From Trueperaceae bacterium (GTDB lineage Bacteria > Deinococcota > Deinococci > Deinococcales > Trueperaceae): a stretch of 64,000 nucleotides of DNA. This document shows positions 1 through 64,000 of this stretch, in pieces. The DNA is taken from contig OZ243927.1 in NCBI GenBank assembly GCA_965213925.1, forward strand, positions 1,376,001 through 1,440,000, read 5' to 3'. The notes below the pieces were generated by a model, which was not told the DNA's origin, did no database searches, and saw nothing but the letters and a program-made list of their open reading frames with translations. Every line of letters starts with the position of its first letter. Positions within the stretch are counted from its first letter, which is position 1. A program made the position numbers and the translations under genes.

Positions 1-1
1 T

Positions 2-1171
2 ACAGGAGCTGGGGCCGCGTGTCTCGAGTGCGGCGTCGCGCCTCAATACGCGCAGTCAACTATCTCTCAACCGTCCGGTCGGGGCTACCGCTACGCTCAG
101 CAGGTTCGCGGCGCTCAGCGGATTTTAACGCAGACGGAGCAGCCGACGCGCTCCGAAGCCCCACCAGGAACCCACCCCCTTACCTTTACGGGCACGGCGG
201 ACGAATTTTTTCGTATCTGGATCGTCAACGTTTTTCTAACCATCGTCACGCTGGGCATCTACAACGCTTGGGCGAAGGTGCGCACGCGGCAGTATTTTTA
301 CGCGCACACACGTCTGGCTGGGCATTCGTTCGATTACTTGGCAAACCCCGTCAACATCCTTAAAGGCAACCTTATCGTAGCAGCAGGCTTGGGGCTCTAC
401 TACTTCACAGGCTCGTTTGCGCCCGAATGGAACCTCGTTGTTGTAGGGGTGTTTTATCTAGTTTTCCCCTTCTTAATCTTTCAGTCGCTTCGCTTTCGTA
501 CGCGCTACTCTTCGTACCGAAACATCCGCTTTCACTTTCACGGTACGCTCGGCGAGAGCTACCGCGTGTTCCTCGGCTTGCCCTTTTTGCTTCCCTTTAC
601 GCTCGGGCTTCTTTTTCCCTACATGATGTCTCGGCAAAAGGAATACGCCTTGGGTCGCTTCGCTTTCGGGACGACACGCAGCAAGTTTCACGGCGGTCCA
701 GGCAAGTTTTTCAAAGTCTACCTTCTCGCTGCGCTCATGGGCGCTGCTGCCTTCGCGCTCCTGACGTTTGGTGCAGGCGCGTTGACGGAGCCCTTCGGCA
801 ACTACGGCGCGTCTCTCGCCCTTATCTACCTAATCGTCGTACCTCTTTTCCTCTTGATTCAAGAGTACATCTACGTGAGCATCACCAACTACTGCTGGGA
901 AGAGACCCAGTTGGGCAACGTCTCCTTGAAAAGTACGCTAGAAGTCGGACCCTCGGCTTGGATTCGTCTGACCAATCTCCTCGCTATTGTCGTTTCTGCA
1001 GGACTCCTCATTCCTTGGGCGAAGGTGCGGCGCACGCGCTACGTCGTTTCGAATCTGGCGGTGGTGATGCGCAAAGACGACCTCGATAACTTCATCGCGG
1101 ACGAGAGCACGCACGAAAGCTCGCTCGGCGAGGTTGCCACCGACGCCTTCGACATCGAAATAGGTCTCTAG
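2..1171 (+). CDS. YjgN/DUF898-family membrane protein, 5'-truncated by the window edge
   Basis: Frame open from base 2; contains FTGTADEFFRIWIVNVFLTIVTLGIYNAWAKVRTRQYFY and second repeat GLLIPWAKVR; the ORF track start at 278 is internal. Confidence 0.9.
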   Translation, partial: TGAGAACLECGVAPQYAQSTISQPSGRGYRYAQQVRGAQRILTQTEQPTRSEAPPGTHPLTFTGTADEFFRIWIVNVFLTIVTLGIYNAWAKVRTRQYFYAHTRLAGHSFDYLANPVNILKGNLIVAAGLGLYYFTGSFAPEWNLVVVGVFYLVFPFLIFQSLRFRTRYSSYRNIRFHFHGTLGESYRVFLGLPFLLPFTLGLLFPYMMSRQKEYALGRFAFGTTRSKFHGGPGKFFKVYLLAALMGAAAFALLTFGAGALTEPFGNYGASLALIYLIVVPLFLLIQEYIYVSITNYCWEETQLGNVSLKSTLEVGPSAWIRLTNLLAIVVSAGLLIPWAKVRRTRYVVSNLAVVMRKDDLDNFIADESTHESSLGEVATDAFDIEIGL

Positions 1172-2271
1172 TGACTGAGGTCTACATGGTTGAAGAGGTC
1201 GTGGCGGAGGTTGAACAAGATGTTCCCTCCAGGGCTGTCGTAAGCGAATTTACAGGTCACTACTTCGACGGGGTGCGCTCTAAAGCGCATCCCGTCACGG
1301 TCTCGTTTGACGGAGAGTTCGTGCAAGTAAGTGGAGGGATGGGCTGGCTCGAGGTTCCTCTCGCGGCTTGTACCTTAGAGCCTCCGCTCGGCAAAGAACA
1401 GCGCAGACTCACCTTACCAGGTGGCGCGCACTGCGAAACGCGCGAGGTTGAGGCGTTCGCAGCGCTAGAGGAGGCGAGTGGCCAAAGGCGCGGGCTCCGT
1501 TTCGTACACCGTTTGGAGAGCGGGTGGCGCTTGGCGCTCGGCTGTTTAGTGGGGTTGGTCGCGAGCGTGGGTGCGTTCACGCTCTACGGCATTCCTTTCT
1601 TAGCCACGCAAGCGGCGTACGCCACGCCCGCCGAAGTCTCCGAAAGGGTGAGCCGCAAATCGTTCGACCTCCTAGACGCTGAGATTTTTGAGCCTTCGGC
1701 GCTGAGTACTGAACGCGCTGGAGGCTTACAGAGGCAGTTCAGCGCGCTCACCGCGGACTTTGCAGCCGCCTCCGCGCCCGAGGCGGCGCTATCCTACGAA
1801 CTCGTCTTTCGCTCGGGCGGCGCACTCGGCGCGAACGCCTTCGCGCTCCCTTCGGGGCTCATTATTATGACCGACGAACTCGTCGAACTTGCCGAGAATG
1901 ACCGCGAGATTCTCAGCGTGTTGGCGCATGAGGTGGCGCACGTCGAAAAGCGGCACGGGCTCAGAAGTCTCTATCAGGGGGCGGGGGTCTTCATGTTGGT
2001 GTCGATTTTGGTGGGCGACGTGGCGTCGGTAACGTCGGTTGCGGCGTCTTTGCCCGCGATTTTAGTCGAGTCGGGCTACTCGAGGGCGTTCGAGCGCGAA
2101 GCCGACGAGGTGGCGGGGCGCTACCTGGTGGCGAAGGGCTGGGGAACGGAGCCGCTGCGCGACATTTTAGCGCGACTGACAGAAGGCGTAGACGCGCCGA
2201 CCTTCCTCTCGAGTCACCCCGGAACGGAAGCGCGTTTGGACAATTTGGAGGCTCTGGAGGAGCCTAAGTAA
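1171..2271 (+). CDS. M48 family zinc metallopeptidase (usual YjgN partner)
   Basis: ANAFALPSG, HEVAH (HExxH), YSRAFEREAD, SSHP motifs; start overlaps the upstream stop. Confidence 0.9.
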   Translation: MTEVYMVEEVVAEVEQDVPSRAVVSEFTGHYFDGVRSKAHPVTVSFDGEFVQVSGGMGWLEVPLAACTLEPPLGKEQRRLTLPGGAHCETREVEAFAALEEASGQRRGLRFVHRLESGWRLALGCLVGLVASVGAFTLYGIPFLATQAAYATPAEVSERVSRKSFDLLDAEIFEPSALSTERAGGLQRQFSALTADFAAASAPEAALSYELVFRSGGALGANAFALPSGLIIMTDELVELAENDREILSVLAHEVAHVEKRHGLRSLYQGAGVFMLVSILVGDVASVTSVAASLPAILVESGYSRAFEREADEVAGRYLVAKGWGTEPLRDILARLTEGVDAPTFLSSHPGTEARLDNLEALEEPK

Positions 2272-2276
2272 CCTCG

Positions 2277-3536
2277 CTACGCGGCGTCGCTCAGCCGAAA
2301 GCGCGTTCCGCGGCTGAGTTTTGCCGTGTACCACCCGAAAAACGCCTCTACGGACGCCTCCAGTGGCGAGAGCGGTCCCGGCTCATAAAACGCCGAGCGC
2401 AACCCCGCGAAGTTGTTCTCGCACAGCTCCCAGTCCTCTTCGCTCGTCGCCTTCCAGACCTTTTCCACCGCTTCGGGGTCGTAGTCGCCCTCTACGGCGT
2501 CCTCACGTACCAAAAACGCCACGTCGACGTGAGTAACCTCAGCGTTGACAGGCGTGAGCCGCGTGGTCATCACGTAGTCGGCGTTGGCGTGCGCCCAGAA
2601 GTTCGGCAGTCCGATCAGGCGCAAGCTGCCCACGTTTACGTCGGTCAGGTCGCCCAATAGGGGTGCGGTGAGCCCGCCGTCCATGCTCTCGGTCAAGTAA
2701 CCCGCCTTGAGCGGATAGCGCGAGACGCGGAACCAGGAGCCGTCGGGGAAGGAGACCTCTTGCGGCGATAAGCCCATCCTTTCCCAGCGTTCATACGCTT
2801 CATTTAATTCCCGCTGAAACGCCGCATCTTGCCGCGCGTCGCCGGGCAAGCCTAAGTCGTAGTTCGATAGACAGAATTCGGGGTGCGTCACGGAGCAGTG
2901 GTAGCACTCGCGGTTGTTTTCGATGACTGTTTTCCAGTTTGCCTTGAGCGCGTAGTGGTGACGGCGGATGACTTTGGTTCGGTCTAAGCGGTGAGGCGCT
3001 AACTGCGGCGCAATCGCCGCGTGCGCCGCGCTAAAGTCGGGTGGCGTGTCCGCCAAACACACGAAGAGAAGCCCCGCCAAGTCCCTCACGTGGACGGAGC
3101 GGAGGCTATGCGCACTCTTTTGGAACCCCTCGCCCATGAGCCGCGCTCCGGCGAGTTCTCCGTCTAACCTATACGCCCACTGGTGATAGGGACATACGAG
3201 CGCCTTAGCGTGACCACAAGGTGCGCCGTGCGTGATGATTTTAGAGCCGCGGTGCCGACACACGTTGAGGTGCGCGTGCAGCTTGCCCGACCTGTCGCGG
3301 ACGAGGATGACGGACTCGCCTGCGAGGTCTAAGAGTAGATAGTCGCCGGGGTTAGCGACCTCACAGGCGTGTCCGGCGAAGAGCCAGCTCCTGCGGAAGA
3401 CGTGTTCCAAGTCGGCTTGAAAGACCTCCGGGTCTAAATAGAAGGCTCGAGGTAGCGAGTGATTCTCTCGGCGCGTGGCGATGAGGTCAGCTAAGGTATC
3501 CGCACGGTTCACGGCGTTATTCACAACTTTATCCAC
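2277..3536 (-). CDS. Rieske non-heme iron oxygenase alpha subunit (GbcA/choline monooxygenase-like N-demethylase)
   Basis: Rieske motif CRHRG...CPYH; mononuclear iron motif NWK..ENNRECYHC..TH; C-terminal ED..LCE. Confidence 0.85.
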   Translation of the reverse strand: MDKVVNNAVNRADTLADLIATRRENHSLPRAFYLDPEVFQADLEHVFRRSWLFAGHACEVANPGDYLLLDLAGESVILVRDRSGKLHAHLNVCRHRGSKIITHGAPCGHAKALVCPYHQWAYRLDGELAGARLMGEGFQKSAHSLRSVHVRDLAGLLFVCLADTPPDFSAAHAAIAPQLAPHRLDRTKVIRRHHYALKANWKTVIENNRECYHCSVTHPEFCLSNYDLGLPGDARQDAAFQRELNEAYERWERMGLSPQEVSFPDGSWFRVSRYPLKAGYLTESMDGGLTAPLLGDLTDVNVGSLRLIGLPNFWAHANADYVMTTRLTPVNAEVTHVDVAFLVREDAVEGDYDPEAVEKVWKATSEEDWELCENNFAGLRSAFYEPGPLSPLEASVEAFFGWYTAKLSRGTRFRLSDAA

Positions 3537-3555
3537 AGTAAAATTCCCTATTCTA

Positions 3556-4737
3556 TTAAGCGTGAAAGCTCTTTTCGAAGGTCTTATCGGTCAAAGCAGG
3601 GCGCTCTAAGCTAAAGGTCTGAATTGGATAGCGCGTGCCGCCCTCGAGCGCCAACTCGCCTAAAATCCTGCCGAGGAGCCCCGCGAACTTAAAGGCGTGC
3701 CCCGCGCCGATCGCCACGGAAATCTGCGGCGCACTCTCTAGCGTGTCGATGATGAAGTGCTGGTCGGGTGGAACGGTGTAGAGGCAGGTCTTGGTGTAGT
3801 GCTCGGGTCCTAAAAAACCGGGGAGCGTTCGGCTGAGGAAGGTACGCTGCCGCGCTCTGCGCTCGGGGTCGGGCGTAAAGGTGCGCGTCTGCGCCGTGAC
3901 CTCGTGCCCGCCCATGTGTTGCCCCAGCTTCGTGGCGACTTCGCCGTAGATAGGAAAGCCATAAAAGCTACTCTGTCCGTGCCACATGAAGACGGGGAAC
4001 TTGTCGGGCGTGAAGTCCCGCAAATTAGGCGTCGCGTAGTAGGTGACTTGCTCTTGGGTGACGGTGAGGGGAAGTTCTAAACCCGCCTCGCGCACCACCT
4101 GGTTCGTCCACGCGCCGCTCGTCACCACCACGTGGTCAGCGCTAAAACGCTGCTCGCCCGTCACGACTTCAACACTGCTCCCCACCGGACGAAGCGAGGT
4201 GACGGGCGTCTCGCTCAAGAGGTCCACGCCGTTCGCCCTCGCTAGCGCGATATGCACCGCGTTCGCCTTGCCCGCGTCCACGATGCCCGAATCCTTCTGA
4301 TAGACGGCGTGTTCGTGACCTCTTAAATGAAACTGCGGCCAGCGCTTCATCACGCTCGCCGCGTCGAAGTGTTCAAAGTCGATGCCCTGTTTTTCGAACG
4401 CTTCCATATACCCGTTTATATTGCGCGAGCCGACCTTCTCCGGGTCGCGCCCTTCGGGGTCTTCGATGACGAGCCCGCCCGTTTTGAGGACGACCTGAAG
4501 GTTGCTCTCACGCTCCGCCTCGTACCACGCCTCGTAAGCGTGCGGGGCGAGCGCGGCGTACGCCTCTTGGTGCTGCGCTAAGCGGATGATGCGCGAGTGA
4601 TCTTGCGAGCCGCCGCTGCTATGTCCCAACTTAAACTGCTCGATGCCCAAGACCGATCTGCCCGACTTCGAGAGCCAGTAGAGCGCCGCCGACCCGATGC
4701 CGCCACAGCCCACCACAATCACATCGTAATGTTTCAT
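3556..4737 (-). CDS. solA: Monomeric sarcosine oxidase / N-methyl-L-tryptophan oxidase family flavoprotein
   Basis: GCGGIG FAD-binding motif, GSQDHSRIIR, CLYT (covalent FAD Cys), GHAFKF. Confidence 0.8.
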   Translation of the reverse strand: MKHYDVIVVGCGGIGSAALYWLSKSGRSVLGIEQFKLGHSSGGSQDHSRIIRLAQHQEAYAALAPHAYEAWYEAERESNLQVVLKTGGLVIEDPEGRDPEKVGSRNINGYMEAFEKQGIDFEHFDAASVMKRWPQFHLRGHEHAVYQKDSGIVDAGKANAVHIALARANGVDLLSETPVTSLRPVGSSVEVVTGEQRFSADHVVVTSGAWTNQVVREAGLELPLTVTQEQVTYYATPNLRDFTPDKFPVFMWHGQSSFYGFPIYGEVATKLGQHMGGHEVTAQTRTFTPDPERRARQRTFLSRTLPGFLGPEHYTKTCLYTVPPDQHFIIDTLESAPQISVAIGAGHAFKFAGLLGRILGELALEGGTRYPIQTFSLERPALTDKTFEKSFHA

Positions 4738-4894
4738 AAACTTTATACGCCTCCTCGAGAAGTGTGAAGAAAGGTCGTTTGAGACGCATATTCTTCCAAA
4801 CCTTCACACATTCTAAGAGGTCTGATTAGAGAAGTCCAATAGTTTTTTAAGGCACGGATTGATACGTTTCTCGAAATAATTGTTATCTTCGTAT

Positions 4895-5809
4895 ATGGAA
4901 CTCAAACAGCTTCGCTACTTCATCGCCGTCGCCGAAGAGAAGCACTTCGGGCGGGCGGCGCAGAAACTCCACCGCAGCCAGCCACCTGTAAGTACGCAGG
5001 TGAAAGCGCTCGAGCACGAACTCGGCGTCGACCTTATCAAACGGACGACCCGGAGCGTCGAACTCACGCCTGCAGGTGAGGTCTTTTTAGAGAAGGCGAA
5101 GCGCGTGTTGGAGGTGGCGGAAGATGCCCGTGTGTCGGTGGGACGAGCGGCGCAGGGGCGGGTCGGTCACTTGACGATAGGCTTCGTGAGTTCCGCCGCT
5201 TTGAGCCTGTTGCCGCTCGCGCTCCAAAAGTTTCGCGAAGCGTACCCTGACGTGACGCTCAATCTTCGCGAACTCACCAGCGCCGAACAGCGCACCGCGC
5301 TCTCGAGGGGTGACATTGACGTGGGGCTCGTGCGCTTGCCGATGAATACAGGCGGGCTCAGTGCGCTGAACGTTCTGGAGGAGCCGCTGCTCGTCGCCTT
5401 GCCCGCCGGACATGCGCTCGCCGGAGAAGAAACCGTCACGTTAGCCGCCCTCGCTGACGTGCCGCTCATCTCCTTTCCCGAACACCTCGTACCGGGAGCG
5501 CACGCGCACCTCATGACGCTGTTTGCAGAGGAGGGTCACACGCCCAACATCGTGCAAGAGGCGGTTCATCTGCAAACCATCGTGAGCTTAGTGGCGAGTG
5601 GGCTCGGGGCGTCGGTGCTGCCCGCTTCGGCGCGGCGTTCACCGTTGGCGGGCGTTGTGTACAGGACGCTCGAGCACCACCACACCACCTGGCTAGGCTT
5701 GGTGAGCCAGCAGGCGTCCCCCTATCCCGTCGTCACGAACTTTACGCAGGTCGTTTTGAGCGTCGCAGAGGAGGCGTCGCGGCTTATAGAAGTTGAAGCG
5801 GCTCGCTGA
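4895..5809 (+). CDS. LysR family transcriptional regulator
   Basis: MELKQLRYFIAVAEEKHFGRAAQKLHRSQPPVSTQVKALE helix-turn-helix; divergent from the solA-Rieske operon. Confidence 0.95.
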   Translation: MELKQLRYFIAVAEEKHFGRAAQKLHRSQPPVSTQVKALEHELGVDLIKRTTRSVELTPAGEVFLEKAKRVLEVAEDARVSVGRAAQGRVGHLTIGFVSSAALSLLPLALQKFREAYPDVTLNLRELTSAEQRTALSRGDIDVGLVRLPMNTGGLSALNVLEEPLLVALPAGHALAGEETVTLAALADVPLISFPEHLVPGAHAHLMTLFAEEGHTPNIVQEAVHLQTIVSLVASGLGASVLPASARRSPLAGVVYRTLEHHHTTWLGLVSQQASPYPVVTNFTQVVLSVAEEASRLIEVEAAR

Positions 5810-5850
5810 AAGAATGGGGGGTATGAGCCTTAGGGTGCATAATAGAGGTC

Positions 5851-6993
5851 ATGCCTACCGATTTACAGTCGCTCCTTACCGACATCCACGCCGCGCCGCA
5901 TCTGGGGGTCCTCTCGTTTGCGGGCGCGGGGGCGCAGGCGCTCGCTTGGTTGCACAGTGTGGGCGGCTCGTCGCGGACAGTGCTCGAAGCGACCGACCAT
6001 TACGCGGCGGCGTCGCTCATCCAGGCGGTAGGCTTCGAGCCGGAGCAGTTCACCTCAGAGCGCGTGGCGGCAGCGCTGGCAGCGCGGGCGTACGCGAGGG
6101 CACGAGCCCTCGCGCCCGGCGCACCCGTATTCGGTCTGGGCTGCACCGCGAGCATCGCCACCGACAGACCCAAACGCGGCGAGCACCGCGCCTTCATTGC
6201 CGTGCGCGACACCTTCGGTACCACGTTTTACACCCCCGCGCTGACCAAGGGTGAACGCACGCGCCAAGGTGAAGAAGAGGTCGTGAGTCGGCTCATCATC
6301 CGCGCTGTTGCCGAGGTATGTGGCTTACAGAATCCCGGTAACGAAGAGGGTGCCCGGGTCTATCTCGAGCCTGAACCCGACTTGCAAGCCTTGCTTTCGG
6401 GCGAAGTGGCGTGGGTTGCCGTCCTACCGGACGGAAGCTTGCAAACCGGACAAGAAGGAGTCTCACCTCGCACCGCACTTCTCTCCGGCTCGTTCAACCC
6501 GCTCCACGAAGGACACCGAGAACTCGCCCAAACCGCCGCGCACCATCTGGGGCGCGAGGTGCACTTCGAACTCCCCCTTGTCAACGCGGACAAAGCGCCC
6601 ATCGACCTCTCCGAAGCGAGACGACGCGCCGCGCAGTTCGCCGCGTACGCGCCGCTTGTCCTAACTCGCACGCCCCTCTTTGGGCAAAAGGCGGACCTCT
6701 TTCCCGGAAGTGTGTTCATCGTCGGCGCGGATACGGCGGCGCGTCTGGTCGCGCCGCGTTTTTATGGCGGCGAAGTGGAGATGGCGAGCGCGTTAGAGCA
6801 CCTACAAACGTCGGGATGCCGCTTCCTCGTGGCGGGGCGGCGCAGCCAGGACGAAAGGGAGGCGCGCTTTCTCACCCTACAAGATATCGACATTCCAAGC
6901 ACCTATCGCGACCTCTTCGAAGCGTTGCCTAAAGAGGTTTTTCGGCGGGACATCTCCTCGAGCGCTCTCCGCGAAGACGGAAACGCGACGTAA
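5851..6993 (+). CDS. CinA-C-like domain fused to HxGH nucleotidyltransferase (NMN adenylyltransferase-like)
   Basis: N-terminal GGSSRTVLEA..Y and GLGCTASIATDRPKRGEHR; C-terminal GSFNPLHEGH, VGADT, DISSS. Confidence 0.7.
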   Translation: MPTDLQSLLTDIHAAPHLGVLSFAGAGAQALAWLHSVGGSSRTVLEATDHYAAASLIQAVGFEPEQFTSERVAAALAARAYARARALAPGAPVFGLGCTASIATDRPKRGEHRAFIAVRDTFGTTFYTPALTKGERTRQGEEEVVSRLIIRAVAEVCGLQNPGNEEGARVYLEPEPDLQALLSGEVAWVAVLPDGSLQTGQEGVSPRTALLSGSFNPLHEGHRELAQTAAHHLGREVHFELPLVNADKAPIDLSEARRRAAQFAAYAPLVLTRTPLFGQKADLFPGSVFIVGADTAARLVAPRFYGGEVEMASALEHLQTSGCRFLVAGRRSQDEREARFLTLQDIDIPSTYRDLFEALPKEVFRRDISSSALREDGNAT

Positions 6994-7073
6994 ACCACGG
7001 GCAGTGTATGGTGAAATGCTCCTGAAGCAGGGCGCTCAAATCAGTTCATGAAGGTGTAACGACAACACCACAC

Positions 7074-7096
7074 TACCTTAAAAAATAAGGTATACT
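7074..7096 (+). promoter_or_regulatory. recA -10 box TATACT overlapped by a perfect 7-5-7 palindrome
   Basis: TACCTTA-AAAAA-TAAGGTA at 7074-7092; TATACT at 7091-7096, 28 nt before the recA ATG. Confidence 0.55.
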
Positions 7097-7124
7097 TCGT
7101 TATCTAAGTGGAAACGAGGCAATT

Positions 7125-8177
7125 ATGACCCTAACCCCTGAAAGAGAACGCGCACTCAGCACCACCCTATCCCAGATCGAGAAACAGTTCGGCAAGGGCG
7201 CGGTCATGCGCTTGGGCGACGAGGGGAGCTTGACTTCCCAGGGCGTCATCTCGACGGGCTCAATGTCGGTAGACCTAGCCCTAGGCGTAGGGGGCGTGCC
7301 TAGAGGCAGGATCATCGAAGTGTACGGACCCGAGTCGGGCGGTAAAACGACGCTGTCACTACACATCGTTGCCGAAGCGCAAAAGCAAGGCGGCGTGGCT
7401 GCTTTCGTCGACGCCGAACACGCCTTGGACCCTTCTTACGCCAAAGCCCTAGGCGTCGATACCGACGAACTCTTAGTCTCGCAACCCGATACCGGCGAAC
7501 AAGCTTTAGAGATTACCGAACTCCTGGTGCGGAGCGGCGCGGTGGACGTGATCGTGGTGGACTCGGTGGCTGCTCTGGTTCCCAGAGCCGAGATCGAAGG
7601 GGAGATGGGCGACTCGCACGTGGGACTGCAAGCGAGACTGATGAGCCAAGCGTTGCGCAAACTCACGGGCGTCCTCTCGAAAAGCCACACCACAGCGATT
7701 TTCATCAACCAGATCAGGGAGAAGATAGGCGTCTTGTACGGCAACCCGGAGACCACCCCTGGGGGACGCGCCTTGAAGTTCTACTCCTCGGTCCGGATGG
7801 AAGTGCGGCGTAAAGGGGACGTCAAGAGTGGCGTGGATAAAGTCGGCAACCGCACGAGGGTCAAAGTCACCAAGAACAAGGTCGCGCCACCCTTTAAGGA
7901 GGCGGAGGTGGAGATCATGTTCGGGCGGGGCATCGACAAGCTAGGCGACCTGATCAACATCGCCTCGGACCTAGACGTGGTGCAGAAGTCGGGCTCGTTC
8001 TATAAGTACGAGGGCGCGACCATCGGGCAGGGCAAGGAGAAAGCGTCGACCTACCTAGAGGAGCATCCCGAGCTGATCGAGGAGATTAGGGGCAAAGTGA
8101 CTGCTGCGATTCAGGGTGTGCCCTATGAGCCTAAGCTTGATGAGGGTGAAGAAGGGTTATTCTCGAGCGCCAATTAG
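7125..8177 (+). CDS. recA: Recombinase RecA
   Basis: [17 protein letters not shown] Walker [24 protein letters not shown]. Confidence 0.99.
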
Positions 8178-8268
8178 ATGTGAAAAAATAAATAACCTCA
8201 AGCAAGAAGTTATAGTGCCTTATCCAGAACGTCCGAAAACCCCAGCTCATGAGCTAGAGGAGCAACGT

Positions 8269-8634
8269 GTGGATATTCGAGCAATTTTTGCCGTTATATG
8301 CGTGTCCGACATGGCGCGAAGCGTTGATTGGTATACAGATTTGATTGGACGCGGTCCAGACGACCATCCTATGAATGGGCTCGTTCAGTGGCGCGATAAC
8401 TATAGCGCAGGAATTCAACTGGTTTTAAATACTGAGAAGTCAGGAACCAGCCTTATAACGATTATGACACCGAAGATGAATCTTGCTCGAAAGCAGCTAG
8501 TCGCCACGAAACTTCAACTCGAACCGGATATTCAGGGTGACTTCGGAATTATCGCCCAAATTAGCGATCCTGATGGCAACCGGATTACACTCGCCGAGCC
8601 ACCGGAAGGAATGTGGTTAGACAAGAGATTTTAG
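8269..8634 (+). CDS. VOC/glyoxalase family protein (low GC, probably acquired)
   Basis: SDMARSVDWY...SDPDGNRI; GAGGAG SD before GTG at 8269; AT-rich codon usage. Confidence 0.8.
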   Translation: MDIRAIFAVICVSDMARSVDWYTDLIGRGPDDHPMNGLVQWRDNYSAGIQLVLNTEKSGTSLITIMTPKMNLARKQLVATKLQLEPDIQGDFGIIAQISDPDGNRITLAEPPEGMWLDKRF

Positions 8635-8694
8635 TAAACCGAGTTGCCTATAACGACGGCTGCTCAGCGGTATAACGAGTGACATACATCTAAG

Positions 8695-8725
8695 AAAGCG
8701 AGCTACCTATTTGTAGCTCGCTTTT
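8695..8725. terminator. Bidirectional intrinsic terminator between the VOC gene and rplT
   Basis: AAAGCGAGCTAC-N6-GTAGCTCGCTTTT between convergent genes. Confidence 0.8.
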
Positions 8726-8743
8726 CAATGTTGGTTGAATTTC

Positions 8744-9100
8744 CTACGCGCTGGCGCTCTTCGACTTCTCCACGAGCTGCTTAAACGCTTCAGGCTGCTG
8801 CACGGCTAAGTCCGCGAGCATTTTACGGTTAATTTCCACGCCTGACTTGCGCAGACCGCTCATAAAGACGGAGTAGCTGAGCCCCTCCTGGCGAGCGGCG
8901 GCGTTGATGCGCGAAATCCAGAGGCGGCGAAAGTCGTTCTTCTTGTCGCGGCGGTCTCTGTATTCGTAGTCAGCGGCGTTAAGAAGGGTCTGCTGCGCGA
9001 TGCGGAAGCTGCGCGAGCGCAGTCCCCAGAAACCTTTGGCGCGTTTTAGGACCTTCTTGTGCTTGTTGCGGCGGACGGTGCTGGTTTTAGCTCTTGGCAT
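8744..9100 (-). CDS. rplT: 50S ribosomal protein L20
   Basis: MPRAK...LKRAKGFWG...[13 protein letters not shown]...NRKMLADLA. Confidence 0.99.
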
Positions 9101-9111
9101 CGTCTAATTCC

Positions 9112-9309
9112 TTAATCGTAAGGGAGGAGCTTTTTGATGCGCTCCGCCTCGGGCTTGGCGATAATAAGGTCGGTGCGTCCTTGTCGGATACGCTTGCCAC
9201 TCTTTTTGTAGTTGAGGTGGCGCTTGCCGCTTTTCATAGCCGTGACCTTACCTCGCCCAGTGACTTTGACACGGGCTTTGGTGCCCTTATGGGTCTTTAA
9301 TTTCGGCAT
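9112..9309 (-). CDS. rpmI: 50S ribosomal protein L35
   Basis: MPKLKTHKGTKARVKVTGRGK...KRH; lies between infC and rplT. Confidence 0.98.
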   Translation of the reverse strand: MPKLKTHKGTKARVKVTGRGKVTAMKSGKRHLNYKKSGKRIRQGRTDLIIAKPEAERIKKLLPYD

Positions 9310-9478
9310 TTTACTCTCCTTGTCCTAGCTAGCTTACACGCCAAGCAGGACTTCTCTTGTGCTACATAACTGTTGAGGTTGGATTGGGCAGAGTATTCGC
9401 AAGGATCAGCGAACCGTTACTTGAGGCTCGAGCCTCAGTAAACCTCGCCACCTGACCAAATAAAACCTGCTGCGCAGA

Positions 9479-10000
9479 TCAGGCTGACGCCTCTCTTGAC
9501 GGTCCCAGCACCATGTTCATATCCATCCCTGCGATGCTCGGCGCGGATTCGACGGTGGCCATGTCCGAGACGTCGCTGGCGACGCGGTTCAAGATTTCTT
9601 GACCCAACTCGGGATGGGTGCGTTCGCGCCCGCGAAACATGATGGTAACTTTGACCTTGTGACCGCCCTTAAGAAAGCGCTTGACGTGATTGACCTTCGT
9701 GTTGTAGTCGTGGTCGTCGATCTTCACGCGGAACTTGATAGCTTTCATCTCCTGCTGACGAGACCGCTTGCGGGCCTCTTTCTCCTGCTGCTGCATCTCG
9801 TAGCGGTACTTGCCGTAGTCCATCAGTTTGGCTACCGGGGGCTGGGCTTGTTCTCCGACTAAGGCGAGGTCGAGTTCTGCGTCTCTCGCCATGCGGAGCG
9901 CGTCTCTCGTGTCGACGATGCCTTGTTGCTGACCGTCCTCCATGATGAGACGAACCTGCCGCGCCCGAATCTGCTCGTTAATCTTCAGCTCTTTAGCTAT
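9479..10000 (-). CDS. infC: Translation initiation factor IF-3 (probable non-canonical ATA start)
   Basis: INEQIRA, PPVAKLMDYGKY, KVKVTIMFRGRE; SD GGAGGT lies 7 nt before ATA at 10000. Confidence 0.97.
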   Translation of the reverse strand: MAKELKINEQIRARQVRLIMEDGQQQGIVDTRDALRMARDAELDLALVGEQAQPPVAKLMDYGKYRYEMQQQEKEARKRSRQQEMKAIKFRVKIDDHDYNTKVNHVKRFLKGGHKVKVTIMFRGRERTHPELGQEILNRVASDVSDMATVESAPSIAGMDMNMVLGPSREASA

Positions 10001-10570
10001 GGACAACACCTCCAGAAGTCTGCTGCTCGGCGGTGTCCCGTTGTGTCTGTGAAGAGCCGAACATCCTCATTGGTGGAATCGGCGCGGCTCTGTACGCAAA
10101 ACGTGGTACACCGTCGCTGCTTCTTGTGCAGCGCTCGAGTGTAGCAAATAAACGCCGCTTAATCAATGCCGTGAGCGACGGGGGCAGGGCGTACGCACGC
10201 ATACGCAAGTAACCACTGCCAGCACTACAGCTTGTTACAGCGCCTCTCGCTGCCTATTTTCGATCTGCTTAGAGACCACGCACCTATGACCGCTCCATCC
10301 AGTTGACGCTCAGCAACCCCGCGCACTCCGTCAGCATCCAGTTCCCCAGCGCCGCGCCGGGCGACTTCGTCAGCAACAGCTTCAGCACCTAGCGGGCCAG
10401 TGGGAACTCTGCGACTGCGGTCTTCTGCGAAGTGCTGGCGCGAACCACGCGACTGCGTCCAGCGGCTAGAAGGTCGCGTGGTGCACATCTACTGGGGTTG
10501 ATGAAAGAATGTTCATGGTTCTGTCACGAAAAGGGTAGTCAAGCGAGACTAAATCATGTATACTTGTCAC

Positions 10571-10636
10571 AGCTTTGAGGGTGGCATCTCCGCTACCCCG
10601 CTACCCCCCGGCGGAGACCCCTCTCAAAGTTTTTTA
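10571..10636 (+). ncRNA. Putative small RNA: long hairpin with C-rich loop ending in a U-tract
   Basis: TAGTCA-17nt-TATACT promoter (10536-10564), then GCTTTGAG..TCTCCGC-[TACCCCGCTACCCCCCG]-GCGGAGA..CTCAAAGT-TTTTT; no ORF. Confidence 0.6.
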
Positions 10637-10646
10637 TTATCTTTCC

Positions 10647-11609
10647 TCACACCTTTAAAATGAGCTTACCGATATTGCGATTTTCACGCATGACGCCGTG
10701 CGCCTTTTCTGCGTTTTGTACGTTGAAGACCTCGTCGATGATGGGCTTGATGTCACCCGCTTCCAACGCTGACCAGAATTGCGCCATCAGCGCCTCTTTG
10801 ATGCGCACCTTTTCCTCTAACGGACGAGCGCGCAAGGTTGAACCTTTGAGCGTAAGGCGTTTACCCATCAGTTTGCGAATGTCGATTTCGGCTTCTTTCC
10901 CGCTCAGCGTGGCGATGAAAACCAGGCGTCCATCTAAGTTGAGCAGTTCGATGTTGCGCGCCAAGTAGTCCGCACCCACCATGTCGAGGACGACATCTAC
11001 GCCTTCCGCTACCTCTTCTATGCGCTCGGCAAAATCCTCTTCGCGGTAGTTGACGGCTAAATCCGCGCCTAACTTCGAACAGGTCTCGACCTTCTCGTTT
11101 GTGCCAGCCGTCGCAAACACGCGGCAGCCCGCTGCTTTCGCGAGTTGGATGCCCGCCGTGCCGACGCCGCTCGCGCCGCCGTGGATAAGGGCGGTTTCGC
11201 CTCTTTGCAGGTTGCCCTCGAGAAAAAGGTTCAAAAACGCCGTGAAGAATACCTCAGGCATTCCCCCCGCCTCTTCGAAGCTCCAGCCCCCGGGAATCGG
11301 CATGAGCAAGGGGACGGGAGCCGCGACCTTTTCGGCGTAGCCGCCGCCCGTAAGCAGGACGCAGACGCGGTCTCCCACGCGCCAGTCTGTAACCCCGCCG
11401 CCGAGTTCGGCGATTTCGCCGGAGACCTCCAAACCCAAAATATTTGACGCGCCCGGCGGCGGCGGATAGTTGCCTGAACGCTGCGCTAAGTCGGCGCGGT
11501 TGATGCCCGCTGCACGCACCTTAATGAGCACCTCGTTGTCACCAAACGTGGGCGTTTCGACCTCTTGCCAGGCGAGGGACTTGTCAGCTTGAACTGTAAT
11601 AGCTTTCAT
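10647..11609 (-). CDS. NAD(P)H-quinone oxidoreductase (PIG3/zeta-crystallin family)
   Basis: AAGINRADLAQRSGNYPPPPGAS.ILGLE, HGGASGVG, GSTLRAR. Confidence 0.95.
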   Translation of the reverse strand: MKAITVQADKSLAWQEVETPTFGDNEVLIKVRAAGINRADLAQRSGNYPPPPGASNILGLEVSGEIAELGGGVTDWRVGDRVCVLLTGGGYAEKVAAPVPLLMPIPGGWSFEEAGGMPEVFFTAFLNLFLEGNLQRGETALIHGGASGVGTAGIQLAKAAGCRVFATAGTNEKVETCSKLGADLAVNYREEDFAERIEEVAEGVDVVLDMVGADYLARNIELLNLDGRLVFIATLSGKEAEIDIRKLMGKRLTLKGSTLRARPLEEKVRIKEALMAQFWSALEAGDIKPIIDEVFNVQNAEKAHGVMRENRNIGKLILKV

Positions 11610-11896
11610 GGCTCAGGGTATCAGGTTCGTGGAGTGGGTAGCAGAACTTGGGCGAGCTAAACCGAAAAACCGGTGGACCGGTAGAAAGGGATCAGAATGT
11701 AGGGATCAGCCTAAAAACGCCGCTGAATTCTGACCCCTGATAGCATCGGCATCTGTCGTTGACACACTGCGAGCGTCTATTGGTACTCGCATCCGCTCGG
11801 ATTTCCTCGACAGGTGTGTCAAGGAAGCCTGCAAATGCTACGACTACTGTTCCTCGCACTGCCTTTTTTACGCAGCAAAACAGCCACAATAACACC

Positions 11897-12265
11897 ATGT
11901 CCTTTAACCTCTTCTTCACCCTTCACGGCGTCGTTACGCTCCTCACCGCGGTCGCCTTTCTCTTTACGCCGGGCGTCATGCTCGTCCTTTTCGGCACGCC
12001 CGCAAACCCCGCTATCAACCTCGTCACGCAGCTTTTAGGGGCGGCGTTCGTAGGTATAGGCGGGATCGCGCTCGCGGCGGGGCGCGTCGGCAGTGCTGAG
12101 TTTAAGCGCACCGTCGCGCTAGTTTTGCTGATCGCTAGCGTGCTGGGCTTTATCGTCAGCCTCGTCGGGCAGTTTCGCGGCGTGACGGGTCCGGTGGGCT
12201 GGGGCGCGGTGCTGATTTACGGAACGCTCACGGTAGGATATAGCGTATTCGTCGCGCGGGAGTAG
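11897..12265 (+). CDS. Small four-helix membrane protein, unknown function
   Basis: Four hydrophobic segments starting at MSFNLFF; in-frame ATG preceded by CACAAT-N6. Confidence 0.7.
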   Translation: MSFNLFFTLHGVVTLLTAVAFLFTPGVMLVLFGTPANPAINLVTQLLGAAFVGIGGIALAAGRVGSAEFKRTVALVLLIASVLGFIVSLVGQFRGVTGPVGWGAVLIYGTLTVGYSVFVARE

Positions 12266-12349
12266 CCCTAAGAATCTCCACATTCAGATACGTACGGGGC
12301 GATACGTCTCGACCTCTTGCCGAACTGCGCGCAGCAGCCCTAGACCTCT

Positions 12350-12600
12350 TTAATCCGCCGCCCCAGGACGCCCCGATGACTCCTCTCGCTCACCACCCCT
12401 AGCCGCCACCATCTCCGGCGTAACGGGCTCAGCCTCGTTGCCCCAAGAGGTGCGTACAGAAGAGATTACGGTGGCGATCTCTTCGTTAGAGTCGCTCGCG
12501 AAGCTTGGCATCCCGCCGCGCCCGTTCAGGAGAATCTGGACGACGCCCTCGGGGGCTCCGGTGACGACTTCGCTGCCGACGAGCAGTGCGCTGCTAGCCA
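12350..12600 (-). pseudogene. C-terminal fragment of a class I cytochrome c
   Basis: ILLNGRGGMPSF..SNEEIATVISSVRTSWGNEA.PVTPE.V resembles the axial-Met half; no CxxCH; 5' end abuts a repeat element. Confidence 0.7.
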
Positions 12601-12767
12601 AACTTCGCGACACCTACGAACGCCACCCTGTTCATGAAGTCTCTAGCGAGAGCGGTTTCGTGCAGTTACGAAGGTTTCGCAGTCGCGTGGTCCCGCGTCA
12701 CTTCGTTCCCGCTAGCTTGCGAAACGCGAAGCCTTGCGTAGTCGAGGGGTCTCGTCCGCGACCCCCT

Positions 12768-13121
12768 TTAACCCCTCGCCCAGGTGCGCGCCTTGTCCTC
12801 CTCCTCCGGTCCGAAGGTTTTCACCTTCGCGTCTGTCAGGGGTGAGGCGAGGTCGGTGGCGGCGTCTTCCCAACTTTCGTCGCCCACCACGGCGACTTTC
12901 TCGAAGTCGTTCAGGTGTTCTGCGTCGAACTTGAGGTCTTCCCACAAGGCTCCGGGGGTCGCCCCCTCAAACCGGGTGATGTCTAAAAGCAGTCTGACTC
13001 TGCCGTGCTCGTTGATGAGTTCCTCGAGCCTCGGCACCACCCGCTCGTAGTCCTCTTCGCTCACCTCACCGTCAGTGCGAATCACGGCGAGTTTAGGCGC
13101 TTCGATGCTTAGCTCGTACAT
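12768..13121 (-). CDS. SpoIIAA-like (STAS/SEC14) domain protein
   Basis: DGEVSEEDY..HGRVRLLLD..ALWEDLKF..KVAVVGD..W..ARTW; AAAGGGGA SD before ATG at 13121. Confidence 0.85.
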   Translation of the reverse strand: MYELSIEAPKLAVIRTDGEVSEEDYERVVPRLEELINEHGRVRLLLDITRFEGATPGALWEDLKFDAEHLNDFEKVAVVGDESWEDAATDLASPLTDAKVKTFGPEEEDKARTWARG

Positions 13122-13707
13122 GATTTCCCCTTTCACCCCCACTCTAAAGCGCCGCCGCTCATCCGACTGCGGCGCAAACGCAAAAGCGCTCGGCGGCGCG
13201 CCTCGCCACGAGCGGATGGGTTCGTCCGGTATGCTGGTCAACGTTCCCACTTCGTCCGCTTCGCTACAGGTCTCACTTATCTCGGCGAGCCGCACCTGCA
13301 CCTCACGGACAAGCGACGCGAAGCGGTCTACTTCGCCCGCGATGCGCTGCAGATTGCGTTCGGGGCTCGAGCCGCCGCTGCAATTTTGTAGGATCACATT
13401 GACTAAGCAGCGCGCGACCTCCTCTTCTAACGGGGCGTCACACGCTCCGCCGGGCTCTACACCATTGTACGCGCGGCTAAAAAAATCGCTTGGGTAAGTT
13501 TCATCGATGAGACGTATAAATATATCTAGTGAGCAGGTATTGTAATACTTTTGCATAGGTTTAAGTGCGCCACTTTTAATCCACGTGTATTGTTATTTTT
13601 CTTATTTTGTGGAAAAATTCACTTGGAGTCAGGACGTTGAGAACGTTTGACCGGAGGAGTGTCGGCGCTGCTCAAATCTCGAGGCGGCGGATTTCTTAGA
13701 GTGAATT

Positions 13708-14364
13708 ATGAAAAAACTTTTGGTGACGGGCGGCAACGGCTTCATCGGCGGCGAGGTCTGCAAAGTCGCGTTAGGCCGAGGCTACGAGGTCGTCGGCGTA
13801 GCGAGGAGCGGTGCGCCCGACTTAGACGAGCCTTGGGTAAAGGAAGTCACATGGGTCTCCGCAGACCTTTTAGAACCTAACCTCTGGCGAGCCCACCTAG
13901 CGGGTTGTGACGCCTTAGTGCACTGTATCGGCATCCTTAAAGAGAAGCCGGACAAGGGCGTGACCTTTAGGCGCATCAACGGGGACAGCGCCATCGTCGC
14001 AGCGGAAGAGGCGGAGCGAGCGGGCGTGGGCACGTTCGTGTTCGTGTCCGCTTCCACCACGCCGCCCACGGTCGATGAAGCCTATCTGGAACACAAACGC
14101 CGCGCCGAAGGGGAGATCGCGAAGAGGCGCTTGCGCCCCGTTATCTTGCGCCCCTCGCTCGTATACGGTTCCAGACGACCTCTTTCCAACGTCGTCGGCA
14201 AAGCGGTCCAGTTCGCACAGGAAATCCCCGGCGTGCCGAATGAGGACCGTCCGATGTCGGTTGCGACCTTAGCAGAGGCGGCGGTGAACGCCGCTCTTAA
14301 AGAAGAGGTTACAGGCATTTTGGACATCGGTGCAATTGAAACGCTGGGCAGTACTCAAGGATAG
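13708..14364 (+). CDS. NAD(P)H-binding atypical SDR / epimerase-family protein
   Basis: VTGGNGFIG, YLEHK, LRPSLVYG. Confidence 0.9.
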   Translation: MKKLLVTGGNGFIGGEVCKVALGRGYEVVGVARSGAPDLDEPWVKEVTWVSADLLEPNLWRAHLAGCDALVHCIGILKEKPDKGVTFRRINGDSAIVAAEEAERAGVGTFVFVSASTTPPTVDEAYLEHKRRAEGEIAKRRLRPVILRPSLVYGSRRPLSNVVGKAVQFAQEIPGVPNEDRPMSVATLAEAAVNAALKEEVTGILDIGAIETLGSTQG

Positions 14365-14723
14365 AGCTGCTCACCCTCTTGACGAACTCGCGCGACAAAT
14401 TCGGCGGCTTTCCCTGCTTCTGGCGCGTTGAACCGCGAGAGCGTCCAGAAGGTCGGGGCGAGCTGGCGTCCGCACTCGAGAAACAGCCCATACGTCTCGT
14501 TAAAAAGGTCACGCTGTACCTCTTCGGGAACAGGCTCTTGGCTCAGAACCAAAAGGTCAACGTCCGAGCGCATCGGCATTTTTTGGGACCACATATCCCC
14601 CCTAGCGGCGGGACCAAAAAGCCAGATTTGCTTCAAGTTCTCGCCTAAGCGCTTCCGGATAAGGTCGAGATAACGGCGGACACACCCTCTTTCCTCTTTG
14701 CTTAAATACCCTAAGCTTTCCAT
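14355..14723 (-). CDS. Minimal nucleotidyltransferase (MNT) domain protein
   Basis: IWLFGPAARGD...SDVDLLVL; 122 aa; C-terminal V.QEG. Confidence 0.8.
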   Translation of the reverse strand: MESLGYLSKEERGCVRRYLDLIRKRLGENLKQIWLFGPAARGDMWSQKMPMRSDVDLLVLSQEPVPEEVQRDLFNETYGLFLECGRQLAPTFWTLSRFNAPEAGKAAEFVARVRQEGEQLYP

Positions 14724-14729
14724 CCAAAT

Positions 14730-15533
14730 CTAAGCGATCACCCGCTTGCGCATCCGCCACACGCTGAACGCGCAGAGCGCCGCGCCAACGCCAAGTAGAT
14801 ACAGCGCACTCCACAAAAGCCCCGCCGCATCTGCGTTCACGATACCGCGCAGGAGCTGAACACCGTGATAGAGCGGCGTCGCCTTGGCGACCGCCACCAA
14901 AAGGTCCGGGAAACGCTCCTCGACGGGGAAGAAAATATCTGAGAAGAGAAACGAGGGCGTCACGAACATGATGAAGAAGTAGGTGAAGAGGTCGATGCTT
15001 TTGACAACCGACGTGAACGCTAAGCCGATGGCGGAAAAGCAAAACCCTGTGAGGATGATGGCGAAGGGTGCGAGCAGCAGCCAAGGCGTGAGCGGTACGC
15101 CGAAGAAGAGCGTGATGACGAGAAAGATCGTGCCGTACATAAACGAGCGCGTCACCGCCCAGAGCGTCTCGCCGATAACGACATCTTCCATATTGACGCG
15201 CGTCGCCACCATCGCGTCATAAATCTTGCCAAAGTAGAGCTTGACGAAGACGTTGTAGGTCGTCTCGAAGACCGCGCCGTTCATCGCAGAGGCGGCGACT
15301 AAACCGGGCGCGATATAGGCGACGTAGCCGTTTTCGAACGTACCACCGCCTGAGACGTATGCGCCCAAGCCCACCCCGAGACCTAAAAGGTAAAAGACCG
15401 GCTCGAAGAAGTTGGGCACGAGCGAGTACATCCAGCGGTGCTTGTAGACGCGGGCGTTGCGCTCCCAGACGCGCCACGCGCCCGTTAGAGAGATCAGCTT
15501 GCGGGAGCCGTAGTTCGAACTAGTCATTGCCAT
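14730..15533 (-). CDS. ABC-2 type exporter permease (NodJ-like)
   Basis: W.RN..VY, EPVFYLLGLG.GLG, YIAPGL.A.SAM, FFP, PLYH; AGGAG SD before ATG at 15533. Confidence 0.9.
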   Translation of the reverse strand: MAMTSSNYGSRKLISLTGAWRVWERNARVYKHRWMYSLVPNFFEPVFYLLGLGVGLGAYVSGGGTFENGYVAYIAPGLVAASAMNGAVFETTYNVFVKLYFGKIYDAMVATRVNMEDVVIGETLWAVTRSFMYGTIFLVITLFFGVPLTPWLLLAPFAIILTGFCFSAIGLAFTSVVKSIDLFTYFFIMFVTPSFLFSDIFFPVEERFPDLLVAVAKATPLYHGVQLLRGIVNADAAGLLWSALYLLGVGAALCAFSVWRMRKRVIA

Positions 15534-15577
15534 CTTCATCTCCTGACTTCTGCAGCGAAGCAACCACACGAACGCGC

Positions 15578-16381
15578 TCACTCAGCGAGCTTCAAGATTC
15601 GTAGTGCGCCTTGTATGACGACGAAAAAGACGACCGCGCCCACGACGAGGTCCGGTATACCTGAGTTCAACCAAGCTACCAAAAGCCCCGCTACGATGAC
15701 GCCGAGGTTGATAACCACGTCGTTACTCGTGAAGATCATGCTGGCTTTCATGTGCACCTCTTGACTCTGCGAACGCTGCAAGAGGTAGAGGCACGCGCCG
15801 TTGGCGACGAGTGCGAAGAGGGAGACGACGATCATTGTCTGAAAGTTAGGGGGCGTCTCGAACCCGAGGGAGCGCCGCACGATCTCGAGAAACCCCAGCC
15901 CCGCCAAGAAGAGCTGAAAGTAGCCGCTGGCTTTCGCGATGGTCCTCTTGCGGGCGAACGCCGCCCCGACTGCCGCCAAGCTCAGCGCGTAGACCGTCGC
16001 GTCGGCGAGCATGTCCAGGCTGTCCGCCACGAGCCCCACCGAGCCGGAGAGGAGCCCGAACGCCGCTTCAACGACGAAAAACGCAGCGTTGATGAGGAGC
16101 ACTGCCCACAGCACCTTGCGCTCTGCGTGTGATGACGCCTCCCGTACTCCCATCTCCGCTCGGCTTACCGGCTCGGTTTTGAGCAACCTCGAGCCCAAGT
16201 TAAGCTGCGCGACCGCCCGCTCGACGGTACTCGGTTCTCCTTCGTGAAAGACGGTCAACCGCCGCGCGGATAGGTCGAATGAGAGCTGCTCAACTCCCTC
16301 CACACGGTCCAGAATCATCCGCACTAAGTTCTCCTCGGCGGCGCAGTCCATTTTAGAAACCTTAAACTCCAGCTTTTGCAT
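15578..16381 (-). CDS. HMA-domain fused cation diffusion facilitator-like metal transporter
   Basis: N-terminal MDCAAEE HMA-like motif; ADSLDMLADA and HMKASMIFTSND transmembrane motifs. Confidence 0.85.
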   Translation of the reverse strand: MQKLEFKVSKMDCAAEENLVRMILDRVEGVEQLSFDLSARRLTVFHEGEPSTVERAVAQLNLGSRLLKTEPVSRAEMGVREASSHAERKVLWAVLLINAAFFVVEAAFGLLSGSVGLVADSLDMLADATVYALSLAAVGAAFARKRTIAKASGYFQLFLAGLGFLEIVRRSLGFETPPNFQTMIVVSLFALVANGACLYLLQRSQSQEVHMKASMIFTSNDVVINLGVIVAGLLVAWLNSGIPDLVVGAVVFFVVIQGALRILKLAE

Positions 16382-16396
16382 ATCGTTCCCTAGCTC

Positions 16397-17374
16397 TTAC
16401 CCTTCTCTAAGCGCCCGCCCCGTCAGCTTCAAAAACACATCCTCCAAGTTCCCCGGACGAATAAATACGTTTCTAAAATGAAACCCTGCCGCCTCCAAGT
16501 CGTCAATTGTCTTTCGCCCATCGTCGGTGAAGATGCTGACGCGCTCGCCCGCTTTCTGGGCGGAGAGACCTAGGCGGGTTGCGGTGTGCTCGAGCCTCTC
16601 AAAATTCACTCCATCAAGCCGCGCCTCCACCACTTCGGGCGACACGTGTTCTTTCACGAGCTGGCGCGGCGAGCCCTCCGCTACGATCTCGCCCTGGTCC
16701 ATGATCACGAGCCGGTCGCATAACCTTTCGGCTTCGTCCATGTAGTGCGTCGTCATGATGAGGGTGACGCCTCGGGCGCGGAGTTCGTCTAGCTTGTCCC
16801 ATAAGGTAATGCGTACCTGTGGGTCCAAGCCCGTCGTGGGCTCGTCTAAAATCACGATTTTCGGGTCGTTCATCAGACCTCTTGCCAACGTTAAGCGGCG
16901 CTTCATGCCGCCCGACAGCTCGCGGATTTGGGCGTGTTTTCTGCTGTTAAGCTCGAGAAACTCGAGTAGCTCCTCCGCTCGCTCCTCCGCTACGTTCGGC
17001 GCGATTTCGTTGAAGCGGGCGTAGATGAGCAGGTTGTCCAGCACACTCAGCTCCTCGTCCAAATTATCGAGCTGCGGCACGACGCCGAGCCCCGCCTTGA
17101 TTTGACGGTCCGCCTCACCCGCCGTAAAACCCATCACCGACAGCGCGCCTTCAGAAAGCGGCGTCACGCGGTAAATCATGCGCATGGTCGTTGACTTGCC
17201 CGCGCCGTTGGGTCCCAACATCCCAAAAAACTCACCCGCGTAAACGTCGAAGTCAATCCCTGCGACGGCGTTTAGCTCGCCGTAGCGTTTCGTCAAACCT
17301 CTCGCCTCGACGATCGTCGATCTTTTCTCTTCTCTAATGTCATCCTCTCGCTCAACCTCTTGAACCGCGCTCAA
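16397..17374 (-). CDS. ABC exporter ATP-binding protein (NodI-like)
   Basis: GPNGAGKST, VVPQLDNLD, LSGGMKRRL, DEPTTGLDPQ, NLEDVFLKLTGR; start uncertain (TTG at 17374 has a GAGGT SD). Confidence 0.92.
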   Translation of the reverse strand: MSAVQEVEREDDIREEKRSTIVEARGLTKRYGELNAVAGIDFDVYAGEFFGMLGPNGAGKSTTMRMIYRVTPLSEGALSVMGFTAGEADRQIKAGLGVVPQLDNLDEELSVLDNLLIYARFNEIAPNVAEERAEELLEFLELNSRKHAQIRELSGGMKRRLTLARGLMNDPKIVILDEPTTGLDPQVRITLWDKLDELRARGVTLIMTTHYMDEAERLCDRLVIMDQGEIVAEGSPRQLVKEHVSPEVVEARLDGVNFERLEHTATRLGLSAQKAGERVSIFTDDGRKTIDDLEAAGFHFRNVFIRPGNLEDVFLKLTGRALREG

Positions 17375-17518
17375 TGTAGCACCTCGAGCCTCATCATAAG
17401 ACCTCTTCACGGCTTGTGGGTGTAGGCGAGAACGCACCCATTCATACCGCAGAAACCGTGTGCTGACGCGCTATCCTCCCCTCTCTTCCCCTGCTACGTT
17501 TTGGATGGAGGACCTATC

Positions 17519-17737
17519 ATGGGTAGCTACAACAAGGGCGACACTGTTTCTTGGTCTTGGGGCAACGGGCGCGCCTCGGGTAAGATTACCGAGAAACATA
17601 AAGATGACGTCACAAAGACGATCAAGGGCAACGAGGTCACGAAGCACGGCACCGAAGACAACCCCGCCATCCTCATCGAGCAAGATGACGGGACGCAGGT
17701 ACTGAAGCTCGAGAGTGAAGTCGAGAAGGAGTCTTAA
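17519..17737 (+). CDS. DUF2945 / HVA1 Tudor-like small protein
   Basis: GDTVSWSWGNG.A.GKI...TIKG.EV...G..DNPA..IEQDDG..VLK; GGAGG SD. Confidence 0.8.
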   Translation: MGSYNKGDTVSWSWGNGRASGKITEKHKDDVTKTIKGNEVTKHGTEDNPAILIEQDDGTQVLKLESEVEKES

Positions 17738-18010
17738 ATGGCAGACAGCAAAACGACCACCGACCACGACACCATTAAGAAATGGACTGAGGAGAGGAAC
17801 GGACACCCCGCCACTGTGGAAAGCACCGCCGAAGGGGACGAAGCAGGCGTCCTACGCATCGAGTTTGAGCAGGGCGATAGCGACGCGCTTAAAGAGATTA
17901 GCTGGGACGAATTTTTCAGCAAGTTCGAAGAGGAGAACTTGGCGTTTCTGTACCAGGAAGAGACGAGTGACGGCAGTGCGAGCCGTTTTTTCAAGCTGGT
18001 CAGCCGCTAG
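17738..18010 (+). CDS. Conserved small acidic hypothetical protein
   Basis: TTDHDTIKKW.EER.G.PA.V...GVLRI.F..ISWDEFF.KFEE..LAFLYQ; GGAG SD; abuts the upstream gene. Confidence 0.75.
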   Translation: MADSKTTTDHDTIKKWTEERNGHPATVESTAEGDEAGVLRIEFEQGDSDALKEISWDEFFSKFEEENLAFLYQEETSDGSASRFFKLVSR

Positions 18011-18056
18011 CACTGTCTAAGCTGAAGGTGTATAAAGAGCCCTGAAAGGAGACGCT

Positions 18057-18311
18057 ATGGGCATCATTTTGTGGATTATCTTCGGCGCGCTCGCAGGTTG
18101 GATCGCGAGCTTAATCGTCGGTACGAACGACCAGCAGGGGTGTCTACTCGACATCATCGTGGGCATAATTGGAGCTTTCATCGGCGGCTTCGTGTTCTCA
18201 CGTCTTATCGGGGTGGGCATATCGGGGTTTAATTTCTCTAGTTTACTCGTGGCAATCGCCGGCGCGGTGATTTTGCTCTTCATTGTGAAGGCGATCCAGA
18301 GGCGGACCTGA
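18057..18311 (+). CDS. GlsB/YeaQ/YmgE transglycosylase-associated stress membrane protein
   Basis: WIIFGALAGWIAS...IIVGIIGAFIGG...AIAGAVILL; AGGAG SD. Confidence 0.92.
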   Translation: MGIILWIIFGALAGWIASLIVGTNDQQGCLLDIIVGIIGAFIGGFVFSRLIGVGISGFNFSSLLVAIAGAVILLFIVKAIQRRT

Positions 18312-18342
18312 GCACATTTAAGAGGTGCAGAGAATTCAAGAA

Positions 18343-18441
18343 GGTGTAGGGGAGATTCATGAATCTCCCCTACACCAGCGTTGCATTCGGCTGCAGCGAA
18401 ACGCAGCGATGTGTAGGGGCGGGTTTCAAACCCGCCCCTAC
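18343..18441. repeat. Pair of GTAG-type REP palindromes
   Basis: Perfect 34-bp palindrome GGTGTAGGGGAGATTCATGAATCTCCCCTACACC and GTAGGGGCGGGTTTCAAACCCGCCCCTAC. Confidence 0.85.
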
Positions 18442-18463
18442 GCTGCTACGGCGGTTCTTTGAA

Positions 18464-19084
18464 TTAGGCATGTTCCTTTAGCACCTCTCCCACCGTCTGC
18501 AACATGTAATTCATCGACACTGCCCCAGGGTCGAGGTTTCCCCCGCCTCGGCCGACCTGCGACGCTCGCCCCTTCTCGCTTTCCATCTCTCTAGTCGCTT
18601 CCATCCCCTCTTTCGCCGCTGGTAGTGCATTCTGCCACGCCTCCGCGAGAGGTTTGTCCTTTTCACTCTCTAGCGCCTCTAAAAAGGGATGCAACGTGTC
18701 CAGCATCGTCTTCTGCCCCGGCTCGGCGTCGCCTAGCTTCTTCATGCGTTCATAGCCCATATGCATCGCTTCGTGAACGCCCGAGGTCGTCACCTCGCCC
18801 GGAAACTTGTTGCCGATCGTAATAATAAAAATACCTACGAGCGCTCCCGACGAGCCGCCCGCCGCGTCCGAAAAGGCTGCGCCCGCGTCACTGATGAGGT
18901 CGGCGGCGCTCTTAGCGTCCGCTTCCTCCACGGATTGTCGCGCCGCTTTGAGCCCACGCACCATACCCGCGCCGTGGTCGCCGTCGCCCGCCACCGCGTC
19001 GAGCTTGCCGAGTTCATCCTCGTGTTCAGCGATAACGTCGTAGACCTCTTGGAAGATTGTTTTGACAACTTGAGAGGACATCAT
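18464..19084 (-). CDS. dhaL: DAK2/DhaL-domain kinase subunit
   Basis: LDAVAGDGDHG, GGSSGAL, GQKTMLD, KGRAS, DPGA; TGATG overlap with dhaK. Confidence 0.88.
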   Translation of the reverse strand: MMSSQVVKTIFQEVYDVIAEHEDELGKLDAVAGDGDHGAGMVRGLKAARQSVEEADAKSAADLISDAGAAFSDAAGGSSGALVGIFIITIGNKFPGEVTTSGVHEAMHMGYERMKKLGDAEPGQKTMLDTLHPFLEALESEKDKPLAEAWQNALPAAKEGMEATREMESEKGRASQVGRGGGNLDPGAVSMNYMLQTVGEVLKEHA

Positions 19085-20085
19085 CAACCTCCAATATGGG
19101 TGTAAGCAGGCGTAGACGCTGGCGCTTCTACCAGTTCTTGCAGCTCATCGTCCAGCCAAAAGAGCGTTAGCGAGCAGCCCGCCATGCCGAGCGAGGAGAC
19201 CACTTGGTCCACGATAGGGTGGTAAATCTCGAAGTCACCGCTGAGCTTTTTATGGACGCTCTGATACAAAACGAACAGCTCTTCAGGACTCGTGCGCCCG
19301 AGCGTATTCGCAATCACTCCGACGCGGTTGCCCGCCTCTTGAGGGGCGTCTGCGAGGATGCGTTCGACCATCAGGTCAGCGATTTCACGCGCGGGGCGCA
19401 AGTCGCCTGTTTCGACTCCGGGCTCGCCGTGAATGCCTAGCCCGAGTTCCATCTTGCCTTCGTCCACGGTGAAAAGCGGCTCGCTCTTACCGGGCAGCGT
19501 ACAGCCCGCGAAGGCGACGCCGTAGGTGCGGATTCTTTCGTTGACCTTGTCGCCGATACGTTTGACCGTCCCTAAGTCATCGCCCCGCGCCGCGCTCGCG
19601 CCTGTGCACTTGTAGACGTAAAATGCGCCCGCTACTCCGCGCCGCTTCTCGCGCTCGTCCGGTCCGCCCGATGCCACATCATCGGTGATAATCACGCTGT
19701 CAAAGTCTATGCCGTCGTCCTCTAGGCGCATCCCCGCCATGTTGAAGTTCATCACGTCACCTGAATAGTTCGCAATACAAAAGAGAATACCCGCGTCGCT
19801 CTCTACCGCTTTAGACACGCGGTAGGCCTGCTCACCCGACGGACTGGTAAAGACGTTGCCGATGACCGACGCGCTCATCATCCCTTCGCCCACCACGCCT
19901 GCGAAGGTCGGATAGTGCCCTGAGCCGCCCCCGTTAATGACCGAAACGTGTCCCTTTTTCGGTGCGCCGTGCGCCATCACGCCGTCCGCGTTGGGGACGC
20001 GCTTCCAGTAGCGGCTGTAGGCCGCCGCCATGCCCCCTATAAGCTCTTCCTTAAAGTCCGTCGGGTCGTTGACGAGGTTCGCCAT
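19084..20085 (-). CDS. dhaK: DAK1/DhaK-domain kinase subunit
   Basis: GGGSGHYP, FTSPS, NYSGD.MNF, DDVAS, RRGVAG, GLGIHGEPG. Confidence 0.9.
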   Translation of the reverse strand: MANLVNDPTDFKEELIGGMAAAYSRYWKRVPNADGVMAHGAPKKGHVSVINGGGSGHYPTFAGVVGEGMMSASVIGNVFTSPSGEQAYRVSKAVESDAGILFCIANYSGDVMNFNMAGMRLEDDGIDFDSVIITDDVASGGPDEREKRRGVAGAFYVYKCTGASAARGDDLGTVKRIGDKVNERIRTYGVAFAGCTLPGKSEPLFTVDEGKMELGLGIHGEPGVETGDLRPAREIADLMVERILADAPQEAGNRVGVIANTLGRTSPEELFVLYQSVHKKLSGDFEIYHPIVDQVVSSLGMAGCSLTLFWLDDELQELVEAPASTPAYTHIGG

Positions 20086-20716
20086 AACTCTCTCCTCTCG
20101 AGCTGCTGCGTTCAGGATTGTGGCGTTGCTCGTAGATTCTAACGTACTTTTAGCAGATATACCCCTAGCGGGCTAGCGGGAGCAAAGCGAGTACCACGCG
20201 ACTGCACGACAGACATCTGTCTGCTCGGGCGAAGAAGGAGTGATCGCGGAACTGATATTTTTTGCTGACCGTGCTTGTCCCTAGTCGAAGAGCCGCGATG
20301 ACTCGAGCTTTCGTCTCTATCTTCAGACCGGAAACGTGACCTCCTAGCTATAAACGGTTGACCGATGTTAGCTGCGTCACTGTGATGAGCTACGTCTCTG
20401 GTCAAGCTATAAGGGGCGTGATACTTCGCTACTAGGTGTCAGAGCCTCCAAATAACGCCACTTCGAATCTTCAGGAAAGGTTATAACTTTTCACATCTTT
20501 GCAAAAAGCGTGAATAACCCCTCGCTTTTTTCGCGCGTAACTTCTACAATGGAATATGGAGCTTATCAATAATCCATATAAAACCATGTTGAAAGCGCTT
20601 CAACCTAGTGGAGCAGGCTTTCGCAGGTGCCACTGTTTAGGGCGCGTTGCGGCGAATGCTCCTCTCGCGGAGCGCGCGTATGACCGGGTGGTGCCTAGTA
20701 CCGGGAGGTGCCACTC

Positions 20717-21190
20717 ATGAACGCCGTCGATATCTTTCTCGTCTTAGATGACCGTGACACCAATAAACTTCCGCTTGGTAAAACCCTAGATACCATCCCC
20801 GACGTACTGGAGGTGACGCGCGACTACGTAAAGGGTCCGCTCAAGGAGACTTATCCCGCGCTCTACACCTTTACCGAGTTCGGTCTGCAGGCGATTGAAA
20901 GCTTTATGATCGCGATCACCGATCATACGGATTACACCGCCAACATCGGCGTGGCGGACCTCAGCGATATTCCGCTCCTAGACCGCGAACTCGCGGGCAA
21001 ACTCGCCGCGAACTTTTTGACGGCGCTGCGCGTCAGTAGAGGCAGACAAGAGGAGGTCGCTTTGAACCTCTTAGGCACGCAGTATACCGACGACTGGCGC
21101 AACGCCTCCTTTACCGTCGAGCCGGGTAGCTGGCTCATCCGGCACCTTAAAGGCGAGAGCGACCCCATACCGACCTCGATTCAAGCCTGA
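20717..21190 (+). CDS. Hypothetical protein
   Basis: 157-aa ORF with GGAGG SD and host-like codon usage; no motif recognised. Confidence 0.7.
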   Translation: MNAVDIFLVLDDRDTNKLPLGKTLDTIPDVLEVTRDYVKGPLKETYPALYTFTEFGLQAIESFMIAITDHTDYTANIGVADLSDIPLLDRELAGKLAANFLTALRVSRGRQEEVALNLLGTQYTDDWRNASFTVEPGSWLIRHLKGESDPIPTSIQA

Positions 21191-21232
21191 GCTTGAAGGG
21201 CGCACACGACTTAGGTAGAATAGTGAGCGCGT

Positions 21233-21306
21233 GCGCCCGTAGCTCAGTAGGATAGAGCAGGGGACTCCTAAGCCCAAGGTCGTAGGTTCGACTCCTACCG
21301 GGCGCA
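21233..21306 (+). tRNA. tRNA-Arg(CCT), CCA not encoded
   Basis: Acceptor stem GCGCCCG/CGGGCGC, D arm GCTC/GAGC, anticodon loop CT-CCT-AA, T arm GTAGG-TTCGACT-CCTAC; promoter TTGAAG-17-TAGAAT at 21193-21221. Confidence 0.92.
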
Positions 21307-21330
21307 TTACAGAAAGTGCGTCATAGACGC

Positions 21331-21362
21331 AAAAGAGAACCCCGCCTCGAGCGGGGTCTTTT
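21331..21362 (+). terminator. Intrinsic terminator after the tRNA
   Basis: ACCCCGC-CTCGA-GCGGGGT followed by CTTTT. Confidence 0.75.
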
Positions 21363-21660
21363 GCTAAAAGGGCGAGGTACAGCTGTGGGCTTCAGTTCGC
21401 CTTCCCCTCACTCTTTGCGGACAGAGCACGTGGAAGGCTGTCTGAGATCGGACCCGTCGACAATTGAGAGCACCTTGTGTTCCCCCTGCATGAAAACTTC
21501 GTCCCTAAGGGTTTTCAGACTGCTGCGCAGCTTGCAGAAAGCGGCGCTTTGTCTCAGTATGCCGTGCCCATCTGTGATGGGACGTAAACTCGGCGCTCCG
21601 CTGAAAAGCTCTGACGCTCTCGGTAAGGATAAGTAAGCTGTGCAATTCCGTATAAAAACG

Positions 21661-21691
21661 AAAAGAAGCCGAGCAAGGCTCGGCTTCTTTT
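21661..21691. terminator. Bidirectional intrinsic terminator downstream of the SRPBCC gene
   Basis: AAAAGAAGCCGAGC-AAG-GCTCGGCTTCTTTT. Confidence 0.85.
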
Positions 21692-21706
21692 GTATCAGCC
21701 TGACAT

Positions 21707-22675
21707 TTAGTTCTTCTCTCTCGCGTCCTCCGACGCTTTGGGCGGGAGGGCACCTTCCGGTTTTTTCACGAGTTCATCTGTGTCGGCGTAACCTGTCGCT
21801 TCGCTGTTGGCGCGCCGCGCGGTTTCGAGGTTGTCGCCCTCGGGCGTGGGGATAGCGTCGCCACCGGTGTGAACCGAGTCCTTCTTCATATTATCCGAGC
21901 GCAGACCGCTACTCGAGCCTGGCACACCTAGCGACGGCGTCCCCTCTTCATGCTCTAGCACCGGGCTCTGGGGCGTTGTGCTCGCGTGGCTGTCGGTTGC
22001 ACCCCGAATCGTCCCCGACTCCATCTCGCGCTTGAAGCGCTTTAGGTCGTCGCTAATCTGCTGCGCGGGCTCCTTGCCGAAGAGTTTGGCGACGGCTGCG
22101 CCGAGTTGTCCGCCCGGCGGGTGATAGGTCAGCGAGACGACCACTTCGGTGTGCTCATTGTTCCTACCCGTCGGGCTGAAGCGCACCGCGCCCTCGTTGG
22201 GTACATCCGCGTTCTCTACCGAGCGCCACGCGATGAGTTCGTTTTGTCTGTCGTCGGTGATGACTGCGTCCCACTCGATGCTCGAGCCCAACGGTCCAGT
22301 CGCCACCCAGCGCGAACGCTCGCCGCCGAGTTCACGCACGCGCTCTAAGTGCGTCATGATGCTGCCTAAGTTCTCCAAGTCGCGCCAGTATTTGTACAAC
22401 TCGCTCGCCGGCTTCTCCACCGTAACGCTCTCGCGAACCTGCACGCCGTTAATGCGGCTGCGGTTGTCGTAAAAGCCGTCGTCCGTCTCGCCGTAGGCTG
22501 TGATGCCCTGGTAGATGAGGTAGCCGCCCGCTGCGGCGAAAAGTGAGCCCGCCACGAGAAAGGTCCAATCCGCGCTCTGACTCTTACCGCTAGGATGGTA
22601 CGACGCATTCTCTTCAATGTCGCGGTTCTGAAAACTGTCATTCTGAAGATAGGTTTCTGAGGGTTTCCGTGTCAT
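21707..22675 (-). CDS. SRPBCC (cyclase/dehydrase-like) domain protein with N-terminal TM segment and disordered tail
   Basis: V..SVTV.KP..ELY.YWR.LENL...SRW...EWDA.I....NELIAWRS...G.VRF...Y.PPGG..G; GGAGG SD. Confidence 0.9.
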   Translation of the reverse strand: MTRKPSETYLQNDSFQNRDIEENASYHPSGKSQSADWTFLVAGSLFAAAGGYLIYQGITAYGETDDGFYDNRSRINGVQVRESVTVEKPASELYKYWRDLENLGSIMTHLERVRELGGERSRWVATGPLGSSIEWDAVITDDRQNELIAWRSVENADVPNEGAVRFSPTGRNNEHTEVVVSLTYHPPGGQLGAAVAKLFGKEPAQQISDDLKRFKREMESGTIRGATDSHASTTPQSPVLEHEEGTPSLGVPGSSSGLRSDNMKKDSVHTGGDAIPTPEGDNLETARRANSEATGYADTDELVKKPEGALPPKASEDAREKN

Positions 22676-23031
22676 GACTGCCTCCTGTACTCGTATGGTA
22701 GGTGCCTCGCTCTCAACCTTTTACGGCTCATCTCACAATTGACCTTCATCGTTGGGTTTCACAACTACAGTTTTGAAAAGTGTGAAGGCGGAAAACGAAC
22801 CTCTTATCAGGTGAGTTTGTTCGCGTGAAAGAACTCTGGTACAACCTAAAACCCGGACGAAACTCACTTAGCACCGTTCAGCACGGTGAACCTAGCCGTG
22901 AACCTCAAGATAGCCGATTTTCCTGTTCTCAACAGCGTTCTTTAAGAACCTCGAGAAGCGTTATGCAGACTTTTGTTCGGGTTTGGGTGCAACCTCTTGA
23001 CGAATAGCGCATACGGGTGTAAGATAAGATT

Positions 23032-23074
23032 TATAACCAGTTGAAGAAGACGCGCTCCGACGAGCGCTTTTTTT
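23032..23074 (+). ncRNA. Putative very short RNA or attenuated leader
   Basis: TTGACG-17nt-TAAGAT (22997-23025) followed closely by GCGCTC-CGAC-GAGCGC-T7. Confidence 0.45.
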
Positions 23075-23131
23075 ATGCCCTTTAGGTTCTTCGTGTGCAG
23101 AGCCGAACTGGCCAAGCGGTAAACTCAACGC

Positions 23132-23582
23132 ATGGCAACGAGATACGTTCATACCAACCTTATCGCTGAGGACTGGAAGAGGTTGGCTGACTTCTACGAA
23201 GAGGTCTTTGGCTGCCGCCCTGTTCCACCCGAGCGCAACCAATCGGGCGCATGGTTAGAGAGAGGGACGGGCGTAAAGGGCGCAACCCTGCGCGGCGTCC
23301 ATCTGCGCTTACCCGGCTACGGCGAGAACGGCCCGACCTTGGAGATTTACGCCTACGCTGAGATGAAGGAGAAACCGTCCTCGGCGGCGAACCGGCTGGG
23401 CTTAGGGCATCTCGCTTTTATAGTAGACGACGTGGCAGAGGTGCGAGAAGAGGTCTTGGCGCGGCGCGGGCGAGACCTCGGGGCGGTTACTGAGACGGAA
23501 ATTGAAGAGGTGGGAACGCTGAAATTTATCTAGTATGACCGACCCGGAAGGAAACATCTTAGAGCTTCAACATTGGTCTTAA
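23132..23582 (+). pseudogene. VOC family protein with a 1-bp frameshift near the 3' end
   Basis: Stop at 23531-23533 (ATC TAG T ATG); the conserved tail MTDPEGNILELQHWS continues in the +1 frame to TAA at 23582. Confidence 0.85.
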
Positions 23583-23597
23583 AGTTTTGCAGTCTTA

Positions 23598-24480
23598 ACC
23601 CCAATTCGGAAAAGGGAAATTCAAAGCTCAAATGCCCCTAAACGGCTGAGTTGGTAAGCGAGCAAGGTGGTGTAAACGTGCAGGATGCAGCCCACCGTCG
23701 AGCGGTAGGGTCTGTCAGAGAGTCCAAGTCTATCCAAGGACGAGAAGACCGACTCAACGATGCGGTGTCCTTGGTAAAGCCTCTGCTCACGCTTGGGCGG
23801 GGGTAGCTGGTTGCTGCGGCGCGGGGTTATAAGGTCAACCGCTTGGGAGGCAACGTCGGCTTTAAGCTCGGAGCTGATATAGCCTTTATCGGCGGTTACA
23901 ATGGCGTAAGTGAGTTTGTCTAGTAGGCGAGGCGCGACCTTAACATCATGTTCGTTCGCGCCTCGCAGCAGTACCTCACAGAGTCTGCCTGTATCGTCCA
24001 CACGCGCATGAAGCCGAAAGCCATAGAAGGTGGTGTTATGGACGTGGTCACGCCCATAACTGCCCGCAAGCTTGGTCCTTTTAGCACGGGCAAAATCTAC
24101 TACTTCTAGTTTCTTCGAGTCGAGGTGCTGTTTCGTCGTGTTATGCCCGGTGCAAAGCTGTTTAACCGCGAGAATAATCTGTCCTATCAGGAGGCGCTTA
24201 CGCTCACAAAACGTTGAGGGTACAGGTACGTCCACGCCGAACGATGCAGCAACTTCAAGCATCTTCCGGCTATAGCGAAAACTCGACAGCTTCTGATAGA
24301 CCGCTAAGGCGATGATGAACGAGTCTGGAAAAACAGGAGCACGTCCTTGAGGGGCTTTTCTACGCTTCTTGAGGGGTAAACGTTCGACGGCTTGTATAAT
24401 CTCTTCGAGGGTTGGGATTTTGCGCATACATCATTGCAACCCTCACTTCTCCCGCTGTCAAATCTTTTCCGAATTGGCGT
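23598..24480 (-). mobile_element. Complete IS982-family insertion sequence (883 bp)
   Basis: 17-bp TIRs ACCCCAATTCGGAAAAG / CTTTTCCGAATTGGCGT (1 mismatch); 7-bp direct repeat AGTCTTA at 23591-23597 and 24481-24487. Confidence 0.93.
23621..24427 (-). CDS. IS982-family DDE transposase
   Basis: LDS, FYGFRLH, ANEHD, ADKGY, R.IVESVFS motifs. Confidence 0.9.
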   Translation of the reverse strand: MRKIPTLEEIIQAVERLPLKKRRKAPQGRAPVFPDSFIIALAVYQKLSSFRYSRKMLEVAASFGVDVPVPSTFCERKRLLIGQIILAVKQLCTGHNTTKQHLDSKKLEVVDFARAKRTKLAGSYGRDHVHNTTFYGFRLHARVDDTGRLCEVLLRGANEHDVKVAPRLLDKLTYAIVTADKGYISSELKADVASQAVDLITPRRSNQLPPPKREQRLYQGHRIVESVFSSLDRLGLSDRPYRSTVGCILHVYTTLLAYQLSRLGAFEL

Positions 24481-24484
24481 AGTC

Positions 24485-24949
24485 TTAGAGTGTTTTCATC
24501 ATGAACACGCTGTTGGGGTCGTCTGTGTAGTCCGCGAACGGTCCCCAATAGTCGAAGCCGTACCGCTCGTAAAGCCCTCTTGCCGGCGCGAATTCTGGCT
24601 GAGACCCGGTTTCTAAATTTAGAGAGGTGTAACCGCGCGCTTTAGCCTCTTTGAGGATATGCTCAAGAATCTTAGAGCCCACACCTTTGTCCCGGTGCGC
24701 CTTGACCGTGCGCATGGATTTGACCTCACCCGTTTTCGCGTTCAGCGCTTTGAGCGCGCCGCAGCCGAGCAATTCGTTCCCGTTCCACGCGGACCAAAAG
24801 GTGATCTCGGGCGCGCGCAAACCCGCCAAGTCGAGCGCGTGGATGCTCTCGGGCGGCGAAATCTCGTGCATGTTATCCAGATGTTCCTGTAAAAAGTCGA
24901 CAATCCTCTCTCCGGTCAAGTCGTCTTCGCGAATATGTACACGGCTCAC
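24485..24949 (-). CDS. GNAT N-acetyltransferase (YedL-like)
   Basis: SPPESIHALDL, GCGALK, GEVKSMRT, LETGS, DPNSVFM; start uncertain. Confidence 0.9.
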   Translation of the reverse strand: MSRVHIREDDLTGERIVDFLQEHLDNMHEISPPESIHALDLAGLRAPEITFWSAWNGNELLGCGALKALNAKTGEVKSMRTVKAHRDKGVGSKILEHILKEAKARGYTSLNLETGSQPEFAPARGLYERYGFDYWGPFADYTDDPNSVFMMKTL

Positions 24950-24959
24950 GGCTCCTAGT

Positions 24960-25433
24960 TTACACACTCAGCTCGAGCCCCTCCACCTCGACCTCTTGTC
25001 CCCGCACCCGCACGCGCGCTAACGCCACGGGCAACTTGAACCGCCTTGGTCCTGCACTCCCCGGATTGAGGTAGAGCACGCCCTTTTTCTCCTCCACGGA
25101 CGGTTTGTGCGAGTGTCCGAATACGACAACCTGAAAGCCCGCTGCAGCAGGGTCGAGGTCTAAGTCTTCCAAACTATGCAGCATGTAGAAAAAGACGCCG
25201 CCGACCTCTACAACTTCCGTTACCGGGAGCTGCTGCGCCCACGCGCCTCTGTCTACGTTACCGCGCACCGCTTTAACGGGCGCGACCTCTTCCAGTTTCC
25301 CTAAAATTTCCGGCTTCCCTACGTCGCCCGCGTGGAGGATGAAGGAGACGCCGCGCAGCGCCTCCAACGCTTCGGGGCGCAAAAGTCCGTGTGTATCCGC
25401 GATGACGCCGACGAGGTGTTCTGATTCGCTCAC
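24960..25433 (-). CDS. Metallophosphoesterase (YfcE/MJ0936 family)
   Basis: DTHG, HAGD, GNVD, GHSH, LNPGS. Confidence 0.93.
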   Translation of the reverse strand: MSESEHLVGVIADTHGLLRPEALEALRGVSFILHAGDVGKPEILGKLEEVAPVKAVRGNVDRGAWAQQLPVTEVVEVGGVFFYMLHSLEDLDLDPAAAGFQVVVFGHSHKPSVEEKKGVLYLNPGSAGPRRFKLPVALARVRVRGQEVEVEGLELSV

Positions 25434-25483
25434 GGCTTAACCGTAACCCAAATGGGGGTGGGTGCCCTGAGGGGCAGCTAACG

Positions 25484-25511
25484 AAAACGCCTCGAGCGTG
25501 GCTCGAGGCGT
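25484..25511 (-). terminator. Intrinsic terminator downstream of the rhodopsin fragment
   Basis: Minus strand reads ACGCCTCGAGC-CAC-GCTCGAGGCGT-TTT. Confidence 0.7.
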
Positions 25512-25531
25512 CGTCTTAAAGAACGCTCTGA

Positions 25532-25702
25532 CTAAGCTAACTGCCGCGTGTCCGCCACCTCTTCTTCGGGCACCTTCCGCTCCGCGAGCTTCGCCGCCGC
25601 GATGTAGACCACCACCGCCGCGCCTATCTTGTTGACCATGTCCGCCACCGTAAAGGCGATATGCACCCAGTTCAGTGACAGCCTGGGCGTCAGCTTGGAC
25701 AC
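25532..25702 (-). pseudogene. Microbial rhodopsin helix-G plus C-terminal tail fragment (56 codons)
   Basis: NWVHIAFTVADMVNKIGAAVVVYIAA resembles the proteorhodopsin-type helix G motif D-x-x-N-K; helices A-F are absent. Confidence 0.65.
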
Positions 25703-26077
25703 GCACGAGTTTACCCTATATCCTCTTTGAACTCTGGCGAGGTGAGAGAGGATCAGGCTTCTATCACCGAGGTGAAAGCGTAGCAAGTCAGGCTATAAAA
25801 TGGTCAACATTTTAGGATAAACGCTTAGCTGGTAGGCTGAAATCCAGTCAAGCTGGTTACGTAATCTTGCCCCCTTTTGGGGACCTACGGCGACGAAGCA
25901 AACGAACGGTTTGACAAAGTCAAAACTTACGTGAGCTGACGAGCCGAACTGCTCTTGGCGTAAGTAAAGGCAAGGAAAATCGAGTTCCAGAGAGTGATGG
26001 TAAATACCTGAGAGAAGATTGCAGGACGCTGTATAGTGGAGAGGCTCGAGCTACACTCTTTAGCAGGAGGTCCGCGC

Positions 26078-28825
26078 ATGTCCGATACCGCACATGACAC
26101 AGGCGAGCGTGACGTAACGCACGACACCGACGAACCGCGCACCTACTACCGCGCCCCCGAGCCCCAGGGTCCCGCCGAGATGGGTCAGGTCATCCTAAAA
26201 GACGGCAGCACCGCCTACTTGCGCCCTGCGCGCCCCGAGGACAAAGACCTGCTCATCCGCTTCTTTAAGGGCATCTCAAAAGAGGCGTACGTGCGCCGCT
26301 TCTTCGCCGAGACGCCCTACGAGTCGGCTGCGAAGCGGATGCTCACGGGCGAACCTGTAGCGATGAAGCTCGTCTTGTTCGTCTTGTCGGGCGACCCGCA
26401 AGACCCGGATATCATCGCGGCGGGGGAGTACACCCGCGAAAAGGAGGGCTCGAAAGAGGCTGAGGTCGCCTTTTTAGTGGGCGAAAACCAGCGCGGCAAA
26501 GGTTTGGGCACGCTCCTGTTGGAGCGCCTGGCGCTGGTGGCGGCGCGGCACGGGATCGAGCGCTTTACAGCGGTGACGATGTCGCGCAACCGCGAGATGA
26601 TCAACGTCTTTAAGAGCAGCGGCTATGAGGTGAGGCGCAGGCTCGAGTACGGCGACGTCGAGATCGACTTCTCCATCCAGCCGAGCTTTGAAAGCGTCCA
26701 ACGGGCGGAGGCGCGCGAGCAGATCGCTACGGTCGCCTCGCTGCGCCCCTTCTTCGAGCCGGAGCGCGTCGCGGTGATCGGCGCGTCGCGCGAGCCTAAC
26801 AGCCTCGGTCAGCGCATCCTGTGGAACCTCCAGGACAGCGGCTTTCGCGAGAACCTCTTCCCGATTCACCCCGAGGCGGACACGCTCGCGGACCTAGAAG
26901 CCTACGCTTCACTCGAGGACGTACCCGACATCGACTTGGCTGTCATCACTGTGCCGAAAGAGCACGTTTTAGAGGTGGCGGAGGCGTGCGGTGAGAAGGG
27001 TGTGCGCTCGCTCATCGTCGTGAGCGCGGGCTTCGGCGAGACGGGCGAGGCGGGGCGCAGGGCGCAAGCAGACCTCGTCAAAAAGGTGCGCGGCTACGGG
27101 ATGCGTTTAATCGGACCCAACAGCATGGGGCTCATGAACGTGAAGCCCGAGGGGACGCTCAACGCCAGCACCGCCGCGACGCTGCCCAAGTGCGGTCCCG
27201 TGGCGGTCTCCTCGCAGAGCGGCGCGTTAGGGTTGGCGATTTTGGAGCACGCGCAGACGACGGAATTGGGGGTCTCGAGCCTCGTCAGCTTGGGCAACCG
27301 CGCCGACGTCTCTGGCAACGACCTCTTGCAGTACTGGGAAGACGACGAGCAAACCGGGCTCATCATCCTCTACTTGGCGACCTTCGGCAACCCGCGCCGC
27401 TTCGCGCGCCTAGCGCGGCGCGTCGGGCGAAAAAAGCCGATCTTAGCCGTGAAAGCGGAGCGTTCTGGGGCGCTTTCAGGCGCTATCGCTTCGGATACCG
27501 CTGTGGACGCCCTCTTTCGGCAGACGGGCGTGGTTCGCGCGCACACCTTTGAGGAGCTGTTCGACGTAGCGGCGCTCTTATCGCACCAGCCGCTGCCCAA
27601 GGGTAAGCGCGTCGCCGTCATCTCGAACGCGGGAGGACCGGCGAGTCTGGCAACCGACGCGCTCGCGGCAGCGGGGCTGGAGGTGCCGGAAACGGACGAG
27701 GCGACGCAGGAGGCTTTGCAGGGACCTTTGTTGGCGGGCTCGAGTCTATGTAACCCCGTCGACATGAGCGCCTTCGCCACCGCCCAGCACTACCGCTTGG
27801 CTGTCGAGACTGTTCTTTCAGGTGACGTCGACGCGCTCTTGGTGCTCTTCTCTCCCATCGGGCCTGCTCACGCCGAAGAGGTCGCAAACGCCATCGGCGA
27901 AGCGGTCATCGCCGCACGTGAGGCGGGGCACCACCAGAGCGTGCTCATCTGCTTTACCACCTACCAAAACGCGCGCCCCCCGCTCCCCGCCGGGGACGAA
28001 AACCTGCCCACCTACCGCTTCCCCGAGTCGGCGGTGCGGGCGCTCGCCAAAGCGCGGGAGTACGCGGCGTGGTGCGAGACGCCAATAGGCTCAATTCCTG
28101 ATTTTGCTGACTTGGATATTGCTGAGGCGAGAGAGGTCTGCCAAAACGCGCGAGAAAGGGGGGGCGGCTGGCTCACGCCGGAAGAGGTCGCGCGCGTGTT
28201 GCGCGCCTTCGGGCTGCCGCTCGCGCCGCACCGTCTAGCAAAGGACGCAGCGGGCGCGGTGAGCGCGGCGAACGACCTCGGCTATCCCGTCGTCGTCAAA
28301 CTCGCTTCGCAGACGCTTATGAACAAGTCCGACTGGGACGGCGTCAAGCTCAACCTTCAAGGCGAAGCGGACGTGCGCCGCGCCTGTAAAGAGATCGAGA
28401 CGACGCTGCAAGAGGCGGAGCGCGCGGACGACCTCTTGGGCTTCCTCGTGCAGCCGATGGTCGACGCGGGCACCGAACTCGCCATCGGCGTGCGCCAAGA
28501 CCCGCTCTTCGGACCGCTACTCTCGTTCGGCTTAGGCGGCGTCTACATGGAGGTCTTGCACGACACGGTCTACCGCGTGACGCCCCTGACGGGGCGCGAC
28601 GCCGAGGAGATGGTGCGCGAGGTGAGAGGGTATCCGCTGCTGACGGGCTATAGGGGTCACGCGCCCGCCGACTTAGAGGCGGTTCACGAGATGCTTTTAA
28701 GGGTCTCGAGATTGGTCGAAGAACTCCCCGAAATCGCCGAACTCGACCTCGACCCCTTCAAGGCGCATGGGCCAGGTCAGGGCTGCACGATTTTGGACGC
28801 GCGCATCCGCGTTGACGCCGAGTAG
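26078..28825 (+). CDS. Protein lysine acetyltransferase / GNAT-acetate-CoA ligase fusion (Pat type, N-terminal GNAT)
   Basis: GNAT AEVAFLV..QRGKGLG; CoA-binding VAVIGAS, GPNSMG, SQSG, GNRADVSGND, SNAGG; ATP-grasp tail; GGAGG SD. Confidence 0.92.
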   Translation: MSDTAHDTGERDVTHDTDEPRTYYRAPEPQGPAEMGQVILKDGSTAYLRPARPEDKDLLIRFFKGISKEAYVRRFFAETPYESAAKRMLTGEPVAMKLVLFVLSGDPQDPDIIAAGEYTREKEGSKEAEVAFLVGENQRGKGLGTLLLERLALVAARHGIERFTAVTMSRNREMINVFKSSGYEVRRRLEYGDVEIDFSIQPSFESVQRAEAREQIATVASLRPFFEPERVAVIGASREPNSLGQRILWNLQDSGFRENLFPIHPEADTLADLEAYASLEDVPDIDLAVITVPKEHVLEVAEACGEKGVRSLIVVSAGFGETGEAGRRAQADLVKKVRGYGMRLIGPNSMGLMNVKPEGTLNASTAATLPKCGPVAVSSQSGALGLAILEHAQTTELGVSSLVSLGNRADVSGNDLLQYWEDDEQTGLIILYLATFGNPRRFARLARRVGRKKPILAVKAERSGALSGAIASDTAVDALFRQTGVVRAHTFEELFDVAALLSHQPLPKGKRVAVISNAGGPASLATDALAAAGLEVPETDEATQEALQGPLLAGSSLCNPVDMSAFATAQHYRLAVETVLSGDVDALLVLFSPIGPAHAEEVANAIGEAVIAAREAGHHQSVLICFTTYQNARPPLPAGDENLPTYRFPESAVRALAKAREYAAWCETPIGSIPDFADLDIAEAREVCQNARERGGGWLTPEEVARVLRAFGLPLAPHRLAKDAAGAVSAANDLGYPVVVKLASQTLMNKSDWDGVKLNLQGEADVRRACKEIETTLQEAERADDLLGFLVQPMVDAGTELAIGVRQDPLFGPLLSFGLGGVYMEVLHDTVYRVTPLTGRDAEEMVREVRGYPLLTGYRGHAPADLEAVHEMLLRVSRLVEELPEIAELDLDPFKAHGPGQGCTILDARIRVDAE

Positions 28826-28832
28826 TCCTACC

Positions 28833-29972
28833 TCACGCGGCGTTGGACAAGCGGGTGTGTTCGGGGAGCAGCACCTCTAAGTATTGTTGGCTCGTCGTTT
28901 CGAGGGAGAAGTCGGCAGCGCGAGCTTGGAGTTCGGCGGACGACACGCTCTCGTTTAGGGTGCGCAACATAGCCTCCGCCAACCCCTGCGCGTCGCTAAC
29001 CGGAACGAGCGGACCATATCTGCCGCCCTCCAAAATCTCCCTGGGACCACTCGGGCAGTCCGTACTTACCACCGGACACCCACACGCCATCGCTTGGATG
29101 AGCACGCCGGGCAATCCTTCCCAAGCGGACGAGAGGACGAAGAGGTCCGCTCTGGACATGTACGCAAAAGGGTTGTCCACGAAACCAGGCAGCGCGACCT
29201 CTTCCCCTATGTCTAACTCGGCGACGAGCGCCTCCAATACCGAACGCTGCTGACCTTCGCCTAGAATCATCAGCCGGGCGGGGCGTTTTTCTCTCACCTT
29301 AGCGAACGCGCGCATAAGCGTCAGGTAATCTTTTTGTCCTGTCAGCCGCCCCGCGGCGAGGATGACGGGCGGCGTGTCGGGGCTGAACCAGGGATGGTTA
29401 AGGGGCGCGCGCGCCTGACGGTGTAGATCGTCGGTGACGACAGGGTTATAGATCGTACGTATCTTTTCGGGCGAGATACCGGTGAACCGCGCTACGTCTT
29501 CCGAGACGCCTTCCGAGACGCCGATATGCCCCGCCGCCCAGGGATAGAGGCGCTTCACCGCTGCGCGGAGCGTGCGGACTTTAAGGCTCTTGACGTCGCC
29601 TGGAAACATCATGTTGGACTCGCGCACGAACACGCGCGTCGAGACGCCCGCGAGCCGCACCGCCAGAATCGCCGCGACCGCCGCGTGGTTGAGCGTGACG
29701 AGAAGCGTTTGGGGCTTCGCGCGGCGCAAGTAGCGCACCAGCTTAGGTACGCTGCTCATCACGCCGCCACTCGCTAAGTCGACGACCTCGACCTCGCGCG
29801 GCACGTGGACCAGGTAAGGACCCTCGGCGGCCGCGAGGACCAGATCGACCGCCGCGCCCTGCTCCACAAAGCCCTGGCTCAAATTGACCATCATCCGCTC
29901 CGCGCCGCCGCCATGCAGGTTGGGCAAGTAGAGAGCGATGTCGGTGCGCTTACTCGTGAGAACATTATTCAT
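28833..29972 (-). CDS. GT4 glycosyltransferase
   Basis: GGGAERM, IYNPV, GRL..QKD, SSAWEGLPGVLIQAMACG, STDCPSGP.EIL. Confidence 0.93.
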   Translation of the reverse strand: MNNVLTSKRTDIALYLPNLHGGGAERMMVNLSQGFVEQGAAVDLVLAAAEGPYLVHVPREVEVVDLASGGVMSSVPKLVRYLRRAKPQTLLVTLNHAAVAAILAVRLAGVSTRVFVRESNMMFPGDVKSLKVRTLRAAVKRLYPWAAGHIGVSEGVSEDVARFTGISPEKIRTIYNPVVTDDLHRQARAPLNHPWFSPDTPPVILAAGRLTGQKDYLTLMRAFAKVREKRPARLMILGEGQQRSVLEALVAELDIGEEVALPGFVDNPFAYMSRADLFVLSSAWEGLPGVLIQAMACGCPVVSTDCPSGPREILEGGRYGPLVPVSDAQGLAEAMLRTLNESVSSAELQARAADFSLETTSQQYLEVLLPEHTRLSNAA

Positions 29973-30021
29973 GGATATATCCTGTGCGGGCTCTAGCTAG
30001 GTCGTCCATACGCCGTAGCCG

Positions 30022-31266
30022 TTACGCTTTAAGTTGCGCCCCTAGCTGGGGCTGCTCTTGGGGACGCCGCTTGCGCCGCCTACTCAAACTCAGGCTGCTC
30101 GGCAAGACGACAAAGGCGCGGTGGGTGGTGAAGAGCGACAGCAAAAACCAAGGCACTTTATAGGTGTGCCAGTCGCCGGGTATGAACGCGACGAGCATTG
30201 CACACCAGAGCACACAGTAAAACGCGCGTTCTCTAAAGGGGAGCTGCAAAATAGGGATGACGGGCACCGTAATGGTCAGTAAGAAGAGGGTGAACCCGAC
30301 CAGTCCGAGTTCGGCGAGGTTGGAGAAGTACGCGCTGTGCGCCGGTCTCGTGTGACCGCTCACCCGCTCGTAAATCTGGTTATAGCTGCCTGAGCCCTCC
30401 CCTTTGACCGGCGAGTCCATGAACGCTTGGAGACCCGCCATCCAAATTTGCTTGCGGTTACTGACGTTGCCCTCGGTAATCTCCTCGCTCACTTCAGTTA
30501 GGCGGTTGAGATTGCTCTCGGGAAGGTTGCTGATCGCGAAGACCGAAAGTGAAAGGATAATGGCGGTAAAGATGACGCGGCGCGTGATGCTCAAATAGCC
30601 GTAGGTTAGCGGGATCAAGCTGAGGCTTACCGCGCTGACGAACATGCCGCCCCTCGAGGCGAGCAGCCCGAGCGCCATCACCGCGAGGGGGATGTAGGCG
30701 AGAAAGAGCCAGTGCCGCGGCCCGCGCCTATAGTTCATGGCGAGATACCAGGTCATCGCGAGCCCAATGCCGATAAGCGTCGCGATGGAGTTGGGGTTGT
30801 CGTTGATTCCGGTGTAGCGGTAAAGCGCCTGCTCTGCGGTAGGTACAAACGGATTCGTAAGGAACTGATAAACGATAATCGTGAGCACGACGTAAGCGCC
30901 CGCGACGTAGGCTTGCAGGAGGAGTAAGCGCCGCTTCTGGGTACGGCACAGCTCCCAGATAAGCCACGACATCGCTAAAAACTGCAAAAAGGTTTCGAAG
31001 CGTGTTCGCGCGCCGTCCTGGTTGATCGACCAGAAGAAGCTGGCACCTATCCAGAGCAGATAGAGCGCGAACATAAGGAGAAAGAGCGACGGTGCCCTCG
31101 CCTTGAGCTTGCCTCCCCGAATGACGGCGAGCGCGCCGAACGCGAAGGCGATCATGCCGAAGAGCGAGCCCGCTGCACCCAAGCCGGGGATAGAGACAGC
31201 CCTTTCCCAGGGCATGGAGAAGACGAAAAGCCAGAGAGCGATGAAGGCGACGCGGTTGACATTCAT
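30022..31266 (-). CDS. O-antigen ligase / Wzy-like polymerase
   Basis: Multi-TM; NPN, ASRGG, R..IW..G, G.G, AHS.Y...LAELGLVG. Confidence 0.85.
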   Translation of the reverse strand: MNVNRVAFIALWLFVFSMPWERAVSIPGLGAAGSLFGMIAFAFGALAVIRGGKLKARAPSLFLLMFALYLLWIGASFFWSINQDGARTRFETFLQFLAMSWLIWELCRTQKRRLLLLQAYVAGAYVVLTIIVYQFLTNPFVPTAEQALYRYTGINDNPNSIATLIGIGLAMTWYLAMNYRRGPRHWLFLAYIPLAVMALGLLASRGGMFVSAVSLSLIPLTYGYLSITRRVIFTAIILSLSVFAISNLPESNLNRLTEVSEEITEGNVSNRKQIWMAGLQAFMDSPVKGEGSGSYNQIYERVSGHTRPAHSAYFSNLAELGLVGFTLFLLTITVPVIPILQLPFRERAFYCVLWCAMLVAFIPGDWHTYKVPWFLLSLFTTHRAFVVLPSSLSLSRRRKRRPQEQPQLGAQLKA

Positions 31267-31476
31267 GGTAGATTCCTTCCAGTCGACATCCCGAACCGTC
31301 GACCTGAGTAAAGCGCTTGCGCCAGGTGATCGGGCGTCGCACGGCGTTTGCGCTGCGTTTTGCCCCACCACACGTCCGCCGACCGGCGCAGACGCGCGGA
31401 CCTGCTCTCCCTACTATAGCGGCTCCGCCAAAAAACCGTGTGTCCTTTGTGGCGTTCACCCTGCCGCGTCATGCCC

Positions 31477-33429
31477 CTAGTCGCTCGTCCGCTGCTCGCT
31501 CAGCCAAGCTTGCAACATGAGCGCAGTCCAGATGGGCGAATACCCCTGCGTAAACCTGCCCGCCAAAAAGTCCTCCCACTGCTGGCGGACCGCGCCCGCG
31601 TCGAGTAGGCCCTCGCGCCCTAGCCGCTCCTCGCTAAGCAGGTCGTCCGCCCAATCTCTGAGCGGACCCTTGAGCCACTGCCAAATCGGGACGCTAAAGC
31701 CCTTTTTAGGCCGCTCGATGAGGGGCTTAGGCACGTAGCGGTAGAGAACTTTCCTGAGGAGCTGCTTGCCCTGTTCGCCCTCGAAGTTGAACTCGAGCGG
31801 GAAGCGCCAAGCGAGTTCGACCACGCGGTGGTCTAAGATAGGGACCCGCGCCTCTAAACTCACGCCCATGCTCGCCCTATCGAGCTTGACGAGAACATCG
31901 TCGGGCATAAAGGTCGTCATATCCCAGTACATCATGCTCTGCACGTAGTTTGGAAAAGAGGTCCAATCGGGGCGGTCCGCGAGATAGCTTTCGCTCTCTT
32001 TGGTCGCCAAAAGCGTTTCGTGGACGTCTAAGCGGGTTAAATATGTGCTGTGCACGTCACGCTGACTCCTGAGCCTGAGATACTCGGCGACGCGGTTGAT
32101 CCGGGCGACGTCAGTATATTTTTGCAGCTTGCCGGGCAACGCGCCGCTTAGAGCGTCGAGGCGCGCCTGCGGCAGCTTCGCCGTTTGTTCCAAGATAGAC
32201 GCGACGGGCGAACGCAGCGCGTAGGGAAAGCGCTGCAGGGTATTCCAGCGGCTCCGGTTCTGCAAGTAGGCGTCGTACCCGCCGAACAGCTCGTCGCCTC
32301 CGTCACCGGAGAGGCTGACCGTCACCTCGCGCCGCGCTAGCTCCGAAATGAGAAAGATCGGAATCTGCGAGGCGTCGGCGAAAGGTTCGTCGTAGAGCCG
32401 AGGGAGCTTGGGAATTACCGCCATCGCATCCTCAGGCGCGACGTAGAGTTCGGTATGGTCGGTGCCCAGATGCTCTGCGACCTCCTTAGCGTGATGCGCC
32501 TCGTTGAATCGTTCTTCGTTGAAGCCGACCGTGAAGGTCTTGACGGGTTGCGTGCTCTGCGCCTGCATCAAAGCGACGACCGCCGAAGAGTCGACGCCGC
32601 CCGACAAAAACCCGCCTAAGGGCACGTCGGCGACCATGCGGCACCCTACCGCCTCGGCGAGCTGGTCGTGGAGCGCGTCCGCCGCCTCTTCCGCGCTGCC
32701 CTCGAAAGGACAGCTTACGCCCGCTTGCGCCACCTCGTACGCCGACCAATACGCCTGCGGCTCCGCTCTCTCTAAAGGATGCTGCAGCTTGACGATCGTC
32801 CCCGGCGGCAATTTGTAAATATCTTGATAGACGCTCTCGGGACTCGGAATATAGCGGTAACGCAAGTACATCCCGATGCCGCGCTGATTTAAGCACCCCC
32901 GGAAGTCGGGGTGCTGCTTGAGCGTGTGGAGTTCGGAGCCGAAGAGGAAGGTCGGGCCGCTCCAGCCGTAGTAGAGCGGTTTGATGCCTAAGCGGTCGCG
33001 CACCAAGTAGAGCGCGCCCTCGGCGCGGTCCCAGAGAGCGAAGGCGAACATGCCGACGAAACGCCCGACCGCCTCCTCTAAGCCCCAGCGCTCAATAGCC
33101 TCTAAGATAACCTCCGTATCTGAATGCCCCCGCCAGGCGTGTGGACCGTTCCGGTCTAGCTCGGCGCGCAGCGCTTCGAAGTTGTAAATCTCACCGTTAT
33201 AGATAAGGACGTAGCGCCCGCTCGCCGAGGGCATCGGCTGGTGTCCCTCGGGCGACAGGTCGATGATCGACAGACGCCTGTGACCGAGCGCGACGCCGCG
33301 CTCCTGGTCGCACCAGTATCCCTGATCGTCCGGTCCGCGGTATGAAATCGCGTCCGTCATCTGCCGCACCGTTTGCGCTAAGTCGCTCGGCTCGTCTCGC
33401 TTGGTCCAAAAGCCTGTTAGTCCACACAT
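31477..33429 (-). CDS. asnB: Asparagine synthase-family amidotransferase (glycan-associated)
   Basis: MCG, RGPD, HRRLSIIDL, YNGEIYN, LSGGVDSS, SGDGGDELFGGY, RPKKGF. Confidence 0.93.
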   Translation of the reverse strand: MCGLTGFWTKRDEPSDLAQTVRQMTDAISYRGPDDQGYWCDQERGVALGHRRLSIIDLSPEGHQPMPSASGRYVLIYNGEIYNFEALRAELDRNGPHAWRGHSDTEVILEAIERWGLEEAVGRFVGMFAFALWDRAEGALYLVRDRLGIKPLYYGWSGPTFLFGSELHTLKQHPDFRGCLNQRGIGMYLRYRYIPSPESVYQDIYKLPPGTIVKLQHPLERAEPQAYWSAYEVAQAGVSCPFEGSAEEAADALHDQLAEAVGCRMVADVPLGGFLSGGVDSSAVVALMQAQSTQPVKTFTVGFNEERFNEAHHAKEVAEHLGTDHTELYVAPEDAMAVIPKLPRLYDEPFADASQIPIFLISELARREVTVSLSGDGGDELFGGYDAYLQNRSRWNTLQRFPYALRSPVASILEQTAKLPQARLDALSGALPGKLQKYTDVARINRVAEYLRLRSQRDVHSTYLTRLDVHETLLATKESESYLADRPDWTSFPNYVQSMMYWDMTTFMPDDVLVKLDRASMGVSLEARVPILDHRVVELAWRFPLEFNFEGEQGKQLLRKVLYRYVPKPLIERPKKGFSVPIWQWLKGPLRDWADDLLSEERLGREGLLDAGAVRQQWEDFLAGRFTQGYSPIWTALMLQAWLSEQRTSD

Positions 33430-33701
33430 GTCATTCCTCCAGCGCCCCTAACGGCAGCCGTTTCACATTTCGCTACGCTAACTGAGAGCGTCTTTTCGCC
33501 CAGTGGGAGCGGCACTACGCAACTGTGCTTCGTGCACCATCTCTCCGCGCGCCCGTTCGCACATCGCTTCGCCGTGACAAAGAAACGCAGAAGCGCCGCT
33601 CGCATCACGCTGCGGTACCCCTCGCTACCTGAACATTCCCGACTAAGGCAACCAAATCCACGGCTAAATTCGGTGTGGCGCGCGCGCAGCGCCGCCTTTA
33701 G

Positions 33702-34071
33702 TACACTGTTAAGCAAAAAGTGAATCATGTCATTCTGAACGGAACGAAGCCCCCTTTCGGGGATGAACGATGGAGAGAAAGAATCTCGTCTTCCATTCCC
33801 CGCCAGCCGAGATTGTGAGGCGAGACCCTTACGTCTTCGCCGGACTTCGTCTGACTGCGTGAACAGGGTGACAACAGTACTGCAAAACTTACTTAACATT
33901 GTATTTAGTACAGCGCTAAGTAAAAAACGAGTTGTGTCATTCTGAATGAAGCGAAGCGGAATGAAGAATCTCTGCATTTGCCTCTTCCTCTGACAGAGAT
34001 TGTAATGCGAGACCCCTCGGCTGCGCTCGGGGTGACATTCACGGATGCCGCACAACTTAACTAACAGTGTA
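33702..34071 (+). mobile_element. Two tandem copies of a MITE-like palindromic element
   Basis: Copies at 33702-33903 and 33909-34071; ends TACACTGTTAAG...CTTAACATTGTA; TTTAG at all three junctions; shared core GTCATTCTGAA...AAGAATCTC...GAGACCC...GGGTGACA. Confidence 0.8.
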
Positions 34072-34081
34072 TTTAGCACCC

Positions 34082-35602
34082 TCACAGCTCCGCCAACTTG
34101 CGTTCGATAGGCTTAGGCAAATACTTGCCGACGAGTTGCACGATCCAGATGCCGTCTTCGCCCAGCACCGCCTTCGGAAAAAACCAGATGAGCGCGAGCA
34201 CGCTTAGCGCGAGCACGAGACCCGAAACAGTCACGGTGAGTAGGGCGGGCGAGCCTACGCTACGTAAGGACGTTGCAAGCACCCACGATTCGGCGAGTAC
34301 CACACCGGCGAGCAGCGACGCCCGCAGATGAATCTGCGCGAACTTGCGCCAGCCTAACCCCGTAAGTTTGAGGCTGAGCTGCGCCATGAGCGCCGCGTTG
34401 GTGACGAGCGCCGCGAGCACGCCCACCGCGACCCCCACGAGCCCCCAATTCTGCCCGATGATCGCGCCGCCGATCACGCTCACCGCGTAGATAGCTTGCC
34501 GCCACGCCCGGCTATAGACCGCGCCCTTCGCTTTCACTAGAGTGTCGCTCAAACCTGCGTTCGAACGCATGATCGTGCCGATGACCAAAATTTGAAAGGG
34601 CAAAATCGCCTCGGTCCACTGCGGACCGAGCAGGATAAGCACGTACTCCGGCGCGAAGATGAAGAGCACGGCGCTCGCAGGCATCATGAAGAGTGCTGTG
34701 AACACCAAACCTCGCCGGTACACCGTACCAATCGTCTTCGCCTCGCTCTGCACCTTCGACATCGCCGGAAACAGCACGCCGTTAAGCGCCTCGCCGAAGA
34801 GCTGCGCGGGCAAGATCATGAGCTGATACGCCTTCTGATAAATCCCTATCGCCGCCGTGCTCAAAAACCGTCCCACCACGATGTTGTCGCCCTGGGTCGC
34901 CCCCCTATAGAGCACATCGGAAAGTGACTGCCCGCCCCCGAAGTAGAGCAGATGCCCCGCCGCCTCGCGGTCGAACTGCGGCCACTTGGGGTGAGGTTTG
35001 GCGACGAGGTAGATACACATAGAGAGCGCCTTTTGCGCCAACGTCCCGCCGATGAGCGCCCAAGGACCGAAGCCCAAGTAAGCTAGCACGATGCCGACCA
35101 ACCCGTATCCCAAAAAGTACGAGACCGCCCGCGTCCCCGCTTTGAGGCGGAAGTCGAGATCTCTGGACGCAAGCGACATCGCGACGACCGAAATGCCGTC
35201 GAGCAAAAGCCCGAGCGAGATGACACGCAACATCGGCACGAGCAGCGGCTCGTTATAGAAAGACGCAACCGGGGGAGACAACACCCAGAGCAGCGCTATA
35301 ATGACGAAGCTGAGCGCCACCGTCAGCGTAAAGCCGACCCTGACGTGCCGCGTTTCCAACACCTCGCGCTGCACCACCGCCGGACCCACGCCCAGCCGCG
35401 CGAACATATCCGTAAACGCCGTAACCGTGAGACACAGCGCGACGACCCCGAAGTCCGCCTCGGTCAGGAGTCGCGCCAACACGCCCAACACCACGATCTT
35501 TAAGACCGCCTGCGCGCCCGAGCCCGACGACGACCAAAAGAGCCCCACAAAAGTGCGGTGCGTCAGGTTGCTGCGCCCCTTGTCCAGCGGAGGTTTACTC
35601 AT
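34082..35602 (-). CDS. wzx: Wzx-type polysaccharide flippase (PST family)
   Basis: LARLL...DFG, G...AVVQR, DNIVVG.FL...G.Y..AY, LLG.QW; 12 or more TM segments. Confidence 0.88.
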   Translation of the reverse strand: MSKPPLDKGRSNLTHRTFVGLFWSSSGSGAQAVLKIVVLGVLARLLTEADFGVVALCLTVTAFTDMFARLGVGPAVVQREVLETRHVRVGFTLTVALSFVIIALLWVLSPPVASFYNEPLLVPMLRVISLGLLLDGISVVAMSLASRDLDFRLKAGTRAVSYFLGYGLVGIVLAYLGFGPWALIGGTLAQKALSMCIYLVAKPHPKWPQFDREAAGHLLYFGGGQSLSDVLYRGATQGDNIVVGRFLSTAAIGIYQKAYQLMILPAQLFGEALNGVLFPAMSKVQSEAKTIGTVYRRGLVFTALFMMPASAVLFIFAPEYVLILLGPQWTEAILPFQILVIGTIMRSNAGLSDTLVKAKGAVYSRAWRQAIYAVSVIGGAIIGQNWGLVGVAVGVLAALVTNAALMAQLSLKLTGLGWRKFAQIHLRASLLAGVVLAESWVLATSLRSVGSPALLTVTVSGLVLALSVLALIWFFPKAVLGEDGIWIVQLVGKYLPKPIERKLAEL

Positions 35603-35894
35603 AGGTTGTTCGCAGGCTGACTCATAGGTGATTCCGTAACTAAGATTCGCCCTGTTGCGGCGTGAGAAGAAAATACTGAGAGGTGTTTATGGCTCCGCGC
35701 CGTGCTCTAAGTAGGAGAGCCGCGCAGAACAACAGCAAGAGCGTAGTAAAAAGCCGCGGACCTCGCTCAGAGCAGCATATCAGATAGCCTTCTGTGAAAA
35801 GATATAAGTTTCACATCTCGCTTCAGATTAGAGAAGCAAGGCAATAAAAAAGAAGACCCCGAGGGGCCTTCTCGAAAAGGGTAGGTATACCTTG

Positions 35895-36896
35895 TTAGTT
35901 GGCGGGCGTAGCAGGCGTAGTTTCTGCCGTGTTGACATACCCACGGTTACCGAAGCCACCAATGTTCACATCGTTGACTTGGACGCGGAAGACATAAGCA
36001 AACTCGCCGTCGTTAAGGTCGCTTTCGTCCGCAGCAGGCGAGGTCTGGACCGGGTAGACACACTCAACGCTTGTCGGTGCTGGTGTAGCCGTGAGATCAC
36101 AGTCATCGGTGCTGACAGGTGCACCTAGCGTGAAGCCTTGGACCGCAGTATCTTGCTCTAAAGGTACGACGTCGTTTTCAGGGTCGTCGTCAATATCGAG
36201 GTTTCTGAGCTGGAGGGTGATTTCGCTGATGCCGTCGGCGGCGCTAGCGTTGACCTGAACGTAGAAGGTCTCGGAGTTGCTGGCGTCAATTTCTACGACT
36301 CGAGGATCATCTTCGTTATCAATGCCATTCTCGTTAGTGCCGTCCGCACCGTCGTTTAAGAAAGGACCGGTTTGACTGTCCGCTACGCCAAAAGCCGACA
36401 CGGTTGGTTCCGTATCCCCACCGGGATCAGTCGGATCGGTTGGATCAGTCGGGTCAGTACCAGGCTCAGCAATCGTCGCCGTCACCGTATCGGTCGCCGA
36501 GTCCGTTCCGTCATCCGCATCAACTTCTATTGTATAAGTACCAGCCTCGGAGAACGTAACAGTTGTTGTCTGACCTGTTTCAGGCGTGAAGGCTGCGCCA
36601 GTATCGGGGCTAACGGACCACGAGTACGTCACACTGCCGTCGGCGTTTTCGGCTGTCGCTGTAAAGTCTTGTACGAGGGTGCCAGCGTCTATGCTACCGC
36701 CTGTTTCACCACCGCCCGTGCTACTGCCGCCCGTCGGTAGTGTTTCACTATACGTAGCTGGAGTGATGCTAACCGTAAGAGGGTCGCCGTTGCCGTTGCC
36801 GTTGTCGTCACCACCATTACACGCCGCGATAGCGAGTACAAGCACGAGCAGGAGCGGAACGAACCGCACCCACAATTTATTAGACAGTTGTTGCAT
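35895..36896 (-). CDS. Acidic lipoprotein: TGG linker, PKD-like domain, (TDP)n linker and unrecognised C-terminal domain
   Basis: Lipobox LAIAAC; GGAGGA SD; VTYSWS..TF.EAGTYTIEV.A.DG PKD-like segment; C-terminal domain paralogous to 37375..38172. Confidence 0.85.
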   Translation of the reverse strand: MQQLSNKLWVRFVPLLLVLVLAIAACNGGDDNGNGNGDPLTVSITPATYSETLPTGGSSTGGGETGGSIDAGTLVQDFTATAENADGSVTYSWSVSPDTGAAFTPETGQTTTVTFSEAGTYTIEVDADDGTDSATDTVTATIAEPGTDPTDPTDPTDPGGDTEPTVSAFGVADSQTGPFLNDGADGTNENGIDNEDDPRVVEIDASNSETFYVQVNASAADGISEITLQLRNLDIDDDPENDVVPLEQDTAVQGFTLGAPVSTDDCDLTATPAPTSVECVYPVQTSPAADESDLNDGEFAYVFRVQVNDVNIGGFGNRGYVNTAETTPATPAN

Positions 36897-37374
36897 GTAA
36901 TCTTCCTCCATCTCTCATGTCTTGCTGCTTCTGTTTATACTCTCAAAACGTTGCCTTTAAGCGGCGTTGTTTACAAAGAGCCCAGTCACTTATAACATAA
37001 GGTTTTTCACTTGGCTACTCCCTGATATACTCTTTTTCTCCCCTATTTGATAGTTCGACCTCCTATCCGAACGGAAAGTGAAATTTTTTACACTTTAGCG
37101 CAATGCACAAGAGGGAAAATAGCGTAGTACCCGCTTCGCCTCACTTCGCCCGGTTTTTCGCGGATAAAATCCAACGTCTGAGGCAGTATTGGTAAAGATT
37201 AGTAAAGGGCGGTATATTAAGGCGCGCGTGGGCCAACTATGGAAGCGGAGGATGAGGTCTTTGTGAGGTATCTCGCTTCGCTGAAGCCTGATTTTGGTTA
37301 CACCTTAGATGAGGTATGAGAATTTACACTAAAGCCAGTAGAGAAACGCTCATGCTCACAAGAAAGAGGTCAGT

Positions 37375-38172
37375 ATGAACTATAAGGTAGCTTTTTCCAT
37401 CCTGTTCGTTTTAGGACTCGTCTTGGCGGCTTGCGCTCCCAGAACGCAGTCGGATACGTCGGGCGAAGTGAGAACCGAGTCGTCAGGCAATATGGCAGAG
37501 GAGATGACGGGCGGCGCGGCGGGTATGCAGGACATGGAGATGGGCACGGGCGGCGAGATGGATATGCAAGATGGCATGGAGATGGGCACAGGCGGCATGA
37601 CGGACATGGACAGCATGACGGGCGGCATGATGGACATGGACAGTATGACGGGCGGCGAGATGGACATGGAGATGGGTACGGGCGGCATGGGGGACATGTC
37701 GTCGGACGCGCAAACGGGCATGGAGAGCGATACGGAGCCGCCGATGGGAACGCTCGAGGCGGCGGCGAGCCCAGCCGGACCTTTTTATAACGACCGACCG
37801 GACGGCATCGACGACATCAGCGACGAGCGCGTCGTGAGCGTTTCGCCGGGCGACTCGTTCTTCTTGCGGGTACAGTACAGCGACGAGAGCGGCATCTCAG
37901 ACTTGGGCATTTCCCTCCGAAACTCGGCTTTCCAAGGAAACCTCCCTACCGGACCGTTTACGGTTGACGAGGCCGCGTCGACCTCTACTTGCGACGACCA
38001 GCTCGCTACGACACCTACCGAGCTTAACTGCACCATCAAAGTAGACGTGGCGGCGGACGCGCAGAACATCGACGAGAGCGGCGAGTTCGCCTACGTTTTC
38101 CGCGCCAGAGTCACTGACGCGGCGGACAATAGCGAGACCGACAACGACCGCGGCTACGTAGCAATTCGCTAA
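37375..38172 (+). CDS. Lipoprotein with Met-rich TGG repeat linker and unrecognised C-terminal domain
   Basis: Lipobox VLAAC; six TGG units among 22 Met; C-terminal GEFAYVFR...RGYV shared with 35895..36896. Confidence 0.85.
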   Translation: MNYKVAFSILFVLGLVLAACAPRTQSDTSGEVRTESSGNMAEEMTGGAAGMQDMEMGTGGEMDMQDGMEMGTGGMTDMDSMTGGMMDMDSMTGGEMDMEMGTGGMGDMSSDAQTGMESDTEPPMGTLEAAASPAGPFYNDRPDGIDDISDERVVSVSPGDSFFLRVQYSDESGISDLGISLRNSAFQGNLPTGPFTVDEAASTSTCDDQLATTPTELNCTIKVDVAADAQNIDESGEFAYVFRARVTDAADNSETDNDRGYVAIR

Positions 38173-38196
38173 ATCCGCACCGAAGTATCAGTTTAC

Positions 38197-38231
38197 AAAG
38201 CCTCCTCACTACGGTTGAGGAGGCTTCTTTT
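38197..38231 (+). terminator. Intrinsic terminator
   Basis: AAGCCTCCTCA-N7-TGAGGAGGCTT-CTTTT. Confidence 0.85.
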
Positions 38232-38249
38232 GTTACTGTAGTGCCTGAA

Positions 38250-38412
38250 TACACCGTTAAGTAAATTCTGCGGCGTTGTTGTCACCCTGAGCCGAAGGCG
38301 TAAGGGTCTCGTCTTTCGTTCTCTGTCAAAGGAGTCAGCAAGGTCAGAGATTCTTTCACTCCGCTATCGCTACGTTCAGAATGACATGGTTCATTATTTG
38401 GTTGACAGAGTA
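38250..38412 (-). mobile_element. Third copy of the MITE-like element (inverted)
   Basis: TACACCGTTAAG...GTCACCCTG...GGGTCTCG...GAGATTCTT...TTCAGAATGAC...TTGACAGAGTA is the reverse complement of the 33.7-34.1 kb copies. Confidence 0.8.
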
Positions 38413-38462
38413 CTTAGTACGAGTGCGCTTCATTTGGCGGGCGAAAGGTGCTATAACCGCAA

Positions 38463-40184
38463 GTGGTGGCAGTTACGTCCGAACGACTTTCACGATTATA
38501 TATAGATAGGGAGCGCGTCCTCTGGCTGGGATGCTTCGCGCTGATGGCGGCGCTGTCGCTCGCGCTCGTCTGGGGCTTTCCTTTCGTGCCGACGCAGGAC
38601 GGTCCGGCGCACTTAGACGCGGCGGCGACCCTCTTGGCGCTGTCCGAGGGTGACACGTTTTTCAGCACCTTCTTCGAGGCGCAGTGGCGTTTGGGGACCA
38701 ATCAGCTCTATCACGCCTTGCTCGTTTTGCTCGGCTCGTTCATTCCTCTGCTGCTCGCCGAAAAGCTCATCCTCAGCGTTTACGTGCTCGCCGTCCCTCT
38801 TTCGGTGCTGTTTGCGCTGCGCGGGCTAGAGCGGGCAAACGCTTTAGCGGTCTTTTTGGCGTTTCCGGTCACTTATCCCTTCGTTTTCTATCTGGGGTTT
38901 TACAACTTCTGCTTAGGGCTGGTCTTTTTTCTGTTGACGTTGGGCGTTTATCTTAGGCTGGTGAGAGCCGAGACGGGTCGGCGCAGAGCCTACCTCACCG
39001 CCCTACTCGCGCTCTGCCTCGCGCTCTGTTACGCCGCGCATATCGTCTCAGCCGCGAACGCGCTCTTGGTGCTCGGCGTCATGCTGGGCGCGTCGCTGCT
39101 GAGGGGGCAGGCTCAGGCAGCGCGTAACGCGCTCCTGGTGGCGGCGGTGGCTCTGCCTAGCGCGCTCTTCATCCTCGCCTTCTTCGTGGGTCAGCCCACC
39201 GGCGACCTGGACGGGACGACGAAATTTTTGAGCGTACCGCGCCTCATCGCTGAATTTTTCGTGCACGTCCCTGACCTGCCTTACAAGGTCTACAGCCCGC
39301 TTATCATTCACTCCTGGCTCGACGTACTCTTCACCGCGCCCTGGCATCTGCTCCTCGTGACGCTCGCCGGGCTTGCCGCGCTCAGATGCGTGCGCGCCCG
39401 GCGCGTTGTGCAGCCCGACCTCTTAGCCGCGCTCGCTGCGATGCTCCTTATCATCTTATGGACGCCTAACCGTCTGGGCGAAATCGGCTTCCTGACCGAC
39501 CGCTTTTTGCCGTACGGTTACGCGCTCCTCACCTTGTGGCTCGCGGCGGTGGAGTTTTCGTCCCGTCTCTGGCGGCTGGCGGCGGTGGCGGCGGTCATCT
39601 GCGGGGGGGCGCTCTTCATCTACCGCCTGCCCTTGCACGCGATGCTCAACGCGAACCTGCTCGAGTTCACCTCGGCGGCGGCGGTCCTCGAGGACGATAG
39701 CACCGCCCTGCCACTCATCTTGGTCAAAAACGATAACGCCTACGCGCCCACAGGTCTCGTGCTGCCGAACATGCGCTACAGCGAGGTGCTTCACGCGGTA
39801 GGGTACATCGCTTTGGAGCGTTCGCTCGTGACCCTGAACGATTACCAGGCGGCGAAGGGGTACTTTCCGCAGCGCTACGAGGCGGCGACGAGCCCGGTCG
39901 TGCACCTCAGCGAGGGAGGGTTAGCGGCGCTCGAGCGTCCCCCCTTCGCCTTCGACTTGCGGGCTTACGAAGCCGAAACAGGGGAGAGCGTGGACTATCT
40001 GCTCCTCTGGGGCGACTTAGAAGAGGTCGGGGAGCGCCCGGACGTGCAGGCTATCTTCGCGCAGCTAGCGGCTTACGACCTCATCTACACCTCCGAGCCG
40101 CGCGCGCTGATGCGCGTCTACGCGCGGTCCGCGCTATCGTCGGTGGAGGGGCCGAAACGAGTCGAAGCGGGACCGAGACCGTGA
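38463..40184 (+). CDS. Polytopic membrane protein, putative GT-C fold glycosyltransferase
   Basis: First loop PTQDGPAH, then about 12 TM segments (GFYNF, Y.AH, DRF) and a soluble C-terminal domain; glycan-locus context. Confidence 0.55.
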   Translation: MVAVTSERLSRLYIDRERVLWLGCFALMAALSLALVWGFPFVPTQDGPAHLDAAATLLALSEGDTFFSTFFEAQWRLGTNQLYHALLVLLGSFIPLLLAEKLILSVYVLAVPLSVLFALRGLERANALAVFLAFPVTYPFVFYLGFYNFCLGLVFFLLTLGVYLRLVRAETGRRRAYLTALLALCLALCYAAHIVSAANALLVLGVMLGASLLRGQAQAARNALLVAAVALPSALFILAFFVGQPTGDLDGTTKFLSVPRLIAEFFVHVPDLPYKVYSPLIIHSWLDVLFTAPWHLLLVTLAGLAALRCVRARRVVQPDLLAALAAMLLIILWTPNRLGEIGFLTDRFLPYGYALLTLWLAAVEFSSRLWRLAAVAAVICGGALFIYRLPLHAMLNANLLEFTSAAAVLEDDSTALPLILVKNDNAYAPTGLVLPNMRYSEVLHAVGYIALERSLVTLNDYQAAKGYFPQRYEAATSPVVHLSEGGLAALERPPFAFDLRAYEAETGESVDYLLLWGDLEEVGERPDVQAIFAQLAAYDLIYTSEPRALMRVYARSALSSVEGPKRVEAGPRP

Positions 40185-40774
40185 CGCCCCTCGGACACCT
40201 CGCCGTTTCCTACAGCCTCGCCAAGGTTAGTCTTGCTAAGGTGCCTGCTCGTCCCTCCGTTTTGCCCTACGTCATCGTGGGCGGACTCGCGCCGGACCTC
40301 GACTTCTTGTTGCTTGGTTTGCCGAACTTCAACGCGCTGCACCGCTCGCTCACCCACAACCTCTTTTTCGTCTTGGCGGTTGCGGTACTTTGCGTTCTTT
40401 TCGTACACTCGAGGCGTGGCGCTCAGCGCGGTGTGGGCGCGGTCCCCTTAGTCGCTATTTCCTTAGGCGCTGTGACGGGTGGGCTAAGTCATCTTTTTGT
40501 AGACGCTATCCTTGACAGTAATGCGAGCAACGGCGTGGGCGTGGCGGCGCTGTGGCCCCTAAGCGAGCAGTTCTTCTCGCCCTTTAACCTGGCTCCGCAG
40601 CGCTGCCCCGGCTGGGACGACCCTCCCTCAGCCGTTCTCTGCAACTTGCCACTCCTTCTCTGGGAGGTGCCCGCTTACCTCCTCGCCGCGCCTCTCTGGT
40701 GGCGCACCAGAACGCACCGCATGAAGAACACCGCATGTCAACAGGAACCGAGTAAGGAAAAGGTACGTTTATGA
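40181..40774 (+). CDS. YdjM-like membrane metal-dependent hydrolase
   Basis: GH, APDLD, HRSLTH, SHLFVD, LWP motifs. Confidence 0.85.
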   Translation: MTPLGHLAVSYSLAKVSLAKVPARPSVLPYVIVGGLAPDLDFLLLGLPNFNALHRSLTHNLFFVLAVAVLCVLFVHSRRGAQRGVGAVPLVAISLGAVTGGLSHLFVDAILDSNASNGVGVAALWPLSEQFFSPFNLAPQRCPGWDDPPSAVLCNLPLLLWEVPAYLLAAPLWWRTRTHRMKNTACQQEPSKEKVRL

Positions 40775-42270
40775 AACTATTCGAGGTATTTCGCTCAGAG
40801 CGCGCTGCGTCCGACATGCTCACCGGACAGGCTCCCCGGCAGGCGACCGGACGGGACGAACCCTGGCTCACGGCGCTGAGCCGCGGCTTTCCGCTCACGC
40901 TCTTCGTCGGGGCGCTCTTAGCGCTTTCGGTGGCGCTACTCTTTTTCATGTCGGTCAACCGGTTTTTCGACCACGACGAGTTCGAGGCGATGCACACGAC
41001 CTGGAAGATGTTTCAGGGACAGGAGATTTACACCGACTTTATTCAGCACCATCATCCCTTTATGTACTACACGCTGCTGCCGCTCTACGCGCTCTTCGGC
41101 GGCACGACCGACGTGCTGATTGCGGCTAGGGTCTTTATCTTCTTTCAACTTGCGGGGATGCTCCTGCTCACGTATGGAATCGCTTACGAAGTCTACAAGC
41201 GCCACCTGGTCGCGCTCACGGGGACGCTCTTCCTCTCGTTCACGGCGCTCTTCACCGCGAAAGCCTTGGAGGTTCGCCCCGACGTCCCTCAGAGCCTCCT
41301 CAGTTTGCTGGGTCTCTATCTCATGGTGCGCTTTTTCCGCACGCGCTCGCTTTGGCTACTCATCGCCAGCGGCGTCTCGTTCGGCGTGTCCATCCTCTTT
41401 CTGCAAAAAGGTATCGTTTTTGCGGGGCTCGCCGGATTGGTCTTACTGGGTCGGTGGCTCTTCGGACGCGACGTTAAGTTCGTGCAAGGGCTCCTCTTTG
41501 CGGGCTCGGTGCTCGCGCCGCCGGTCGTTTACGCGCTCTATCTGCTCGCGAGTGGCAAGTTGCAGTCCTTTATCTTCTGGAACTTCACCTATAACACGGT
41601 CTACTACGACCTGCGCGGCTGGGAAGCGGAGAAGCTCATTCGTAACATCAACAACCTCTACAACGAAAATAGTCTAATCTTGCTGCTCTTCGCCGTGACG
41701 TTTTTCTTTTTACGTAAGGCGAGGCTCGAGTGGGAACTCCTCTTTCTTGCCGCTGGTGTCTTTGGCTTTACCCTCCTTACGGGTCGGCACAACCCGCAGT
41801 ACTACCTCTTGGTCTTTCCCTTCGTGACGATTCTGGCGGCTCGGGGTCTTATCACAGGTCTGCGGGGGCGCGGCGCGGTGGCAGCGCTCGTAGTGACGTT
41901 CGTCGCCTTTATGCCGCTCGTCAACCAGGCTAGAAACGCCTTCGTCTATACCAACGACGGGCAAATCGCCAAAATCCAGTACGTTTTAGACCTTACCGAG
42001 CCAAACGACTACGTCTACGACGGCAACATTTTCTTCAACCTCTTCCGCCGCGACATCGACTTTATCTGGTACATGGCGGGCGAACCCTACAAAGCCGCCG
42101 AGACGCTCGCAATCCTTATCGACTACGACTACAACGTCTACGAAGCTATCGAGCGCTACGAGCCTAAAGTCATCTCGACGTTTGGCATCGATAACATGGA
42201 CGACCCGCGCATCGCGGAGCACTACGCTAAGTTACCTAAATACGATGACCTCTTTATTCGCACTGAATAG
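40771..42270 (+). CDS. GT-C (PMT/ArnT-like) membrane glycosyltransferase
   Basis: DHDE acidic motif after TM1, Y.DF..HH.P, EVRPD, QK, PQY; multi-TM. Confidence 0.75.
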   Translation: MKLFEVFRSERAASDMLTGQAPRQATGRDEPWLTALSRGFPLTLFVGALLALSVALLFFMSVNRFFDHDEFEAMHTTWKMFQGQEIYTDFIQHHHPFMYYTLLPLYALFGGTTDVLIAARVFIFFQLAGMLLLTYGIAYEVYKRHLVALTGTLFLSFTALFTAKALEVRPDVPQSLLSLLGLYLMVRFFRTRSLWLLIASGVSFGVSILFLQKGIVFAGLAGLVLLGRWLFGRDVKFVQGLLFAGSVLAPPVVYALYLLASGKLQSFIFWNFTYNTVYYDLRGWEAEKLIRNINNLYNENSLILLLFAVTFFFLRKARLEWELLFLAAGVFGFTLLTGRHNPQYYLLVFPFVTILAARGLITGLRGRGAVAALVVTFVAFMPLVNQARNAFVYTNDGQIAKIQYVLDLTEPNDYVYDGNIFFNLFRRDIDFIWYMAGEPYKAAETLAILIDYDYNVYEAIERYEPKVISTFGIDNMDDPRIAEHYAKLPKYDDLFIRTE

Positions 42271-42345
42271 GTTTGCGTTCTCAGCCACATCTAAGCGGTT
42301 ACCCGCGTTCATCTACTGCTACATTTTCGTCAGGAGGCGTGTCTT

Positions 42346-43932
42346 ATGTTACAGACACTTCACAACCGGTACATCCAGTTCATTTGTTTCGCACTTCTCA
42401 CCGCAGGTTTAGCAGCTTGCGGTGCCCGCACCGACCCTGCCGAAACCGAAGTGCCACTCGCCGATCTGGTCACTGAGGAAATTAGGGTGGAACTCAATCC
42501 CCATGACGTCGCCCCCTTGACCGCCGAGGTTAGCTTCACAACGCGCGTGCCGACCCGCGTGACCCTCACGGTTGCGGGCGAAGAGCCCGTCACGCAGTCC
42601 TTCGCTGAAGCGACCGAGCACCGTATCCCCGTTTTGGGTCTCTACCCCGACACCGAAAACGAGGTCACGCTGCGTTTAGAGAGCGCCGAAGGATACGCCG
42701 AGACAACGGAACGTATCCAGACGGAGGCGCTACCCGCGCGACTGCCAGCGGTCACGATCGCCACTGTGCAGCGCGGCGAAGTGGAGCCAGGCTGGAACCT
42801 GAGCGCGTTTAGAGTCAGCGGCATGCCCGACTACCCTCTGCCTTTCATGTTTGACCCGAAGGGCGAGGTGCGCTGGTACTTAAACCTCGACGCCTTCGAG
42901 GGGCGCACCACCTTCCCGAGACGGCTCGCGAACGGCAACCTGATCTTCGGGTTTGAGAGCGCCCTCTTTGAATACACCATGCTCGGCGAAGAGGTGAACC
43001 GCTGGGAAATCCCCGGTTACAGATACCACCACGAGATTACTGAGAAGCCGGACGGCAACTTCATCGTCGCTGTCGATAAAGAGGGGGAGGAGACCGTCGA
43101 AGACTTTATGGTCGAGGTCGAGCGCGAGACGGGCGAGATCGTGCGCGAGTGGGACTTGCGTAAGATTCTCGACGTGGACCGCCAGACTTACGCCGAAACC
43201 TCCTTTGTCCGGGGCGAAGAGGACTGGTTTCATATGAACGCCATCTGGTACGAGCCTTCGGACAAAACGCTCGTCGTCTCCGGGCGGCACCAGGGGGTCG
43301 TCAAGGTGACGATGGAGAACGAACTCGTGTGGATTCTCGCGCCGCATAAGGGCTGGCAAGAGAACAGCAGTGGCGTCGACCTGCCTGAGTATCTACTAAC
43401 CGCCGTGGATGAAGACGGTGAGCCTTACCCAGAAGCGGTCCAGCAGGGCGACGTAGACGCTGAAGGGTTTAGTTGGGTCTGGGGGCAGCACGCGCCGCTC
43501 ATCTTGCCCAACGGCAACCTGTTCGTCTTCGACAATGGGGAGAGCCGCAACTTCACCGGTAACGGCACCGGCAGCTTCACCCAGGACGGTCCGAGCTTTA
43601 GCCGCGGCGTGGAATATAGAATTGACGAAGCAGCGATGACTATAGAACAGGTCTGGCAATATGGAGCGGAGCGCGGCGAAGAGTTCTACTCGCCGATCAT
43701 CAGCGACGTGGACTACTTGCCGCAGACGAACAACCGCCTCGTCATGCCGGGCATCATCAGTAACTTCGACCCGCCCTCCTACGCGCTCATGACGGAGGTA
43801 ACTTACCCTGGCAAAGAGGTCGTCTTTGAGGCGCGGCTCGAGTTCAAAAATCTCGCCGACGGGGAGAGTGTCTTTGGCGACTCGGTCTACCGCTTCGAGC
43901 GGTTGCCGCTCTATCCGGCTACTACGCAGTAA
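42346..43932 (+). CDS. Aryl-sulfate sulfotransferase (ASST) lipoprotein
   Basis: Lipobox LAAC; NP..APLTA, LGLYPD..N.V, G.VRWY, HHE, DWFHMNA, SGRHQ, QH, FDNG. Confidence 0.88.
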   Translation: MLQTLHNRYIQFICFALLTAGLAACGARTDPAETEVPLADLVTEEIRVELNPHDVAPLTAEVSFTTRVPTRVTLTVAGEEPVTQSFAEATEHRIPVLGLYPDTENEVTLRLESAEGYAETTERIQTEALPARLPAVTIATVQRGEVEPGWNLSAFRVSGMPDYPLPFMFDPKGEVRWYLNLDAFEGRTTFPRRLANGNLIFGFESALFEYTMLGEEVNRWEIPGYRYHHEITEKPDGNFIVAVDKEGEETVEDFMVEVERETGEIVREWDLRKILDVDRQTYAETSFVRGEEDWFHMNAIWYEPSDKTLVVSGRHQGVVKVTMENELVWILAPHKGWQENSSGVDLPEYLLTAVDEDGEPYPEAVQQGDVDAEGFSWVWGQHAPLILPNGNLFVFDNGESRNFTGNGTGSFTQDGPSFSRGVEYRIDEAAMTIEQVWQYGAERGEEFYSPIISDVDYLPQTNNRLVMPGIISNFDPPSYALMTEVTYPGKEVVFEARLEFKNLADGESVFGDSVYRFERLPLYPATTQ

Positions 43933-44000
43933 GCGCAGTAGCGACGCTAGCACGGTCAAAGTAGGTAGAGACCGAGGTGAGGTTCACCTTGGTCCTTTCT

Positions 44001-44957
44001 TTAAGGTTGACGCCCTAGCTCACCCTTAGCACGCCCACCTCGCAAAAACGCTACCACCTGCCACGCCACAACTGGGAAGCTCACGAGTGATAAAAACCAG
44101 TACGCAAAGAGCGTGTAACCTAGACCGACGAGCGTCGCTTGTTCGGGGCTCATCTGGCTACCGAGGAGCGCTACGAACGCGGCGTCGCGCGTGCCGATAC
44201 CGCTGACCGTCACGGGCACAAGTCCTGCTAAAATCGCAAGCGGAAAAATTGCGTAGGCGAAACCCAGCCCTAAGCCCGTTCCGAACGCTTGCCCTAGGGC
44301 GAAGACGGTAAAGCCGCCCAGCGACCAGGTGAGAATGGACCCGCCGAGGGTCTGTGCAATGGCGGCGCGGTCTCCCAGCCAACGGGTGAAGACCGTGCGC
44401 AAGTCTTGCAAGATTTGCGTTACTTTATCTGGTAGGGGCAACTTCTCTATAGGCAGCAGCGTCACGACTAAAAAAATACTTAAAACGCCACCTAAAAGCC
44501 CTACGCCTGCGACGAGTCCCCAGAGCGTGCCGTTGACGAGCAGACCTAAGAGCCCGAGCGCGCCCAGGACGCCTAAATCGACGAGGCGCTCGAGGATCAC
44601 TGTCCCGGTCCCCTTCGCGAGCCCGCCCTGCTCGCGTAAGTAGACTGCCTTCGCCACGTCGCCCGACTTCGAGGGCAAAAAGCTGTTCAGCACGTTCGCC
44701 ATCATCACGGCGCGTAGCGCCACCAAAAAGGGTAAAGTCGCGTCTTGCGCCCGCAATACGCCGAGCCAGCGGAATACGCTCGTGAAGGGCAGGGCGCAGG
44801 TGAGCAGGGCGGCGAAGAGGAGCCAGCCCCAGTTCGCCTCAGCGAGCAGCTCGGCGGTGCGAGCCAGGTCGATTCGCGCCAAAAGCCAGGTGACGAGCCC
44901 AGCCGAGACGAGGACGCTTAGGAGTCCTAGAAGGGTACGTTTATTGTCATGCATCAT
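44001..44957 (-). CDS. Lysylphosphatidylglycerol synthase TM / flippase-like protein
   Basis: RW..L, N..LPS..GD..K, ER..DL, P.T.SGIGTRD. Confidence 0.88.
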   Translation of the reverse strand: MMHDNKRTLLGLLSVLVSAGLVTWLLARIDLARTAELLAEANWGWLLFAALLTCALPFTSVFRWLGVLRAQDATLPFLVALRAVMMANVLNSFLPSKSGDVAKAVYLREQGGLAKGTGTVILERLVDLGVLGALGLLGLLVNGTLWGLVAGVGLLGGVLSIFLVVTLLPIEKLPLPDKVTQILQDLRTVFTRWLGDRAAIAQTLGGSILTWSLGGFTVFALGQAFGTGLGLGFAYAIFPLAILAGLVPVTVSGIGTRDAAFVALLGSQMSPEQATLVGLGYTLFAYWFLSLVSFPVVAWQVVAFLRGGRAKGELGRQP

Positions 44958-45727
44958 TGATCATTATATTCGCCGTCATAGTTGCTTTCTTGCTGCTTTG
45001 ACTCAGGTGTCTCTTGAGAGGTGAGAAAAACGCCGATGCCAGCGGCGAAGGCGAGCGACAGCGCGGCGTTCATCTCCAACACCTCTTCTAAAAACGCCCA
45101 CTTGCGCGGCACGAAACCCTGACTATCGATGAAAAGAGCGCAGGTCGCTAGAGCCGCGCCCAGTATAACGTACAGCCAAGCGGAGCGCGGCGTCAGCGCG
45201 GCGCTAAGCTTGCCCCATTCGCCCCGAAATAGCCACGCAACTAAACCCAGCGAGACGCTTAGCAGGACGAACGCACTAATCAAGAAACCAGCGTACCAGG
45301 GCACCCCCTGGGACTCGAACCCCTTGACCACGATGCGCGCGGAGTCGTGCAGGGCGTCAAAGGTCATGCCGCTAGGGAGGGTCGGAAAGGTTAGATTCGG
45401 AAAAATCCTCTGACCGTAGCTGATCTCCTCTAGCACCCCGATGAGACAGAGCGCCGTAAGCGCGCCCATCCACCTAAAGCGGTACGCGCGGTTAAAGAGC
45501 CCGAGCGCGGTGAGACTCGCACCTAAAAAATAGAAGGCGAGGCTCGCGTTCTCGATCAGTGCGTCCTCTTGTACCAGCACCTCGCGCAGCTCAGGAAAGA
45601 GCGCGTAGGCGAGCCCGCAGAGGCTGAAACTCAAGGCGAGAAGTGCTGCGTAGAGCGCAACCGGCCACCAGCCGGGCAGCGCCGCCGCCTTATCTTGCGC
45701 AGATGAGAATGGACGTGATTGGCTCAA
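44954..45727 (-). CDS. Conserved membrane protein of unknown function
   Basis: QEDALIEN, LEEISYGQRIF, H, EE.LE acidic motifs between TM helices. Confidence 0.7.
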   Translation of the reverse strand: MSQSRPFSSAQDKAAALPGWWPVALYAALLALSFSLCGLAYALFPELREVLVQEDALIENASLAFYFLGASLTALGLFNRAYRFRWMGALTALCLIGVLEEISYGQRIFPNLTFPTLPSGMTFDALHDSARIVVKGFESQGVPWYAGFLISAFVLLSVSLGLVAWLFRGEWGKLSAALTPRSAWLYVILGAALATCALFIDSQGFVPRKWAFLEEVLEMNAALSLAFAAGIGVFLTSQETPESKQQESNYDGEYNDQ

Positions 45728-45754
45728 GAGGTACCTCGCTTCATGACGTTACTC

Positions 45755-45795
45755 TGTGACATAGCGGTGACAAGATGATGACACTGCCATGACAC
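45755..45795. promoter_or_regulatory. Four TGACA direct repeats at 11-bp period (Pho-box-like)
   Basis: TGACA at 45757, 45768, 45779 and 45790. Confidence 0.6.
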
Positions 45796-45818
45796 AATTT
45801 TCGTGGCTAACGGTGGCA

Positions 45819-45842
45819 GTAGGGGCGCTCGTGCGCCCCTAC
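45819..45842. repeat. GTAG-type REP
   Basis: GTAGGGGCGCTCGTGCGCCCCTAC, overlapping the stop codon at 45839. Confidence 0.7.
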
Positions 45843-47569
45843 TTTATATCGAGCGGGACGCTCCGCTCCAACTCAAACCGCTTTGTCTCGTTTAGTGTAG
45901 CGAGTTGTTCACGGTCTAGCGTGACGCCTGACACACCCAGCTCTTGAGATTGAAAGTAGCGCGACTGCGGCACGTAACGCACGAAAAACTCGTCGCCCAG
46001 CGAGAGCGAGGCGATGTTCATGTCCTCGTTCAGCGTAAGGGTGTCGCTCAGCTTGACTTCATCCTTGCCGAACGATACCTGCCGCCGAAAGGTCAAAGGC
46101 GCAGGGCGCTGCCCCAACATGAGCGTCTTACGAATCTGCCCTTTTAAGAGGTGCGCGAGTTTAGGTGACCAACCTGTCAAGAGCAGCACGCCGCGAAAGG
46201 CGAGGTTTTTGGTGAGGCTAAAGACCTTGTGCGACGGCACCCACTGCGCGCTCCCCGAGATTTCGAAACCCCCCTCATCCTGCTTCACCTTAAAGCTCGG
46301 GTCGATCCACTGGCTCGTAAAGGTTTTACCCTCTTTGGTCTGCCCGATATGACCGCAATCGTTGAAGATGAGGTCGCCCTTTTTCCCCTTGCCCGACCTG
46401 TTGAATATCTTGAGCACGCCCCCCTTGGCGAGGTTGGCAACCGCGTAGTAGTTAGGCGTGTTCTTGACGTAGACGCGGCAGCCGGGGAAAAAGTCGGTAA
46501 AGGGCTCACGCTCGAAGGGTAGGGCGGGTCTGTCGTCCGGCTTCTGAGCATAGTCCAAGTAGGCGAGCAGAAACTCCGGCACGCGGTACACCAGATATCT
46601 GTCCGAGATGATTTCGGGCGGCACGAGCTTATCCTCGGCGAGCCCGCCCAGAAGGTGCTCCGCTACGGAGCCCGCCAAAGGTATCTCATTCGCCATCACC
46701 TCGAAGCCGTGACAGTAAAAGTGGAGCGTGTTGCGGCTGCCCATGCTGCCCGCGTAGAAACCGTTCGGATAGGCGAAGTAACTGCACTTCTCCACAGACG
46801 CCTTCATCACCTTTAAGAGCCTGGGATCGGGATTGGTCTGATAGATTTTCGCTAGAAAGGAGACCGTCGCCGAGAGGTAGCCGGGGTCGATGCCGTCGTA
46901 TTCGATCGACCAGCCCTCGTCGGTGTGGTAGCTCAAAAAGTCCTTCCAGACCTTTTCGAAACCCGCCTTGAGCGCCTCGTCGCCTAAAAGCTCATACGAC
47001 TTCCAAACCGCCAAGCACGCCATCGCGTGGTGATTCGCTAGGTGGTCCTCTTCGGACTCGCCCGCCGCGATGAAGTGCGCAGCTTTGCGCACTGCGTTCA
47101 AGACCTTTTCGCGCACCTCTTCGGGTACCTCGTCACCGAGTAAATTCAGCGCTTCGATGCTCGTGTAGGTCGTGAACGCGGTCGGGCCGACCCAACCGCG
47201 CTCGTAAGGATAGAACTCGTCGAACGAGCCGTCCTTATGCTGAATGTCCGCCCAGAAGCTGAGCCCCGCCACGGTCCAGTCGCGCACCTTTTCGCTTCCA
47301 TAATAGATGTTGCCCGGCATGTCATGCTTGTAGACGAGCGCTAGCGCGTGCACCGCAAACTGCCGCACGGCGTCGGGGAAGTCCGAGGTTTTGTCCAGCC
47401 AGTAGTCGCGGTGCAGACAGCCGTACGTCGGCGAGGTCGGCGTGCGGTCTTGGTTGCTCAAGATGCGCGGAATCTGCCCTAAGGCTTTTTGCGCGTACAC
47501 GTTTCGGAGCGTACTCGTCATCTGCTCGCTCGCACTCTCTTCACGCTGCTTTGTCGCGGTATCTGTCAC
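45839..47569 (-). CDS. Hypothetical cytoplasmic protein, probable alpha/alpha-toroid carbohydrate-modifying enzyme
   Basis: DR.P.SPTYGC..R.YW..K..DF, QHKDGSFDE.YP.E, ANH, G...EY.G.DPGY motifs; located in the glycan operon; fold is inferred. Confidence 0.55.
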   Translation of the reverse strand: MTDTATKQREESASEQMTSTLRNVYAQKALGQIPRILSNQDRTPTSPTYGCLHRDYWLDKTSDFPDAVRQFAVHALALVYKHDMPGNIYYGSEKVRDWTVAGLSFWADIQHKDGSFDEFYPYERGWVGPTAFTTYTSIEALNLLGDEVPEEVREKVLNAVRKAAHFIAAGESEEDHLANHHAMACLAVWKSYELLGDEALKAGFEKVWKDFLSYHTDEGWSIEYDGIDPGYLSATVSFLAKIYQTNPDPRLLKVMKASVEKCSYFAYPNGFYAGSMGSRNTLHFYCHGFEVMANEIPLAGSVAEHLLGGLAEDKLVPPEIISDRYLVYRVPEFLLAYLDYAQKPDDRPALPFEREPFTDFFPGCRVYVKNTPNYYAVANLAKGGVLKIFNRSGKGKKGDLIFNDCGHIGQTKEGKTFTSQWIDPSFKVKQDEGGFEISGSAQWVPSHKVFSLTKNLAFRGVLLLTGWSPKLAHLLKGQIRKTLMLGQRPAPLTFRRQVSFGKDEVKLSDTLTLNEDMNIASLSLGDEFFVRYVPQSRYFQSQELGVSGVTLDREQLATLNETKRFELERSVPLDIK

Positions 47570-47619
47570 GAATCTGCCTCCCTGATTTGTGTTGCGGTGT
47601 CGTTTTTGCTCTGCAGCTA

Positions 47620-47855
47620 AGTTGCTGAGTAAAGAACAAGCCGTGTCATCCTGGCGCTGTTCACGCAGTCGAACGGGTCCGAGCGGGGCGGGAACAGTAG
47701 GTCCTGTGTATCGGCGGGGAAGGGTCTCTGCTAGAGTCTCTGCGTTCGCGCTACGTCCTCTGGCTGAGTTGGGACGTCACGAAGTTTCGGCGTAGCCCGT
47801 CCCTTCGTTCCTCAAGGTAACAGTTGTGGCGCAGATTTTGACGAACCTGTGCCCT
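47620..47855 (+). repeat. Degenerate copy of the MITE-like element
   Basis: CTGAGTAAAGAACAAGCCGTGTCATCCTG resembles CTAAGTAAAAAACGAGTTGTGTCATTCTG (33916); shares TGTTCACGCAGTC with the reverse complement of 33854-33866. Confidence 0.5.
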
Positions 47856-47863
47856 CATGACAT

Positions 47864-48817
47864 TCATGACTTCGTCTCCCTATGCCGAGCGTTCGTCTTG
47901 TCAATGAGGTCGGCGAGCATCCCCGTGGTCAAAACCTGAATCGCCGAGACGAAGAGGATGACGCCTAAGACCAAAAGCCCTTCGCCGGCGATGAGGCGGT
48001 AGATAAGGACCAAGAAGCTCGCCAGAAAGAGTACCAAGCTTATCGGCACGAACACCCGGAGCGGATTGAAGTACATCACGGTGCGCACGACGAGCTGGGT
48101 GAACCTGACCGTGTCTTTGATGGGGTGGATTTTGGAGTCGCCTGCGCGGTGGTAGTAGTCGATGGGGACGTACTTGACGTCGTAGCCGTCCGAGAGCATC
48201 GCGAGCGTGATGGTCGTCGTGAACGAGAAGCTGTCGGGAAGGATATGCATAAACTTTTTGACTGTAGTCTTGCGCATGACGCGCAGCCCCGAGTTGAGGT
48301 CGGGTATTTTGGTGTCCGAGAGGTGGTTGGCGAGTTCGTTGAGCGCGCGTTTGGCGGGTTTACGCGCCAGGGGAATCTGCACGTTCTGCCCAGTCCTCGC
48401 GCCGACGAGCATGTCGTTATCACCGAGCGACTTGATCAACTCGGGCAGCCGCTCGTTGGGATAGGTGCCGTCGGCGTCGGTGATCGCCATGAGGTCATAC
48501 CGGGCGTGTTTAAGCCCCGTTTTAAGCGCCGCGCCGTAGCCCTGGTTGACCTCGTGCTTGACGGTTCTGACGTTCGGCATAGAGATAGCCGCCATGAGTT
48601 CGCCCGTGCCATCCGTCGAGCCGTCGTCCACCAAGATAATCTCATAAGTCAGACCCGAGTCGTCCATGTGGCGGCTCACCTCTTGAACGGTCTCCTCGAG
48701 CGCCCCGATTTCGTTGTAAACGGGGATGACGACCGAAACCTCGAGGGGTGCGTTCGGCGAGGTCATCGGCGGCTTTGACGAAGTTTCCGGTAACACGTCT
48801 GGTGATATTACATCCAT
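47864..48817 (-). CDS. GT2 polyprenol-phosphate glycosyltransferase (DPM1/GtrB-like)
   Basis: VVIPVYNE, VDDGSTDG, N.GYG.ALK.G, DADGTY, DLNSG.R; two C-terminal TM segments. Confidence 0.92.
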   Translation of the reverse strand: MDVISPDVLPETSSKPPMTSPNAPLEVSVVIPVYNEIGALEETVQEVSRHMDDSGLTYEIILVDDGSTDGTGELMAAISMPNVRTVKHEVNQGYGAALKTGLKHARYDLMAITDADGTYPNERLPELIKSLGDNDMLVGARTGQNVQIPLARKPAKRALNELANHLSDTKIPDLNSGLRVMRKTTVKKFMHILPDSFSFTTTITLAMLSDGYDVKYVPIDYYHRAGDSKIHPIKDTVRFTQLVVRTVMYFNPLRVFVPISLVLFLASFLVLIYRLIAGEGLLVLGVILFVSAIQVLTTGMLADLIDKTNARHRETKS

Positions 48818-49019
48818 AGCTCTCTCCCTACTGCTTAGCGACCGGTGCGCCGGTTTGGCTTACGACTTCTCGTGACTGACTGGGATGAACGTAGGTCATG
48901 TGAGCAGAACACCGAGAGACGGACGCTAAAAATATACGCCAGCATAACGTGTGAACATAGAGAGAAGAAGAGAATAAACTCATTACAGTCGTTCGGAAGG
49001 GGCAGAAGCAACCGGCGTA

Positions 49020-49234
49020 GACTCAAGTGTGCGCGGTGCGTTCTCGAACTGGACTTTAGATGTTTTAACGAACAGTATGACGGTGCTCGGAGGTGCGGCG
49101 CAGAAAACCTATCGGTCCTGAGACAATCCGCCGTGAACCTCATCGGGCAAGCCGACACCCGAGGTTCGCTCAAAGGTAAGCACAAAAAAGCCGCTTGGGA
49201 TGACGGCTTTCGCGCGTGCATCTTAGGAGGATAG
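49020..49234 (+). pseudogene. C-terminal remnant of an ISAs1-family transposase
   Basis: LELD..FNE...GAENLSVLRQSAVNL...SLKGK.KKAAWDDGF..IL resembles the ISAs1 C-terminus; the rest is missing. Confidence 0.75.
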
Positions 49235-49368
49235 ACCCGCCTGATATTTTGCGGTATGGTCCTCTCGGGTTACGCTACTACGAAATGTTTTCGGCGCGCT
49301 ACGCCGCTGTAACGGAGGCTGTAGCCGAGCGCGATGCGAGGTTTTATGATGGTCGTCTGGAGAACAAG

Positions 49369-49929
49369 GTGAAGACGCGCGGCACGAGAAGTGGCATTGT
49401 GGTGAGTTTAGAGGCTGAAGATACGCCAGCAGCGTTAGAGAGCGCTCTAGCGTCGCAGCGCGACCTCTTGGGCGGCAAGGTCTTGATCGAGATCGGCGGG
49501 CGCGTCCCCTGGACGAACGTCGAAGCGGTGCTAGGCGCGGTGAAAGAGGCTGAGGGCGATGTGGTCGAGGTGCGCCCACCGAGCGCGGTGGTGCAAGCGA
49601 AAGGCGAAACGGTGATCATAGCGCGCACGGTGAGAAGCGGGGCGCGCGTCGAGTCGAACGGCTCCATTATCGTCATCGGTGACGTCAACGCCGGCTCTGA
49701 ACTCATCGCCGAGGACGACATCATCGTGCTGGGCGCGCTGCGCGGCGTAGCGCACGCGGGCGCTGCGGGCAACGAGAAAGCGATCATCTGGGCGCAGCAA
49801 ATTCTCGCGAAGCAGCTTCGCATCGGCAACGCTCTAGCCCAAGCGGGCGAGGGCGGCAAAGCGGCGTCCGGACCGGAGGTCGCGCAGCTCTCCGACGGGC
49901 AGATCGTGCTGCGACCCTGGGAGCGCTGA
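49369..49929 (+). CDS. minC: Septum site-determining protein MinC
   Basis: TVRSG, GDVNAG.E..A, LG.LRG.AHAGA.G, QLRI, PEVA; GGAG SD before GTG at 49369. Confidence 0.92.
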   Translation: MKTRGTRSGIVVSLEAEDTPAALESALASQRDLLGGKVLIEIGGRVPWTNVEAVLGAVKEAEGDVVEVRPPSAVVQAKGETVIIARTVRSGARVESNGSIIVIGDVNAGSELIAEDDIIVLGALRGVAHAGAAGNEKAIIWAQQILAKQLRIGNALAQAGEGGKAASGPEVAQLSDGQIVLRPWER

Positions 49930-49945
49930 GGGGTGTTGCTGGGCG

Positions 49946-52348
49946 TTACTGCGCGCCTGGCTCGAGCCGCAACGTCCCTATCATTTCCTGCTCGACCTCT
50001 TCCCGGTTGGTCGGAATAACGATGTAGTCGACGTCGCGCCAGCGTCTCGTGAAGTCGCGGTAGTGCGCCGAAAAGACGTTCCCCGACTGCCCGGTCGTGT
50101 GCATGAACTGCGAGCGGTCGAGTTCCGCGAGGTCGTAGAGCGCCCGGTAGCCCGGTCCGGCGGTCTGTTCGAAACTTCCGTCTATCCCGAAGCGCGCTGC
50201 GTTGACCGTGAAGGGTCCGCCGCCGTTGGGGATAGTAATGTTAAAGAGCCCGCCGAGCGGCGTGTCGCCAAGCACGGGGTGGTCGTTGTCGGCGTAGTGC
50301 GCCTCGCCCCAGCGCCAAGCGTCTAAGTTGTTGCCGTAACGCTCCTTCGTCGCGGAGAGCGCCCGCTCAAACGCCGCTACAATCTGCGCCTCGCACGTTT
50401 CTTTCGCCTCCGTGCGGACGTCGTCGCACCACGCCGGGCTGTTCTGCAAAATGTTGCGGACGACGAGCGGGCGAAAGCCCCAATAGTCGCCAAAGAGGTC
50501 GCCGAGTTCGTCCGCGTAGAGCCCCCTCGTAAACTCGGCGTACCACGCCTCGAAGAGCAGCGGCTCCGGTCCGTCCCGCGCCATCGTCCCGTCCCAGCCG
50601 AGCAGCTCAGCTTGCGCGTCCCTTAACGTTTGATCTTCGAAGGAAGCGTTGAGCAGCACCCGCAAGAATTCCCGCGCCATGAGCGAGGTTTGGTCCGCTT
50701 GAATGCGGCGGAAGGACGCCAGGGAGTGCGCGGACGTTTGTCCTAACAAGGTCGTGATGCGCTCGGCGCGGTAGGGCTCCGCCCACTCGGAGGTTAAGAA
50801 GTAGGGGTAGTCGTCGCTGACGATTTTATGGTTCGCCGTCATGATCTGACCTGAGGGCGGATTGAAGGCTCGCGGCAAATCCTCGAAGGGAATAAAACCC
50901 GTCCAGTCGTACTCGCCCGACCAGCCGGGCACCGGCACGAGACCGTCGCCCTTCGCACGGATGGGCACGCGAGCGGGCGCGATCAGACCGATGTTGCCCG
51001 CTACATCCGCGTAGACGATGCTCTGCTGCGGCGAGTGAAAGTCGCGCGTCGCGTTCTCGAACTCCGCCCAGTTGCGCGTGCGGTTGAGCGCCAAGCCCGC
51101 TTGCATGGAGAGGTCATCGTCGCGTAGGGTCGTCCAGGCGAAGGCGAGCGCGTAACGTTCACCCGGTTCGCCTCGAGTCGCCCCATTCGCCACCCTAGCC
51201 GCCGCCGCGCTCACATCCGAAATAATCGGACCGTGACGGCTCTCGCGCACCTCTAAAAGCACGTCGTCCCCACCTTTGACCTTGATGATCTCGCTGCGGC
51301 GCATAAACGCCCGTGTCCCGTCCGGCGTTTCATAGACGTCAGGGTCGTCGGACGCGATGCGTTCGATAAAGAGGTCTTGCGTATCCGGTCCCGTGTTCGT
51401 GAAGCCCCACGCGGTGGCGTCCGTGCGCCCGAGTACGGCGATGGGTAGCCCCGGCAGCGTCGCGCCGGTTACGTCCAGACCGGGCGCGCTCAGGTGCGCG
51501 AAGTACCACAGCGAGGGCGCTTGGAGCTGCAGATGTGGGTCGTTAGCGAGGAGCGGGCTCCCGGTGACGCTCTTCGCGCCGCTCAGCACCCAGTTGTTCG
51601 AGCCGGTGCCGGGCGGCAGCGGTTTGGGTGAGGTCGCCCAGAGGTCGGCTAGAGGTAAATTCTCGTTCAAGTCTTCGTAAAGCGCGCGGAAGTCGGGCAG
51701 GACGACGGGCGCGTCGCCGGGGTAGGGCGGGAAGAGGTCGGCGACCTGCTCGCGCGATAGGTGCGTGAGGAGCCGCGCCCGCAGGAGTTCGTCGCCCCAG
51801 TTGCCCGACAGGTCCCAGGACAACATCTTGAGCCATACAATCGAGTCGGCGGGCTCCCACGCATGAGGTTCGTAGCCCAAGATGAGGAACTCGGGCGGCA
51901 GCGGTCCGCGCCGCGTCTCTAAAAACGAGTTGACGCCCGCGCTGTAGGCGAGCAGCGCCCCTTGGGTGGGCGCGTTGAGGTTGTCGAAGGTGCGCTCCGC
52001 CGCGCGGTAAACGCCCAGCGTACGCAGAAATTTGTCCGTCTCTAAAGCCGCCTCCCCGACGACCTCGGAGAGCCTGCCCGCGCCCACGCGCCGCTGAAAG
52101 TCCATCTGCCAGAGCCTGTCTTGTGCGTGGACGAAGCCGAGCGCGAAGTAGGCGTCCTCGGCGGAGTCCGCGTAGATGTGCGGCACGGCGTTCGCGTCGC
52201 GTACGACGTCCACGGGCGCGTTCAACCCGCCTATACGCAGCTCGCCCGACGTTTTAGGTAGCGAGCCTCTAAGCCAGATGAAGATGCCGAGCAGAACGAT
52301 CAGCAGAGCAACCGTTACCCAGGCTGCGCCGCGCAGAAGGCGTGTCAT
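49946..52348 (-). CDS. Penicillin acylase family (Ntn hydrolase)
   Basis: VPHIYA, HAQDRLWQM, GSNNW nucleophile, LANDPHL, GQSG. Confidence 0.95.
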   Translation of the reverse strand: MTRLLRGAAWVTVALLIVLLGIFIWLRGSLPKTSGELRIGGLNAPVDVVRDANAVPHIYADSAEDAYFALGFVHAQDRLWQMDFQRRVGAGRLSEVVGEAALETDKFLRTLGVYRAAERTFDNLNAPTQGALLAYSAGVNSFLETRRGPLPPEFLILGYEPHAWEPADSIVWLKMLSWDLSGNWGDELLRARLLTHLSREQVADLFPPYPGDAPVVLPDFRALYEDLNENLPLADLWATSPKPLPPGTGSNNWVLSGAKSVTGSPLLANDPHLQLQAPSLWYFAHLSAPGLDVTGATLPGLPIAVLGRTDATAWGFTNTGPDTQDLFIERIASDDPDVYETPDGTRAFMRRSEIIKVKGGDDVLLEVRESRHGPIISDVSAAAARVANGATRGEPGERYALAFAWTTLRDDDLSMQAGLALNRTRNWAEFENATRDFHSPQQSIVYADVAGNIGLIAPARVPIRAKGDGLVPVPGWSGEYDWTGFIPFEDLPRAFNPPSGQIMTANHKIVSDDYPYFLTSEWAEPYRAERITTLLGQTSAHSLASFRRIQADQTSLMAREFLRVLLNASFEDQTLRDAQAELLGWDGTMARDGPEPLLFEAWYAEFTRGLYADELGDLFGDYWGFRPLVVRNILQNSPAWCDDVRTEAKETCEAQIVAAFERALSATKERYGNNLDAWRWGEAHYADNDHPVLGDTPLGGLFNITIPNGGGPFTVNAARFGIDGSFEQTAGPGYRALYDLAELDRSQFMHTTGQSGNVFSAHYRDFTRRWRDVDYIVIPTNREEVEQEMIGTLRLEPGAQ

Positions 52349-52571
52349 GATGAGGTCAGTTTAGCAGTTCGGGCGCGTTTGGAACGTGCAGGTGGCACCG
52401 AGGAGGACGCCGGGTGAAGGCGCGGCGGGAGAAAGAGCACTATTTTGGTGAGGAGATGACGTAAGGGGGAGAAGCACGCTGACCTCTTCTCATCTCTACA
52501 TCTGGTTTTACGCAGCTCGAGCCCCGCACCCAGCCACAGTATTTCTGACAACCTCGCCTTACGCTTAGTTC

Positions 52572-53222
52572 ATGACCTCCTCTGATCTATCCACAGGCTG
52601 GCTCGACGTCAGTGTCACCGTTCGTTCCGGCTTGCCCGTGTGGCCCGGTAATCCGAGCGTCGACTTAACGCCCGTGCAGTCCTTTCCGCAAGGCGATAAG
52701 GTCACGATTTCCAAGCTCTCGCTGGGCGCGCATACGGGTACGCACATGGACGCGCCCTTGCATTTCATCCGGGCGGGCAAGACCATTGACGAGGTACCCT
52801 TGGACGTCGGGTTAGGTCGCGCCAGGGTAATCGAGATAGCAGGGGACGTGATTTCGCTGGAGGAGTTGGCGCAGCACGATATCGGGTCGGGCGAGCGCGT
52901 TCTATTCAAAACGAAGAACTCGGCGCGCGATCTGTGGTCGAAAGAGGACTTCACCGAAGACTACGTCTACGTTTCAACCGAAGCGGGCGACTATCTCACG
53001 GAGCGAGAGGTCAAGCTCGTCGGGGTGGACTACATTTCGGTGGGCGGCTACCAGATCAACGCGCCCGAGGTGCACCGTGCGCTGCTCGGGGGCGGCGTCT
53101 GGATCGTGGAGGGGTTGGACCTGTCGGGCGTCGCCCCCGGCGTCTACGACTTGCTCTGTTTGCCGCTGAAACTGAGGGGGCTCGAGGCGTCACCCGTTCG
53201 CGCCTTGCTGCGCCCCGCTTAG
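52572..53222 (+). CDS. Cyclase / kynurenine formamidase family metal hydrolase
   Basis: WPG.P, HTGTHMDAP.HF, GVD..SV, H..LL, IVE.L, P.RA. Confidence 0.92.
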   Translation: MTSSDLSTGWLDVSVTVRSGLPVWPGNPSVDLTPVQSFPQGDKVTISKLSLGAHTGTHMDAPLHFIRAGKTIDEVPLDVGLGRARVIEIAGDVISLEELAQHDIGSGERVLFKTKNSARDLWSKEDFTEDYVYVSTEAGDYLTEREVKLVGVDYISVGGYQINAPEVHRALLGGGVWIVEGLDLSGVAPGVYDLLCLPLKLRGLEASPVRALLRPA

Positions 53223-53346
53223 TTTCAGCGCGGCGCTTTGACAAACCGCTGACATCGCCACGTTAAGTTGCCCGTGAGGTCTTTCACAGGTGAAGCGCGA
53301 CTGAGCGAAGCTTGGAGCCGTGCCTGTGGCTTCAGAGGAGGAGACT

Positions 53347-55437
53347 ATGCTAGGACGACTTCTTGGGTACGCGGCGCTCGGCGGCGCGGCACTTACAGGC
53401 ACCGGTTTTGCACAAACGGGTGGCGCGACGGGTGGCGCGATGACAGGGGGCATGGAAACGGGAGGTTCAGCCGACCTCTCCATGTCGCAGACGAGCGACC
53501 CGTATTACGCGCTAGGACAGCAGACCCTACAGCAAATGCTGGAGCAACAGCCTAACAACAATGAGGCGCAAAACGTCATCATCTTCGTCGCGGACGGTGC
53601 CGGACCCACGACGGTCACGGCAACGCGCATCTTAGCGGGGCAAATGAAGGGTTTGCAGGGCGAAGAGAACATCCTCCCTTACGACACTTTCCCGAACGTC
53701 GCTTTGATCAAAACCTACAACTCCAACGCGCAAGTCCCTGACTCGGCGGGCACAGGTACGGCCTGGAGCACGGGCATCAAGACGAAGCAGGGCGTACTGG
53801 GCGTCGGCCCGGATGTGATGCGCGGCGACTGCGCCTCTGCCCAGGAAAACCGCCTCACCACCCTTTTCGAACTCGCCGAGACGGTCGGCATGGCGACAGG
53901 TACGGTTAGCACCGCCCGCATCACCCACGCGACGCCAGCGGCCAACTACGCGCACTCCGCCGACCGCAACTGGGAGGACAACTCCGCGCTGCCCGAAGAG
54001 GCCGTTCAGCAAGGCTGCACGGACATCGCCTCGCAGCTTATCGAGTTTCCTTATGGCGACGGCTTAGAGGTCGCGATGGGCGGCGGACGCCGCCACTTTT
54101 TGCCCGAGGACGTGCAAGACCCCGAAGACGAAAGTGAGACGGGCCGCCGCACCGACGGGCGCAACTTAACCCAAGAGTGGGTACAGGGACGTGAAGGGGC
54201 GACGTACGTCTGGAACCAAGAGAACTTTGACGCCATCGACGCGACCTCTACAGGTCCGGTTTTGGGACTTTTTAATCAGTCACACATGGAGTACGAGGCG
54301 GACCGCTCCGAGGACACGGGCGGCGAGCCTGCGCTTAGCGACATGGTCTCTAAAGCCATCGACATCTTGTCGCAAAACGAACAAGGCTACATCCTCCAGG
54401 TCGAGTCGGGTCGCGTGGATCATGCCAGTCACGGCACGAACGCCTTTCGCACGCTGACCGATAACATCGCGTTCGCCAACGCGGTACAAACCGCGCTGGA
54501 CAAAGTGGATACCGAGAACACCCTCATTATCGTCACCGCCGACCACGCCCACACGATGGACATCGCGGGCTATCCGCAGCGCGGTAACCCGATTTTGGGT
54601 TTAGTCAGAGGGCTCGACGACCAGGGCGAGCCGGTGGACGAACTCGCGCTCGCCGCCGACGGCAAGCCCTACACCACCTTGGGCTACCTCAACGGTCCCG
54701 GCGCGGTCATCGGCGAACGCCCCGACCTTACAGACGTGGACACGCAAGCGAAAGACTTCTTTCAGCAGGCGCTCGTCCCGCTGAGCAGCGAGACACACGA
54801 CGGCACGGACATCGCTGCGTACGCCATCGGTCCGCGTGCGTACCTCGTCCGCGGCACCGTCGAGCAGAACTACCTCTTCCACGTGATGAACTACGCCTTA
54901 GGCAACTTGGCAGAGCAAGCTGGCGTCAGCGCCGAGGCGCAGGGCGACGCGCCTCAAGTTGAAACGGGTATGACCGACCTCTCGGTGTTAGCGAGCGGCA
55001 CCAGCTTCTCGAGCAGCGCCCAAGGTGGTGAGATGACCGGCGGCGAGATAACAGGTGGCGCGATGACGGGCGGCGAGACCGGCGGTGAAGCTACGGGCGC
55101 ACCCGCTGGCGACTCGACTGTGAGCACGCCGAACTTAGATGAGACCATCTCCGCCCTAGAGGGCGGCGTGGAGAACTTGGACGAGGATACCGCGGTTGAG
55201 GTCATCCGAGGCTGGCAGCAGCGCCTCAGCAGCTTAGACGACCCCGACTTGCAGCCCATTGTGACCTCTTTAGAGCAGCTCGGGACGGCGCTCGGCACGG
55301 GCAGCGCGCAAGCCACCGACATCCTCTCCCGCTTGGGCGAAGAGACCACGCAGTACGCGGAGGGCTTAGAGGGTCAGCAAGCCGAGTCGGTGCGCCGCTT
55401 AGGTGAACTCCTCTCGCAGGCGGCGTCGGGCAACTAA
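53347..55437 (+). CDS. phoA: Secreted PhoA-type alkaline phosphatase with TGG linkers and an extra C-terminal helical domain
   Basis: Signal peptide ending GFA-Q; NVIIFVADG, PDSA (catalytic Ser), THATPA, E.GRVDH..H, TADH, ETH.G.D; GAGGAGG SD. Confidence 0.92.
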   Translation: MLGRLLGYAALGGAALTGTGFAQTGGATGGAMTGGMETGGSADLSMSQTSDPYYALGQQTLQQMLEQQPNNNEAQNVIIFVADGAGPTTVTATRILAGQMKGLQGEENILPYDTFPNVALIKTYNSNAQVPDSAGTGTAWSTGIKTKQGVLGVGPDVMRGDCASAQENRLTTLFELAETVGMATGTVSTARITHATPAANYAHSADRNWEDNSALPEEAVQQGCTDIASQLIEFPYGDGLEVAMGGGRRHFLPEDVQDPEDESETGRRTDGRNLTQEWVQGREGATYVWNQENFDAIDATSTGPVLGLFNQSHMEYEADRSEDTGGEPALSDMVSKAIDILSQNEQGYILQVESGRVDHASHGTNAFRTLTDNIAFANAVQTALDKVDTENTLIIVTADHAHTMDIAGYPQRGNPILGLVRGLDDQGEPVDELALAADGKPYTTLGYLNGPGAVIGERPDLTDVDTQAKDFFQQALVPLSSETHDGTDIAAYAIGPRAYLVRGTVEQNYLFHVMNYALGNLAEQAGVSAEAQGDAPQVETGMTDLSVLASGTSFSSSAQGGEMTGGEITGGAMTGGETGGEATGAPAGDSTVSTPNLDETISALEGGVENLDEDTAVEVIRGWQQRLSSLDDPDLQPIVTSLEQLGTALGTGSAQATDILSRLGEETTQYAEGLEGQQAESVRRLGELLSQAASGN

Positions 55438-55452
55438 ACTTCGCCACTCGAG

Positions 55453-55488
55453 AAACCTGGGAGCCTTGCGCTCTCAGGTTCTCTTTTT
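55453..55488 (+). terminator. Intrinsic terminator after phoA
   Basis: AACCTGGGAGC-CTTGC-GCTCTCAGGTT then CTCTTTTT. Confidence 0.7.
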
Positions 55489-55554
55489 ACCTACATGAGC
55501 GTCGCATGACCAAACTGCCCGCGATTTTTCCTACAATGAAGAAGAGGTGATGAG

Positions 55555-55974
55555 ATGTTCCGGTTAGTTCTCCCTTTCGCGCTCCTAGCGCTTAGTTTTT
55601 CCTTCGCTCAACCCACCTTTACTTTCGGCGACCTCTACTCGGACGTGGACACGCAAGAATTTACCCCCGAACTCCAGGCGGCTTCAGGCGAAACGGTCAC
55701 GATGCTCGGCTTCGCCGCCCCGCCCTTAAAACCCGACGCGGACTTTTTCGTCTTGACCAAGTACCCGATGGACGTATGCCCCTTCTGCGAGACCGAAGCG
55801 GATTGGCCGCCCGACATTGTCTACGTGAAGCTGCCCGAAGGTGGCACGGATACGATCATCTTCGGGGCGCTCGAGGTCACAGGCACCCTAGAAGTTGGCA
55901 CCGCCAAAGATCCCGACACGGGCTTCGTCTCGAAAATCCGTATTCAGGCAGACAAGGTGGAGCGTGCTGGTTAG
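55555..55974 (+). CDS. Exported DUF3299-like OB-fold protein
   Basis: Signal peptide; G..V.M.GF.APP, FFVL...P..CPFC, D.W, V.G.L..G. Confidence 0.7.
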   Translation: MFRLVLPFALLALSFSFAQPTFTFGDLYSDVDTQEFTPELQAASGETVTMLGFAAPPLKPDADFFVLTKYPMDVCPFCETEADWPPDIVYVKLPEGGTDTIIFGALEVTGTLEVGTAKDPDTGFVSKIRIQADKVERAG

Positions 55975-56138
55975 CGGCAGGTTACTTCGTTCCGTCTCCT
56001 CCCGAAGGGAGCAGCCTACGGAAGGCTTCGCTTCGTGGAGATAGCTACGCGCAATCAAAATCGGTCTCGCTTATGCTCGGAACTGGTCATCAACGCAGCG
56101 AGTTTCGCAAGCGCTCCCTTTAGCTCGAGGTGGTCATT

Positions 56139-56843
56139 ATGTTACCTGCGGTGAATACACGCGAGCTAAATAAGGAACACGCGGGCGAACCTCTCTCTTC
56201 TCCAGCTAGGGTGCGAGCAAGAGGTCTGGAAGTCCACTACGCCCAAGACGCCCACATCGAACTGCCCGACCTGACCTTGAACGCAAACCAAGAACTCGCT
56301 TTAGTCGGTCCGAGTGGCTCGGGTAAGACGACGCTCTTACATGTCCTCGCCGGGCTTTTAGGGCCAACTAGGGGCGAGGTCGAGATTGCAGGCGAACCTC
56401 TTACAAAGATGCCGCAACGACGCCTCGAGCGCTTTCGTGCTCAGCACATCGGCTTGGTCTTCCAAGATTTGCACCTCGTTGACGGCTACACCGCTTTGGA
56501 AAACGTCATCGTCGCGCTCGCCGCTGCTGGCGTGCCCCTCGGCGAAGCAAAAGGGCGGGCGCGAGACCTCTTGAGTGACCTCGACCTGGCACACAGGTTA
56601 AACTACCTGCCCAAACGCCTCTCTACAGGCGAGCGGCAGCGCGTGGCGATTGCGCGGGCGACGGCTGCGAACCCCGTCGTCCTGTTAGCAGACGAACCCA
56701 CGGCGAACCTCGACCGTGAGCGGGGCGCGGCGGCTTTGGACCTCTTGCGCCAAGTGGCGCGGCGCTCTAACGCTGCTTTGATTGTCTCGACGCATGACCC
56801 GGCGGTGAAGGGGGCGTTTGACGAGGTGGTTGAGCTTGGGTGA
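56139..56843 (+). CDS. ABC ATP-binding protein (LolD/MacB-like)
   Basis: GPSGSGKTT, LSTGERQRVAIAR, LADEPTANLD, STHD. Confidence 0.93.
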   Translation: MLPAVNTRELNKEHAGEPLSSPARVRARGLEVHYAQDAHIELPDLTLNANQELALVGPSGSGKTTLLHVLAGLLGPTRGEVEIAGEPLTKMPQRRLERFRAQHIGLVFQDLHLVDGYTALENVIVALAAAGVPLGEAKGRARDLLSDLDLAHRLNYLPKRLSTGERQRVAIARATAANPVVLLADEPTANLDRERGAAALDLLRQVARRSNAALIVSTHDPAVKGAFDEVVELG

Positions 56844-56982
56844 GGCTCGAGTTTGTTATGCTTGTCCTACGTTATATAACGCTTCACGCTTTTCATAAGG
56901 ATGCGGCGATCGCGTATATTCTGGGAAACTTACACCACATGGGATGCTCTAGTCAAAGTCAACAACTACTGGGGAAAATGCA

Positions 56983-57414
56983 TTGGTACGTGAGATAAAT
57001 TTACCTCAATTTGACAATGCCTTAGCTTTAGATATGGGGCTCAAAATTTTGGACTTGGCAAAGAGCAGAAACCATTCTATAGCTGTGTCAATTGACCGAC
57101 TCAATCACACAGTATTTAAGTACATTTCAGATGGTTTGCCTGAAGACAAGCATGACTGGTTGAGACGCAAGGCAAATGTGGCAGTTCGTTTTGAAGAAAG
57201 CTCATTAAGCGTAAAAGAGGACCTTCAGAATGGTGGAATGTCGCTCTCAACTACTTTTGGTTTAGATGAAAAAGAGTTTGTCGCTAAAGGTGGCTCTATA
57301 CCGCTAAAAGTAGAGGGGGTAGGCTTGATAGGAGTGGTGACGGTGTCTGGCTTGTCAGATATTGAAGATCATCAACTGATCGTGGACGCCTTGCACGACT
57401 ACATTTCCCATTAG
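56983..57414 (+). CDS. GlcG/HbpS-like heme-binding (UPF0303) protein, low GC
   Basis: A..MG, W..RK.N...F..SS, GG..P..V...G..G.V.VSGL...DH; AT-rich; start uncertain. Confidence 0.8.
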   Translation: MVREINLPQFDNALALDMGLKILDLAKSRNHSIAVSIDRLNHTVFKYISDGLPEDKHDWLRRKANVAVRFEESSLSVKEDLQNGGMSLSTTFGLDEKEFVAKGGSIPLKVEGVGLIGVVTVSGLSDIEDHQLIVDALHDYISH

Positions 57415-57528
57415 TTCGCAGCGACAAACTGTTGCAATAGACTCGAAAAAGCCCCTCGCCACCGAATAGGGGCGTTGAGGCACCTTTCACTGACGTCCCA
57501 CTGACACAAACCCGCTATTTTAGAGTCT

Positions 57529-59232
57529 ATGTCCAGTCTCTCCGCCGGACTCAAGCACTTGCGTCTCACGCTCTGGGTCCTCCTGCGCTCCTTGCGAATG
57601 CGCCTCTTCGCTAACGTCTTAACCGTCGTCGCGGTGCTCTTAGGCGTCGGTTTGGCGCTGGTTGTCCCTTTGAGCCTCCGCGCTTTTCAACGCGGCGCAA
57701 CCGAGGCGGCGCAGATTTTCGACCTCTTGGTCACAGCAGAGGGCTCGCAGACCCAAGCGGTGCTGAGCACGATTTACTATCAGAACGCGCCCGTCGGTAA
57801 CATTCCGTACCGCGTCTACGCCGCGCTGAGGGATGACCCGCGTACCGAGCGGGCGGTGCCCGTCGGCTTCGGCGACAGCGTTCAGGGCTATCCGCTCGTC
57901 GGTACGACGCCTGCGTACTTCGCGCTAAGGACCGCGCCGCAAGCGCCACTTTATTATCAGCTCGAGCGAGGGACCATCTTCTCAGGTCCCTTTCAAGCTG
58001 TTCTGGGCGCACAGGTCGCTAGAGAGACGGGCTTCGACTTGGGCGACACCTTTAGAAGTGCGCACGGCGTGACCGAAACCTTCGAGCCCACTATGCACGC
58101 CGACGAGTACCGTGTGGTCGGGATTTTGGAGCCGACGGGCGGACCTTCGGACCGGGCGGTGTATACGGCGCTCGAATCCATCTGGAATTCACACGGGCAG
58201 TTTTCACCCGAAGCGGGCACGGTGGACGCGGAACATGCGTGCGCACACATGACGGGCGGGGCGGGCGAAACGCGAACGGCGAAGCTCGAGCCTGAAAATT
58301 TAGACACAGTTAGCGAGGTTCACACCCGTTACGAAGTAGGTCTGTTGGCGCTAGCGGGCGCAGACAGGGGCGGCGTGCTGCGCTTCACGGCGGATGAAGC
58401 GGCAGACTACGCCTTTTTCGCTGACCAGAGCGCTGTCCTTACTCTCACGGATGAACGTGGAGAGGCGCTCACTCCCGAACTCGTAGTTGGAGAGGACGAT
58501 ATCGAAGCGTGCCTGGATATTTTCTCGGCGCACGTTTTCCATGTCGAATCCGGCGACTATCTCTTGCAGGTCAACGCGGCAGAGCGTGACATATTGACTT
58601 TAACTATTGAAGAGGTCGGGCGTGAGGGTGAGGCGCGCACTGAAGAGGTCGCGGCTCTCACCGACCTCGCGGACGCATCACCTGGCGGGGCGGACCCCAG
58701 AGAGGTCACTGCTGTTCTCTATGCGACCGAAGATTTAGGGGCGCTCTACCAAATTGCCGGGACGCTAGACGAGCTTCCCGGCGTGCAGGCGGTTTTTCCG
58801 GGCGGTGTCATCAACGGGCTTCTGAGCTTACTCGGTCAGGGGCGGCAGACCTACGGGCTCTTGGCGAATATCATCTTAGCTTTAGCGGTCATCACGGTGG
58901 CGCTCAATACGTACGCGGGCGCGGTGCAGGCGCAGAAGAGCTTGGCGGTGTTGCGGGCGGTGGGCGTATCGCGGTCCATTGTTGCGGGAAGCGTGCTTTT
59001 AGAAGCCGCGCTGCTAAGTTTCATCGGCATCGTGCTAGGTGTGTTTGCGGCGTACTTGGGCGTCACTTTGGTCGGGCAAGTGATTCAAACCCAAGCGAGT
59101 TTGACCTTGCCCACGCCCGAGCTGAGCCGCGCGGACTGGTGGCGCGGGCTCATCCTCTTGCCGGTGGCGGTGCTTTTTGCGCTGCTGCCTGCGCTAAGGG
59201 CGGCGCAAAAGAGCCCCTTGGAGAACTTATAA
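57529..59232 (+). CDS. FtsX/MacB-like ABC permease with a large inserted extracytoplasmic domain
   Basis: DL.V.A.GS..Q.VL..IY, P..FGDS..GYP.VGT, HG, VVGIL.PTG.P.DR, LAVLRA.G; insert of roughly 140 aa. Confidence 0.88.
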   Translation: MSSLSAGLKHLRLTLWVLLRSLRMRLFANVLTVVAVLLGVGLALVVPLSLRAFQRGATEAAQIFDLLVTAEGSQTQAVLSTIYYQNAPVGNIPYRVYAALRDDPRTERAVPVGFGDSVQGYPLVGTTPAYFALRTAPQAPLYYQLERGTIFSGPFQAVLGAQVARETGFDLGDTFRSAHGVTETFEPTMHADEYRVVGILEPTGGPSDRAVYTALESIWNSHGQFSPEAGTVDAEHACAHMTGGAGETRTAKLEPENLDTVSEVHTRYEVGLLALAGADRGGVLRFTADEAADYAFFADQSAVLTLTDERGEALTPELVVGEDDIEACLDIFSAHVFHVESGDYLLQVNAAERDILTLTIEEVGREGEARTEEVAALTDLADASPGGADPREVTAVLYATEDLGALYQIAGTLDELPGVQAVFPGGVINGLLSLLGQGRQTYGLLANIILALAVITVALNTYAGAVQAQKSLAVLRAVGVSRSIVAGSVLLEAALLSFIGIVLGVFAAYLGVTLVGQVIQTQASLTLPTPELSRADWWRGLILLPVAVLFALLPALRAAQKSPLENL

Positions 59233-59238
59233 TCCTTC

Positions 59239-59751
59239 ATGCGACGCTTTTTGCTGGTCTTCTTCATCTTTGCCTCCGCGTCCGCGCAAGAGGTCGGCGA
59301 CCCCGCGCCCGACTTCGCGCTCCTTGACCGTGAAGGACAGAGGGTTTCGCTCGCCGACTTTACAGGAACACCCGCCGTGCTCAACTTCTGGGCGACGTGG
59401 TGCTTGCCTTGTGTAGAAGAGTTGCCCCTCTTGCAGCGGGCAAGTGAGGCGCTAGGCAAAGAGGGCGCGTTTTTGCTCGTCAACAATAGCGAGAGCGCAG
59501 AGGCGGCAGCGGTGTATTTAGAAGAACACGGGATTACAGTAAGGGCGGGACTCGAGCCCACCCGCCGCGAACGCGCTGAGTTGGACCTCGACACCACAAC
59601 GAATGTGCTGCGGCGCTATCAGGTGTTCGGCATCCCGACAACCATCTTTATTGATGCGGAGGGCGTAGTGCAGAGCGTCAAGACCGGACCGCTTTCGGCG
59701 TCGGACCTAGCTGAGCGGTTGGCGGAGATAGGGGTAGTATGGCGACCTTGA
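59239..59751 (+). CDS. TlpA/ResA thiol-disulfide oxidoreductase
   Basis: APDF.L, LNFWATWCLPC..E.P, G.PTT.FID. Confidence 0.93.
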   Translation: MRRFLLVFFIFASASAQEVGDPAPDFALLDREGQRVSLADFTGTPAVLNFWATWCLPCVEELPLLQRASEALGKEGAFLLVNNSESAEAAAVYLEEHGITVRAGLEPTRRERAELDLDTTTNVLRRYQVFGIPTTIFIDAEGVVQSVKTGPLSASDLAERLAEIGVVWRP

Positions 59752-59990
59752 CCGTATTTGCGCACGTCGGGAAGTTATTTAGTCGTTACTATTCGCGGTT
59801 CCATAATGTATTGAGACAGAATGCCGCAGGTATCATCACCGAATGTGTGCTAAACGTCGCTTTATACAGTGAGAGTGTCTCAAACCAGATGAAGTCGTGT
59901 GGACCGCTCCCGCTAGACCTGCTATATGCAACCTCTAAACCTGCCGAACTGCTAACGAAGGTTGAAACCAGCCTTGCTTACCTTGACTAT

Positions 59991-60766
59991 TTAATCTCTA
60001 CTCGAGTACTGCACCGAGTCAAAGAGGTCATCCGCCCCTTCGTTGACCGCGCCGATAATCGCGTTACGCACCGCGAGGTCTACGATGGTCGTGCCCTGTG
60101 CGCCCCGCTTGCAAGCCCGCGAATCACGTTCAACACGTCCACTTGCACGTTGCCCTGCGACGCCTCCGCTGTCGAACTGCCGATGGCGACGATTTCAGCC
60201 GTCGCCGCGTTTACAAAGCGTAAATCCACGGTGACTCTAGCCGTCACGATTTCCGCCGAGCCGCCCATGAGCCCGAAAAATCTGCCGTTGCCTCCCGTGG
60301 TCGAGACGCTGAACTCCGTCACGCTGCCGAAGATGAGCAGTTCCGCCCCGGTGATGCGCCCGACCTCCGCCGCCGTCTCCTTATCTACCCGCCCCGACTG
60401 CCCCAAGTCTTGCTCGAACAATATCTGCGCGAGTTGCATCCGCTCGGTGATGCGAAACTGTTCGCTACGGTAGAGTTCGCTGATGAGAATGTCGGCGACG
60501 CCCGAGCCGAGTTCGACGAAGTAGGCGTCGTCCTTGCCCTCGAGTTCTCGGCCTTTGAGCTTGAGGTTGCTCGAGCGCACCGTGAAGTTGGGAACAGCGA
60601 TGATAGGACGCTCACTGTAGGGTCTAGCGTCCAAAGCGAAGGATTCTAAGCCGGGTAAGTCAGCTAAAGCCGCCGCTCGAGCCGTCGTCTTCGCCCTTAA
60701 TTCGACGTTCTGTGAGCTAGGAGCGCAACCTGCTAAAAGAATGAGAAGGAAAACCGTTATCCGCAT
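59991..60766 (-). pseudogene. CsgG/HfaB-family lipoprotein with apparent frameshift near the 3' end
   Basis: Lipobox LAGC; F...ER..L..I..EQ, G.ITGA..I.G.VTEF, VDLR.VN..T.EI; the C-terminal helix TTIVDLAVRNAI continues in another frame to TAA at 59991. Confidence 0.75.
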
Positions 60767-60858
60767 CTTTGCGAGTATAAGTCGCCCCAAACCCTGCCCA
60801 ACATAAGAATCCCCACATCCTGTTTGCAGAATGCGGGGAGATGTGACGAATGTACACT

Positions 60859-61596
60859 TTAAGCAGATGCGTTTTGTGTCGTTTCCTTTTCGGCGCGCTG
60901 CACTTCGCTCCTACTCTGCTGCTTGGCGTCCTGCTGCTCACCATTCTCCTCATCGTTTTCTTCGTCTTCCTCTTTTTCGCGGGCCTCGAGCTTCGCCTTG
61001 ATGCGCTTGAGGACGGTTTTCTCCTCTAGCGCCCGCTGCTCTAAGACGCTCTGGATGTTCTTAATGCGCTCCTTGACGCGCGGCACGACGATCTGCTCTA
61101 AAGCGTTCACGCGGCGCGAGGTCTTTTTGATCTCCTCGCCGATGCGCCTCAGTCTCGTTTCGGTCGCAGCGACCTTGACGAGCGCTTCGGTCAACTCGCG
61201 AAACTGCGCGGCGCTGTCTAGCGTGCGCGCGCCCGCGCCGATAGGCGAGAAGGGCAGCGTGCCGTCAAAGTCGGGCGGCTGCACCTGCGGCACCTTCACG
61301 CCGAAGATGTTCTCCACCTTGATGTCCACTTCTAAGCCCGTCTGCTGCGCCAAGCTGAGCCCTTCGACCGCCTCGGGTCCGTCCCAAGCTTTTGCGAGGA
61401 AGAGGCTAAAGTACGCCTCTTGGCTCGTTTTACTGAGCGCACGCCGCGCATCTAAAGACTCCTGAACGAGGTCGAAGAACTCTGAGATGAGCGCGTCGCG
61501 CTTGCGCTTCAAGAGGTCCGCGCCTTTGTTCGCTAGGTCGAGCTGGTCGCGCTGCTGCAGGAGGTTCGAGCGGGTTGGGGCGATGTTTTCAGCCAT
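60859..61596 (-). CDS. atpD: V/A-type ATP synthase subunit D
   Basis: PTRSNL, G.DLLKRKRDAL, EIKKT.RRVNALEQ. Confidence 0.96.
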   Translation of the reverse strand: MAENIAPTRSNLLQQRDQLDLANKGADLLKRKRDALISEFFDLVQESLDARRALSKTSQEAYFSLFLAKAWDGPEAVEGLSLAQQTGLEVDIKVENIFGVKVPQVQPPDFDGTLPFSPIGAGARTLDSAAQFRELTEALVKVAATETRLRRIGEEIKKTSRRVNALEQIVVPRVKERIKNIQSVLEQRALEEKTVLKRIKAKLEAREKEEDEENDEENGEQQDAKQQSRSEVQRAEKETTQNASA

Positions 61597-61613
61597 AAAG
61601 ACTCCTTAGAGAC

Positions 61614-61682
61614 AGAAGCAAGGAGCGAGAAGCAAGAAGCTAGAACGAACTTCTTACTCCTTGCTTCTTACTCCTTGCTTCT
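61614..61682. repeat. Inverted arrays of degenerate 7-mers
   Basis: AGAAGCA AGGAGCG AGAAGCA AGAAGCT AGAA, a short loop, then TTCT TACTCCT TGCTTCT TACTCCT TGCTTCT. Confidence 0.8.
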
Positions 61683-61683
61683 C

Positions 61684-63156
61684 CTAACTTCCCCACAACT
61701 CGTCCATCTTCGCGCCGTAGTACTTGTCGATCTGGTCGCGGCTCAAGCGAGTCAGCTCGCTCTTAGGTAGCTTCGAGAGCGTTGCCCAGGCGATGTTCAA
61801 GGAGTCGTCGATGCTCCTGTCCTCGGAACCCTGGTTGATGAAGTTTTCTTCGAACTCGTCGGCGAACGCCAGGTATTTCTTATCGTTATCTGAGAGCGCG
61901 TCCTCGCCTGTAATGGCGACCAAGCGGCGCAAGTCTCGAGCGTTCGCGTACGCCGACTGAAGCTGGTCGGCGATGTTCTTGTGATCTTTGCGCGTCTTGC
62001 CCTCGCCGATGCCGTTGTTCATCAGGCGTGACAAGCTCGGACCGGGGTTGATGGGCGGATAGTAGCCCTGCGTGTGCAGGTCGCGCCCTAAGTAAATCTG
62101 ACCCTCGGTGATGTAGCCCGTCAGGTCGGGGATGGGGTGCGTCACGTCGTCGTCGGGCATGGAGAGAATGGGAAGCTGCGTGACCGAGCCCTTTTTGCCC
62201 TCGACGACGCCCGCACGTTCGTAGAGTGACGCCAAATCGGTGTAGGTGTAGCCGGGGTAGCCGCGGCGTCCTGGAATCTCTTCGCGTGCGCCGCCGATTT
62301 CGCGGAGCGCCTCGCAGTAGTTCGTCATGTCGGTCAGGATGACCAAGACGTGATAGTCGTGTTCGAAGGCGAGGTACTCGGCGGCGGTCAGCGCCATGCG
62401 CGGCGTCAAGAGGCGCTCGACGGCGGGGTCGTCCGCTTTGTTGAGGAACAAGACCGAGCGTGCCAACGCGCCCGTGCGCTCGAACTCCTGCGTGAAGAAG
62501 GTGATCTCGCGCTGGGTCACGCCCATCGCGGCGAACACAACCGCGAAGTCTGTCTCTTCGCCCTCGCCGATGACCTTCGCCTGCCGCGCGATCTGCGCCG
62601 CGAGGTCGTTCGCGGGCAGACCCGAGCCCGAGAAAATCGGGAGCTTCTGACCGCGTACGAGCGTGATGAGCGTGTCGATCGTCGAGATGCCCGTTTGGAT
62701 GAACTCCTCGGGCTTCTGGCGGGCGACGGGGTTGATCGGCGCGCCGCCAATCGGCACGCGCTTGTCCGCGACGACTTCGGGCAGACCGTCAATGGGCTCG
62801 CCGATGCCGTTGAAGCGGCGTCCGATCATCTCTTTGGAGACGCCTAGACGCGCCACGTCCTCAACGAGGGTCACGGTGGTCGTTGAAAGGTCGAGTCCAC
62901 GCGGGTCTTCGAAGACTTGAAGGGTCGTAACCTTCTCGGACACGTCGATGACTTGCCCGCCGCGGATGCGCCCATTGCCGTCCTTGATATTGACAATCGC
63001 GTTGTACGCGAGGTCGGGCGCGTTTTCTAAAAACATCAGCGGTCCGGAGATATACGAGACTTCGCTATACTCCTTCTTGAACTGCTTTTTCTTCGGCTTG
63101 CTTTCGCCGTTCGACTGATTGCCGTTGTTGCCTGTGGTTTTGTCTGAAACAGCCAC
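61684..63156 (-). CDS. atpB: V/A-type ATP synthase subunit B
   Basis: [48 protein letters not shown]. Confidence 0.98.
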
Positions 63157-63252
63157 TTATTCCTCCTCTGCTTTCAGCAGTTTTGTAGCCCACTGAGCGA
63201 ACCAGTGTTTTTTCTATTCGGTGCGTTATTCCATCTAGCGGGGGTGTGCGGC

Positions 63253-63291
63253 GTAGGGGCACATATTTATTACTGTATGAATCGCCCCTAC
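63253..63291. repeat. GTAG-type REP
   Basis: GTAGGGGC-N23-GCCCCTAC between atpA and atpB. Confidence 0.65.
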
Positions 63292-63293
63292 TA

Positions 63294-64000
63294 TTAAGCC
63301 GCCACTGCAAAGGCGTTATCGAGTTGCTCCAAGGTCTCTTCCTTGTAAGCGTCAAACTCGTCTTCCGGCACGTAACGGGCGCGGTTCAACCTCTCGATGA
63401 CCTCGTCGCCTAAGATATCGTCTACGGTTGCGCCCTCTTCGATAGCTTTGCGGGCGGTGTCGTTGAACTTGATCATCATCTCCAACATCCCGTGCGCCTT
63501 ACTTAGTGAGCACGAAGCGTCCACCTCGTCGAAGCCGTTCTGCTGCAAGAAGTCTTGGCGCAAGATGCGGCCTACCTCGACGACGAGGCGCTCTTGGTCT
63601 TGGAGCGCGTCGGGACCGACGAGCTGCACGACCTCTTGCAAGTCGGACTCGCGCTGCAAGAGGTTCACGGCGCGCTCCCTTAGCTCGGGGAAGTCCTCAG
63701 CGACATTCTCGCGGTACCAGTCCTCCAAGGTGTCCGTGAAGAGCGAGTACGAGCGGTTCCAGTTGATGGCGGGGAAGTGGCGGCGGCGTGCGAGCGACGC
63801 GTCGAGCGCCCAGAAGCAACCCGTGATGCGCAAGGTGGACTGCGTGACCGGCTCTGAGAAGTCACCGCCTGCGGGCGAAACCGCGCCGATGATCGAGACG
63901 GCACCCTGCTCGTCGGTGAGCGTGGTGACGCGGCCGCCGCGCTCGTAGAAGGCGGCTAGGCGCGACGCCAAGTAGGGTGGGTAGCCCTCTTCGGCGGGCA
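63294..64000 (-). CDS. atpA: V/A-type ATP synthase subunit A, 3' part (truncated by the window edge)
   Basis: [54 protein letters not shown]. Confidence 0.98.

Follow-up and report, generated by a model that had tools for sequence, protein, structure and literature searches.

What do the Thr-Gly-Gly (TGG) repeats in several exported proteins of this locus do, and are they served by the glycosyltransferase genes beside them? We addressed this in the window, the 64,000-nucleotide stretch of Trueperaceae DNA that was analyzed, in the genome that contains it (G000), and across 128 genomes of the family.

Two of the carriers in the window are lipoproteins. The first (35895..36911, minus strand; lipobox LAIAAC) has a three-unit array at residues 60-72 (units at 60, 65, and 70) and a PKD domain (30.3 bits in the domain scan). 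The second (37375..38172, plus strand; lipobox LVLAAC) has six units (at 45, 58, 72, 82, 92, and 102) in a tail rich in Met, Asp, and Glu, and had no family match in Pfam or NCBIfam. They share a C-terminal domain (35% identity over 170 aa, E 6e-19) and are paralogues. The third carrier is an exported alkaline phosphatase, PhoA (53320..55437, plus strand; PF00245, 429 bits), with two arrays. Its N-terminal array (53416..53465, plus strand; units at 33, 37, 42, and 47) begins immediately past the signal-peptide end ...FAQ, and its linker array (55036..55085, plus strand; units at 573, 578, 583, and 587) lies between the phosphatase domain and a C-terminal helical domain of ~110 aa. These counts (three, six, and four plus four) are those given in the first-pass annotation. 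A single stray TGG at residue 333 of PhoA lies within the fold. The FtsX/MacB-type permease (57529..59232, plus strand), also listed originally as a carrier, has two isolated TGG (residues 203 and 242) that are not significant alone, and it falls outside the phenomenon by every test used here.

We then searched the whole genome for clusters, defined as at least three TGG within 40 aa. The 4.75-Mb genome gave 4,089 genes by a rough, heuristic codon-based call, which a crude heuristic signal-peptide classifier divided into 1,008 exported-class, 848 multi-pass membrane, and 2,233 cytoplasmic proteins. TGG clusters were found in 23 proteins, all of which have a signal peptide or lipobox. The classifier itself marked 20 of them as signal-peptide proteins or lipoproteins; the remaining three (two PhoA paralogues and a metallophosphoesterase) were the only clusters among the cytoplasmic-labelled proteins and have plain signal peptides by eye, while no cluster was found among the multi-pass membrane proteins. 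This enrichment over the exported-class background is strong (Fisher's test, p = 9e-15), and it recurs among proteins with a TGG-x1-2-TGG pair (31/33 exported, p = 3e-17). One exported pair or cluster carrier has a twin-arginine signal. In a genome of a second genus (G147), signal peptides were found in 5/5 carriers with a complete N-terminus, three further carriers being N-terminally incomplete. The carriers belong to unrelated families, including fasciclin (three), PhoA (two), SurA/PpiD-like (two), cyclophilin, three solute-binding families, 5'-nucleotidase, metallophosphoesterase, DUF4397, and others. The earlier remark that cytoplasmic proteins have no such clusters, made from the window, thus extends to the proteome.

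The repeat unit is T-G-G followed by one or two spacer residues, and arrays directly follow the signal peptide, lie at the very C-terminal end, or occupy linkers. Ranked by the number of proteins with clusters, TGG comes first among tripeptides (23 proteins), followed by AAL (12); SGG clusters in three, and GTG and GGT, the same residues in another register, in one each. At the DNA level, a three-unit pattern gave 64 matches compared with five for the reversed pattern. Of the 64, 61 are in frame 0 on the sense strand of 19 called genes, and the other three are in one tiny uncalled ORF, leaving none off-frame, antisense, or intergenic. The arrays are not simple copies, since their 161 TGG units are encoded by 35 distinct 9-mers. 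Within arrays, the first position of XGG is Thr in 134 cases and Ser in none. The TGG arrays are therefore selected at the protein level.

Across the family, multi-locus arrays of [ST]GG were found in 14 of 128 genomes, from five genera. In one genus, g4, four species have 9-14 matches to the SGG pattern and 0-2 to the TGG pattern, and a further genome of this genus (G086) has six TGG and no SGG. Within any one species, the arrays are almost purely of the Thr type or of the Ser type. The SGG and TGG arrays of g4 occupy orthologous proteins, and this substitution suggests that a trans-acting factor reads the hydroxyl residue. Judged from these sequence patterns, the motif behaves as if it were read by a trans-acting factor. 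The view of TGG as a lineage-specific mark of exported proteins, put forward in the first-pass annotation, is borne out by this distribution.

The alternative that survives best, although we consider it unlikely, is that the arrays serve as flexible, hydrophilic spacers, unmodified and tolerant of proteases, whose composition drifted to TGG in this lineage by repeat expansion, with no dedicated enzyme reading them. Disordered tails past signal peptides are common in bacteria, the arrays are ~46% Gly, and some, as in G086, are near-perfect repeats at the DNA level. Unit numbers also shift fast among orthologues, as is typical of low-complexity DNA: counting from the window's PhoA to that of G147, G183, and G231, units number 4, 4, 1, and 0 in the N-terminal array; the linker array has 4, 5, and 9 in the first three, and G231 PhoA has neither linker nor helical domain. 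However, a neutral spacer would be expected in cytoplasmic linkers too, where none of the 23 carriers lies, and equivalent residues would be expected to mix, whereas Thr is exclusive here and SGG is species-wide in four congeners. The strict register of the unit also argues against it, as do genes encoding a signal peptide and repeats alone, which are kept in six genomes.

A reader of the motif had been sought in the window itself. Downstream of the second lipoprotein lie a multi-pass membrane protein (38463..40184, plus strand) with no Pfam family, whose language-model features are nearest to clusters named glycosyltransferase RgtA/B/C/D-like, which is a lead only, and a GT-C glycosyltransferase of the PMT_2 family (40771..42270, plus strand; 33.9 bits, cut-off 26.1). 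Four genes on the minus strand are conserved partners of the latter: a flippase-like LPG_synthase_TM protein (44001-44957), a membrane protein (44954-45727), a 576-aa protein with no assigned family (45839-47569), and a GT2 of the polyprenyl-phosphate-sugar-synthase type (47864-48817), whose best NCBIfam matches (AglJ, ArnC, and dolichyl-P hexose transferase) are all below cut-off. A small polysaccharide cluster (28833..35602, minus strand) encodes a GT4, a Wzy_C protein (30022-31371, minus strand), an AsnB-type amidotransferase, and a Wzx-type flippase (34082-35602, minus strand).

A polyprenyl-phosphate-sugar pathway formed by the GT2, the flippase-like protein, the GT-C protein 40771, and perhaps 38463 could O-glycosylate the Thr of TGG in a PMT-like manner. 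The GT2 is of the appropriate type, 40771 is one of only two PMT_2 matches in the genome, the synteny of its cassette is retained in four genera, all of them array-bearing, and two TGG lipoproteins flank the cassette in the window's genus (g1). We nevertheless consider this pathway improbable as the reader. Homologues of 40771 (E <= 1e-5) were found in 9/128 family genomes and in 9 of the 14 array-bearing ones, being absent at this threshold from G086, G306, G307, G308, and G292, of which G086 (a single contig) and G308 are 99% complete. Those of 38463 were found in 10/128 genomes; 4 of the 14 lack them. The Wzy_C protein 30022 has homologues in 38/128 genomes from 17 genera, most without arrays, and is missing from the TGG-rich G147. 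The TGG lipoproteins adjoin the cassette only in g1 and not in the TGG-rich genus g9, its presence does not follow Thr-type versus Ser-type species, and 40771 scores below the cut-off of the PMT model proper (PF02366; 21.1 bits versus 22.7). The proposed link between the arrays and this locus therefore fails, because the co-occurrence with the GT-C genes is absent.

A gene outside the window does follow the arrays. P0001 (G000:C1:4353506-4355539, minus strand) encodes a membrane protein of the Wzy_C family (PF04932 / IPR007016; 56.3 bits, cut-off 31.7), one of eight Wzy_C genes in G000, two of which were covered by the family-wide profiling. Strong orthologues (E <= 1e-95) were found in 14 of the 128 genomes, which are exactly the 14 array-bearing ones; the other 114 have weak paralogues (E >= 1e-15) or no match. 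In a quick tree of a single gene, DnaK, the P0001-positive rows need four changes, and the well-supported branches force only one. The co-occurrence of arrays and P0001 may therefore be a single event, and the 14 genomes may share both by common descent. P0001 had no NCBIfam match and no PDB sequence match, and a Pfam scan at E <= 0.01 gave Wzy_C only, without PglL_A or Wzy_C_2. The AF2 model of an orthologue (pLDDT 76.9, pTM 0.82) had WaaL (7TPG_B) as its best Foldseek match (E 7.6e-7, TM 0.58 on the target, 16% identity), followed by SEDS proteins, and by this model P0001 has a WaaL-like fold.

Neighbors of P0001 carry the motif at part of its loci. A repeat gene lies within ~1.5 kb at 9/16 informative loci, in 4/5 genera; none was found within ~6 kb at the other seven, which include both genomes of g9. 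The neighbor differs by genus: a signal peptide followed by (TGGxM)n, 42-60 aa in all, in G000, G058, G206, and G307; an (MSGG)5 protein in G306; EF-hand-like proteins of 193-250 aa in G189 and G261 (two loci); and a 273-aa protein in G292. No residue of P0001 was found that cleanly separates Thr-type from Ser-type species. Outside the family, its nearest relatives are in filamentous cyanobacteria (35-40% identity), where five genomes examined have 0-9 [ST]GG matches, in isolated arrays only and none proteome-wide.

Met is extremely abundant in the tiny peptides and in lipoprotein 37375, makes up ~9% of array residues compared with 2% of the proteome, and is the commonest residue before TGG (42/161). 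Arrays of the MTGG, DMTGG, or MMTGG type might thus be periplasmic tails that bind metal, such as Cu(I), or scavenge oxidants, their Wzy_C neighbor being unrelated. This is improbable: many arrays lack Met and have A, S, Q, E, or G as spacers (for example, the Met-free spacers of the carriers at C1:3875238, C1:1628642, C1:1818, and C1:4380392), arrays in G000 have no His or Cys, and the invariant Thr-Gly-Gly core and the Thr-to-Ser switch are left unexplained. A sorting or anchoring tag, with the cell wall or a sortase-, exosortase-, or rhombosortase-like system as its reader, is hardly credible, for although the arrays are restricted to exported proteins, 6/23 end within two residues of the C-terminus, and the peptidoglycan of Deinococcota carries Gly-Gly bridges, their position may equally be N-terminal (12/23 start 0-3 aa past the signal peptide) or internal, their unit count varies freely, and they have no LPx prefix, following membrane helix, or basic tail, unlike a sortase LPXTG signal. 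Of the two options originally offered, a modification sequon or a sorting tag, the second is thus unlikely, given the variable position.

The reading we prefer, at a probability of roughly 45%, is that exported proteins are modified by a new O-glycosylation system, with a tandem sequon as its target and P0001 as its enzyme. The unit [Thr or Ser]-Gly-Gly-x(1-2) would be a lineage-specific acceptor motif that, in envelope-exported proteins, occupies disordered tails at either terminus and disordered linkers between domains, and the hydroxyl residue of each unit would be O-glycosylated on the outer side of the cytoplasmic membrane. Modification of the motif, a glycan as that modification, and P0001 as the transferase are each candidate assignments. 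P0001, rather than the GT2/flippase/GT-C cassette of the window, would be the O-oligosaccharyltransferase that moves a lipid-linked glycan onto protein, and the small secreted proteins of signal peptide and repeats encoded beside it would be dedicated acceptors. The glycan may, for instance, protect exposed linkers from proteases or hydrate them. More tentatively, this Trueperaceae clade may run a general O-glycosylation system that combines the sequon [Thr/Ser]-Gly-Gly-x1-2, a new WaaL-fold family, sequon-only mini-peptides, and a Thr-to-Ser switch. If so, the enzyme family of P0001 would be new and shared only with some filamentous cyanobacteria, and enzyme and sequon would have co-evolved recently, Ser acceptors having replaced Thr throughout the exported proteome of one subgroup. 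Such a replacement would amount to a natural experiment in residue choice by O-oligosaccharyltransferases.

Known systems resemble this proposal in part. The general O-glycosylation motif of Bacteroidota, D-(S/T)-(A/I/L/V/M/T), is, like TGG as a putative sequon, a short phylum-level motif on exported proteins; here the third position is Gly, Asp is not required, and the units are tandem. Actinobacterial protein O-mannosylation uses Ppm1 and a PMT (GT39) on Thr-rich disordered linkers of exported proteins, sites like those of the TGG arrays. The window cassette is organized along the same lines, pairing a polyprenyl-P-sugar synthase GT2 with a GT-C enzyme, but 40771 exceeds the cut-off for PMT_2 and not for PMT, and the cassette does not co-occur with the arrays. 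The O-antigen ligase WaaL (7TPG) shares its fold and Pfam domain with P0001, which has no sequence match to any solved chain. The acceptor of WaaL is lipid A-core, which is unlikely here, since LpxC (PF03331), the sole lipid A gene tested, was not found in G000 (96.9% complete) while control genomes matched. Ligases whose acceptors are not proteins also share the Wzy_C domain and the WaaL fold.

The known O-oligosaccharyltransferases (O-OTases), as reviewed in PMC12645811, act on disordered stretches of periplasmic proteins; they can be strict for Ser, and several are encoded beside their substrates. PglL of Neisseria, Burkholderia, and Acinetobacter pairs, as the proposed system would, one Wzy_C/WaaL-like membrane enzyme with many unrelated periplasmic proteins and lipoproteins, targeting disordered low-complexity tails and linkers with possible Ser/Thr discrimination (PMC12645811). 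That account describes no defined sequon for PglL but a preference for Ala/Pro-rich stretches with Ser, in contrast to the strict tandem [ST]-G-G-x1-2, mostly Thr, found here, and gives PglL_A and Wzy_C_2 alongside Wzy_C as the hallmark of PglL/PglS (PMC12645811); P0001 has neither PglL_A nor Wzy_C_2, and its activity is a prediction. Our literature search returned no report of PglL-type O-glycosylation in Deinococcota. TfpO/PilO, TfpM, and PglS offer a possible parallel in gene order, their substrate genes adjoining the enzyme gene as the repeat genes, putative substrates, do at 9/16 P0001 loci, and TfpO and TfpM share its Wzy_C-only architecture (PMC12645811). Those enzymes are described as acting on one pilin, whose modified Ser/Thr is C-terminal or a single internal residue (PMC12645811), whereas the neighbors of P0001 are non-pilin repeat proteins and the same motif recurs across about 25-30 other exported proteins.

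We called 4,089 genes in the whole 4.75-Mb Trueperaceae genome (G000) with a rough codon-usage method and sorted the predicted proteins by a crude rule based on hydrophobicity and the lipobox. We found 23 proteins with at least three TGG in 40 residues, and the rule marked 20 of them as having a signal peptide or being lipoproteins. The remaining three, two PhoA paralogues and a metallophosphoesterase, proved on inspection to have plain signal peptides, and they accounted for every cluster among the 848 multi-pass membrane proteins and the 2,233 proteins that the rule labelled cytoplasmic (Fisher p = 9e-15). The first-pass annotation had seen no TGG clusters in cytoplasmic proteins, and this holds proteome-wide, as all 23 carriers belong to the exported class. 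With a pair criterion (TGG-x1-2-TGG), 31 of 33 proteins were exported, one via a twin-arginine signal (p = 3e-17); the two others, RpoC and a 252-aa protein, each have a single pair inside a folded region. TGG was the most clustered tripeptide (23 proteins), followed by AAL (12), and its permutations GTG and GGT were found in one protein each. A family search showed the carriers to be unrelated periplasmic proteins, including three fasciclin proteins, two PhoA, two SurA/PpiD-like proteins, one cyclophilin isomerase, three different solute-binding families, a 5'-nucleotidase, the metallophosphoesterase, DUF4397, Lipoprotein_15, a dockerin-like protein, a Tat-exported protein of metallo-beta-lactamase fold and several proteins with no family.

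To characterize the repeat unit, we analyzed spacing, position and coding. Among the 103 inter-unit gaps of at most six residues, the gap was one residue 39 times and two residues 56 times and was never zero, and the spacers were chiefly A, M, D, E, S, and G. The array starts 0-3 residues past the 'AQ' that ends the signal peptide in 12 of the 23 carriers and ends within two residues of the stop codon in six; in the remaining carriers the arrays are interdomain linkers. A three-unit DNA pattern gave 64 matches in G000 (reversed pattern, 5), of which 61 are sense-strand, frame-0 matches within 19 called genes and three lie in a small ORF absent from the gene call; none of the 64 was off-frame, antisense or intergenic. 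The 161 units are encoded by 35 different 9-mers. The first position of XGG within the arrays was Thr 134 times, Gly 14, Ala 5, Gln and Glu 2 each, and Ile once, but never Ser, which does occur as a spacer. Neither Lys nor Arg is present in the arrays. Selection acts on the array at the protein level.

Within the window, ORF translation reproduced the TGG counts made at first reading: three in the lipoprotein at 35895-36911 (minus strand), six in the lipoprotein at 37375-38172 (plus strand), and, in PhoA (53320-55437, plus strand), four directly past the signal peptide and four in the C-terminal linker. These lipoproteins are paralogous to each other, with 35% identity across 170 aa (E 6e-19). 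The FtsX/MacB permease at 57529-59232 (plus strand) has two isolated TGG. The C-terminal ~110 aa of PhoA (55090-55437) form a helical domain after the linker array that matched no Pfam family. This type of domain also occurs as a stand-alone, array-flanked protein at G000:C1:4352375-4352908, inside a 349-aa array protein of G147 (L206), and in a 604-aa lipoprotein of G189 (L025) that ends in an HGFHVHE-motif domain, which by eye looks like Cu/Zn-SOD. The PhoA orthologue of G231 does not have it.

We then surveyed an even sample of 251 genomes from the phylum and all 128 genomes of the family. In the phylum sample, high TGG-pattern counts were observed in a single family, in the window's genus g1 (64, 48, and 33) and in genus g9 (27 and 30). 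Across the family, lower yet real counts were found in genera g20 (4 and 10) and g4 (6, 4, 2, 2, 0, and 0), and genus g55, represented by the unpublished genome G292, gave 7 matches with a control of 4. The arrays of these lower-count genera belong to exported orthologues from the same protein families, and their spacers, for example TGGAE or AMTGG, are characteristic of the genus. In G147 from g9, all five array proteins with a complete N-terminus have a signal peptide, and three others run off the fetched DNA; this genome also encodes a collagen-like (Gly-x-y)n protein with TGG arrays in its C-terminal part (L209, G147:C1:4435200-4438800). In PhoA orthologues the motif persists while the unit count varies, and one g4 orthologue has neither arrays nor the C-terminal domain. 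The remaining 114 family genomes had at most 5 TGG-pattern and 6 SGG-pattern matches, mostly zero, and those listed belonged to different types, for example (GGGS)n. A Deinococcus-like genome, G155, gave 16 pattern matches but was rejected as an independent case. These were found in short spurious frames rather than in TGG-coding genes, so DNA-level counts of the motif need a frame check; its (V)TGG matches (L109-L118) probably represent other linkers read in antisense.

The g4 species with few TGG use SGG instead, with 13, 14, 9, and 11 pattern matches in G306, G231, G199, and G308, respectively, and none in the controls. G307 is mixed (4 TGG, 7 SGG), G086 has 6 TGG and 0 SGG, and the window's own genome has 0 SGG-pattern matches. 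The SGG arrays occupy orthologues of TGG carriers, namely a tiny peptide, a SurA-like isomerase, a fasciclin protein and a dockerin-like protein. The hydroxyl residue has thus changed in concert over unlinked genes while Gly-Gly and the spacing were kept, which is difficult to account for unless one common factor reads that residue. These results confirm the TGG array as a compartment-specific motif that spans the proteome and is residue-pure at the species level.

The first-pass annotation had proposed that TGG is a lineage-specific modification sequon or sorting tag served by the GT-C locus of the window. The sequon is the best-supported reading, given the restriction to exported proteins and the switch to Ser, but the link to this locus is not supported. 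Pfam and NCBIfam searches identified a GT4 at 28833, a Wzy_C protein at 30022, AsnB, a Wzx-type flippase at 34082, a multi-pass protein of no family at 38463, YdjM at 40181, a PMT_2 GT-C enzyme at 40771 (33.9 bits, cut-off 26.1), an arylsulfotransferase at 42346-43932, a flippase-like LPG_synthase_TM protein at 44001, a conserved 576-aa protein of no assigned family at 45839 and a GT2 at 47864, whose top models (AglJ, ArnC and dolichyl-P hexose transferase, all polyprenyl-phosphate sugar synthases) were under cut-off. Between AsnB and the Wzx flippase, a gap of 650 bp (33430-34080) contains two to three diverged direct repeats of ~190-207 nt with a 54-nt core 78% identical, a GC-rich palindrome at 33664-33701 and a 222-aa ORF that looks spurious. 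The cassette at 40771-48817 (GT2, 576-aa protein, membrane protein, LPG_synthase_TM and PMT_2 proteins) keeps its order in four genera and is interrupted by the arylsulfotransferase only in g1; TGG lipoproteins adjoin it in g1 but not in the other synteny genera. Homologues of 40771 were found in 9 of the 128 family genomes (g1 3/3, g9 2/2, g20 2/2, g4 2/6), and the search found none in the array-bearing G086, G306, G307, G308, and G292. Homologues of 38463 (10 of 128) are missing from four array-bearing genomes. Homologues of the Wzy_C gene 30022 were detected in 38 mostly array-free genomes from 17 genera but not in the TGG-rich G147. Co-occurrence and synteny thus both speak against the locus: the cassette is a periplasmic glycosylation module, but the arrays neither require it nor show a specific link to it.

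A better candidate lies outside the window. A 47-aa ORF missed by the gene call (G000:C1:4353241-4353384, plus strand; L046:10241-10384) consists of a signal peptide and five TGGMM units and nothing else. This mini-gene adjoins the gene of a 177-aa protein that bears arrays at each end, and it is convergent with the gene of a 677-aa membrane protein, P0001 (G000:C1:4353506-4355539, minus strand). Equivalents of the mini-gene were found in G058 (60 aa), G206 (42 aa), G307 (47 aa), and G306 and G308 (41 aa, both MSGG). Strong P0001 orthologues (E <= 1e-95, 45-52% identity over ~400 residues) were identified in 14 of the 128 family genomes, a set identical to the 14 genomes that carry [ST]GG arrays; the other 114 have weak paralogue matches or none, and G155 has no match to the P0001 family.

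A repeat gene lies within ~1.5 kb at 9 of 16 informative P0001 loci (one contig was too short to judge), and the type of neighbour varies by genus. The neighbours are mini-genes (42-60 aa) coding for a signal peptide and the repeat in G000, G058, G206, and G307, an (MSGG)5 mini-gene ending 24 bp ahead of the orthologue's ORF in G306, EF-hand-like repeat proteins of 193-250 aa in G189 and at both G261 copies, and a 273-aa repeat protein in G292. At the other seven loci, including both g9 genomes, no repeat gene was found within ~6 kb. In G308, ~300 bp separate the mini-gene from an 80-aa fragment similar to the N-terminus of P0001. By our own estimate, the probability that an array gene falls within 1.5 kb is ~1.5% for a given G000 gene (~24 array genes in 4.75 Mb) and ~12% for any of its eight Wzy_C genes. 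Since pairing with the same orthologue recurs in four genera with different neighbours, chance is unlikely. A quick DnaK tree of 37 rows places every P0001-positive genus in a single supported clade (SH-aLRT 97), which also contains seven P0001-negative genera, and makes g1 and g4 sisters (support 99). The P0001 label needs four changes, of which supported branches force only one, so the perfect co-occurrence may reflect few events.

The only Pfam family in P0001 is Wzy_C (56.3 bits), and NCBIfam and PDB sequence searches with it returned nothing. An alignment of 11 orthologues revealed an invariant Arg-Gly-His, several invariant Arg, RPLxGWG, and KAHN-x9-G-x-x-G, the last of which resembles a motif of WaaL and PilO ligases. 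The g1 orthologues carry a ~165-residue insertion (residues ~85-250) with four additional predicted membrane helices that resemble one another; this insertion is missing from the aligned g9, g20, and g4 orthologues. An AF2 model of the 495-aa G189 orthologue (18-sequence alignment; pLDDT 76.9, pTM 0.82) was closest to the WaaL ligase 7TPG (E 7.6e-7), then to FtsW and RodA. LpxC was not found in the G000 genome, so a classical WaaL acceptor is probably absent. We also looked for a Thr/Ser-specificity residue. Three columns differ in the Ser-type rows (Q/H289N, 333, and 334), and column 289 adjoins an invariant EMGDG motif, but the G307 copy next to an MTGG peptide also has N at 289, which leaves no clean determinant. 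Beyond the family, the closest homologues are from filamentous cyanobacteria (35-40% identity). Five such genomes gave 0-9 matches and no proteome-wide arrays, so these cyanobacteria were rejected as array users. At two cyanobacterial loci (L074, L080), the homologue adjoins a gene for a small secreted low-complexity protein whose C-terminus looks like a PEP-CTERM sorting signal.

Taken together, we put the full mechanism, in which TGG arrays would be a putative modification sequon with P0001 as the enzyme, at slightly below even odds (about 0.45). Literature searches found no published reports on the motif or on protein O-glycosylation in Trueperaceae, no published protein O-glycosylation in Deinococcota, nothing on TGG repeats with signal peptides, and nothing joining LPG_synthase_TM with a glycosyltransferase; for Thr-Gly-Gly, the matches listed included no bacterial exported-protein repeats. 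For PglL and Deinococcus, the sole match was an S-layer review. If the reading is true, the arrays would give O-glycosylation a defined sequon, which is rare, in the form of a short, portable tandem tag paired with a single enzyme, and protein O-glycosylation would extend to Deinococcota. The Thr-type and Ser-type sister species would offer matched sets of enzyme and substrate for Ser/Thr specificity. Even if unmodified, such a striking compartment-specific low-complexity motif, residue-pure by species, demands explanation.

PglL-type general O-glycosylation has no usable consensus site, which hampers glycoprotein prediction and glycoconjugate design. According to the review PMC12645811, the Wzy_C domain is common to all known O-oligosaccharyltransferases and WaaL, so the domain alone cannot assign activity; several O-oligosaccharyltransferase classes are encoded beside their own substrate. 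The same review states that PglL and PglS carry PglL_A and Wzy_C_2, whereas TfpO and TfpM do not. P0001 has neither PglL_A nor Wzy_C_2, and by domain content it does not belong to the PglL class. PglL enzymes target disordered stretches within periplasmic proteins, and those of three genera are specific for Ser (PMC12645811); the array pattern fits this mode of action.
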